Assembly (NCBI RefSeq): GCF_036321535.1
Contig: NC_087436.1
Coordinates: forward strand, 1,550,001 to 1,614,000
Direction of reading: 5' to 3'
DNA from: Camelus dromedarius
Lineage: Eukaryota
Length of the DNA: 64,000 bases
The notes beneath the pieces are model-generated. The model did no database searches and was not told the origin of the DNA. It saw only the letters and a list, made by a program, of their open reading frames with translations. The translations under genes were made by a program, and so were the position numbers. Shown here piece after piece: positions 1-64,000 of this stretch (within the stretch, counting starts at the first letter, position 1; every line of letters starts with the position of its first letter).

Positions 1-429
1 CCCCTTATATATGTATGGAGTGGAGTTAGCAACTGAAAATAAACTTTTTGTTCCCATCAAGCTAGGTGAAGGACGGCTTTCACACACACTTATCTCTCAG
101 AAATGAGCATGTGGAGAGACATTCGTTCATCTAGCACAAAGGGTACGTGTTGCAGGTGAAAACTTTCTCTGGTTTCTCAGTCTGTTTCCTAGTGCCGGTT
201 TGAAGTTCCTGCAGGTTTCACTGTAAAACCGAGTTGGAGCTAGTACCTCCCCATATATATGTATGGATTGGTGTTTGCAACTGAAAAGAAACATTGTGTA
301 CCCAACAAGCTAGTTGAAGGCGGCTTTCACACACACTTATCTGTCAGAACTGAGCATGTGGAGAGACGTTCGTTCATCTAGCACAAAGGGAACGGGTTGC
401 AGGAGAAACTTTTACTCTGGTTTCTCAGT

Positions 430-1845
430 CTGTTCCCTAGTGCCGGTATGAACTTCCTTCAGGTTTACCTGTAAAACATATTTGGAACTGTACCTACGCA
501 TATATATGTATGGAGTGGAATTTGCAACTGAAAATAAACTTTGTGTTCAGTACAAGCTAGTTTAAGGGAGGCAATCACACACACAAATCTCTCAGAACTG
601 ACCATGTGGAGAGACTTTCGTTCATCTAGCACAAAGGGAAAGGGTTGCAGGAGAAACTTTTACTGTGGTATCTCAGTGTGTTTCCTACTGCCGGTTTGAA
701 GTTCCTGCAGATTTCACTGTAAAACCGAGTTGGAGCTCGTACCTCCCCATATATATGTATGGAGTGGAGTTTGAAACTGAAAAGAAACTTTGTGTTCCCA
801 ACAAGCTAGGTGAAGGCGGCTTTCACACACACTTATCTCTCAGAACTGAGCATGTGGAGAGACTTTGGTTCATCTAGCACAAAGGGAAATGGTTGCAGGA
901 GAAACTTTTACTGTGGTATCTCAGTGTGTTTCCTACTGCCGGTTTGAAGTTCCTGCAGATTTCACTGTAAAACCGAGTTGGAGCTAGTACCTACCCATAT
1001 ATATGTATGGAGTGGAGTTTGCAAATGAAAAGAAACTTTGTGTTCCCAACAAGCTAGGTGAAGGCGGCTTTCACACACACTTATCTCTCAGAACTGAGCA
1101 TGTGGAGAGACGTTCGTTCATCTAGCACAAAGGGAACGTGTTGCAAGAGAAACTTTTACTTTGGTTTCTCAGTCTGTTTCCTATTACCGGTTTGAATTTC
1201 CTGCAGTTTTCACTGTAAAACCGATTTCTAGCTTGTACCACCCCATATATATTTATGGAGTGGATTTTGCAACTGAAAAGAAACTTTGTGTTCAGTACAA
1301 GACAGGTGAAGGACGGCTTTCACACACAATTATCTTTCAGAACTTAGCATGTGGAGAGACGTTCATTCATCTAGCAGAAAGGGAAAGGGTTGCAGGAGAA
1401 ACTATTAATCTGGTTTCTCAGTCTGTTTCCTACTGCCGGTTTGAAGTTCCTGCAGTTTTCACTGTAAAACCGATTTGGAACTCGTACCTCCCCATATATA
1501 TGTATGGACTGGAATTTGCAAGTGAAAAGAAACTTTGTGTTCCCAACAAGCTAGGTGAAAGATGGCTTTCACACACAATTATCTCTGAGAACTGAGCATG
1601 TGGAGAGACGTTCATTCATCTAACAGAAAGGGAAAGGGTTGCAGGAGAAACTTTTACTCTGGTTTCTCAGTCTATTTCCTACAGCCGGTTTGAAGTTCCT
1701 GCAGTTTTCACTGTAAAAGGGAGTTGAAGCTAGAACCTCCCCATATATATGTATGGAGTGGAGTTTGCAACTGAAAAGAAACTTTGTGTTCCCAACTAGC
1801 TATTTGAAGGACGGCTTTCACACACACTTATCTCTCAGAACTGAG
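430..1845 (+). repeat. Block of about 5.7 monomers that recurs at 62586-64000 (copy 1)
   Basis: Private variants such as CCCTAGTGCCGGTATGAACTTCCTTCAGGTTTACCTG, TACCTACGCATA and TTTAAGGGAGGCAATCAC occur only here and 62,156 bp downstream. ORFs 665 and 62821 encode identical peptides. Confidence 0.95.
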
Positions 1846-2459
1846 CATGTGGAGAGACGTTCGTTCATCTAGCACAAAGGGAACGGGTTGCAGGTGAAAA
1901 GTTTACTCTGGTTACTCAGACTGTTTCCTACTGCCGGTTTGAAGTTCCTGCAGTTTTCACTGTAAAACCGAGTTGGAGCTAGTACCTCCCCATATATATG
2001 TATGGAGTGTAGTTTGCAAGTGAAAAGAAACATTGTGATCCCAACAAGCTATGTGAAGTACGGCTTTCACACACAATTATCTCTCTGAACAGAGCATGTG
2101 GAGAGACGTTTGTTCATCTAGCACAAAGGGAACGGGTTGCAGGAGAAACTTTTACTCTGGTTTCTTAGTCTGTTTCCTAGTACCTTTTTGAAGTTCCTGC
2201 AGTTTTCACTTTAAAACAGATTTGGAGCTAGTACCTCCCCATATATATGTATGGAGTGGAGTTTGCAACTGAAAAGAAACTTTGTGCTCCCAACAAGCTA
2301 GGTGAAGGACGGCTTTCACACACACTTATGTCTCAGAACTGAGCATGTGGAGAGACTTTCGTTCATCTAGCACAAAGGAACGGGTTGCAGTAGAAACTTT
2401 TACTCTGGTTTCTCAGTCTGTTTCCTAGTGCCGGTTTGAAGTTCCTGCAGTTTTCACTG

Positions 2460-4860
2460 TAAAAGCGAGTTGGAGCTCGTACCTCCCCATATATATGTAT
2501 GGAGTGGAGTTTGAAAGTGAAAAGAAACTATGTGTTCCCAACAAGCTAGGTGAAGGATGGCTTTCAAACACACTTATCTCTGAGAACTGAGCATGTGGAG
2601 AGACGTTCGTTCATCTAGCACAAAGGGAATTGTTTGAAGGAGAAACTTTTACTCTGGTTTCTCTGTCTGTTTCCTACTGCCGGTTTGAAGTTCCTGCAGT
2701 TTTCACTGTAAAACTGAGTTGAAGCTAGAACCTAACCATATATATGTATGGAGTGGAGTTTGCAACTGAAAAGAAACTTTGTGTTCACAACAAGCTAGGT
2801 GAAGGACGGCTTTCACACACACTTATCTCTCAGAACTGAGCATGTGGAGAGACGTTCGTTCATCTAGCACAAAGGGAACGAGTTGCAGGTGAAAATTTTA
2901 CTCTGGTTTCTCAGACTGTTTCCTACTGCCGGTTTGAAGTTCCTGCAGTTTTCACTGTAAAACCGAGTTGGAGCTAGTACCTCCCCATATATATGTATGG
3001 AGTGGGGTTTGCAACTGAAAAGAATCTTTGTTTTCCCAACAAGATAGCTGAAGTCGGCGTTCACACACACTTATCTCTCAGAACAGAGCAAGTGGAGAGA
3101 CGTTTGTTCATCTAGCACAAAGGGAACGTGTTGCAGGAGAATCTTTTACTCTAGTTTCTTAGTCGGTTTCCTAGTACCGGTTTGAAGTTACTACAGATTT
3201 CACTGTAAAAACGAGTTGGAGCTAGTACCTCCCCATATATATGTATGGATTATAGTTTGCAACTGAAAAGAAACTTTGTGTTCCCAACAAGCTAGTTGAA
3301 GGACGGCTTTCTCACACACTTATCTCTCAGAACTGAGCATGTGGAGAGACGTTCGTTCATCTAGCACAAAGGGAACGGGTTGCAGGAGAAACTTTTACTC
3401 TGGTTTCTCAGTCAGTTCCCTACTGCCGGTTTGAAGTTCCTGCAGTTTTCACTGTAAAACCAAGTTGGTGCTAGTACCTCCCCATATATATGTAAGGAGT
3501 GGAGTTTGCAACTGAAAAGAAACTTTGTGTTCCCAACAAGCTAGGTGAAGGCGGCTTTCACACACACTTATCTCTCAGAACTGAGCATGTGGAGAGACGT
3601 TCGTTCATCTAGCACAATGGGAACATGTTGCAGGAGAAACTTTTACTCTGTTTTCTCAGTCTGTTTCCTAGTACCGGTTTGAAGTTCCTGCAGTTTTCAC
3701 TTTAAAACAGATTTGGAGCTAGTACCTCCCCATATATATGTATGGAGTGGAATTTGCAACTGAAAAGAATCTTTGTGTTAAGTACAAGCTAGGTTAAGGA
3801 CGGCTTTCACACACACTTATCTCTCAGAACTGAGCATATGGAGAGACGTTCGTTCATCTAGCACAAAGGGAACGGGTTGCAGGTGAAAATTTTACTCTGG
3901 TTACTCAGACTGTTTCCTACTGCCGGTTTGAAGTTCCTGCAGTTTTCACTGTAAAAGCGAGTTGGAGCTCGTACCTCCCCATATATATGTATGGAGTGGA
4001 GTTTGAAAGTGTAAAGAAACTTTGTGTTCCCAACAAGCTAGGTGAAGGATGGCTTTCAAACACACTTATCTCTGAGAACTGAGCATGTGGAGAGACGTTC
4101 GTTCATCTAGCACAAAGGGAATTGTTTGAAGGAGAAACTTTTACTCTGGTTTCTCTGTCTGTTTCCTACTGCCGGTTTGAAGTTCCTGCAGTTTTCACTG
4201 TAAAACTGAGTTGAAGCTAGAACCTAACCATATATATGTATGGAGTGGAGTTTGCAACTGAAAAGAAACTTTGTGTTCCCAACAAGCTAGGTGTAGGACG
4301 GCTTTCACACACACTTATCTCTCAGAACTGAGCATGTGGAGAGACGTTCGTTCATCTAGCACAAAGGGAACGGGTTGCAGGTGAAAATTTTACTCTGGTT
4401 TCTCAGACTGTTTCCTACTGCCGGTTTGAAGTTCCTGCAGTTTTCACTGTAAAACCGATTTGGGGCTAGTACCTCCCCATATATATGTATGGAGTGGGGT
4501 TTGCAACTGAAAAGAATCTTTGTTTTCCCAACAAGATAGCTGAAGTCGGCGTTCACACACACTTATCTCTCAGAACAGAGCAAGTGGAGAGACGTTTGTT
4601 CATCTAGCACAAAGGGAACGTGTTGCAGGAGAAACTTTTACTCTAGTTTCTTAGTCGGTTTCCTAGTACCGGTTTGAAGTTACTACAGATTTCACTGTAA
4701 AAACGAGTTGGGGCTAGTACCTCCCCATATATATGTATGGATTATAGTTTGCAACTGAAAAGAAACTTTGTGTTCCCAACAAGCTAGTTGAAGGACGGAT
4801 TTCACACACACTTATCTCTCAGAACTGAGCATGTGGAGAGACGTTCGTTCATCTAGCACA
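2460..4860 (+). repeat. About 0.9-kb segment repeated at a 6-monomer offset (about 2460-3370 and 3953-4860)
   Basis: Shared private variants AACCTAACCATA, CAAGATAGCTGAAGTCGGCGTTCAC, CAGAGCAAGTGG and CTCTAGTTTCTTAGTCGG at offset 1492. ORFs 2864 and 4356 are near-identical. Confidence 0.9.
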
Positions 4861-6089
4861 AAGGGAATGGTTTGCAGGTGAAAATTTTACTATGGTTTCT
4901 CAGTCTTTTTCCTAGTGCCGGTTTGAACTTCCTGCAGTTTTCACTGTAAAACAGATTTGGAGCTAGTACATCCCCATATATATATATTGAATGGAATTTG
5001 CATCTGAAAAGAATCTTTGTGTTCAGTACAAGCTAGGTTAAGGACGGCTTTCACACACGCTTATCTCTCAGACCTGAGCATGTGGAGAGACTTTCGTTCA
5101 TCTAGCACAAAGGGAACGGGTTGCAGGAGAAACTTTTACTCTGGTTTCTCAGTCTGTTTCCTACTGCCGGTTTGAAGTTCCTGCAGTTTTCAATGTAAGA
5201 CCGAGTTGGAGCTCGTACCACCCCATATATATGTATGGAGTGGAGTTTGCAAGTGAAAACAAACATTGTGATCCCAACAAGCTATGTGAAGTACGGCTTT
5301 CACACACACTTATCTCTCAGAACTGAGCATGTGGAGAGACGTTCGTTCATCTAGCACAAAGGGAAAGGTTTGCAGGAGAAACTTTTACTCAGGTTTCTCA
5401 GTCTGTTTCCTAGTGCCGGTTTGAGGTTCTTGCAGGTTTCACTGTAAAACCGAGTTTGAGCTAGTACCTCCCCATATATATGTATGGAGTGGGGTTTGCA
5501 ACTGAAAAGAATCTTTGTGTTCCCAACAAGATAGCTGAAGGCGGCTTTGACACACACTTATCTCTCAGAACAGAGCATGTGGAGAGACGTTTGTTCATCT
5601 AGCACAAAGGGAACGGGTTGCAGGAGAATCTTTTACTCTGGTTTCTTAGTCTGTTTCCTAGTACCGGTTTGAAGTTACTACAGATTTCACTGTAAAAACG
5701 AGTTGGTGCTAGTACCTCCCCATATATATGTATGGATTGGAGTTTGCAACTGAAAAGAAACTTTGTGTTCCCAACAAGCTAGGTTAAGGACGGATTTCAC
5801 ACACACTTATCTCTCAGAACTGAGCATGTGGAGAGACGTTCGTTCATCTAGCACAAAGGAATGGGTTGCAGGAGAAAATTTTACTCTGGTTTCTCATTCT
5901 GTTTCCTAGTGCCGGGTTGAAATTCCTGCAGTTTTCACTGTAAAACAGATTTGGAGCTAGTACCTCCCCATATATATGTATTGATTGGAATTTGCATCTG
6001 AAAAGAATCTTTGTATTCAGTACAAGCTAGGTTAAGGAAGGCTTTCACACACACTTATCTCTCAGAACTGAGCATGTGGAGAGACGTTC

Positions 6090-9000
6090 GTTCATCTACC
6101 ACAGAGGGAACGGGTTGCAGGAGAAACTTTTACTCTGGTTTCTCAGTCTGTTTCCTACTGCCGGTTTGAAGTTCCTGCAGTTTTCACTGTAAAACCAAGT
6201 TGGTGCTAGTACCTCCCCATATATATGTATGGAGTGGAGTTTGCAACTGAAAAGAAACTTTGTGTTCCCAACAAGCTAGGTGAAGGCGGCTTTCACACAC
6301 ACTTATCTCTCAGAACTGAGCATGTGGAGAGACGTTCGTTCATCTAGCACAATGGGAACATGTTGCAGGAGAAACTTTTACTCTGTATTCTCAGTCTGTT
6401 TCCTAGTACCGGTTTGAAGTTCCTGCAGTTTTCACTTTAAAACAGATTTGGAGCTAGTACCTCCCCATATATATGTATGGAGTGGAATTTGCAACTGAAA
6501 AGAATCTTTGTGTTAAGTACAAGCTAGGTTAAGGACGGCTTTCACACACACTTATCTCTCAGAACTGAGCATGTGGAGAGACGTTCGTTCATCTAGCACA
6601 AAGGGAACGGGTTGCACGTGAAAATTTTACTCTGGTTACTCAGACTGTTTCCTACTGCCGGTTTGAAGTTACTGCAGTTTTCACTGTAAAACCGAGTTGG
6701 AGCTAGTACCTCCCCATATATATGTATGGAGTGTAGTTTGCAAGTGAAAAGAAACATTGTGATCCCAACAAGCTATGTGAAGTACGGCTTTCACACACAA
6801 TTATCTCTCAAAACAGAGCATGTGGAGAGACGTTTGTTCATCTAGCACAAAGGGAACGGGTTGCAGGAGAAACTTTTACTCTGGTTTCTTAGTCTGTTTC
6901 CTAGTACCTTTTTGAAGTTACTGCAGATTTCACTGTAAAAACGAGTTGGAGCTAGTACCTCCCCATATATATGTATTGATTGGAGTTTGCAAATGAAAAG
7001 AATCTTTGTGTTCCCAACAAGCTAGGTGAAGGACGGATTTCACACAAACTTATCTCTCAGAACTGAGCATGTGGAGAGACTTTCGTTCATCTAGCTCAAA
7101 GGAACGGGTTGCAGTAGAAACTTTTACTCTGGTTTCTCAGTCTGTTTCCTAGTGCCGGTTTGAAGTTCCTGCAGTTTTCACTGTAAAAGCGAGTTGGAGC
7201 TCGTACCTCCCCATATATATGTATGGAGTGGAGTTTGAAAGTGAAAAGAAACTTTGTGTTCCCAACAAGCTAGGTGAAGGATGGCTTTCAAACACACTTA
7301 TCTCTGAGAACTGAGCATGTGGAGAGACGTTCGTTCATCTAGCACAAAGGGAATTGTTTGAAGGAGAAACTTTTACTCTGGTTTCTCTGTCTGTTTCCTA
7401 CTGCCGGTTTGAAATTCCTGCAGTTTTCACTGTAAAACAGATTTGGAGCTAGTACCTCCCCATATATATATATTGAATGGTATTTGCATCTGAAAAGAAT
7501 CTTTGTGTTCAGTACAAGCTAGGTTAAAGACGGCTTTCACACACGCTTATCTCTCAGAACTGAGCATGTGGAGAGACTTTCGTTCATCTAGCACAAAGGG
7601 AACGGGTTGCAGGAGAAACTTTTACTCTGGTTTCTCAGTCTGTTTCCTACTGCCGGTTTGAAGTTCCTGCAGTTTTCAATGTAAAACCGAGTTGGAGCTC
7701 GTACCTCCCCATATATATGTATGGAGTGGAGTTTGCAAGTGAAAACAAACATTGTGATCCCAACAAGCTATGTGAAGTACGGCTTTCACACACACTTATC
7801 TCTCAGAACTGAGCATGTGGAGAGACGTTCGTTCATCTAGCACAAAGGGAAAGTTTTGCAGGAGAAACTTTTACTCAGGTTTCTCAGTCTGTTTCCTAGT
7901 GCCGGTTTGAGGTTCTTGCAGGTTTCACTGTAAAACCGAGTTTGAGCTAGTACCTACCCATATATATGTATGGAGTGGGGTTTGCAACTGAAAAGAATCT
8001 TTGTGTTCCCAACAAGCTAGCTGAAGGCGGCTTTGACACACACTTATCTCTCAGAACAGAGCATGTGGAGAGACGTTTGTTCATCTAGCACAAAAGGAAC
8101 GGGTTGCAGGAGAAACTTTTACTCTGGTTTCTTAGTCTGTTTCCTAGTACCGGTTTGAAGTTACTACAGATTTCACTGTAAAAACGAGTTGGAGCTAGTA
8201 CCTCCCCATATATATGTATGGATTGGAGTTTGCAACTGAAAAGAAACTTTGTGTTCCCAACAAGCTAGGTGAAGGACGGATTTCACACACACTTATCTCT
8301 CAGAACTGAGCATGTAGAGAGACGTTCGTTCATCTAGCACAAAGGGAATGGGTTGCAGGAGAAAATTTTACTCTGGTTTCTCATTCTGTTTCCTAGTGCC
8401 GGGTTGAACTTCCTGCAGTTTTCACTGTAAAACAGATTTGGAGATAGTACCTCCCCATATATATGTATTGATTGGAATTTGCATCTGAAAAGAATCTTTG
8501 TGTTCAGTACAAGTTACGTTAAGGAAGGCTTTCACACACACTTATCTCTCAGAACTGAGCATGTGGAGAGAATTTCGTTCATCTAGCACAAAGGGAACAG
8601 GTTGCAGGAGAAACATTTACTCTGGTTTCTCAGTCTGTTTCCTACTGACGGTTTGAAGTTCCTGCAGTTTTCACTGTAAAACCGAGTTGGAGCTCGTACC
8701 ACCCCATATATATGTATGGAGTTGAGTTTGAAAGTGAAAAGAAACTTTGTGTTCCCAACAAGCTAGGTGAAGGATGGCTTTCAAACACACTTATCTCTGA
8801 GAAATCAGCATGTGGAGAGACGTTCGTTGATTTAGCACAAAGGGAACTGGTTGAAGGAAACTTTACTCTGGTTTCTCTGTCTGTTTCCTACTGCCGGTTT
8901 GAAGTTCCTGCAGTTTTTACTGTAAAACTGAGTTGAAGCTAGAACCTCCCCATATATATGTATGGAGTGGAGTTGCAACTGAAAAGAAACTTTGTGTTCC

Positions 9001-12000
9001 CAACAAGCTAGGTGAAGGACGGCTTTCACACACACTTATCTCTCAGAACTGAGCATGTGGAGAGACTTTCGTTCATCTAGCACAGAGGGAACGGGTTGCA
9101 GGAGAAACTTTTACTCTGGTTTCTCAGTCTGTTTCCTACTGCCGGTTTGAAGTTCCTGCAGTTTTCACTGTAAAACCAAGTTGGTGCTAGTACCTCCCCA
9201 TATATATGTATGGAGTGGAGTTTGCAACTGAAAAGAAACTTTGTGTTCCCAACAAGCTAGGTGAAGGCGGCTTTCACACACACTTATCTCTCAGAACTGA
9301 GCATGTGGAGAGACGTTCGTTCATCTAGCACAATGGGAACATGTTGCAGGAGAAACTTTTACTCTGTTTTCTCACTCTGTTTCCTAGTACCGGTTTGAAG
9401 TTCCTGCAGTTTTCACTTTAAAACAGATTTGGAGCTAGTACCTCCCCATATATATGTATGGAGTGGAATTTGCAACTGAAAAGAATCTTTGTGTTAAGTA
9501 CAAGCTAGGTTAAGGACGGCTTTCACACACACTTATCTCTCAGAACTGAGCATGTGGAGAGACGTTCGGTCATCTAGCACAAAGGGAACGGGTTGCAGGT
9601 GAAAATTTTACTCTGGTTACTCAGACTGTTTCCTACTGCCGGTTTGAAGTTCCTGCAGTTTTCACTGTAAAACCGAGTTCGAGCTAGTACCTCCCCATAT
9701 ATATGTATGGAGTGTAGTTTGCAAGTGAAAAGAAACATTGTGATCCCAACAAGCTATGTGAAGTACGGCTTTCACACACAATTATCTCTCAGAACAGAGC
9801 ATGTGGATAGACGTTTGTTCATCTAGCACAAAGGGAACGGGTTGCAGGAGAAACTTTTACTCTGGTTTCTTAGTCTGTTTCCTAGTACCTTTTTGAAGTT
9901 ACTGCAGATTTCACTGTAAAAACGAGTTGGAGCTAGTACATCCCCATATATATGTATCGATTGGAGTTTGCAAATGAAAAGAATCTTTGTGTTCCCAACA
10001 AGCTAGGTGAAGGACGGATTTCACTCACAATTATCTCTCAGAACTGAGCATGTGGAGAGACTTTCGTTCATCTAGCTCAAAGGAACGGGTTGCCGTAGAA
10101 ACTTTTACTCTGGTTTCTCAGTCTGTTTCCTAGTGCCGGTTTGAAGTTCCTGCAGTTTTCACTGTAAAAGCGAGTTGGAACTCGTACCTCCCCATATATA
10201 TGTATGGAGTGGAGTTTGAAAGTGAAAAGAAACTTTGTGTTCCCAACAAGCTAGGTGAAGGATGGCTTTCAAACACACTTATCTCTGAGAACTGAGCATG
10301 TGGAGAGACGTTCGTTCATCTAGCACAAAGGGAATTGTTTGAAGGAGAAACTTTTACTCTGGTTTATCTGTCTGTTTCCTACTGCCGGTTTGAAGTTCCA
10401 GCAGTTTTCACTGTAAAACAGATTTGGAGCTAGTACCTCCCCATATATATATATTGAATGGAATTTGCATCTGAAAAGAATCTTTGTGTTCAGTACAAGC
10501 TAGGTTAAAGACGGCTTTCACACACGCTTATCTCTCAGAACTGAGCATGTGGAGAGACTTTCGTTCATCTAGCACAAAGGGAACGGGTTGCAGGATAAAT
10601 TTTACTCTGGTTTCTCAGTCTGTTTCCTACTGCCGGTTTGAAGTTCCTGCAGTTTTCAATGTAAAACCGAGTTGGAGCTCGTACCTCCCCATATATATGT
10701 ATGGAGTGTAGTTTGCAAGTGAAAACAAACATTGTGATCCCAACAAGCTATGTGAAGTACGGCTTTCACACACACTTATCTCTCAGAACTAAGCATGTGG
10801 AGAGACGTTCGTTCATCTAGCACAAAGGGAAAGGTTTGCAGGAGAAACTTTTAGTCAGGTTTCTCAGTCTGTTTCCTAGTGCCGGTTTGAGGTTCTTGCA
10901 GGTTTCACTGTAAAACCGAGTTTGAGCTAGTACCTACCCATATATATGTATGGAGTGGGGTTTGCAACTGAAAAGAATCTTTGTGTTCCCAACAAGCTAG
11001 CTGAAGGCGGCTTTGACACACACTTATCTCTCAGAACAGAGCATGTGGAGAGACGTTTGTTCATCTAGCACAAAGGGAACGGGTTGCAGGAGAAACTTTT
11101 ACTCTGGTTTCTTAGTCTGTTTCCTAGTACCGGTTTGAAGTTACTACAGATTTCACTGTAAAAACGAGTTGGAGCTAGTACCTCCCCATATATATGTATG
11201 GATTGGAGTTTGCAACTGAAAAGAAACTTTGTGTTCCCAACAAGCTAGGTGAAGGACGGATTTCACACACACTTATCTCTCAGAACTGAGCATGTAGAGA
11301 GACGTTCGTTCATCTAGCACAAAGGGAATGGGTTGCAGGAGAAAATTTTACTCTGGTTTCTCATTCTGTTTCCTAGTGCCGGGTTGAACTTCCTGCAGTT
11401 TTCACTGTAAAACAGATTTGGAGCTAGTACCTCCCCATATATATGTATTGATTGGAATTTGCATCTGAAAAGAATCTTTGTGTTCAGTACAAGTTAGGTT
11501 AAGGAAGGCTTTCACACACACTTATCTCTCAGAACTGAGCATGTGGAGAGACTTTCGTTCATCTAGCACAAAGGGAACGGGTTGCAGGATAAATTTTACT
11601 CTGGTTTCTCAGTCTGTTTCCTACTGCCGGTTTGAAGTTCCTGCAGTTTTCAATGTAAAACCGAGTTGGAGCTCGTACCTCCCCATATATATGTATGGAG
11701 TGGAGTTTGCAAGTGAAAACAAACATTGTGATCCCAACAAGCTATGTGAAGTACGGCTTTCACACACACTTATCTCTCAGAACTAAGCATGTGGAGAGAC
11801 GTTCGTTCATCTAGCACAAAGGGAAAGGTTTGCAGGAGAAACTTTTACTCAGGTTTCTCAGTCTGTTTCCTAGTGCCGGTTTGAGGTTCTTGCAGGTTTC
11901 ACTGTAAAACCGAGTTTGAGCTAGTACCTACCCATATATATGTATGGAGTGGGGTTTGCAACTGAAAAGAATCTTTGTGTTCCCAACAAGCTAGCTGAAG

Positions 12001-13050
12001 GCGGCTTTGACACACACTTATCTCTCAGAACAGAGCATGTGGAGAGACGTTTGTTCATCTAGCACAAAGGGAACGGGTTGCAGGAGAAACTTTTACTCTG
12101 GTTTCTTAGTCTGTTTCCTAGTACCGGTTTGAAGTTACTACAGATTTCACTGTAAAAACGAGTTGGAGCTAGTACCTCCCCATATATATGTATGGATTGG
12201 AGTTTGCAACTGAAAAGAAACTTTGTGTTCCCAACAAGCTAGGTGAAGGACGGATTTCACACACACTTATCTCTCAGAACTGAGCATGTAGAGAGACGTT
12301 CGTTCATCTAGCACAAAGGGAATGGGTTGCAGGAGAAAATTTTACTCTGGTTTCTCATTCTGTTTCCTAGTGCCGGGTTGAACTTCCTGCAGTTTTCACT
12401 GTAAAACAGATTTGGAGCTAGTACCTCCCCATATATATGTATTGATTGGAATTTGCATCTGAAAAGAATCTTTGTGTTCAGTACAAGTTAGGTTAAGGAA
12501 GGCTTTCACACACACTTATCTCTCAGAACTGAGCATGTGGAGAGACTTTCGTTCATCTAGCACAAAGGGAACAGGTTGCAGGAGAAACATTTACTCTGGT
12601 TTCTCAGTCTGTTTCCTACTGCCGGTTTGAAGTTCCTGCAGTTTTCACTGTAAAACCGAGTTGGAGCTCGTACCACCCCATATATATGTATGGAGTGGAG
12701 TTTGAAAGTGAAAAGAAACTTTGTGTTCCCAACAAGCTAGGTGAAGGATGGCTTTCAAACACACTTATCTCTGAGAAATCAGCATGTGGAGAGACGTTCG
12801 TTGATTTAGCACAAAGGGAACTGGTTGAAGGGAAACTTTTACTCTGGTTTCTCTGTCTGTTTCCTACTGCCGGTTTGAAGTTCCTGCAGTTTTTACTGTA
12901 AAACTGAGTTGAAGCTAGAACCTCCCCATATATATGTATGGAGTGGAGTTGCAACTGAAAAGAAACTTTGTGTTCCCAACAAGCTAGGTGAAGGACGGCT
13001 TTCACACACACTTATCTCTCAGAACAGAGCATGTGGAGAGACATTCGTTC
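6090..13050 (+). repeat. 12-mer HOR in two copies (about 6090-9070 and 9070-13050), the second expanded to 16 monomers
   Basis: Marker ACAGAGGGAA at 6101 and 9082 (offset 2981). Terminal markers GAAATCAGCATG/GTTGATTTAGC occur at offset about 3974 (ORFs 8712 and 12686), equal to 12+4 monomers. Confidence 0.88.
10550..12540 (+). repeat. Near-perfect tandem 4-mer duplication (994-bp unit)
   Basis: CAATGTAAAA at 10657 and 11651. GCAGGATAAATTTT and AACTAAGCATG are present in both units. ORFs at 10484 and 11478. Confidence 0.92.
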
Positions 13051-16000
13051 ATCTAGCACAAAGGGAACGGGTTGCAAGTGAAAATTTTACTCTGGTTTCT
13101 CAGACTGTTTCCTACTGCCGGTTTGAAGTTCCTGCAGTTTTCACTGTAAAAGCGAGTTGGAGCTAGTACCTCCCCATATATATGTATGGAGTGGATTTTG
13201 CAACTGAAAAGAAACTTTGTGTTCCCAACAATCTAGGTGAAGGACGGATTTCACACACACTTATCTCTCACAACTGAGCATGTGGAGAGACTTTCGTTCA
13301 TCTAGCACAAAGGGAATGGGTTGCAGGAGAAACTATTACTCTGGTTTCTCAGTGTGTTTCCTAGTGCCAGTTTGAATTTCCTGCAGTTTTCACTGTAAAA
13401 CAGAGTTGGAGTTACTACCTCCCCATATATATGTATGGAGTGGAATTTGCAACTGAAAAGAAACTTTGTGTTTCCAACAAGCTAGGTGAATGACGGCTTT
13501 CACACACAATTATCTCTCAGAATTGAGCATGTGGAGAGACTTTCGTTCATCTAGCAAAAAGGGAACGGGTTGCAGGAGAAACTTTTACTCTGGTTTCTCA
13601 GTCTGTTTCCTAGTGCCGATTTGAAGTTCCAGCAGTTTTCACTGTAAAACCGAGATGGTGCTAGTACCTCCTCATATATATATATGGAGGGGAGTTTGCA
13701 ACTGAAAAGAAAATTGGTGTTCCTAACAAGCTAGGTGAAGGACGGCTTTCATCCACACTTATCTCTCAGAACTGAGCATGTGGAGTGACGTTCGTTCATC
13801 TAGCACAAATGGAACGGGTTGCAGGAGAAACTTTTACTCTCGTTTCTCAGTCTGTTTCCTACTGCCGGTTTGATGTTCCTGCAGTTTTCACTGTAAAACC
13901 GAGTTGGAGCTCGTACCTCCCCATATATATGTATGGAGTGGTGTTTGCAAGTGAAAAGAAACTTTGTGTTCCCAACAAGCTAGGTGAAGGATGGCTTTCA
14001 AACACACTTATCTCTGAGAACTGAGCATGTGGAAAGACGTTCGTTCATCTAGCCCAAAGGGAACTGGTTGAAGGAGAAACTATAACTCTGGTTTCTCTGT
14101 CTGTTTCCTACTGCCGGTTTGAAGTTCCTGCAGTTTTCACTGTAAAACCGAGTTTGAGCTAGTACCTCCCGATATATATGTATGGAGTGGAGTTTGCAAC
14201 TGAAAAGTAACTTTGTGTTCCCAACAAGCTAGGTGAAGGACGGCTTTTACACACACTTATCTCTTAGAACTGAGCATGTGGGGAGACTTTCGTTCATCTA
14301 GCACAAAGGGAACGGGTTGCAGGACAAACTTATACTCTGGTTTCTCAGTCTGTTTCCTAATGCCGGTTTGAAGTTCCTGCAGTTTTCACTGTAAAACCGT
14401 GTTGGAGCTCGTACCTCCCCATATATATGTATGGAGTGGAGTTTGAAAGTGAAAAGAAACTTTGTGTTCCCAACAAGATAGGTGAAGGATGGCTTTCAAA
14501 CACACTTATATCTGAGAAATGAGCATGTGGAGAGATGTTCGTTCATTTATCACAAAGGGAACTGGTTGAAGGAGAAACTTTTACTCTGGTTTCTCTGTAT
14601 GTTTCCTACTGCCGGTTTGAAGTTCCTTCAGTTTTCACTGTAAAACTGAGTTGAAGCTAGAACCTCCCCATATATATGTATGGAGTGGAGTTTGCAACTG
14701 AAAAGAAACTTTGTGTTCCCAACAAGCTAGGTGAAGGACGGCTTTCACACACCCTTAACTCTCAGAACTGAGCATGTGGAGAGACTTTCGTTCATCTAGC
14801 ACAAAGGGAACGGGTTGCAAGTTAAAATTTTACTCTGGTTTCTCAGACTGTTTCCTACTGCCGGTTTGAAGTTCCTGCAGTTTTCACTCTAAAACCGAGT
14901 TGAAGCTAGTACCTACCCATATATATATATATGGAGTGGAGTTTGCAACTGAAAAGAAACTTTGTGTTCCCAACAATCTAGGTGAAGAACGGATTTCACA
15001 CACACTTATCTCTCAGAATTGAGCATGTGGAGAGACGTTCGTTCATCTAGCACAAAGGGAATGGTTTGCAGGTGAAACTTTTACTCTGGTTTCTCAGTCT
15101 GTTTCCTAGTGCCGGTTTGAACTTCCTGCAGTTTTCACTGTAAAACAGATTTGGAGCTAGTACCTCCCCATATATATATATGGAGTGGAGTTTGCAACTT
15201 AAAAGAAACTTTGTGTTCCCAACAAGTTAAGTGAAGGACGGCTTTCACACACACTATCTCTCAGAACTGAGCATGTGGAGAAACGTTCGTTCATCTAGCA
15301 CAAAGGGAACGGGTTGCAGGAGAAACTTTTACTCTGGTTTCTCAGTCTGTATCCTAGTACCGGTTTTAAGTTCCTGCAGTTTTCACTGTAAACAGATTTG
15401 GAGATAGTACATCCCCATATATATGTATGGAGTGGAATTTGCAACTGAAAAGTAACTTTGTGTTCAGTACAAGCTAGGTGAAGGACGGTTTCATACACAC
15501 TTATCTCTCAGAAATGAGCATGTGGAGAGACGATCGTTCATCTAGCACAAAGGGAACAGTTTGCAGGAGAAACTTTTACTCTGGTTTCTCAGTCTGTTTC
15601 TTAGTAACGGTTTGAATTTCCTGCATTTTTCACTGTAAAACGGAGTTGGAGCTAGTACCTCCCCATATATATGTATGGAGTGGAGCTTGCAACTTAAAAG
15701 AAACTTTGTGTTCCCAACAATTTAGCTGAAGGACGGCTTTCACACACACTTATCTCTCAGAACTGAGCAAGTGGAGAGACGTTCGTTTATCTAGCACAAA
15801 GGGTATGGGTTGCAGGAGAAACTATTACTCTGGTTTCTCAGTGTGTTTCCTAGTGCCAGTTTGATTTTCCTGCAGTTTTCACTGTAAAACAGAGTTGGAG
15901 TTATTACCTCCCCATATATATGTACGGAGTGGAGTTTGCAACTGAAAAGAAACTTTGTGTTCCCAACAAGCTATATGAAGGACGGCTTTCACACACAATT

Positions 16001-17199
16001 ATCTCTCAGAACTGAGCATGTGGAGAGACGTTCGTTCATCTAGCACAAAGGGAACGGGTTGCAGGAGAAACTTTTACTCTGGTTTCTCAGTCTGTTTCCT
16101 AGTGCCGATTTGAAGTTCCACCAGTTTTCACTGTAAAACAGAGATGGTGCTAGTACATAATCATATATATGTATGGAGTGGAGTTTGCAACGAAAAGAAA
16201 CTTTGTGTTCCTAACAAGCTAGGTGAAGGACGTCTTTCATACACACTTATCTCTCAGAACTGAGCATGTGGAGTGACGTTCGTTCATCTAGCACAAATGA
16301 AACGGGTGGCAGGAGAAACTTTTACTCTGGTTTCTAAGTCTGTTTCCTACTGCCGGTTTGATGTTCCTGCAGTTTTCACTGTAAAACCGAGTTGGAGCTC
16401 GTACCTCCCCATATATATGTATGGAGTGGTGTTTGCAAGTGAAAAGAAACTTTGTGTTCCCAACAAGCTAGGTGAAGGTTGGCGTTCAAACACACTTATC
16501 TCTGAGAACTGAACATGTGGAAAGACGTTCGTTCATCTAGCACAAAGGGAACTGGTTGAAGGAGAAACTTTTACTCTGGTTTCTCTGTCTGCTTCCTACT
16601 GACGGTTTGAATTTCCTGCAGTTTTCACTGTAAAACTGATTTGAAGCTAGAACATCCCCATATATATGTATGGAGTGGAGTTTGCAACTGAAAAGCAACT
16701 TTGTGTTCCCAACAAGCTAGGTGAAGGACGGCTTTCACACACACTTATCTCTCAGTACTGAGCATGTGGAGAGACGTTCGTTCATCTAGCACAAAGGGAA
16801 AGGTTTGCAGGAGAAACTTTTACTCAGGTTTCTCAGTCTGTTTCCTAGTGCCGGTTTGAAGTTCCTGCAGTTTTCACTGTAAAACCGAGTTGGAGCTCGT
16901 ACCACCCCATATATATGTATGGAGTGGAGTTTGCAACTGAAAAGAAACTTTGTGTTCCCAACAAGCTAGGTGAAGGCGGCTTTCACACACACTTATCTCT
17001 CAGAACTGATCATGTGGAGAGACGTTCGTTCATCTAGCACAAAGGGAACGGGTTGCAGGAGAAACTTTTACTCTTGTTTCTCATTCTGTATCCTAGTACC
17101 GGGTTGAAGTTCCTGCAGTTTTCACTGTAAACAGATTTGGAGCTAGTACATCCCCATATATATGTATGGAGTGGAATTTGCAACTGAAAAGGAACTATG

Positions 17200-18120
17200 T
17201 TTTCAGTACAAGCTAGGTGAAGGACGGATTTCATACACAATTATCTCTCAGAACTGAGCATGTGCAGAGATGTTCGTTCATCTAGCACAAAGGGAACGGT
17301 TTGCAGGAGAAACTTTTACTCTGGTTTCTCAGTCTGTTTCCTAGTAACGGTTTGAATTTCCTGCATTTTTCACTGTAAAACCGTGTTGGAGCTTGTACCT
17401 CCCCATATATATATATGGAGTGGAGTTTGCAACTTAAAAGAAACTTTGTTTTCCCAACAAGTTAGGTGAAGGACGGCTTTCACACACACTTATCTCTCAG
17501 AACTGAGCATGTGGAGAGACGTTCGTTCATCTAGCACAAAGGGTATGGGTTGCAGGAGAAACTATTACTCTGTTTTCTCAGTGTGTTTCCTAGTGCCAGT
17601 TTGAATTTCCTGCAGTTTTCACTGTAAAACCGAGTTGGAGTTATTACCTCCCCATATATATGTATGGAGTGGATTTTGCAACTGAAAAGGAACTATGTGT
17701 TCAGTACAAGCTAGGTGAAGGTCGGATTTCATACACACTTATCTCTCAGAACTGAGCATGTGCAGAGACGTTCGTTCATCTAGCACAAAGGGAACGGTTT
17801 GCAGGAGAAACTTTTACTCTGGTTTCTCAGTCTGTTTCCTAGTAACGGTTTGAATTTCCTGCATTTTTCACTGTAAAACCGTGTTGGAGCTTGTACCTCC
17901 CCATATATATATATGGAGTGGAGTTTGCAACTTAAAAGAAACTTTGTTTTCTCAACAAGTTAGGTGAAGGACGGCTTTCACACACACTTATCTCTCAGAA
18001 CTGAGCATGTGGAGAGACGTTCGTTCATCTAGCACAAAGGGTATGGGTTGCAGGAGAAACTATTACTCTGTTTTCTCAGTGTGTTTCCTAGTGCCAGTTT
18101 GAATTTCCTGCAGTTTTCTC
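17200..18120 (+). repeat. Tandem 2-mer duplication (498-bp unit)
   Basis: Rare TGCAGAGA variant at 17263 and 17761, with shared AAGGAACTATG, CGGATTTCATAC, CCGTGTTGGAGCTTG and ACTTTGTTTT. Confidence 0.88.
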
Positions 18121-21100
18121 TGTAAAACCGAGTTGGAGCTAGTACCTCCCCATATATATGTATGGAGTGGAGTTTGCAACTGAAAAGAATCTTTGTGTTC
18201 CCAACAAGCTAGGTGAAGTACGGCTTTCACACACAATTATCTCTCAGAACTGCGCATGTGGAGAGACGTTCGTTCATCTAGCACAAAGGGAACGGGTTGC
18301 AGGAGAAACTTTTACTCTGGTTTCTCAGTCTGTTTCCTAGTGCCGATTTGAAGTTCCAGCAGTTTTCACTGTAAAACCGAGATGGTGCTAGTACCTCCTC
18401 ATATAAATGTATGGAGTGGAGTTTGCAACTGAAAAGAAACTTTGTGTTCCTAACAAGATAGGTGAAGGACGGCATTCATACACACTTATCTCTCAGAACT
18501 GAGTATGTGGAATGACGTTCGTTCATCTAGCACAAATGGAACGGGTTGCAGGTGATACTTTTACTCTGGTCTCTCCGTCTGTTTCCTACTGCCGGTTTGA
18601 AGTTCCTGCAGTTTACACTGTAAAACTGAGTTGGAGCTAGTACCTACCCATATATATGTATGGAGTGGAGTTTGCAACTGAAAAGAAACATTGTGTTCCC
18701 AACAAGCTAGGTGAAGGGCGGCTTTCACACACACTTATCTCTCAGAACTGAGCATGTGGAGAGACGATCGTTCATCTAGCAAAATAGGAACGGGTTGCAG
18801 CTGAAAATTTTCTCTGGTTTCTCAGACTGTTTCCTACTGCCGGTTTGAAGTTCCTGCAGTTTTCACTGTAAAATGGAGTTGGAGCTAGTACCTCCCCATA
18901 TATATCTATGGAGTGGAGTTTGCAACTGAAAAGAAACTTTGTGTTCAGTACAAGCTAGGTGAAGGACGGCTTTCATACACACTTATCTCTCAGAACTGAG
19001 CATGTGGAGAGACCTTCGTTTATCTAGCACAAAGTGTATGGGTTGCAGGAGAAACTATTACTCTGGTTTCTCAGTGTGTTTCCTAGTGCCAGTTTGAATT
19101 TCCTGCAGTTTTCACTGTAAAACAGAGTTGGAGTTATTACCTCCCAATATATATGTATGGAGTGGAGTTTGCAACTGAAAAGAAACTTTGTGTTCCCAAC
19201 AAGCTAGGTGAAGGACGGCTTTCACACACAATTATCTCTCAGAACTGAGCATGTGGAGAGACGTTCGTTCATGTAGCACAAATGGAACGGGTTGCAGGAG
19301 AAACTTTTACTCTGGTTTCTCAGTCTGTTTCCTACTGCCGGTTTGATGTTCCTGCAGTTTTCACTGTAAAACCGAGTTGGAGCTCGTACCTCCCCATATA
19401 TATGTATGGAGTGGTGTTTGCAAGTGAAAAGAAACTTTGTGTTCCCAACAAGCTAGGTGAAGGATGGCTTTCAAACACACTTATCTCTGAGAACTGAGCA
19501 TGTGGAGAGACGTTCGTTCATCTAGCACAAAGGGAACGGGTTGCAGGAGAAACTTATACTCTGGTTTCTCAGTCTGTTTCCTACTGCCTGTTTGAAGTTC
19601 CTGCACTTTTCACTGTAAACCGAGTTGGAGCTCGTACCTCCCCATATATATGTATGGAGTGGAGTTTTTAAGTGAAAAGAAACTTTGTGTTCCCAACAAG
19701 CTAGGTGAATGATGGCTTTCAAACACACTTATCTCTGAGAACTGAGCATGTGGAGAGACGTTCGTTCATCTAGCACATAGGGAACTGTTTGAAGGAGAAA
19801 ATTTTACTCTCGATTCTCTGTCTGTTTCCTACTGCCGGTTTGAAGTTAGTGCAGTTTTCACTGTAAAACTGAGTTGAAGCTAGAACCTCCCCATATATAT
19901 GTATGGAGTGGAGTTTGCAACTGAAAAGAAACTTTGTGTTCCCAACAAGCTATGTGAAGTACGGCATTCACACACACTTATCTCTCAGAACTGAGCATGT
20001 GGAGAGACGTATGTTCATCTAGCACAAAGGGAAAGGTTTGCAGGAGAAACTTTTCCTCAGGTTTCTCAGTCTGTTTCCTAGTGCCGGTTTGAAGTTCTTG
20101 CAGGTTTCACTGTAAAACCGAGTTTGAGCTAGTACCTCCCCATATATATGTATGGAGTGGGGTTTCAACTGAAAAGAAACTTTGTGTTCCCAACAAGCTA
20201 GCTGAAGGCGGCTTTAACACACACTTATCTCTCAGAACAGAGCATGTGGAGAGACGTTTGTTCACCTAGCACAAATGGATCTGGTTGCAGGAGAAACTTT
20301 TAGTCTGGTTTCTCAGTCTGTTTCCTAGTGCCGGTTTGAAGTTCCTGCAGTTTTCACTGTAAAACCGAGTTGGAGCTAGTACCTCCCCATATATATGTAT
20401 GGATTGGATTTGCAACTGAAAAGAAACTTTGTGTTCCCAACAAGCTAGGTGAACGACGGCTTTCACACACACTTATCTCTTAGAAATGAGCATGTGGAGA
20501 GACTTTCGTTCATCTAGCACAAAGGGAACGGGTTGCAGGAGAAACTTTTACTCTGGTTTCTCAGTCTGTTTCCTACTGCCGGTTTGAAGTTCCTGCAGTT
20601 TTCACTGTATAACCGATTTGGAGCTAGTACCTCCCCATATATATGTATGGAGTGGAGTTTGCAAGTGAAAAGAAACATTGTGTTCCCAACAAGCTAAGTG
20701 AAGAACGGCTTTCACACACACTTATCTCTCAGAACTTAGCATGTGGAGAGACGTTCGTTCATCTAGCACAATAGGAACGGGTTGCAGGAGAAACTTTTAC
20801 TCTGGTTTCTCAGTCTGTTTCCTAGTGCCGGTTTGAAGTTCCTGCAGTTTTCACTGTAAAAGCGAGTTGAAGTTAGTACCTCCCCATATATATGTATGGA
20901 TTGTACTTTGCAACTGAAAAGAATTTTTGTGTTCCCAACAAGCTAGGTGAAGGACGGCTTTCACACACACTTATCTCTCAGAACTGAGCATGTGGAGAGA
21001 CGTTCGTTCATCTAGCATAAATGGAACGGGTTGCAGGAGAAACTTTTACTCTGGTTTCTCAGTCTGTTTCCTACTGCCTGTTTGAAGTTCCTGCAGTTTT

Positions 21101-22480
21101 CACTGTAAAACCGAGTTGGAGCTTGTACCTACCCTTATATATGTATGGAGTGGAGTTTGCAACTGAAAAGAAACTTTGTGTTCCCAACAAGCTAGGTGAA
21201 GGACGGCTTTCACACACACTTATCTCTCACAACTGAGCATGTGGAGATACGTTCGTTCATCTAGCACAAAGGGAAAGGGTGGCAGGAGTAACTTATACTC
21301 TGGTTTCTCAGTCTGTTTCCTAATGCCGGTTTGAAGTTCTTGCAGTTTTAACTGTAAAACCGACTTGGAGCTCGTACCTCCCCATATATATGTATGGAGT
21401 GGAATTTGCAACTGAAAAGAAACTTTGTATTCAGTACAAGCTAGGTGAAGGACGGCTTTCACACACACTTATCTCTCAGATCTGAGCATGTGGAGAGACG
21501 TTCGTTCATCTAGCACAAATGGAATGGTTTGCAGTAGAAACTTTTACTCAGGATTCTCAGTCTGTTTCCTAGTGCCGGTTTGATGTTCCTGCATTTTTCA
21601 CTGTAAAACAGAGTTGGAGCTATTACCTCCCCATATATATGTATGGAGTGGAGTTTGCAACTGAAAAGATACTTTGTGTTCAGAAAAATCTAGGTGAAGT
21701 AAGGCTTTCACACGCATTTATCTCTGAGAACTGAGCATGTGGAGAGACGTACGTTCATCTAGCATAAAGGGAAAGGGTTGGAGGTGAAAATTTTTCTCTG
21801 GATTCTCAGTCTGTTTCCTAGTGCCGGTTTGAAGTTCTAGCTGTTTTCACTGTAAATCCGATTTGGTGCTAGTACCTCCCCATTTATATGTATGGAGTGG
21901 AGTTTGCAACTGAAAAGAAACTTTGTGTTCCCAACAAGCTAGGTGAAGGACGGATTTCACACACAATTATCTCTCAGAACTGAGCATGTGGAGTGACGTT
22001 CGTTCAACTAGCACAAAGGGAACTGTTTGCAGGAGAAACTTGTACTCTGGTTTCTCAGTCTGTTTCCTAGTGCCGGTTTGAAGTTCCTGCATTTTTCACT
22101 GTAAAACCGATTTGGAGCTAGTACCTCCCCATATATATGTATGGAGTGGAGTTTGCAAGTGAATAGAAACATTGTGTTCCCCACAAGCTAAGGGAAGTAC
22201 GGCTTTCACACACACTTATCTCTCAGAACTGAGCATGTGGAGAGACGTTCGTTCATCTAGCACAATAGGAACGGGTTTCAGGAGAAACTTTTACTCTGGT
22301 TTCTTAGTCTGTTTCCTAGTGCCGGTTTTAAGTTCCTGCAGTTTTCACTGTAAAACGAGTTGGAGTTTGTACCTCCCCATATATATGTACTGATAGCAGT
22401 TTGCAACTGAAAAGAAACTTTGTGTTCCCAACAACCTAGGTGAAGGACGGCTTTCACACACACTTATCTCTCAACTGAGC
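18000..22480 (+). repeat. About 18-monomer block duplicated at about 26200-30680
   Basis: ORF pairs 18158/26362 (offset 8204), 19522/27976 and 20266/28720 (8454), and 22278/30480 (8202). Shared GAACTGCGCATG, CTCGATTCTC, GAAGTTAGTGC, CACGCATTTATC and GTACTGATAGCAG. Confidence 0.9.
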
Positions 22481-23184
22481 ATGTGGAGAGACGTTCGTTT
22501 ATCTAGCACAAAGGGTATGGGTTGCAGGAGAAACTATTACTCTGGTTTCTCAGTGTTTTTCCTAGTGCAAGTTTGAATTTCCTGCAGTTTTCACTGTAAA
22601 AGAGAGTTGGAGTTTTTACCTCCCCATATATATGTATGGAGTGGAGTGTGCAACTGAAAAGAAACTTTGTGTTCCCAACAAGCTAGGTGAAGGACGGCTT
22701 TCACACACAATTTTCTCTCAAAACTGAGCATGAGGAGAGACGTTCGTTCATCTAGCACAAAGGGAACGGGTTGCAGGAGAAACTTTTACTCTGGTTTCTC
22801 AGTCTGTTTCCTAGTGCCGATTTGAAGTTCCAGCAGTTTTCACTGTAAAACAGAGATGCTGTTATTACCTCCTCATATATATGTATGGAGTGGAGTTTGC
22901 AACTGAAAAGAAACTTTGTGTTCCCAACAAGCTAGGTTTAGGACTGCTTTCACACACAATTATCTCTCAGAACTGAGCATGTGGAGAGACTTTCGTTCAT
23001 CTAGCACAAAGGGAACGGGTTGCAGGAGAAACTTATACTCTGGTTTCTCAGTCTGTTTCCTACTGCCGGTTTGAAGTTCTTGCAGTTTTCACTGTAAAAC
23101 CGAGTTGGAGCACGTACCTCCCCATATATATGTATGGAGAGGAGTTTGCAAGTGAAAGAAACTTTGTGTTCCCAACAAGCTAGG

Positions 23185-23685
23185 TGAAGGATGGCTTTCA
23201 AACACACTTATCTCTGAGAACAGAGCATGTGGAAAGAAGTTCGTTCATCTAGCACAAAGGGAACTGTTTGAAGTAGAAACTTTTACTCTGGTTTCTCTGT
23301 CTGCTTCCTACTGACGGTTTGAAGTTCCTGCAGTTTTCACTGTAAAACTGATTTGAAGCTAGAACATCCCAATATATATGTATGGAGAGGAGTTTGCAAC
23401 TGAAAAGCAACTTTGTGTTCCCAACAAGCTAGGTGAAGGATGGCTTTCAAACACACTTATCTCTGAGAACAGAGCATGTGGAAAGAAGTTCGTTCATCTA
23501 GCACAAAGGGAACTGTTTGAAGTAGAAACTTTTACTCTGGTTTCTCTGTCTGCTTCCTACTGACGGTTTGAAGTTCCTGCAGTTTTCACTGTAAAACTGA
23601 TTTGAAGCTAGAACATCCCAATATATATGTATGGAGAGGAGTTTGCAACTGAAAAGCAACTTTGTGTTCCCAACAAGCTAGGTGA
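23185..23685 (+). repeat. Single-monomer tandem duplication
   Basis: CAGAGCATGTGGAAAGAAGTT...GAAGTAGAAAC...CTGCTTCCTACTGACGG...CATCCCAATATA...AAAGCAAC is repeated at exactly 249 bp (23221 and 23470). Confidence 0.93.
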
Positions 23686-24219
23686 AGGACGGCTTTCACA
23701 CACACTTATCTCTCAGAACTGAGCATGTGGAGAGACGTTCGTTCATCTAGCACAAAGGGAAAGGTTTGCAGGAGAAACTTTTACTCAGGTTTCTCAGTCT
23801 GTTTCCTAGTGCCGGTTTGAAGTTCCTGCAGTTTTCACTGTAAACAGATTTGGAGCTAGTACATCCCCATATATATGTATGGAGTGGAATTTGCAACTGA
23901 AAAGGAACTATGTGTTCAGTACAAGCTAGGTGAAGGACGGCTTTCACACACACTTATCTCTCAGAACTGAGCATGTGGAGAGACGTTCGTTCATCTAGCA
24001 CAAAGGGAACGGTTTGCAGGAGAAACTTTTACTCTGGTTTCTCAGTCTGTTTCCTAGTAACGGTTTGAATTTCCTGCATATTTCACTGTAAAACCGTGTT
24101 GGAGCTTGTACCTCCCCATATATATATATGGAGAGGAGTTTGCAACTGAAAAGCAACTTTGTGTTCCCAACAATCTAGGTGAATGATGGCTTTCAAACAC
24201 ACTTATCTCTCAGAACTGA

Positions 24220-25950
24220 GTATGTGGAGAGACGATCGTTCATCTAGCAATATAGGAATGGGTTGCAGGAGAAACTTTTACTCTGGTTTCTCAGTCTGAT
24301 TCCTAGTGCCGTTTTGAAGTTCCTGCAGTTTTCACTTTAAAAACGAATTGGAGCTAGTACCTACCCATATATATGTATGGAGTGGAGTTTGCAACTGAAA
24401 AGAATCTTTGTGTTCCCAACAAGCTAGGTGAAGGACGGATTTCACACACACTTATCTCTCAGAACTGAGCATGTGGAGAGACGTTCGTTCATCTAGCAAA
24501 AAGGGAACGGGTTGCAGCTGAAAATTTTACTCTGGTTTCTCAGACTGTTTCCTACTGCCGGTTTGAATTTCCTGCAGTTTTCACTGTAAAATAGAGTTGG
24601 AGCTAGTACCTCCCCATATATATGTATGGAGTGGAGTTAGCAACTGAAAAGAAACTTTGTGTTCAGTACAAGCTAGGTGAAGTACGGCTTTCATACACAC
24701 TTATCTCTCAGAACTGAGCATGTGGAGAGACCTTCGTTTATGTAGCACAAAGTGTATGGGTTGCAGGAGAAACTATAACTCTGGTTTCTCAGTGTGTTTC
24801 CTGGTGCCAGTTTGAATTTCCTGCAGTTTTCTCTGTAAAACAGAGTTGGAGTTATTACCTCCCAATATATATGTATGGAGTGGAGTTTGCAACTGAAAAG
24901 AAACTTTGTGTTCCCAACAAGCTAGGTGAAGGACGGCTTTCACACACAATTATCTCTCAGAACTGAGCATGTGGAGAGACGTTCGTTCATGTAGCACAAA
25001 TGGAACGGGTTGCAGGAGAAACTTTTACTCTGGTTTCTCAGTCTGTTTCCTACTGCCGGTTTGATGTTCCTGCAGTTTTCACTGTAAAACCGAGTTGGAG
25101 CTCGTACCTCCCCATATATATGTATGGAGTGGTGTTTGCAATTGAAAAGAAACTTTGTGTTCCCAACAAGCTAGGTGAAGGATGGCTTTCAAACACACTT
25201 ATCTCTGAGAACTGAGCATGTGGAGAGACGTTCGTTCATCTAGCACAAAGGGAACGGTTTGCAGGAGAAACTTATACTCTGGTTTCTCAGTCTGTTTCCT
25301 ACTGCCTTTTTGAAGTTCCTGCACTTTTCACTGTAAACCGAGTTGGAGCTCGTACCTCCCCATATATATGTATGGAGTGGAGTTTGTAAGTGAAAAGAAA
25401 CTTTGTGTTCCCAACAATCTAGGTGAATGATGGCTTTCAAACACACTTATCTCTGAGAACTGAGCATGTGGAGAGACTTTCGTTCATCTAGCACATAGGG
25501 AACTGTTTGAAGGAGAAAATTTTACTCTCGATTCTCTGTCTGTTTCCTACTGCCGGTTTGAAGTTAGTGCAGTTTTCACTGTAAAATTGAGTTGAAGCTA
25601 GAACCTCCCCATATATATGTATGGAGTGGAGTTTGCAACTGAAAAGAAACTTTGTGTTCCCAACAAGCTATGTGAAGTACGGCTTTCACACACACTTATC
25701 TCTCAGAACTGAGCATGTGGAGAGACGTATGTTCATCTAGCACAAAGGGAAAGGTTTGCAGGAGAAACTTTTCCTCAGATTTCTCAGTCTGTTTCCTAGT
25801 GCCGGTTTGAAGTTCTTGCAGGTTTCACTGTAAAACCGAGTTTGAGCTAGTACATCCCCATATATATGTATGGAGTGGGGTTTCAACTGAAAAGAAACTT
25901 TGTGTTCCCAACTAGCTAGCTGAAGGCGGTTTTAACACACACTTATCTCT
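24220..25950 (+). repeat. 7-monomer partial copy of the 18.7-20.2 kb / 26.95-28.7 kb block
   Basis: ORFs 19522, 25240 and 27976 (offsets 5718 = 23 monomers and 2736 = 11 monomers). Shared CTGATT.. AGTGCCGTTTT, GCAGCTGAAAA, CATGTAGCAC and GCACATAGGG. Confidence 0.85.
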
Positions 25951-28900
25951 CAGAACTGAGCATGTGGAGAGACGTTCGTTCATCTAGCACAAAGGGAACG
26001 GTTTGCAGGAGAAACTTTTACTCTGGTTTCTCAGTCTGTTTCCTAGTAACGGTTTGAATTTCCTGCATTTTTCACTGTAAAACCGAGTTGGAGCTTGTAC
26101 CTCCCCATATATATATATGGAGTGGAGTTTGCAACTTAAAAGAAACTTTGTATTCCCAACAAGTTAGGTGAAGGACGGCTTTCACACACACTTATCTCTC
26201 AGAACTGAGCATGTGGAGAGACGTTCGTTCATCTAGCACAAAGGGTATGTGTTGCAGGAGAAACTATTACTCTGTTTTCTCAGTGTGTTTCCTAGTGCCA
26301 GTTTGAATTTCCTGCAGTTTTCACTGTAAAACAGAGTTGGAGTTATTACCTCCCCATATATATGTATGGAGTGGAGTTTGCAACTGAAAAGAATCTTTGT
26401 GTTCCCAACAAGCTAGGTGAAGTACGGCTTTCACACACAATTATCTCTCAGAACTGCGCATGTGGAGAGACGTTCGTTCATCTAGCACAAAGGGAACGGG
26501 TTGCAGGAGAAACTTTTACTCTGGTTTCTCAGTCTGTTTCCTAGTGCCGATTTGAAGTTCCAGCAGTTTTCACTGTAAAACCGAGATGGTGCTAGTACCT
26601 CCTCATATATATGTATGGAGTGGAGTTTGCAACTGAAAAGAAACTTTGTGTTCCTAACAAGAAAGGTGAAGGACGGCTTTCATACACACTTATCTCTCAG
26701 AACTGAGCATGTGGAGTGACGTTCGTTCATCTAGCACAAATGGAACGGGTTGCAGGTGATACTTTTACTCTGGTTTCTCCGTCTGTTTCCTACTGCCGGT
26801 TTGAAGTTCCTGCAGTTTACACTGTAAAACTGAGTTGGAGCTAGTACCTACCCATATATATGTATGGAGTGGAGTTTGCAACTGAAAAGAAACATTGTGT
26901 TCCCAACAAGCTAGGTGAAGTGCGGCTTTCACACACACTTATCTCTCAGAACTGAGTATGTGGAGAGACGATCGTTCATCAAGCAAAATAGGAACGGGTT
27001 GCAGGAGAAACTTTTACTCTGGTTTCTCAGTCTGATTCTTAGTGCCGTTTTGAAGTTCCTGCAGTTTTCACTTTAAAAACGAATTGGAGCTAGTACCTAC
27101 CCATATATATGTATGGAGTGGAGTTTGCAACTGAAAAGAATCTTTGTGTTCCCAACAAGCTAGGTGAAGGACGGATTTCACACACACTTATCTCTCAGAA
27201 CTGAGCATGTGGAGAGACGTTCGTTCATCTAGCAAAAAGGGAACTGGTTGCAGCTGAAAATTTTACTCTGGTTTCTCAGACTGTTTCCTACGGCCTGTTT
27301 GAATTTCCTGCAGTTTTCACTGTAAAATCGAGTTGGAGCTAGTACCTCCCCATATATATGTATGGAGTGGAGTTTGCAACTGAAAAGAAACTTTGTGTTC
27401 AGTACAAGCTAGGTGAAGGACGGCTTTCATACACACTTATCTCTCAGAACTGAGCATGTGGAGAGACCTTCGTTTATCTAGCACAAAGTGTATGGGTTGC
27501 AGGAGAAACTATTACTCTGGTTTCTCTGTGTTTTTCCTAGTGCCAGTTTGAATTTCCTGCAGTTTTCTCTGTAAAATAGAGTTGGAGTTATTACCTCCCA
27601 ATATATATGTATGGAGTGGAGTTTGCAACTGAAAAGAAACTTTGTGTTCCCAACAAGCTAGGTGAAGGACGGCTTTCACACACACTTATCTCTCAGAACT
27701 GAGCATGTGGAGAGACGTTCGTTCATGTAGCACAAATGGAAAGGGTTGCAGGAGAAACTTTTACTCTGGTTTCTCAGTCTGTTTCCTACTGCCGGTTTGA
27801 TGTTCCTGCAGTTTTCACTGTAAAACCGAGTTGGAGCTCGTACCTCCCCATATATATGTAAGGAGTGATGTTTGCAAGTGAAAAGAAACTTTGTGTTCCC
27901 AGCAAGCTAGGTGAAGGATGGCTTTCAAACACACTTATCTCTGAGAACTGAGCATGTGGAGAGACGTTCGTTCATCTAGCACAAAGGGAACGGTTTGCAG
28001 GAGAAACTTATACTCTGGTTTCTCAGTCTGTTTCCTACTGCCTGTTTGAAGTTCCTGCACTTTTCACTGTAAACCGAGTTGGAGCTCGTACCTCCCCATA
28101 TATATGTATGGAGTGGAGTTTGTAAGTGAAAAGAAACTTTGTGTTCCCAACAATCTAGGTTAATGATGGCTTTCAAACACACTTATCTCTGAGAACTGAG
28201 CATGTGGAGAGACGTTCGTTCATCTAGCACATAGGGAACTGTTTGAAGGAGAAAATTTTACTCTCGATTCTCTGTCTGATTCCTACTGCCGGTTTGAAGT
28301 TAGTGCAGTTTTCACTGTAAAACTGAGTTGAAGTTAGAACCTCCCCATATATATGTATGGAGTGTAGTTTGCAACTGAAAAGAAACTTTGTGTTCCCAAC
28401 AAGCTATGTGAAGGACGGCTTTCACACACACTTATCTCTCAAAACTGAGCATGTGGAGAGACGTATGTTCATCTAGCACAAAGGGAAAGGTTTGCAGGAG
28501 AAACTTTTCCTCAGGTTTCTCAGTCTGTTTCCTAATGCCGGTTTGAAGTTCTTGCAGGTTTCACTGTAAAACCGAGTTTGAGCTAGTACCTCCCAATATA
28601 TATGTATGGAGTGGGGTTTCAACTGAAAAGAAACTTTGTGTTCCCAACAAGCTAGCTGAAGGCGGCTTTAACACACACTTATCTCTCAGAACAGAGCATG
28701 TGGAGAGACGTTTGTTCATCTAGCACAAATGGAACGGGTTGCAGGAGAAAATTTTAGTCTGGTTTCTCAGTCTGTTTCCTAGTGCCGGTTTGAAGTTCCT
28801 GCAGTTTTCTCTGTAAAACCGAGTTGGAGCTAGTACCTCCCCATATATATGTATGGATTGGATTTGCAACTGAAAAGAAACTTTGTGTTCCCAACAAGCT

Positions 28901-31900
28901 AGGTGAACGACGGCTTTCACACACACTTATCTCTCAGAAATGACCATGTGGAGAGACTTTCGTTCATCTAGCACAAAGGGAACGGGTTGCAGGAGAAACT
29001 TTTACTCTGGTTTCTCAGTCTGTTTCCTACTGCCGGTTTGAAGTTCCTGCAGTTTTCACTGTATAACCGATTTGGAGCTAGTACCTCCCCATATATATGT
29101 ATGGAGTGGAGTTTGCAAGTGAAAAGAAACATTGTGTTCCCAACAAGCTAAGTGAAGAACGGCTTTCACACACACTTATCTCTCAGAACTTAGCATGTGG
29201 AGAGACGTTCGTACATCTAGCACAATCGGAACGGGTTGCAGGAGAAACTTTTACTCTGGTTTCTCAGTCTGTTTCCTAGTGCCGGTTTGAAGTTCCTGCA
29301 GTTTTCACTGTAAAAGCGAGTTGAAGTTAGTACATCCCCATATATATGTATGGATTGGACTTTGCAACTGAAAAGAATTTTTGTGTTCCCAACAAGCTAG
29401 GTGAAGGACGGCTTTCACACACACTTATCTCTCAGAACTGAGCATGTGGAGAGACGTTCATTCATCTAGCACAAATGGAACGGGTTGCAGGAGGAACTTT
29501 TACTCTGGTTTCTCAGTCTGTTTCCTACTGTCTGTTTGAAGTTCCTGCAGTTTTCACTGTAAAACCGAGTTGGAGCTAGTACCTACCCTTTTATATGTAT
29601 GGAGTGGAGTTTGCAACTGAAAAGAAACTTTGTATTCAGTACAAGCTAGGTGAAGGACGGCTTTCACACACACTTATCTCTCAGATCTGAGCATGTGGAG
29701 AGACGTTAGTTCATCTAGCACAAATGAAATGGGTTGTAGTAGAAACTTTTACTCAGGATTCTCAGTCTGTTTCCTAGTGCCGGTTTGATGTTCCTGCAGT
29801 TTTCACTGTAAAACAGAGTTGGAGCTATTACCTCCCCATATATATGTATGGAGCGGAGTTTGCAACTGAAAAGATACTTGTGTTCAGAAAAATCTAGGTG
29901 AAAGACGGCTTTCACACGCATTTATCTCTCAGAACTGAGCATGTGGAGAGACGTACGTTCATCTAGCATAAAGGGAAAGGGATGGAGGTGAAACTTTTTC
30001 TCTGGTTTCTCAGTCTGTTTCCTAGTGCCGGTTTGAAGTTCTAGCAGTTTTCACTGTAAATCCGATTTGGTGCTAGTACCACCCCATTTATATGTATGGA
30101 GTGGAGTTTGCAACTGAAAAGAAACTTTGTGTTCCCAACAAGCTAGGTGAAGGACGGATTTCACACACAATTATCTCTCAGAACTGAGCATGTGGAGTGA
30201 CGTTCGTTCATCTAGCACAAAGGAAACTCTTTTCAGGAGAAACTTGTACTCTGGTTTCTCAGTCTGTTTCCTAGTGCCAGTTTGAAGTTCCTGCATTTTT
30301 CACTGTAAAACCGATTTGGAGCTAGTACCTCCCCATATATATTTATGGAGTGGAGTTTGCAAGTGAAAAGAAACATTGTGTTCCCCACAAGCTAAGGGAA
30401 GGACGGCTTTCACACACACTTATCTCTCAGAACTGAGCATGTGGAGAGACGTTCGTTCATCTAGCAATAGGAACGGGTTTCAGGAGAAACTTTTACTCTG
30501 GTTTCTTAGTCTGTTTCCTAGTGCCGGCTTTAAGTTCCTGCAGTTTTCACTGTAAAACGAGTTGGAGTTTGTACCTCCCCATATATATGTACTGATAGCA
30601 GTTTGCAACTGAAAAGAAACTTTGTGTTCCCAACAACCTAGTTGAAGAACGGCTTTCACACACAATTATCTCTCAGAACTGAGCATGTGGAGAGACGTTC
30701 GTTCATCTAGCACAAAGGGAATTTGTTGCAGGAGAAACTTTTACTCTGGTTTCTCAGTCTGTTTCCTACTGACGGTTTGAATTTCCTGCAGTTTTCACTG
30801 TAAAACGGATTTGAAGCTAGTACCTCCCCATATATATATATGGAGTGGAATTTGCAACTGAAAAGAAACTTTGTGTTCCCAACAAGCTAGGTGAAGGACG
30901 GCTTTCACACACACTTATCTCTCAGAACTGAGCATGTGGAGAGACTTTCGTTCATCTAGCACAAAGGAAACGCGTTGCAATTGAAAATTTTACTCTGGTT
31001 TCTCAGACTGTTTCCTACTGCCGGTATGAAGTTCCTGCAATTTTCACTGTAAAAACGAGTTGGAGCTAGTACCTCCCCATATATATTTATTGAGTGGAGT
31101 TTGCAACTGAAAAGAAACTTTGTGTTCCCAACAATCTAGGTGAAGGACGGATTTCACACACACTTATCTCTCAGAATTGAGCATGTGGAGAGACGTTCGT
31201 TCATCTAGCACAAAGGGAATGGGTTGCAGGTGAAACTTTTACTCTGGTTTCTCAGTCTGTTTCCTAGTGCCGGTTTGAACTTCCTGCAGTATTCACTGTA
31301 AAACAGATTTGGAGCTAGTACCTCCCCATATATATATATGGAGTGGAGTTTGCAACTTAAAAGAAACTTTGTGTTCCCAACAAGTTAGGTGAAGGACGGC
31401 TTTCACACACACTTTTCTCTCAGAACTGAGCATGTGGAGAGACGTTCGTTTATCTAGCACAAAGGGTATGGGTTGCAGGAGAAACTATTACTCTGGTTTC
31501 TCAGTGTGTTTCCTAGTGCCAGTTTGAATTTCCTGCAGTTTTCACTGTAAAACAGAGTTGGAGTTATTACCTCCCCATATATATGTATGGAGTGGAATTT
31601 GCAACTGAAAAGAAACTTTGTGTTCCCAACAAGCTAGGTGAAGGACGGCTTTCACACACAATTTTCTCTCAGAACTGAGCATGTGGAGAGACGTTCGTTC
31701 ATCTAGCACAAAGGGAACGGGTTGCAGGTGAAACTTTTACTCTGGTTTCTCAGTCTGTTTCCTAGTGCCGATTTGAAGTTCCAGCAGTTTTCACTGTAAA
31801 ACAGAGATGCTGTTATTACCTCCTCATATATATGTATGGAGTGGAGTTTGCAACTGAAAAGAAACTTTGTGTTCCTAACAAGCTAGGTGAAGTTCGGCTT

Positions 31901-32437
31901 TCATACACACTTATCTCTCAGAACTGAGCATGTGGAGTGACGTTCGTTCATCTAGCACAAATGGAACGGGTTGCAGGAGAAACTTTTACTCTGGTTTCTC
32001 AGTCTGTTTCCTACTGCCGGTTTGATGTTCCTGCAGATTTCACTGTAAAACCGAGTGGAGCTCGTACCTCCCCATATATATGTATGGAGTGGTGTTTGCA
32101 AGTGAAAAGAAACTTTGTGTTCCCAACAAGCTAGGTGAAGGATGGCTTTCATACACACTTATCTCTGAGAACTGAGCATGTGGAAAGACGTTCGTTCATC
32201 TAGCACAAAGGGAACTGTTTGAAGGAGAAACTTTTACTCTGGTTTCTCTGTATGTTTCCTACTGCCGGTTTGAAGTTCCTGCAATTTTCACTGTAAAACC
32301 GTGTTGGAGCTTGTACCTCCCCATATATATGTATGGAATGGAGTTTGCAACTGAAAAGAAACTTTATGTTCCCAACAAGCTAGGTGAAGGACGGCTTTCA
32401 CACACACTTATCTCTCAGAACTGAGCATGTGGAGAGA

Positions 32438-35400
32438 CGATCGTTCATCTAGCACAAAGGGAACGGGTTGCAGGAGAAACTTTTACTCTGGTTTCTCAGT
32501 CTGTATCCTAGTACCGGTTTGAAGTTCCTGCAGTTTTAACTGTAAACAGATTTGGAGATAGTACATCCCCATATATATGTATGGAGTGGAATTTGCAACT
32601 GGAAAGGAACTTTGTGTTCAGTACAAGCTAGGTGAAGGACGGTTTCATACACAATTATCTCTCATAACTGAGCATGTGGAGAGACGTTCGTTCATCTAAC
32701 ACAAAGGGAACGGTTTGCAGGAGAAACTTTTACTCTGGTTTCTCAGTCTGTTTCTTAGTAACGGTTTGAATTTCCTGCATTTTTCACTGTAAAACCGAGT
32801 TGGAGCTAGTACCTCCCCATATATATATATGGAGTGGAGCTTGCAACTTAAAAGAAACTTTGTGTTCCCAACAAGTTAGGTGAAGGACGGCTTTCACACA
32901 CACTTATCTCTCAGAACTGAGCATGTGGAGAGACGTTCGTTTATCTAGAACAAAGGGTATGGGTTGCAGGAGAAACTATTTCTCTGGTTTCTCAGTGTGT
33001 TTCCTAGTGCCATTTTGAATTTCCTGCAGTTTTCACTGTAAAACAGAGTTGGAGTTATTACCTCCCCATATATATGTATGGAGTGGAGTTTGCAACTGAA
33101 AATAAACTTTGTGTTCCCAACAAGCTAGGTGAAGGACGGCTTTCACACACAATTATCTCTCAGAACTGAGCATGTGGAGAGAAGTTCGTTCATCTAGCAC
33201 AAAGGGAACTGTTTGAAGGAGAAACTTTTACTCTGGTTTCTCAGTCTGTTTCCTACTGACGGTTTGAATTTCCTGCAGTTTTCACTGTAAAACGGATTTG
33301 GAGCTAGTACCTCCCCATATATATATATGGAGTGGAATTTTTAACTGAAAAGAAACTTTGTGTTCCCAACAAGCTAGGTGAAGGACGGCTTTCACACACA
33401 CTTATCTCTCAGAACTGAGCATGTGGAGAGACTTTCGTTCATCTAGCACAAAGGGAACGTGTTGCAAGTGAAAATTTTACTCTGGTTTCTCAGACTGTTT
33501 CCTACTGCCTGTTTGAAGTTCCTGCATTTTTCACTGTAAAACCGAGTTGGAGCTAGTACCTCCCCATATATATGTATGGAGTGGAGTTTGCAACTGAAAA
33601 GAAACTTTGTGTTCCCAACAATCTAGGTGAAGAACGGATTTCACACACACTTATCTCTCAGAATTGAGCATGTGGAGAGACGTTCGTTCATCTAGCACAA
33701 AGGGAATGGGTTGCAGGTGAAACTATTACTCTGGTTTCTCAGTCTGTTTCCTAGTGCCGGTTTGAACTTAATGCAGTATTCACTGTAAAACAGATTTGGA
33801 GCTAGTACCTCCCCATATATATATATGGAGTGGAGTTTGCAACTTAAAAGAAACTTTGTGTTCCCAACAAGTTAGGTGAAGGACGGCTTTCACACACACT
33901 TATCTCTCAGAACTGAGCATGTGGAGAGACGATCGTTCATCTAGCACAAAGGGAACGGGTTGCAGGAGAAACTTTTACTCTGGTTTCTCAGTCTGTATCC
34001 TAGTACCGGTTTGAAGTTCCTGCAGTTTTAACTGTAAACAGATTTGGAGATAGTACATCCCCATATATATGTATGGAGTGGAATTTGCAACTGGAAAGGA
34101 ACTTTGTGTTCAGTACAAGCTAGGTGAAGGACGGTTTCATACACAATTATCTCTCATAACTGAGCATGTGGAGAGACGTTCGTTCATCTAACACAAAGGG
34201 AACGGTTTGCAGGAGAAACTTTTACTCTGGTTTCTCAGTCTGTTTCTTAGTAACGGTTTGAATTTCCTGCATTTTTCACTGTAAAACCGAGTTGGAGCTA
34301 GTACCTCCCCATATATATATATGGAGTGGAGCTTGCAACTTAAAAGAAACTTTGTGTTCCCAACAAGTTAGGTGAAGGTCGGCTTTCACACACACTTATC
34401 TCTCAGAACTGAGCATGTGGAGAGACGTTCGTTTATCTAGAACAAAGGGTATGGGTTGCAGGAGAAACTATTTCTCTGGTTTCTCAGTGTGTTTCCTAGT
34501 GCCATTTTGAATTTCCTGCAGTTTTCACTGTAAAACAGAGTTGGAGTTATTACCTCCCCATATATATGTATGGAGTGGAGTTTGCAACTGAAAAGAAACT
34601 TTGTGTTCCCAACAAGCTAGGTGAAGGACGGCTTTCACACACAATTATCTCTCAGAACTGAGCATGTGGAGAGAAGTTCGTTCATCTAGCACAAAGGGAA
34701 CGGGTTGCAGGAGAAACTTTTACTCTGGTTTCTCAGTCTGTTTCCTAGTGCCGATTTGAAGTTCCAGCAGTTTTCACTGTAAAACAGAGATGGTGTTAGT
34801 ACCTCCTCATATATATGTATGGAGTGGATTTTGCAACTGAAAAGAAACTTTGTGTTCCTAACAAGCTAGGTGAAGTTCGGCTTTCATACACACTTATCTC
34901 TCAGAACTGAGCATGTGGAGTGACGTTCGTTCATCTAGCACAAATGGAACGGGTTTCAGGAGAAATTTTACTCTGGTTTCTCAGTCTGTTTCCTACTGCC
35001 GGTTTGATGTTCCTGCAGTTTTCACTGTAAAACCGAGTTGGAGCTCGTACCTCCCCATATATATGTATGGAGTGGTGTTTACAAGTGAAAAGAAACTTTG
35101 TGTTCCCAACAAGCTAGGTGAAGGATGGCTTTCAAACACACTTATCTCTGAGAACTGAGCATGTGGAAAGACGTTCGTTCATCTAGCACAAAGGGAACTG
35201 GTTGAAGGAGAAACTTTTACTCTGGTTTCTCTGTATGTTTCCTACTGCCGGTTTGAATTTCGTGCAGTATTCACTGTAAAACCGAGTTGGAGCTTGTACC
35301 TCCCCATATATATGTATGGAGTAGAGTTTGCAACTGAAAAGAATCTTTGTGTTCCAAACAAGCTAGGTGAAGGACGGCTTTCACACACAATTATCTCTAC

Positions 35401-38400
35401 GAACTGAGCATGTGGAGAGACTTTCGTTCATCTAGCACAAAGGGAACGGGTTGCAGGAGAATCTTATACTCTGGTTTCTCAGTCTGTTTCCTACTGCCGT
35501 TTTGAAGTTCCTGCAGTTTTCACTGTAAAACCGAGTGGGAGCTCGTACCTCCCCATATATATGTATGGAGAGGTGTTTGCAAGTGAAAAGAAACTTTGTG
35601 TTCTCAACAAGCTAGGTGAAGGATGGCTTTCAAACACACTTATCTCTGAGAACTGAGCATGTGGAGAGAAGTTCGTTCATCTAGCACAAAGGGAACTGTT
35701 TGAAGGAGAAACTTTTACTCTGGTTTCTCTGTCTGTTTCCTACTGACGGTTTGAAGTTCCTGCAGTTTTCACTGTAAAACCGAGTTGGAGCTAGTACCTC
35801 CCCATATATATTTATGGAGTGGAGTTTGCAAGTGAAAAGAAACATTGTGATCCCAACAAGCTAGGTGAATTAAGGCTTTCACACACACTTATCTCTCAGA
35901 ACTGAGCATGTGGAGAGACGATCGTTCATCTAGCACAAAGGGAACGGGTTGCAGGAGAAACTTTTACTCTGGTTTCTCAGTCTGTATCCTAGTACCGTTT
36001 TGAAGTTCCTGCAGTTTTCACTGTGAACAGATTTGGAGATAGTACATCCCCATATATATGTATGGAGTGGAATTTGCAACTGGAAAGGAACTTTGTGTTC
36101 AGTACAAGCTAGGTGAAGGACGGTTTCATACACAATTATCTCTCATAACTGAGCATGTGGAGAGACGTTCGTTCATCTAACACAAAGGGAACGGTTTGCA
36201 GGAGAAACTTTTACTCTGGTTTCTCAGTCTGTTTCTTAGTAACGGTTTGAATTTCCTGCATTTTTCACTGTAAAACCGAGTTGGAGCTAGTACCTCCCCA
36301 TATATATATATGGAGTGGAGCTTGCAACTTAAAAGAAACTTTGTGTTCCCAACAAGTTAGGTGAAGGACGGCTTTCACACACACTTATCTCTCAGAACTG
36401 AGCATGTGGAGAGACGTTCGTTTATCTAGAACAAAGGGTATGGGTTGCAGGAGAAACTATTTCTCTGGTTTCTCAGTGTGTTTCCTAGTGCCATTTTGAA
36501 TTTCCTGCAGTTTTCACTGTAAAACAGAGTTGGAGTTATTACCTCCCCATATATATGTATGGAGTGGAGTTTGCAACTGAAAAGAAACTTTGTGTTCCCA
36601 ACAAGCTAGGTGAAGGACGGCTTTCACACACAATTATCTCTCAGAACTGAGCATGTGGAGAGAAGTTCGTTCATCTAGCACAAAGGGAACGGGTTGCAGG
36701 AGAAACTTTTACTCTGGTTTCTCAGTCTGTTTCCTAGTGCCGATTTGAAGTTCCAGCAGTTTTCACTGTAAAACAGAGATGGTGTTAGTACCTCCTCATA
36801 TATATGTATGGAGTGGATTTTGCAACTGAAAAGAAACTTTGTGTTCCTAACAAGCTAGGTGAAGTTCGGCTTTCATACACACTTATCTCTCAGAACTGAG
36901 CATGTGGAGTGACGTTCGTTCATCTAGCACAAATGGAACGGGTTTCAGGAGAAATTTTACTCTGGTTTCTCAGTCTGTTTCCTACTGCCGGTTTGATGTT
37001 CCTGCAGTTTTCACTGTAAAACCGAGTTGGAGCTCGTACCTCCCCATATATATGTATGGAGTGGTGTTTACAAGTGAAAAGAAACTTTGTGTTCCCAACA
37101 AGCTAGGTGAAGGATGGCTTTCAAACACACTTATCTCTGAGAACTGAGCATGTGGAGAGAAGTTCGTTCATCTAGCACAAAGGGAACTGTTTGAAGGAGA
37201 AACTTTTACTCTGGTTTCTCAGTCTGTTTCCTACTGACGGTTTGAATTTCCTGCAGTTTTCACTGTAAAACGGATTTGGAGCTAGTACCTCCCCATATAT
37301 ATATATGGAGTGGAATTTTTAACTGAAAAGAATCTTTGTGTTCCCAACAAGCTAGGTGAAGGACGGCTTTCACACACACTTATCTCTCAGAACTGAGCAT
37401 GTGGAGAGACTTTCGTTCATCTAGCACAAAGGGAACGTGTTGCAAGTGAAAATTTTACTCTGGTTTCTCAGTCCTTTTCCTAGTGCCTGTTTGAAGTTCC
37501 TGCATTTTTCACTGTAAAACCAAGTTGGAGCTAGTACCTCCCCATATATATGTATGGAGTGGAGTTTGCAACTGAAAAGAAACTTTGTGTTCCCAACAAT
37601 CTAGGTGAAGAACGGATTTCACACACACTTATCTCTCAGAATTGAGCATGTGGAGAGACGTTCGTTCATCTAGCACAAAGGGAATGGGTTGCAGGTGAAA
37701 CTATTACTCTGGTTTCTCAGTCTGTTTCCTAGTGCCGGTTTGAACTTAATGCAGTATTCACTGTAAAACAGATTTGGAGCTAGTACCTCCCCATATATAT
37801 ATATGGAGTGGAGTTTGCAACTTAAAAGAAACTTTGTGTTCCCAACAAGTTAGGTGAAGGACGGCTTTCACACACACTTATCTCTCAGAACTGAGCATGT
37901 GGAGAGACGATCGTTCATCTAGCACAAAGGGAACGGGTTGCAGGAGAAACTTTTACTCTGGTTTCTCAGTCTGTATCCTAGTACCGTTTTGAAGTTCCTG
38001 CAGTTTTCACTGTAAACAGATTTGGAGATAGTACATCCCCATATATATGTATGGAGTGGAATTTGCAACTGGAAAGGAACTTTGTGTTCAGTACAAGCTA
38101 GGTGAAGGACGGTTTCATACACAATTATCTCTCATAACTGAGCATGTGGAGAGACGTTCGTTCATCTAACACAAAGGGAACGGTTTGCAGGAGAAACTTT
38201 TACTCTGGTTTCTCAGTCTGTTTCTTAGTAACGGTTTGAATTTCCTGCATTTTTCACTGTAAAACCGAGTTGGAGCTAGTACCTCCCCATATATATATAT
38301 GGAGTGGAGCTTGCAACTTAAAAGAAACTTTGTGTTCCCAACAAGTTAGGTGAAGGACGGCTTTCACACACACTTATCTCTCAGAACTGAGCATGTGGAG

Positions 38401-41130
38401 AGACGTTCGTTTATCTAGAACAAAGGGTATGGGTTGCAGGAGAAACTATTTCTCTGGTTTCTCAGTGTGTTTCCTAGTGCCATTTTGAATTTCCTGCAGT
38501 TTTCACTGTAAAACAGAGTTGGAGTTATTACCTCCCCATATATATGTATGGAGTGGAGTTTGCAACTGAAAAGAAACTTTGTGTTCCCAACAAGCTAGGT
38601 GAAGGACGGCTTTCACACACAATTATCTCTCAGAACTGAGCATGTGGAGAGAAGTTCGTTCATCTAGCACAAAGGGAACGGGTTGCAGGAGAAACTTTTA
38701 CTCTGGTTTCTCAGTCTGTTTCCTAGTGCCGATTTGAAGTTCCAGCAGTTTTCACTGTAAAACAGAGATGGTGTTAGTACCTCCTCATATATATGTATGG
38801 AGTGGATTTTGCAACTGAAAAGAAACTTTGTGTTCCTAACAAGCTAGGTGAAGTTCGGCTTTCATACACACTTATCTCTCAGAACTGAGCATGTGGAGTG
38901 ACGTTCGTTCATCTAGCACAAATGGAACGGGTTTCAGGAGAAATTTTACTCTGGTTTCTCAGTCTGTTTCCTACTGCCGGTTTGATGTTCCTGCAGTTTT
39001 CACTGTAAAACCGAGTTGGAGCTCGTACCTCCCCATATATATGTATGGAGTGGTGTTTACAAGTGAAAAGAAACTTTGTGTTCCCAACAAGCTAGGTGAA
39101 GGATGGCTTTCAAACACACTTATCTCTGAGAACTGAGCATGTGGAGAGAAGTTCGTTCATCTAGCACAAAGGGAACTGTTTGAAGGAGAAACTTTTACTC
39201 TGGTTTCTCAGTCTGTTTCCTACTGACGGTTTGAATTTCCTGCAGTTTTCACTGTAAAACGGATTTGGAGCTAGTACCTCCCCATATATATATATGGAGT
39301 GGAATTTTTAACTGAAAAGAATCTTTGTGTTCCCAACAAGCTAGGTGAAGGACGGCTTTCACACACACTTATCTCTCAGAACTGAGCATGTGGAGAGACT
39401 TTCGTTCATCTAGCACAAAGGGAACGTGTTGCAAGTGAAAATTTTACTCTGGTTTCTCAGACTGTTTCCTAGTGCCTGTTTGAAGTTCCTGCATTTTTCA
39501 CTGTAAAACCAAGTTGGAGCTAGTACCTCCCCATATATATGTATGGAGTGGAGTTTGCAACTGAAAAGAAACTTTGTGTTCCCAACAATCTAGGTGAAGA
39601 ACGGATTTCACACACACTTATCTCTCAGAATTGAGCATGTGGAGAGACGTTCGTTCATCTAGCACAAAGGGAATGGGTTGCAGGTGAAACTATTACTCTG
39701 GTTTCTCAGTCTGTTTCCTAGTGCCGGTTTGAACTTAATGCAGTATTCACTGTAAAACAGATTTGGAGCTAGTACCTCCCCATATATATATATGGAGTGG
39801 AGTTTGCAACTTAAAAGAAACTTTGTGTTCCCAACAAGTTAGGTGAAGGACGGCTTTCACACACACTTATCTCTCAGAACTGAGCATGTGGAGAGACGAT
39901 CGTTCATCTAGCACAAAGGGAACGGGTTGCAGGAGAAACTTTTACTCTGGTTTCTCAGTCTGTATCCTAGTACCGGTTTGAAGTTCCTGCAGTTTTAACT
40001 GTAAACAGATTTGGAGATAGTACATCCCCATATATATGTATGGAGTGGAATTTGCAACTGGAAAGGAACTTTGTGTTCAGTACAAGCTAGGTGAAGGACG
40101 GTTTCATACACAATTATCTCTCATAACTGAGCATGTGGAGAGACGTTCGTTCATCTAACACAAAGGGAACGGTTTGCAGGAGAAACTTTTACTCTGGTTT
40201 CTCAGTCTGTTTCTTAGTAACGGTTTGAATTTCCTGCATTTTTCACTGTAAAACCGAGTTGGAGCTAGTACCTCCCCATATATATATATGGAGTGGAGCT
40301 TACAACTTAAAAGAAACTTTGTGTTCCCAACAAGTTAGGTGAAGGACGGCTTTCACACACACTTATCTTTCAGAACTGAGCATGTGGAGAGACGTTCGTT
40401 TATCTAGAACAAAGGGTATGGGTTGCAGGAGAAACTATTTCTCTGGTTTCTCAGTGTGTTTCCTAGTGCCATTTTGAATTTCCTGCAGTTTTCACTGTAA
40501 AACAGAGTTGGAGTTATTACCTCCCCATATATATGTATGGAGTGGAGTTTGCAACTGAAAAGAAACTTTGTGTTCCCAACAAGCTAGGTGAAGGACGGCT
40601 TTCACACACAATTATCTCTCAGAACTGAGCATGTGGAGAGAAGTTCGTTCATCTAGCACAAAGGGAACGGGTTGCAGGAGAAACTTTTACTCTGGTTTCT
40701 CAGTCTGTTTCCTAGTGCCGATTTGAAGTTCCAGCAGTTTTCACTGTAAAACAGAGATGGTGTTAGTACCTCCTCATATATATGTATGGAGTGGATTTTG
40801 CAACTGAAAAGAAACTTTGTGTTCCTAACAAGCTAGGTGAAGTTCGGCTTTCATACACACTTATCTCTCAGAACTGAGCATGTGGAGTGACGTTCGTTCA
40901 TCTAGCACAAATGGAACGGGTTTCAGGAGAAATTTTACTCTGGGTTCTCAGTCTGTTTCCTACTGCCGGTTTGATGTTCCTGCAGTTTTCACTGTAAAAC
41001 CGAGTTGGAGCTCGTACCTCCCCATATATATGTATGGAGTGGTGTTTACAAGTGAAAAGAAACTTTGTGTTCCCAACAAGCTAGGTGAAGGATGGCTTTC
41101 AAACACACTTATCTCTGAGAACTGAGCATG
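32438..41130 (+). repeat. Homogeneous 6/8-mer HOR tract (1989-bp period)
   Basis: CGATCG marker at 32438, 33930, 35919, 37908 and 39897 (spacings 1492, 1989, 1989, 1989). ORFs at 34913, 36902, 38891 and 40880. Confidence 0.93.
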
Positions 41131-44100
41131 TGGAAAGACGTTCGTTCATCTAGCACAAAGGGAAATGGTTGAAGGTGAAACTTTTACTCTGGTTTCTCTG
41201 TATGTTTCCTACTGCCGGTTTGAAGTTCCTGCAGTATTCACTGTAAAACCGAGTTGGAGCTTGTACCTCCCCATATATATGTATGGAGTAGAGTTTGCAA
41301 CTGAAAAGAATCTTTGTGTTCCAAACAAGCTAGGTGAAGGACGGCTTTCACACACAATTATCTCTAGGAACTGAGCATGTGGAGAGACTTTCGTTCATCT
41401 AGCACAAAGGGAACGGGTTGCAGGAGAATCTTATACTCTGGTTTCTCAGTCTGTTTCCTACTGCCGTTTTGAAGTTCCTGCAGTTTTCACTGTAAAACCG
41501 AGTGGGAGCTCGTACCTCCCCATATATATGTATGGAGAGGTGTTTGCAAGTGAAAAGAATCTTTGTGTTCCCAACAAGCTAGGTGAAGGATGGCTTTCAA
41601 ACACACTTATCTCTGAGAACTGAGCATGTGGAGAGAAGTTCGTTCATCTAGCACAAAGGGAACTGTTTGAAGGAGAAACTTTTACTCTGGTTTATCTGTC
41701 TGTTTCCTACTGACGGTTTGAAGTTCCTGCAGTTTTCACTGTAAAACAGATTTGAAGTTAGAACATCCCCATATATATTTATGGAGTGGAGTTTGCAACT
41801 GAAAATAAACTTTGTGTTCCCAACAAGCTAGGAGAAGGACGGCTTTCACACACACTTATCTCTCAGAACTGAGCATGTGGAGAGACGTTCGTTCATCTAG
41901 CACAAATGGAACGGGTTGCAGGTGAAAATTTTACTCTGGTTTCTCAGACTGTTTCCTACTGCCGGTTTGAAGTTCCTGCAGTTTTCACTGTAAAACCGAG
42001 TTGGAGCTAGTACCTCCCCATATATATTTATGGAGTGGAGTTTGCAAGTGAAAAGAAACATTGTGATCCCAACAAGCTAGGTGAATTAAGGCTTTCACAC
42101 ACACTTATCTCTCAGAACTGAGCATGTGGAGAGACGTTCGTTCATCTAGCACAAAGGAAAAAGTTTGCAGGAGAAACTTTTACTCAGGTTTCTCAGTCAT
42201 TTTCCTAGTGCCGGTTTGAAGTTCCTGCAGTTTTCACTGTAAAACCGTGTTGGAGCTCGTACCTCCCCATATATATGTATGGAGTGGAGTTTGCAACTGA
42301 AAAGAAACTTTGTGTTCCCAACAAGCTAGGTGAAGGCGGCTTTCACACACACTTATCTCTCAGAACTGAGAATGTGGAGAGACGTTCGTTCATCTAGCAC
42401 AAAGGGAACGGGTTGCAGGAGAAACTTTTATTCTTGTTTCTCAGTCTGTATCCTAGTACCGGTTTGAAGTTCCTGCAGTTTTCACTGTAAACAGATTTGG
42501 AGCTTGTACATCCCCATATATATATATGGAGTGGAGTTTGCAACTTAAAAGAAACTTTGTGTTCCCAACAAGTTAGGCGAAGGACGGCTTTAACACACAC
42601 TTATCTCTCAGAACTGAGCATGTGGAGAGACGATTGTTCATCTAGCACAAAGGGTATGATTTGCAGGAGAAACTATTACTCTGTTTTCTCAGTGTGTTTC
42701 CTAGTGCCAGTTTGAATTTCCTGCAGTTTTCACTGTAAAACAGGGTTGGAGTTATTACCTACCCATATATATGTACTGATAGAAGTTTGCAAATGAAAAG
42801 AAACTTTGTGTTCCCAACAACCTAGGTGAAGGACGGCTTTCACACACACTTATCTCTCAGAACTTAGCATGTGGAGACACGTTCGTTCATCTAGCACAAA
42901 GGGAATGGGTTGCAGGAGAAACTTTTACTCTGGTTTCTCAGTCTGTTTCCTACTGACGGTTTGAATTTCCTGCAGTTTTCACTGTAAAACGGATTTGGAG
43001 CTAGTACCTCCCCATATATATATATGGAGTGGAATTTGCAACTGAAAAGAAACTTTGTGTTCCCAACAAGCTAGGTGAAGGACGGCTTTCACACACACTT
43101 ATCTCTCAGAACTGAGCATGTGGAGAGACTTTCGTTCATCTAGAACAAAGGGAACGGGTTGCAAGTTAAAATTTTACTCTGGTTTCTCAGACTGTTTCCT
43201 ACTGCCGGTTTGAAGTTCCTGTAGTTTTCACTGTAAAACCGAGTTGGAGCTAGAACCTCCCCATATATATGTATGGAGTGGAGTTTGCAACTGAAAAGAA
43301 ACTTTGTGTTCCCAACAATCTAGGTGAAGGACGAATTTCACACACACTTATCCCTCAGAATTGAGTATGTGGAGAGACGTTCGTTCATCTAGCACAAAGG
43401 GAATGGGTTGCAGGTGAAACTTTTACTCTGGTTTCTCAGTCTGTTTCCTAGTGCCGGTTTGATCTTCCTGCAGTATTCACTGTAAAACAGATTTGGAGCT
43501 AGTACCTCCCCATATATATATATGGAGTGGAGTTTGCAACTTAAAAGAAACTTTGTGTTCCCAACAAGTTAGGTGAAGGACGGCTTTCACACACACTTAT
43601 CTCTCAGAACTGAGCATGTGGAGAGACGTTCGTTCATCTAGCAAAAAGGGAACGGGTTGCAGGAGAAACTTTTACTCTGGTTTCTCAGTCTGTATCCTAG
43701 TACCGGTTTGAAGTTCCTGCAGTTTTCACTGTAAACAGATTTGGAGATAGTACATCCCCATATATATGTATGGAGTGGAATTTGCAACTGAAAAGGAACT
43801 TTGTGTTCAGTACAAGCTAGGTGAAGGACGGTTTCATACACACTTATCTCTCAGAACTGAGCATGTGGAGAGACGTTCGTTCATCTAGCACAAAGGGAAC
43901 GTTTTGCAGGAGAAACATTTACTCTGGTTTCTCAGTCTTTTTCTTAGTAACGGTTTGAATTTCCTGCATTTTTCACTGTAAAACCGAGTTGGAGCTAGTA
44001 CCTCCCCATATATATAAATGGAGTGGAGCTTGCAACTTAAAAGAAACTTTGTGTTCCCAACAAGTTAGGTGAAGGACGGCTTTCACACACACTTATCTCT

Positions 44101-46500
44101 CAGAACTGAGCATGTGGAGAGACGTTCGTTTATCTAGAACAAAGGATATGGGTTGCAGGGGAAACTATTACTCTGGTTTCTCAGTGTGTTTCCTAGTGCC
44201 AGTTTGAATTTCCTGCAGTTTTCACTGTAAAACAGAGTTGGAGTTATTACCTCCCCATATATATGTATGGAGTGGAGTTTGCAACTGAAAAGAAACTTTG
44301 TGTTCCCAACAAGCTAGGTGAAGGACGGCTTTCACACACAATTATCTCTCAGAACTGAGCATGTGGAGAGAAGTTCGTTCATCTAGCACAAAGGGAACGG
44401 GTTGCAGGAGAAACTTTTACTCTGGTTTTTCAGTCTCTTTCCTAGTGCCGATTAGAAGTTCCAGCAGTTTTCACTGTAAAACAGAGATGGTGATAGTACC
44501 TCCTCATATATATGTATGGAGTGGATTTTGCAACTGAAAAGAAACTTTGTGTTCCTAACAAGCTAGGTGAAGGTCGGCTTTCATACACACTTATCTCTCA
44601 GAAATGAGCATGTGGAGTGACGTTCGTTCATCTAGCACAAATGGAACGGTTTGCAGGAGAAACTTTTACTCTGGTTTCTCAGTCTGTTTCCTACTGCCGG
44701 TTTGATGTTCCTGCAGTTTTCACTGTAAAACCGAGTTGGAGCTCGTACCTCCCCATATATATGTATGGAGTGGTGTTTGCAAGTGAAAAGAAACTTTGTG
44801 TTCCCAACAAGCTAGGTGAAGGATGGCTTTCAAACACACTTATCTCTGAGAAATGAGCATGTGGAAAGACGTTCGTTCATCTAGCACAAAGGGAACTGTC
44901 TGAAGGAGAAACTTTTACTCTGGTTTCTCTGTATGTTTCCTACTGCCGATATGAAGTTCCTGCAGTTTTCACTGTAAAACCGAGTTGGAGCTTGTACCTC
45001 CCCATATATATGTATGGAGTGGAGTTTGCAACTGAAAAGAATCTTTGTGTTCCCAACAAGCTAGGTGAAGGACGGCTTTCACACACAATTATCTCTCAGA
45101 ACTGAGCATGTGGAGAGACTTTCGTTCATCTAGCACAAAAGGAATGGGTTGCAGGAGAAACTTATTCTCTGGTTTCTCAGTCTGTTTCCTACTGCCGGTT
45201 TGAAGTTCCTGCAGTTTTCACTGTAAAACCGAGTTGGAGCTCGTACCACCCCATATATATGTATGGAGAGGAGTTTGCAAGTGAAAAGAAACTTTGTGTT
45301 CCCAACAAGCTTGGTGAAGGATGGCATTCAAACACACTTATCTCTGAGAACTGAGCATGTGGAGAGAATTTCGTTCATCTAGCACAAAGGGAACTGTTTG
45401 AAGGAGAAACTTTTACTCTGGTTTCTCTGTCTGTTTCCTACTGACGGGTTGAAGTTCCTGCAGTTTTCACTGTAAAACTGATTTGAAGCTAGAACATCCC
45501 CATATATATATATGGAGTGGAGTTTGCAACTGAAAAGCAACTTTGTGTTCCCAACAAGCTAGGTGAAGGACGGCTTTCACACACACTTATCTCTCAGAAC
45601 TGAGCATGTGGAGAGAAGTTCGTTCATCTAGCACAAAGGGAACGGGTTGCAGGTGAAAATTTTACTCTAGTTTCTCAGACTGTTTCCTACTGCCGGTTTG
45701 AAGTTCCTGCAGTTTTCACTGTAAAACCGAGTTGGAGCTAGTACCTCCCCATATATATGTATGTAGTGGAGTTTGCAAGTGAAAAGAAACATTGTGTTCC
45801 CAACAAGCTAGGTGAAGTACGGCTTTCACACACACTTATCTCTCAGAACTGAGCATGTGGAGAGACGTTCGTTCATCTAGCACAAAGGAAAAAGTTTGCA
45901 GGAGAAACTTTTACTCAGGTTTCTCAGTCCTTTTCCTAGTGCCGGTTTGAATTTCCTGCAGTTTTCACTGTAAAACCGAGATGGTGCTATTACTTCCTCA
46001 TATATATGTATGGAGTGGAGTTTGCAACTGAAAAGAAACTTTGTGTTCCCAACAAGCTAGGTGAAGGCGGCTTTCACACACACATATCTCTCAGAACTGA
46101 GCATGTGGAGAGACGTTCGTTCATCTAGCACAAAGGGAACGGGTTGCAGGAGAAACTTTTATTCTTGTTTATCAGTCTGTATCCTAGTACCGGTTTGAAG
46201 TTCCTGCAGTTTTCACTGTAAACAGATTTGGTGCTTGTACATCCCCATATATATATATGGAGTGGAGTTTGCAACTTAAAAGAAACTTTGTGTTCCCAAC
46301 AAGTTAGGCGAAGGACGGCTTTCACACACACTTATCTCTCAGAACTGAGCATGTGGAGAGACGTTTGTTCATCTAGCACAAAGGGTGTGGTTTGCAGGAG
46401 AAACTATTACTCTGTTTTCTCAGTGTGTTTCCTAGTGCCAGTTTGAATTTCCTGCAGTTTTCACTGTAAAACAGAGTTGGAGTTATTACCTCCCCATATA
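39897..46500 (+). repeat. More diverged 15-mer HOR: one full copy (about 39.9-43.63 kb) and one truncated copy (about 43.63-46.5 kb)
   Basis: ORFs 42394/46125 and 42497/46228 at offset 3731. Same monomer order, with shared AGGAAAAAGTTTGC, TTTATTCTTGTTT and GTTAGGCGAAGG. Confidence 0.8.
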
Positions 46501-49500
46501 TATGTATGGAGTGGAGTTTGCAACTGAAAAGAAACTTTGTGTTCCCAACAAGCTAGGTGAAGGACGGCTTTCACACACACTTATCTCTCAGAACTGAGCA
46601 TGTGGAGAGACGTTCGTTCATGTAGCACAAATGGAAAGGGTTGCAGGAGAAACTTTTACTCTGGTTTCTCAGTCTGTTTCCTACTGCCGGTTTGATGTTC
46701 CTGCAGTTTTCACTGTAAAACCGAGTTGGAGCTCGTACCTCCCCATATATATGTAAGGAGTGATGTTTGCAAGTGAAAAGAAACTTTGTGTTCCCAGCAA
46801 GCTAGGTGAAGGATGGCTTTCAAACACACTTATCTCTGAGAACTGAGCATGTGGAGAGACGTTCGTTCATCTAGCACAAAGGGAACGGTTTGCAGGAGAA
46901 ACTTATACTCTGGTTTCTCAGTCTGTTTCCTACTGCCTGTTTGAAGTTCCTGCACTTTTCACTGTAAACCGAGTTGGAGCTCGTACCTCCCCATATATAT
47001 GTATGGAGTGGAGTTTGTAAGTGAAAAGAAACTTTGTGTTCCCAACAATCTAGGTTAATGATGGCTTTCAAACACACTTATCTCTGAGAACTGAGCTTGT
47101 GGAGAGACGTTCGTTCATCTAGCACATAGGGAACTGTTTGAAGGAGAAAATTTTACTCTCGATTCTCTGTCTGTTTCCTACTGCCGGTTTGAAGTTAGTG
47201 CAGTTTTCACTGTAAAACTGAGTTGAAGTTAGAACCTCCCCATATATATGTATGGAGTGTAGTTTGCAACTGAAAAGAAACTTTGTGTTCCCAACAAGCT
47301 ATGTGAAGGACGGCTTTCACACACACTTATCTCTCAAAACTGAGCATGTGGAGAGACGTATGTTCATCTAGCACAAAGGGAAAGGTTTGCAGGAGAAACT
47401 TTTCCTCAGGTTTCTCAGTCTGTTTCCTAATGCCGGTTTGAAGTTCTTGCAGGTTTCACTGTAAACCCGAGTTTGAGCTAGTACCTCCCAATATATATGT
47501 ATGGAGTGGGGTTTCAACTGAAAAGAAACTTTGTGTTCCCAACAAGCTAGCTGAAGGCGGCTTTAACACACACTTATCTCTCAGAACAGAGCATGTGGAG
47601 AGACGTTTGTTCATCTAGCACAAATGGAACGGGTTGCAGGAGAAAATTTTAGTCTGGTTTCTCAGTCTGTTTCCTAGTGCCGGTTTGAAGTTCCTGCAGT
47701 TTTCTCTGTAAAACCGAGTTGGAGCTAGTACCTCCCCATATATATGTATGGATTGGATTTGCAACTGAAAAGAAACTTTGTGTTCCCAACAAGCTAGGTG
47801 AACGACGGCTTTCACACACACTTATCTCTCAGAAATGACCATGTGGAGAGACTTTCGTTCATCTAGCACAAAGGGAACGGGTTGCAGGAGAAACTTTTAC
47901 TCTGGTTTCTCAGTCTGTTTCCTACTGCCGGTTTGAAGTTCCTGCAGTTTTCACTGTATAACCGATTTGGAGCTAGTACCTCCCCATATATATGTATGGA
48001 GTGGAGTTTGCAAGTGAAAAGAAACATTGTGTTCCCAACAAGCTAAGTGAAGAACGGCTTTCACACACACTTATCTCTCAGAACTTAGCATGTGGAGAGA
48101 CGTTCGTACATCTAGCACAATCGGAACGGGTTGCAGGAGAAACTTTTACTCTGGTTTCTCAGTCTGTTTCCTAGTGCCGGTTTGAAGTTCCTGCAGTTTT
48201 CACTGTAAAAGCGAGTTGAAGTTAGTACATCCCCATATATATGTATGGATTGGACTTTGCAACTGAAAAGAATTTTTGTGTTCCCAACAAGCTAGGTGAA
48301 GGACGGCTTTCACACACACTTATCTCTCAGAACTGAGCATGTGGAGAGACGTTCATTCATCTAGCACAAATGGAACGGGTTGCAGGAGGAACTTTTACTC
48401 TGGTTTCTCAGTCTGTTTCCTACTGTCTGTTTGAAGTTCCTGCAGTTTTCACTGTAAAACCGAGTTGGAGCTAGTACCTACCCTTTTATATGTATGGAGT
48501 GGAGTTTGCAACTGAAAAGAAACTTTGTATTCAGTACAAGCTAGGTGAAGGACGGCTTTCACACACACTTATCTCTCAGATCTGAGCATGTGGAGAGACG
48601 TTAGTTCATCTAGCACAAATGAAATGGGTTGTAGTAGAAACTTTTACTCAGGATTCTCAGTCTGTTTCCTAGTGCCGGTTTGATGTTCCTGCAGTTTTCA
48701 CTGTAAAACAGAGTTGGAGCTATTACCTCCCCATATATATGTATGGAGCGGAGTTTGCAACTGAAAAGATACTTGTGTTCAGAAAAATCTAGGTGAAGGA
48801 CGGCTTTCACACGCATTTATCTCTCAGAACTGAGCATGTGGAGAGACGTACGTTCATCTAGCATAAAGGGAAAGGGATGGAGGTGAAACTTTTTCTCTGG
48901 TTTCTCAGACTGTTTCCTAGTGCCGGTTTGAAGTTCTAGCAGTTTTCACTGTAAATCCGATTTGGTGCTAGTACCACCCCATTTATATGTATGGAGTGGA
49001 GTTTGCAACTGAAAAGAAACTTTGTGTTCCCAACAAGCTAGGTGAAGGACGGATTTCACACACAATTATCTCTCAGAACTGAGCATGTGGAGTGACGTTC
49101 GTTCATCTAGCACAAAGGAAACTCTTTTCAGGAGAAACTTGTACTCTGGTTTCTCAGTCTGTTTCCTAGTGCCAGTTTGAAGTTCCTGCATTTTTCACTG
49201 TAAAACCGATTTGGAGCTAGTACCTCCCCATATATATTTATGGAGTGGAGTTTGCAAGTGAAAAGAAACATTGTGTTCCCCACAAGCTAAGGGAAGGACG
49301 GCTTTCACACACACTTATCTCTCAGAACTGAGCATGTGGAGAGACGTTCGTTCATCTAGCAATAGGAACGGGTTTCAGGAGAAATTTTACTCTGGTTTCT
49401 TAGTCTGTTTCCTAGTGCCGGCTTTAAGTTCCTGCAGTTTTCACTGTAAAACGAGTTGGAGTTTGTACCTCCCCATATATATGTACTGATAGCAGTTTGC

Positions 49501-52500
49501 AACTGAAAAGAAACTTTGTGTTCCCAACAACCTAGGTGAAGAACGGCTTTCACACACAATTATCTCTCAGAACTGAGCATGTGGAGAGACGTTCGTTCAT
49601 CTAGCACAAAGGGAATTTGTTGCAGGAGAAACTTTTACTCTGGTTTCTCAGTCTGTTTCCTACTGACGGTTTGAATTTCCTGCAGTTTTCACTGTAAAAC
49701 GGATTTGAAGCTAGTACCTCCCCATATATATATATGGAGTGGAATTTGCAACTGAAAAGAAACTTTGTGTTCCCAACAAGCTAGGTGAAGGACGGCTTTC
49801 ACACACACTTATCTCTCAGAACTGAGCATGTGGAGAGACTTTCGTTCATCTAGCACAAAGGAAACGCGTTGCAATTGAAAATTTTACTCTGGTTTCTCAG
49901 ACTGTTTCCTACTGCCGGTATGAAGTTCCTGCAGTTTTCACTGTAAAAACGAGTTGGAGCTAGTACCTCCCCATATATATTTATTGAGTGGAGTTTGCAA
50001 CTGAAAAGAAACTTTGTGTTCCCAACAATCTAGGTGAAGGACGGATTTCACACACACTTATCTCTCAGAATTGAGCATGTGGAGAGACGTTCGTTCATCT
50101 AGCACAAAGGGAATGGGTTGCAGGTGAAACTTTTACTCTGGTTTCTCAGTCTGTTTCCTAGTGCCGGTTTGAACTTCCTGCAGTATTCACTGTAAAACAG
50201 ATTTGGAGCTAGTACCTCCCCATATATATATATATGGAGTGGAGTTTGCAACTTAAAAGAAACTTTGTGTTCCCAACAAGTTAGGTGAAGGACGGCTTTC
50301 ACACACACTTTTCTCTCAGAACTGAGCATGTGGAGAGACGTTCGTTTATCTAGCACAAAGGGTATGGGTTGCAGGAGAAACTATTACTCTGGTTTCTCAG
50401 TGTGTTTCCTAGTGCCAGTTTGAATTTCCTGCAGTTTTCACTGTAAAACAGAGTTGGAGTTATTACCTCCCCATATATATGTATGGAGTGGAATTTGCAA
50501 CTGAAAAGAAACTTTGTGTTCCCAACAAGCTAGGTGAAGGACGGCTTTCACACACAATTATCTCTCAGAACTGAGCATGTGGAGAGACGTTCGTTCATCT
50601 AGCACAAAGGGAACGGGTTGCAGGTGAAACTTTTACTCTGGTTTCTCAGTCTGTTTCCTAGTGCCGATTTGAAGTTCCAGCAGTTTTCACTGTAAAACAG
50701 AGATGCTGTTATTACCTCCTCATATATATGTATGGAGTGGAGTTTGCAACTGAAAAGAAACTTTGTGTTCCTAACAAGCTAGGTGAAGTTCGGCTTTCAT
50801 ACACACTTATCTCTCAGAACTGAGCATGTGGAGTGACGTTCGTTCATCTAGCACAAATGGAACGGGTTGCAGGAGAAACTTTTACTCTGGTTTCTCAGTC
50901 TGTTTCCTACTGCCGGTTTGATGTTCCTGCAGATTTCACTGTAAAACCGAGTGGAGCTCGTACCTCCCCATATATATGTATGGAGTGGTGTTTGCAAGTG
51001 AAAAGAAACTTTGTGTTCCCAACAAGCTAGGTGAAGGATGGCTTTCATACACACTTATCTCTGAGAACTGAGCATGTGGAAAGACGTTCGTTCATCTAGC
51101 ACAAAGGGAACTGTTTGAAGGAGAAACTTTTACTCTGGTTTCTCTGTATGTTTCCTACTGCCGGTTTGAAGTTCCTGCAATTTTCACTGTAAAACCGTGT
51201 TGGAGCTTGTACCTCCCCATATATATGTATGGAATGGAGTTTGCAACTGAAAAGAAACTTTATGTTCCCAACAAGCTAGGTGAAGGACGGCTTTCACACA
51301 CACTTATCTCTCAGAACTGAGCATGTGGAGAGACGATCGTTCATCTAGCACAAAGGGAACGGGTTGCAGGAGAAACTTTTACTCTGGTTTCTCAGTCTGT
51401 ATCCTAGTACCGGTTTGAAGTTCCTGCAGTTTTAACTGTAAACAGATTTGGAGATAGTACATCCCCATATATATGTATGGAGTGGAATTTGCAACTGGAA
51501 AGGAACTTTGTGTTCAGTACAAGCTAGGTGAAGGACGGTTTCATACACAATTATCTCTCATAACTGAGCATGTGGAGAGACGTTCGTTCATCTAACACAA
51601 AGGGAACGGTTTGCAGGAGAAACTTTTACTCTGGTTTCTCAGTCTGTTTCTTAGTAACGGTTTGAATTTCCTGCATTTTTCACTGTAAAACCGAGTTGGA
51701 GCTAGTACCTCCCCATATATATATATGGAGTGGAGCTTGCAACTTAAAAGAAACTTTGTGTTCCCAACAAGTTAGGTGAAGGACGGCTTTCACACACACT
51801 TATCTCTCAGAACTGAGCATGTGGAGAGACGTTCGTTTATCTAGAACAAAGGGTATGGGTTGCAGGAGAAACTATTTCTCTGGTTTCTCAGTGTGTTTCC
51901 TAGTGCCATTTTGAATTTCCTGCAGTTTTCACTGTAAAACAGAGTTGGAGTTATTACCTCCCCATATATAAGTATGGAGTGGAGTTTGCAACTGAAAATA
52001 AACTTTGTGTTCCCAACAAGCTAGGTGAAGGACGGCTTTCACACACAATTATCTCTCAGAACTGAGCATGTGGAGAGAAGTTCGTTCATCTAGCACAAAG
52101 GGAACTGTTTGAAGGAGAAACTTTTACTCTGGTTTCTCAGTCTGTTTCCTACTGACGGTTTGAATTTCCTGCAGTTTTCACTGTAAAACGGATTTGGAGC
52201 TAGTACCTCCCCATATATATATATGGAGTGGAATTTTTAACTGAAAAGAAACTTTGTGTTCCCAACAAGCTAGGTGAAGGACGGCTTTCACACACACTTA
52301 TCTCTCAGAACTGAGCATGTGGAGAGACTTTCGTTCATCTAGCACAAAGGGAACGTGTTGCAAGTGAAAATTTTACTCTGGTTTCTCAGACTGTTTCCTA
52401 CTGCCTGTTTGAAGTTCCTGCATTTTTCACTGTAAAACCGAGTTGGAGCTAGTACCTCCCCATATATATGTATGGAGTGGAGTTTGCAACTGAAAAGAAA

Positions 52501-55500
52501 CTTTGTGTTCCCAACAATCAAGGTGAAGAACGGATTTCACACACACTTATCTCTCAGAATTGAGCATGTGGAGAGACGTTCGTTCATCTAGCACAAAGGG
52601 AATGGGTTGCAGGTGAAACTATTACTCTGGTTTCTCAGTCTGTTTCCTAGTGCCGGTTTGAACTTAATGCAGTATTCACTGTAAAACAGATTTGGAGCTA
52701 GTACCTCCCCATATATATATATGGAGTGGAGTTTGCAACTTAAAAGAAACTTTGTGTTCCCAACAAGTTAGGTGAAGGACGGCTTTCACACACACTTATC
52801 TCTCAGAACTGAGCATGTGGAGAGACGATCGTTCATCTAGCACAAAGGGAACGGGTTGCAGGAGAAACTTTTACTCTGGTTTCTCAGTCTGTATCCTAGT
52901 ACCGGTTTGAAGTTCCTGCAGTTTTAACTGTAAACAGATTTGGAGATAGTACATCCCCATATATATGTATGGAGTGGAATTTGCAACTGGAAAGGAACTT
53001 TGTGTTCAGTACAAGCTAGGTGAAGGACGGTTTCATACACAATTATCTCTCATAACTGAGCATGTGGAGAGACGTTCGTTCATCTAACACAAAGGGAACG
53101 GTTTGCAGGAGAAACTTTTACTCTGGTTTCTCAGTCTGTTTCTTAGTAACGGTTTGAATTTCCTGCATTTTTCACTGTAAAACCGAGTTGGAGCTAGTAC
53201 CTCCCCATATATATATATGGAGTGGAGCTTGCAACTTAAAAGAAACTTTGTGTTCCCAACAAGTTAGGTGAAGGACGGCTTTCACACACACTTATCTCTC
53301 AGAACTGAGCATGTGGAGAGACGTTCGTTTATCTAGAACAAAGGGTATGGGTTGCAGGAGAAACTATTTCTCTGGTTTCTCAGTGTGTTTCCTAGTGCCA
53401 TTTTGAATTTCCTGCAGTTTTCACTGTAAAACAGAGTTGGAGTTATTACCTCCCCATATATATGTATGGAGTGGAGTTTGCAACTGAAAAGAAACTTTGT
53501 GTTCCCAACAAGCTAGGTGAAGGACGGCTTTCACACACAATTATCTCTCAGAACTGAGCATGTGGAGAGAAGTTCGTTCATCTAGCACAAAGGGAACGGG
53601 TTGCAGGAGAAACTTTTACTCTGGTTTCTCAGTCTGTTTCCTAGTGCCGATTTGAAGTTCCAGCAGTTTTCACTGTAAAACAGAGATGGTGTTAGTACCT
53701 CCTCATATATATGTATGGAGTGGATTTTGCAACTGAAAAGAAACTTTGTGTTCCTAACAAGCTAGGTGAAGTTCGGCTTTCATACACACTTATCTCTCAG
53801 AACTGAGCATGTGGAGTGACGTTCGTTCATCTAGCACAAATGGAACGGGTTTCAGGAGAAATTTTACTCTGGTTTCTCAGTCTGTTTCCTACTGCCGGTT
53901 TGATGTTCCTGCAGTTTTCACTGTAAAACCGAGTTGGAGCTCGTACCTCCCCATATATATGTATGGAGTGGTGTTTACAAGTGAAAAGAAACTTTGTGTT
54001 CCCAACAAGCTAGGTGAAGGATGGCTTTCAAACACACTTATCTCTGAGAACTGAGCATGTGGAAAGACGTTCGTTCATCTAGCACAAAGGGAACTGGTTG
54101 AAGGAGAAACTTTTACTCTGGTTTCTCTGTATGTTTCCTACTGCCGGTTTGAATTTCGTGCAGTATTCACTGTAAAACCGAGTTGGAGCTTGTACCTCCC
54201 CATATATATGTATGGAGTAGAGTTTGCAACTGAAAAGAATCTTTGTGTTCCAAACAAGCTAGGTGAAGGACGGCTTTCACACACAATTATCTCTAGGAAC
54301 TGAGCATGTGGAGAGACTTTCGTTCATCTAGCACAAAGGGAACGGGTTGCAGGAGAATCTTATACTCTGGTTTCTCAGTCTGTTTCCTACTGCCGTTTTG
54401 AAGTTCCTGCAGTTTTCACTGTAAAACCGAGTGGGAGCTCGTACCTCCCCATATATATGTATGGAGAGGTGTTTGCAAGTGAAAAGAAACTTTGTGTTCT
54501 CAACAAGCTAGGTGAAGGATGGCTTTCAAACACACTTATCTCTGAGAACTGAGCATGTGGAGAGAAGTTCGTTCATCTAGCACAAAGGGAACTGTTTGAA
54601 GGAGAAACTTTTACTCTGGTTTCTCTGTCTGTTTCCTACTGACGGTTTGAAGTTCCTGCAGTTTTCACTGTAAAACCGAGTTGGAGCTAGTACCTCCCCA
54701 TATATATTTATGGAGTGGAGTTTGCAAGTGAAAAGAAACATTGTGATCCCAACAAGCTAGGTGAATTAAGGCTTTCACACACACTTATCTCTCAGAACTG
54801 AGCATGTGGAGAGACGTTCGTTCATCTAGCACAAAGGAAAAAGTTTGCAGGAGAAACTTTTACTCAGGTTTCTCAGTCCTTTTCCTAGTGCCGGTTTGAA
54901 GTTCCTGCAGTTTTCACTGTAAAACCGAGTTGGAGCTCGTACCTCCCCATATATATGTATGGAGTGGAGTTTGCAACTGAAAAGAAACTTTGTGTTCCCA
55001 ACAATCTAGGTGAAGAACAGATTTCACACACACTTATCTCTCAGAATTGAGCATGTGGAGAGACGTTCGTTCATCTAGCACAAAGGGAATGGGTTGCAGG
55101 TGAAACTATTACTCTGGTTTCTCAGTCTGTTTCCTAGTGCCGGTTTGAACTTAATGCAGTATTCACTGTAAAACAGATTTGGAGCTAGTACCTCCCCATA
55201 TATATATATGGAGTGGAGTTTGCAACTTAAAAGAAACTTTGTGTTCCCAACAAGTTAGGTGAAGGACGGCTTTCACACACACTTATCTCTCAGAACTGAG
55301 CATGTGGAGAGACGATCGTTCATCTAGCACAAAGGGAACGGGTTGCAGGAGAAACTTTTACTCTGGTTTCTCAGTCTGTATCCTAGTACCGTTTTGAAGT
55401 TCCTGCAGTTTTCACTGTAAACAGATTTGGAGATAGTACATCCCCATATATATGTATGGAGTGGAATTTGCAACTGGAAAGGAACTTTGTGTTCAGTACA

Positions 55501-58500
55501 AGCTAGGTGAAGGACGGTTTCATACACAATTATCTCTCATAACTGAGCATGTGGAGAGACGTTCGTTCATCTAACACAAAGGGAACGGTTTGCAGGAGAA
55601 ACTTTTACTCTGGTTTCTCAGTCTGTTTCTTAGTAACGGTTTGAATTTCCTGCATTTTTCACTGTAAAACCGAGTTGGAGCTAGTACCTCCCCATATATA
55701 TATATGGAGTGGAGCTTGCAACTTAAAAGAAACTTTGTGTTCCCAACAAGTTAGGTGAAGGACGGCTTTCACACACACTTATCTCTCAGAACTGAGCATG
55801 TGGAGGGACGTTCGTTTATCTAGAACAAAGGGTATGGGTTGCAGGAGAAACTATTTCTCTGGTTTCTCAGTGTGTTTCCTAGTGCCATTTTGAATTTCCT
55901 GCAGTTTTCACTGTAAAACAGAGTTGGAGTTATTACCTCCCCATATATATGTATGGAGTGGAGTTTGCAACTGAAAAGAAACTTTGTGTTCCCAACAAGC
56001 TAGGTGAAGGACGGCTTTCACACACAATTATCTCTCAGAACTGAGCATGTGGAGAGAAGTTCGTTCATCTAGCACAAAGGGAACGGGTTGCAGGAGAAAC
56101 TTTTACTCTGGTTTCTCAGTCTGTTTCCTAGTGCCGATTTGAAGTTCCAGCAGTTTTCACTGTAAAACAGAGATGGTGTTAGTACCTCCTCATATATATG
56201 TATGGAGTGGATTTTGCAACTGAAAAGAAACTTTGTGTTCCTAACAAGCTAGGTGAAGTTCGGCTTTCATACACACTTATCTCTCAGAACTGAGCATGTG
56301 GAGTGACGTTCGTTCATCTAGCACAAATGGAACGGGTTTCAGGAGAAATTTTACTCTGGTTTCTCAGTCTGTTTCCTACTGCCGGTTTGATGTTCCTGCA
56401 GTTTTCACTGTAAAACCGAGTTGGAGCTCGTACCTCCCCATATATATGTATGGAGTGGTGTTTACAAGTGAAAAGAAACTTTGTGTTCCCAACAAGCTAG
56501 GTGAAGGATGGCTTTCAAACACACTTATCTCTGAGAACTGAGCATGTGGAGAGAAGTTCGTTCATCTAGCACAAAGGGAACTGTTTGAAGGAGAAACTTT
56601 TACTCTGGTTTCTCAGTCTGTTTCCTACTGACGGTTTGAATTTCCTGCAGTTTTCACTGTAAAACGGATTTGGAGCTAGTACCTCCCCATATATATATAT
56701 GGAGTGGAATTTTTAACTGAAAAGAATCTTTGTGTTCCCAACAAGCTAGGTGAAGGACGGCTTTCACACACACTTATCTCTCAGAACTGAGCATGTGGAG
56801 AGACTTTCGTTCATCTAGCACAAAGGGAACGTGTTGCAAGTGAAAATTTTACTCTGGTTTCTCAGACTGTTTCCTAGTGCCTGTTTGAAGTTCCTGCATT
56901 TTTCACTGTAAAACCGAGTTGGAGCTAGTACCTCCCCATATATATGTATGGAGTGGAGTTTGCAACTGAAAAGAAACTTTGTGTTCCCAACAATCTAGGT
57001 GAAGAACGGATTTCACACACACTTATCTCTCAGAATTGAGCATGTGGAGAGACGTTCGTTCATCTAGCACAAAGGGAATGGGTTGCAGGTGAAACTATTA
57101 CTCTGGTTTCTCAGTCTGTTTCCTAGTGCCGGTTTGAACTTAATGCAGTATTCACTGTAAAACAGATTTGGAGCTAGTACCTCCCCATATATATATATGG
57201 AGTGGAGTTTGCAACTTAAAAGAAACTTTGTGTTCCCAACAAGTTAGGTGAAGGACGGCTTTCACACACACTTATCTCTCAGAACTGAGCATGTGGAGAG
57301 ACGATCGTTCATCTAGCACAAAGGGAACGGGTTGCAGGAGAAACTTTTACTCTGGTTTCTCAGTCTGTATCCTAGTACCGGTTTGAAGTTCCTGCAGTTT
57401 TAACAGTAAACAGATTTGGAGATAGTACATCCCCATATATATGTATGGAGTGGAATTTGCAACTGGAAAGGAACTTTGTGTTCAGTAAAAGCTAGGTGAA
57501 GGACGGTTTCATACACAATTACTCTCATAACTGAGCATGTGGAGAGACGTTCGTTCATCTAACACAAAGGGAACGGTTTGCAGGAGAAACTTTTACTCTG
57601 GTTTCTCAGTCTGTTTCTTAGTAACGGTTTGAATTTCCTGCATTTTTCACTGTAAAACCGAGTTGGAGCTAGTACCTCCCCATATATATATATGGAGTGG
57701 AGCTTACAACTTAAAAGAAACTTTGTGTTCCCAACAAGTTAGGTGAAGGACGGCTTTCACACACACTTATCTTTCAGAACTGAGCATGTGGAGAGACGTT
57801 CGTTTATCTAGAACAAAGGGTATGGGTTGCAGGAGAAACTATTTCTCTGGTTTCTCAGTGTGTTTCCTAGTGCCATTTTGAATTTCCTGCAGTTTTCACT
57901 GTAAAACAGAGTTGGAGTTATTACCTCCCCATATATATGTATGGAGTGGAGTTTGCAACTGAAAAGAAACTTTGTGTTCCCAACAAGCTAGGTGAAGGAC
58001 GGCTTTCACACACAATTATCTCTCAGAACTGAGCATGTGGAGAGAAGTTCGTTCATCTAGCACAAAGGGAACGGGTTGCAGGAGAAACTTTTACTCTGGT
58101 TTCTCAGTCTGTTTCCTAGTGCCGATTTGAAGTTCCAGCAGTTTTCACTGTAAAACAGAGATGGTGTTAGTACCTCCTCATATATATGTATGGAGTGGAT
58201 TTTGCAACTGAAAAGAAACTTTGTGTTCCTAACAAGCTAGGTGAAGTTCGGCTTTCATACACACTTATCTCTCAGAACTGAGCATGTGGAGTGACGTTCG
58301 TTCATCTAGCACAAATGGAACGGGTTTCAGGAGAAATTTTACTCTGGGTTCTCAGTCTGTTTCCTACTGCCGGTTTGATGTTCCTGCAGTTTTCACTGTA
58401 AAACCGAGTTGGAGCTCGTATCTCCCCATATATATGTATGGAGTGGTGTTTACAAGTGAAAAGAAACTTTGTGTTCCCAACAAGCTAGGTGAAGGATGGC

Positions 58501-61500
58501 TTTCAAACACACTTATCTCTGAGAACTGAGCATGTGGAAAGACGTTCGTTCATCTAGCACAAAGGGAACTGGTTGAAGGTGAAACTTTTACTCTGGTTTC
58601 TCTGTATGTTTCCTACTGCCGGTTTGAAGTTCCTGCAGTATTCACTGTAAAACCGAGTTGGAGCTTGTACCTCCCCATATATATGTATGGAGTAGAGTTT
58701 GCAACTGAAAAGAATCTTTGTGTTCCAAACAAGCTAGGTGAAGGACGGCTTTCACACACAATTATCTCTAGGAACTGAGCATGTGGAGAGACTTTCGTTC
58801 ATCTAGCACAAAGGGAACGGGTTGCAGGAGAATCTTATACTCTGGTTTCTCAGTCTGTTTCCTACTGCCGTTTTGAAGTTCCTGCAGTTTTCACTGTAAA
58901 ACCGAGTGGGAGCTCGTACCTCCCCATATATATGTATGGAGAGGTGTTTGCAAGTGAAAAGAAACTTTGTGTTCCCAACAAGCTAGGTGAAGGATGGCTT
59001 TCAAACACACTTATCTCTGAGAACTGAGCATGTGGAGAGAAGTTCGTTCATCTAGCACAAAGGGAACTGTTTGAAGTAGAAACTTTTACTCTGGTTTCTC
59101 TGTCTGTTTCCTACTGACGGTTTGAATTTCCTGCAGTTTTCACTGTAAAACAGATTTGAAGCTAGAACATCCCCATATATATTTATGGAGTGGAGTTTGC
59201 AACTGAAAAGAAACTTTGTGTTCCCAACAAGCTAGGAGAAGGACGGCTTTCACACACACTTATCTCTCAGAACTGAGCATGTGGAGAGACGTTCGTTCAT
59301 CTAGCACAAATGGAACGGGTTGCAGGTGAAAATTTTACTCTGGTTTCTCAGACTGTTTCCTACTGCCGGTTTGAAGTTCCTGCAGTTTTCACTGTAAAAC
59401 CGAGTTGGAGCTAGTACCTCCCCATATATATTTATGGAGTGGAGTTTGCAAGTGAAAAGAAACATTGTGATCCCAACAAGCTAGGTGAATTAAGGCTTTC
59501 ACACACACTTATCTCTCAGAACTGAGCATGAGGAGAGACGTTCGTTCATCTAGCACAAAGGAAAAAGTTTGCAGGAGAAACTTTTACTCAGGTTTCTCAG
59601 TCATTTTCCTAGTGCCGGTTTGAAGTTCCTGCAGTTTTCACTGTAAAACCGAGTTGGAGCTCGTACCTCCCCATATATATGTATGGAGTGGAGTTTGCAA
59701 CTGAAAAGAAACTTTGTGTTCCCAACAAGCTAGGTGAAGGCGGCTTTCACACACACTTATCTCTCAGAACTGAGAATGTGGAGAGACGTTCGTTCATCTA
59801 GCACAAAGGGAACGGGTTGCAGGAGAAACTTTTATTCTTGTTTCTCAGTCTGTATCCTAGTACCGGTTTGAAGTTCCTGCAGTTTTCACTGTAAACAGAT
59901 TTGGAGCTTGTACATCCCCATATATATATATGGAGTGGAGTTTGCAACTTAAAAGAAACTTTGTGTTCCCAACAAGTTAGGCGAAGGACGGCTTTAACAC
60001 ACACTTATCTCTCAGAACTGAGCATGTGGAGAGACGATTGTTCATCTAGCACAAAGGGTATGATTTGCAGGAGAAACTATTACTCTGTTTTCTCAGTGTG
60101 TTTCCTAGTGCCAGTTTGAATTTCCTGCAGTTTTCACTGTAAAACAGGGTTGGAGTTATTACCTACCCATATATATGTACTGATAGAAGTTTGCAAATGA
60201 AAAGAAACTTTGTGTTCCCAACAACCTAGGTGAAGGACGGCTTTCACACACACTTATCTCTCAGAACTTAGCATGTGGAGACACGTTCGTTCATCTAGCA
60301 CAAAGGGAATGGGTTGCAGGAGAAACTTTTACTCTGGTTTCTCAGTCTGTTTCCTACTGACGGTTTGAATTTCCTGCAGTTTTCACTGTAAAACGGATTT
60401 GGAGCTAGTACCTCCCCATATATATATATGGAGTGGAATTTGCAACTGAAAAGAAACTTTGTGTTCCCAACAAGCTAGGTGAAAGACGGCTTTCACACAC
60501 ACTTATCTCTCAGAACTGAGCATGTGGAGAGACTTTCGTTCATCTAGAACAAAGGGAACGGGTTGCAAGTTAAAATTTTACTCTGGTTTCTCAGACTGTT
60601 TCCTACTGCCGGTTTGAAGTTCCTGTAGTTTTCACTGTAAAACCGAGTTCGAGCTAGAACCTCCCCATATATATGTATGGAGTGGAGTTTGCAACTGAAA
60701 AGAAACTTTGTGTTCCCAACAATCTAGGTGAAGGACGGATTTCACACACACTTATCCCTCAGAATTGAGTATGTGGAGAGACGTTCGTTCATCTAGCACA
60801 AAGGGAATGGGTTGCAGGTGAAACTTTTACTCTGGTTTCTCAGTCTGTTTCCTAGTGCCGGTTTGATCTTCCTGCAGTATTCACTGTAAAACAGATTTGG
60901 AGCTAGTACCTCCCCATATATATATATGGAGTGGAGTTTGCAACTTAAAAGAAACTTTGTGTTCCCAACAAGTTAGGTGAAGGACGGCTTTCACACACAC
61001 TTATCTCTCAGAACTGAGCATGTGGAGAGACGTTCGTTCATCTAGCAAAAAGGGAACGGGTTGCAGGAGAAACTTTTACTCTGGTTTCTCAGTCTGTATC
61101 CTAGTACCGGTTTGAAGTTCCTGCAGTTTTCACTGTAAACAGATTTGGAGATAGTACATCCCCATATATATGTATGGAGTGGAATTTGCAACTGAAAAGG
61201 AACTTTGTGTTCAGTACAAGCTAGGTGAAGGACGGTTTCATACACACTTATCTCTCAGAACTGAGCATGTGGAGAGACGTTCGTTCATCTAGCACAAAGG
61301 GAACGTTTTGCAGGAGAAACATTTACTCTGGTTTCTCAGTCTTTTTCTTAGTAACGGTTTGAATTTCCTGCATTTTTCACTGTAAAACCGAGTTGGAGCT
61401 AGTACCTCCCCATATATATAAATGGAGTGGAGCTTGCAACTTAAAAGAAACTTTGTGTTCCCAACAAGTTAGGTGAAGGACGGCTTTCACACACACTTAT

Positions 61501-62575
61501 CTCTCAGAACTGAGCATGTGGAGAGACGTTCGTTTATCTAGAACAAAGGATATGGGTTGCAGGGGAAACTATTACTCTGGTTTCTCAGTGTGTTTCCTAG
61601 TGCCAGTTTGAATTTCCTGCAGTTTTCACTGTAAAACAGAGTTGGAGTTATTACCTCCCCATATATATGTATGGAGTGGAGTTTGCAACTGAAAAGAAAC
61701 TTTGTGTTCCCAACAAGCTAGGTGAAGGACGGCTTTCACACACAATTATCTCTCAGAACTGAGCATGTGGAGAGAAGTTCGTTCATCTAGCACAAAGGGA
61801 ACGGGTTGCAGGAGAAACTTTTACTCTGGTTTTTCAGTCTGTTTCCTAGTGCCGATTAGAAGTTCCAGCAGTTTTCACTGTAAAACAGAGATGGTGATAG
61901 TACCTCCTCATATATATGTATGGAGTGGATTTTGCAACTGAAAAGAAACTTTGTGTTCCTAACAAGCTAGGTGAAGGTCGGCTTTCATACACACTTATCT
62001 CTCAGAAATGAGCATGTGGAGTGACGTTCGTTCATCTAGCACAAATGGAACGGTTTGCAGGAGAAACTTTTACTCTGGTTTCTCAGTCTGTTTCCTACTG
62101 CCGGTTTGATGTTCCTGCAGTTTTCACTGTAAAACCGAGTTGGAGCTCGTACCTTCCCATATATATGTATGGAGTGGTGTTTGCAAGTGAAAAGAAACTT
62201 TGTGTTCCCAACAAGCTAGGTGAAGGATGGCTTTCAAACACACTTATCTCTGAGAAATGAGCATGTGGAAAGACGTTCGTTCATCTAGCACAAAGGGAAC
62301 TGTCTGAAGGAGAAACTTTTACTCTGGTTTCTCTGTATGTTTCCTACTGCCGATATGAAGTTCCTGCAGTTTTCACTGTAAAACCGAGTTGGAGCTTGTA
62401 CCTCCCCATATATATGTATGGAGTGGAGTTTGCAACTGAAAAGAATCTTTGTGTTCCCAACAAGCTAGGTGAAGGACGGCTTTCACACACAATTATCTCT
62501 CAGAACTGAGCATGTGGAGAGACTTTCGTTCATCTAGCACAAAAGGAATGGGTTGCAGGAGAAACTATTTCTCTG
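46500..62575 (+). repeat. Macro-unit copy 2 (rearranged internally, truncated at about 62575)
   Basis: Colinear with 27610-45170. The offset is 18895/6 up to about 54.8 kb and 17404 distally (40880/58284, 42394/59798, 43638/61042, 44617/62021). Confidence 0.93.
51334..58530 (+). repeat. 6/10/8-mer HOR tract within macro-unit copy 2
   Basis: CGATCG at 51334, 52826, 55313 and 57302 (spacings 1492, 2487, 1989). Confidence 0.9.
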
Positions 62576-62585
62576 GTTTCTCAGT

Positions 62586-64000
62586 CTGTTCCCTAGTGCC
62601 GGTATGAACTTCCTTCAGGTTTACCTGTAAAACATATTTGGAACTGTACCTACGCATATATATGTATGGAGTGGAATTTGCAACTGAAAATAAACTTTGT
62701 GTTCAGTACAAGCTAGTTTAAGGGAGGCAATCACACACACAAATCTCTCAGAACTGAGCATGTGGAGAGACTTTCGTTCATCTAGCACAAAGGGAAAGGG
62801 TTGCAGGAGAAACTTTTACTGTGGTATCTCAGTGTGTTTCCTACTGCCGGTTTGAAGTTCCTGCAGATTTCACTGTAAAACCGAGTTGGAGCTCGTACCT
62901 CCCCATATATATGTATGGAGTGGAATTTGAAACTGAAAAGAAACTTTGTGTTCCCAACAAGCTAGGTGAAGGCGGCTTTCACACACACTTATCTCTCAGA
63001 ACTGAGCATGTGGAGAGACTTTGGTTCATCTAGCACAAAGGGAAAGGGTTGCAGGAGAAACTTTTACTGTGGTATCTCAGTGTGTTTCCTACTGCCGGTT
63101 TGAAGTTCCTGCAGATTTCACTGTAAAACCGAGTTGGAGCTAGTACCTACCCATATATATGTATGGAGTGGAGTTTGCAAATGAAAAGAAACTTTGTGAT
63201 CCCAACAAGCTAGGTGAAGGCGGCTTTCACACACACTTATCTCTCAGAACTGAGCATGTGGAGAGACGTTCGTTCATCTAGCACAAAGGGAACGTGTTGC
63301 AAGGGAAACTTTTACTTTGGTTTCTCAGTCTGTTTCCTATTACCGGTTTGAATTTCCTGCAGTTTTCACTGTAAAACCGATTTCTAGCTTGTACCACCCC
63401 ATATATATTTATGGAGTGGATTTTGCAACTGAAAAGAAACTTTGTGTTCAGTACAAGCCAGGTGAAGGACGGCTTTCACACACAATTATCTTTCAGAACT
63501 TAGCATGTGGAGAGACGTTCATTCATCTAGCAGAAAGGGAAGGGTTGCAGGAGAAACTTTTAATCTGGTTTCTCAGTCTGTTTCCTACTGCCGGTTTGAA
63601 GTTCCTGCAGTTTTCACTGTAAAACCGATTTGGAACTCGTACCTCCCCATATATATGTATGGACTGGAATTTGCAAGTGAAAAGAAACTTTGTGTTCCCA
63701 ACAAGCTAGGTGAAAGATGGCTTTCACACACAATTATCTCTGAGAACTGAGCATGTGGAGAGACGTTCATTCATCTAACATAAAGGGAAAGGGTTGCAGG
63801 AGAAACTTTTACTCTGGTTTCTCAGTCTATTTCCTACAGCCGGATTGAAGTTACTGCAGTTTTCACTGTAAAAGAGAGTTGAAGCTAGAACCTCCCCATA
63901 TATATGTATGGAGTGGAGTTTGCAACTGAAAAGAAACTTTGTGTTCCCAACTAGCTATGAGAAGGACGGCTTTCACACACACTTATCTCTCAGAACTGAG
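62586..64000 (+). repeat. Recurrence of the window-start block 430-1845 (copy 2, runs off the window end)
   Basis: Offset 62,156 bp. About 14 differences seen by eye over about 1.4 kb, including a 1-bp deletion near 63540 that frameshifts the ORF equivalent to 1161. Confidence 0.95.

What the first reader, a model, noticed from the sequence alone, without database searches (positions are those of the whole stretch)
1..64000. Multi-tier nested higher-order repeat architecture in a 249-bp satellite (candidate centromeric array)
Seen: diagnostic variants recur at offsets that are all integer multiples of about 248.6 bp: 249 (1), 498 (2), 994 (4), 1492 (6), 1989 (8), 2487 (10), 2981 (12), 3731 (15), 5718 (23), 8204/8454 (33/34), 18895 (76) and 62156 (about 250). 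Established: HORs built from diverged monomers are typical of centromeric satellites such as primate alpha satellite and Arabidopsis CEN178. Inference: this is an actively turning-over (peri)centromeric array without a single fixed HOR. The 249-bp unit is longer than the common 150-180 bp mononucleosomal monomers, and I do not recognise the family.
Basis: partly seen in the sequence, partly recalled or inferred. Interest (0 to 1): 0.7.

Follow-up and report, generated by a model that had tools for sequence, protein, structure and literature searches.

The report
Camelid centromere-type satellite, transversion-rich
This is a stretch of the main repeated DNA of camel-family animals, already published as their likely centromere repeat and arranged in an ordinary patchwork of duplicated blocks; its one unusual trait is that its copies differ mostly by transversions, as in active human centromeres.

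Summary
The whole window is one uninterrupted array of 257 monomers of 245-251 bp, 90% identical pairwise. The block structure is real: 60 HOR blocks at 49 lags cover 194 of 257 monomers; 1000 order shuffles gave at most 1 block. It is not new. The consensus matches the 248-bp Lama glama candidate centromere repeat of Melters 2013 at 235 of 249 columns (by eye). The many lags have no significant single period, and a neutral in-register duplication/deletion simulation brackets them: the known Arabidopsis-type heterogeneous HOR. Offsets being multiples of 249 is trivial, and lags 1 and 2 are not enriched. Centromere function is likely but untested; there is no CENP-B box. A 2026 preprint reports 0.55 in active human alpha satellite and calls its extension to other satellites unknown. 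Verdict: known family, ordinary architecture, one useful side result.

The parts
1..64000 (+). Single uninterrupted tandem array of a camelid 248/249-bp satellite, 257 full monomers, all in one orientation
   Evidence: family match
27598..35800 (+). First copy of the youngest large block (33 monomers), repeated 76 monomers downstream, 0.17% divergent
46493..54696 (+). Second copy of the 33-monomer block (lag 76, 18,895 bp)
37043..45000 (+). First copy of the lag-70 block (31 of 32 monomers close); with the lag-76 block it forms one ~76/70-monomer unit present twice
54448..62404 (+). Second copy of the lag-70 block (17,405 bp)
35801..41020 (+). Local 8-monomer HOR, about 2.6 tandem copies, 0.56% divergent, nested in the 76/70-monomer unit
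6216..12676 (+). Older short duplications at lags 12, 16 and 4 (1.1-1.7% divergent)
18647..29585 (+). Three copies of one block at lags 23, 11 and 34 (1.7-2.0% divergent)
497..1739 (+). Five monomers repeated 250 monomers downstream (0.96% divergent)
62653..63894 (+). Second copy at lag 250 (62,156 bp); runs to the window end, so a longer duplication is possible
35801..36048 (+). Mosaic junction monomer: template switch in register between unit positions 74 and 120
62405..62652 (+). Mosaic junction monomer: 5' part follows the lag-70 template, 3' part the lag-250 template; switch in register at about unit positions 167-186

Best explanation
The window lies inside a large array of the major camelid 248/249-bp satellite, the published candidate centromere repeat of the llama. 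The array descends from near-consensus monomers that have each drifted about 6% from the consensus. It is remodelled by homology-directed, in-register duplications and deletions of whole monomers (4 to 76, perhaps 250) plus short conversions. Younger events copy older ones, which gives nested tiers with no fixed period. Shown: array, blocks, tiers, mosaic junctions, family match, spectrum. Inferred: recombination as the cause (from Arabidopsis mutation-accumulation data), a (peri)centromeric position (my estimate 0.85) and CENP-A binding at this very stretch (about 0.45). For the low Ti/Tv my preferred mechanism (inference, about 0.4) is error-prone bypass of damaged or abasic bases during repair synthesis: 80% of changes (C>A, C>T, T>A classes) are what insertion of A opposite a lesion at G, C or A would give (A-rule, recalled).
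For: Family: 235 of 249 columns identical to the llama repeat (by eye), length 248 vs 249, GC 45% vs 45.0%; one monomer drew 881,870 of 13,877,675 and 418,337 of 6,253,879 contig records in two DNA runs under two species labels. Architecture: 60 blocks, 49 lags; longer blocks are younger (Spearman -0.37, p 0.004, blocks not independent); no significant period (Fisher g 0.064, p 0.15); all monomers 245-251 bp and two clear mosaic junction monomers, as reported for CEN178 mutations; simulation brackets every observed statistic in 2 of 6 parameter sets, with 20 and 19 of 60 runs reaching 60 blocks. Spectrum: Ti/Tv 0.31 in 82 non-redundant monomers (site bootstrap 0.23-0.41), 0.29 without CpG and hot sites, 0.33 by tree parsimony, 0.30 polarity-free on 198 spanning-tree edges.
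Against: No CENP-A, FISH or chromosome-position evidence; no genome was held. Melters' assignment is by abundance only and lists HOR 'not found' for the llama. No CENP-B box with up to 1 mismatch (0 matches, 3.1 expected). A 10% pairwise background is the level of divergent, non-active layers in human alpha satellite. The llama comparison was made by eye, not by an aligner. Simulation parameters were tuned, and the observed block count lies above the median in all 6 sets. The rarest alleles give a milder ratio (0.37 for 89 singletons, 0.46 for 152 alleles seen at most twice) and one distance class gives 0.43 (CI 0.31-0.58). No clear polymerase-zeta dinucleotide signature: adjacent double changes 103 vs 77.5 expected, similar excess at distances 3 and 20.
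Confidence: 0.85

Rival explanations
1. Same family and mechanism, but the stretch is pericentromeric heterochromatin or a retired centromere layer, not kinetochore-forming DNA.
For: 10% pairwise background divergence, the level of dead or divergent alpha-satellite layers; no CENP-B box; very high abundance implies much of the family lies outside CENP-A domains (inference).
Against: [quoted passage not shown]
Confidence: 0.45
2. The low Ti/Tv comes from filtering, not from mutation input: repeated conversion among monomers with mismatch-type-dependent repair removes transitions (above all T>C) or favours A/T alleles.
For: Four-gamete violations in 41-60% of common allele pairs and r2 falling with distance within the monomer show recombination or recurrent mutation; rare alleles are less skewed; Suzuki 2020 and the Arabidopsis study link reduced transitions to conversion.
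Against: Terminal branches have the same spectrum as internal ones (85 transitions, 278 transversions, back-changes left out); the closest pairs give 0.27; unbiased conversion only recycles existing differences.
Confidence: 0.35
3. The near-identical 76/70-monomer blocks or the variant spectrum are assembly or sequencing artefacts.
For: Satellite arrays are prone to mis-assembly (established); no long reads were laid across the junctions.
Against: The copies differ by 15 and 21 derived differences, many shared with other monomers; tiers run from 0.2 to 3%; raw Illumina reads of two other runs give 16 transitions to 56 transversions and 21 to 65 among listed places after removing the reference monomer's 6 own changes.
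Confidence: 0.05
4. A regimented, chromosome-specific HOR as in human alpha satellite (an 8-mer or a 76-mer) that is decaying.
For: Strongest period 7.7; a tandem 8-mer at 35,801-41,020.
Against: Period not significant (p 0.15); only 22 of 249 lag-8 pairs are close and 49 lags occur; monomers do not fall into a few fixed types (132 clusters at 4 or fewer differences).
Confidence: 0.08

Closest known systems
Lama glama 248-bp candidate centromere repeat (Melters et al. 2013, PMC4053949, additional files 1 and 3)
   Same: 235 of 249 columns identical by eye (13 substitutions, 1 gap), about as far as an average monomer is from the window consensus (14.3 differences); same GC; high abundance (2.9% of the llama genome).
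   Different: One base shorter; HOR listed as 'not found' there, while this array is 75% in HOR blocks. The camelid species of the window was not determined.
Heterogeneous HORs of Arabidopsis CEN178 type (bioRxiv 10.64898/2026.09.17.752431; 10.1101/2025.06.02.657473)
   Same: Many block lengths and spacings, no long-range period, whole-unit indels, mosaic junction units (vs 36, 50, 59).
   Different: Unrelated sequence, mammalian host, no retrotransposon insertion in this window; duplicated units up to 76 monomers, against 1-31 seen in the Arabidopsis lines.
Human active alpha satellite (bioRxiv 10.64898/2026.09.03.749043; PMC3975068; PMC7732198)
   Same: Loss of transition bias (Ti/Tv 0.55) and drift from consensus towards A/T.
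   Different: Here the ratio is lower (about 0.3, below the 0.5 of no bias), there is no CENP-B box and no regimented HOR; measured between monomers of one array, not between haplotypes.
Alpaca VpaSat01-20 (PMC13751797)
   Same: Camelid satellites.
   Different: Units of 1.8-8.5 kb, chosen as non-centromeric; the paper set the centromere-associated arrays aside. Their full monomers were cut at 400 letters in the supplement and were not searched for embedded 249-bp units.

Membership tests
Camelid 248-bp candidate centromere repeat (Melters 2013) | Full-length sequence similarity to the published monomer | tested here: met
   235 of 249 columns, compared by eye; no aligner was run on the published sequence
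Camelid 248-bp candidate centromere repeat (Melters 2013) | Monomer length and GC (248 nt, 45%) | tested here: met
   249/248 bp; consensus GC 45.0%
Camelid 248-bp candidate centromere repeat (Melters 2013) | Most abundant tandem repeat of the genome | tested here: inconclusive
   6.4% and 6.7% of contig records in 2 of 2 DNA runs laid; not ranked against other repeats, and record counts are no copy number
Heterogeneous HOR array (TRASH definition) | Paired blocks of 4 or more monomers, each at least 96% alike | tested here: met
   60 blocks, 194 of 257 monomers; shuffles at most 1 block (definition)
Heterogeneous HOR array (TRASH definition) | No significant single period | tested here: met
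   Fisher g p 0.15 in my approximate implementation, one 257-monomer window
Heterogeneous HOR array (TRASH definition) | Whole-unit, in-register changes with mosaic junction units | tested here: met
Regimented HOR (human alpha-satellite type) | One fixed multi-monomer period repeated over long range | tested here: not met
   49 lags; 8-mer only local
Functional centromere DNA | CENP-A occupancy | not testable with these tools
   no ChIP data; none surfaced for camelids in searches
Functional centromere DNA | Position at the primary constriction | not testable with these tools
   no genome held
CENP-B-box satellites (alpha, mouse minor) | CENP-B box core motif | tested here: not met
   0 matches with up to 1 mismatch, 3.1 expected; motif recalled, printed in the passage

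The most novel reading that the evidence does not exclude
Mammalian centromeric satellites share a sequence-independent mutational process that nearly abolishes T>C and yields strand-symmetric C>A and T>A changes. This camelid array, unrelated to alpha satellite and lacking CENP-B boxes, shows it more strongly (Ti/Tv about 0.3) than human active arrays (0.55). It would drive monomers towards about 10% GC while the consensus stays at 45% and is 94% conserved with the llama repeat, so something must keep re-amplifying near-consensus copies. Ti/Tv could then serve as a sequence-only marker of active centromere arrays in unstudied mammals.
Probability: 0.4. Interest if true: 0.6.

Novelty: new member of a known kind. 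Interest (0 to 1): 0.3.

Why it matters
As posed, little: the repeat was published in 2013 and nested heterogeneous HORs are common. Two modest gains remain. The searches here found no description of HOR organisation for this camelid repeat (Melters lists none). And the spectrum bears on a question left open in September 2026, whether the transversion-rich spectrum of active alpha satellite extends to other centromeric satellites. A non-primate, CENP-B-box-free case argues against box methylation as the cause and gives a resolved six-class signature to test. Related hints exist for cattle (34 transitions of 105 between consensus units) and Arabidopsis, so the direction is not a surprise.

Tried and rejected
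Whole genome: none held. Rfam on the first 3,000 of 64,000 bases: 0 matches. ORFs of 100 aa or more: 4, at different phases of the repeat, taken as chance. Searches for '249 bp' or '249-bp' found only plant, insect and unrelated papers; the match came from a short motif in the Melters supplement. Internal sub-repeat (ancient dimer): best half-versus-half score 19, reached by 109 of 300 shuffles; only short repeats in one monomer. Unusual single-strand structure: z -1.74, 14 of 200 shuffles as good. Specific transcription: 289 and 211 of 12.9 million reads in two single-cell RNA runs, both directions: no evidence of a defined RNA. Polymerase-zeta dinucleotide signature and a clear trinucleotide context: not evident with 249 sites. 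Earlier scan findings: none. The alpaca VicPac4 paper is not held; the 1987 and 1994 restriction-satellite papers were not read; Dfam and Repbase are not available; bioRxiv supplements were not seen and may hold six-class spectra for alpha satellite. Any of these may already name or map this repeat.
Full report
Observation. Tandem Repeats Finder reports one array, period 249, 257.4 copies, over 1-64000. Composition is flat, GC 0.41-0.43 in all 32 bins. Decomposition gave 257 full monomers of 245-251 bp and a 106-bp remainder, without any gap; monomers differ from the consensus by 14.3 sites on average and from each other by 24.9 (90.0% identity). That offsets are multiples of the unit is automatic. 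The real evidence is contiguity: by the TRASH definition (4 or more monomers, each 96% alike) there are 60 paired blocks at 49 lags covering 194 of 257 monomers, while 1000 shuffles of monomer order gave a mean of 0.005 and at most 1. Lags 1, 2 and 4 are not enriched in close pairs; lag 70, among the strongest, was missed.

Architecture. The youngest layer is a 33-monomer block at lag 76 (0.17% divergent), followed by a 32-monomer block at lag 70, so one unit of about 76/70 monomers occurs twice. Inside it lie a tandem 8-mer (0.56%) and blocks at lags 24, 16 and 15 (1-3%). Lags 4, 12, 16, 11, 23 and 34 (1.1-2.0%) occupy the left half, and five monomers at the window start recur at lag 250 (0.96%). 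Longer blocks are less diverged (rho -0.37; blocks are not independent) and no period is significant (Fisher g p 0.15). Two junction monomers, at 35,801 and 62,405, are mosaics that switch template in register. This is what Arabidopsis mutation-accumulation lines show directly: all 56 large indels add or remove whole units, often with mosaic junctions (section read). A neutral simulation of in-register duplication, deletion and point mutation brackets all six observed statistics in 2 of 6 parameter sets of 60 runs each (20 and 19 runs reached 60 blocks; 3-10 in the other four); parameters were tuned after a coarse scan. A 2026 atlas finds HORs prevalent, both regimented and heterogeneous, and 103 of 263 families longer than 200 bp (sections 6 and 25 read). 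The architecture and the unit length are therefore ordinary.

Identity. No genome was held and Rfam gave nothing on the first 3 kb. Of 24 runs listed, 20 hold the stretch; the 14 best (shares 0.77-0.88) fall under two coded species labels. One monomer drew 881,870 of 13,877,675 contig records in X1 and 418,337 of 6,253,879 in X7, joined head to tail: a major satellite. A short motif found one hit in the three supplements of Melters 2013: the Lama glama candidate centromere repeat, 248 nt, 45% GC, 2.9% of the genome, HOR 'not found'. By eye it matches the window consensus at 235 of 249 columns (13 substitutions, 11 of them transversions, and 1 gap), no further than an average monomer. The window is thus camelid; the species was not determined. 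Among 24 alleles taken from the 40 rows shown (84 more not shown), frequencies agree between the two species labels (rho 0.93) but not with this array (rho -0.01 and -0.20), which suggests an array-specific variant profile (crude depths, selected alleles).

Centromere or not. Melters' label rests on abundance (passages). A 2026 alpaca paper describes only 1.8-8.5 kb units chosen as non-centromeric and leaves the centromere-associated arrays aside (abstract, introduction, results, table supplement). No CENP-A data for camelids surfaced in searches or 57. There is no CENP-B box. For an active core: no insertions or inversions in 64 kb, very young duplications, low Ti/Tv. Against: 10% background divergence, typical of retired layers in humans (passages). 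I put (peri)centromeric position at 0.85 and CENP-A binding of this stretch at about 0.45; both are inference.

Substitution spectrum. Against the consensus, 82 non-redundant monomers give C>A 37.3%, T>A 22.0%, C>T 20.4%, C>G 12.9%, T>G 4.3%, T>C 3.2% of 1,189 changes, Ti/Tv 0.31 (site bootstrap 0.23-0.41); 0.29 on the 194 sites left after removing CpG and hot sites; 0.33 by parsimony, alike on tips and inner branches. Complementary changes are balanced (C>A 45.5 and G>T 50.6 per thousand). Polarity-free counts on 198 spanning-tree edges give 311 transitions and 1,042 transversions (0.30), 0.27 for the closest pairs. Raw Illumina reads of X21 and X24 give 16:56 and 21:65 among listed places after removing the reference monomer's 6 own changes, so it is no artefact of this assembly. 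Against: singleton alleles give 0.37, alleles seen at most twice 0.46, and one distance class 0.43; common classes are near saturation (95 of 112 possible C>A alleles seen), which biases rare-allele counts upward. No camelid genome-wide control was possible; the usual value of about 2 is taken from the human preprint. The rates imply an equilibrium GC of 9.6% against 45.0% in the consensus.

What is known of that. Human active alpha satellite has Ti/Tv 0.55 against 2.3 expected, strongest in active arrays, cause unclear, extension to other satellites stated as unknown (passages; camelids not mentioned in its main text). Earlier work saw no transition excess and an A/T-ward drift (passages); cattle consensus units differ by 34 transitions in 105 (passage); Arabidopsis centromeres have fewer GC>AT transitions. 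So the direction is known, and this array adds a stronger, non-primate, box-free case. My preferred cause is insertion of A opposite damaged or abasic bases during repair synthesis (recalled A-rule; fits 80% of changes; about 0.4); filtering by biased conversion is the main rival (about 0.35). No dinucleotide signature supports a particular polymerase.

Papers. Seen as passages only: PMC4053949 (plus supplement passages), PMC9549924, PMC3975068, PMC7732198, PMC9008013, PMC11062924, PMC13477059, PMC12905343, 10.64898/2026.09.03.749043. Named sections read: PMC13751797 (3, 10, table supplement), 10.64898/2026.09.17.752431 (6, 25), 10.1101/2025.06.02.657473 (7). Not seen: the VicPac4 paper, the 1987 and 1994 camelid satellite papers, all bioRxiv supplements.

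Verdict. Interest 0.3, carried by the substitution spectrum rather than by the HORs.

Noticed in passing
window 1-64000: Monomer variation has Ti/Tv about 0.3 with C>A 37%, T>A 22% and T>C only 3%, strand-symmetric; raw reads of other runs agree.
   Followed up: yes
window 1-64000: Substitution rates imply an equilibrium GC near 10%, yet the consensus is 45% GC and 94% identical to the llama repeat; what resets the array is unexplained.
   Followed up: partly
window 54697-54945: The monomer at the lag-76/lag-70 joint matches neither expected template but monomers 51 upstream and 19 downstream (2 differences each), and shares its 5' half with the mosaic at 35,801: a complex, multi-template event.
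   Followed up: partly
window 23121-23617: The only adjacent near-identical monomer pair (4 differences, 281-bp exact match): a single-monomer duplication.
   Followed up: no
window 62405-64000 vs 250-1739: The last monomers match the first ones at about 1%, so a duplication of about 62 kb may extend beyond both window ends.
   Followed up: no
unit positions 1-16 (e.g. window 46493-46508): The first ten unit positions are the least variable decile (1.6% vs up to 11%) and lie in a short hairpin-forming dyad; not tested for significance.
   Followed up: no
window 46493-46741 laid on X21, X24: Low-level RNA reads in both directions (289 and 211 of 12.9 million); 16 molecules begin at 46,596 in X24.
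   Followed up: no
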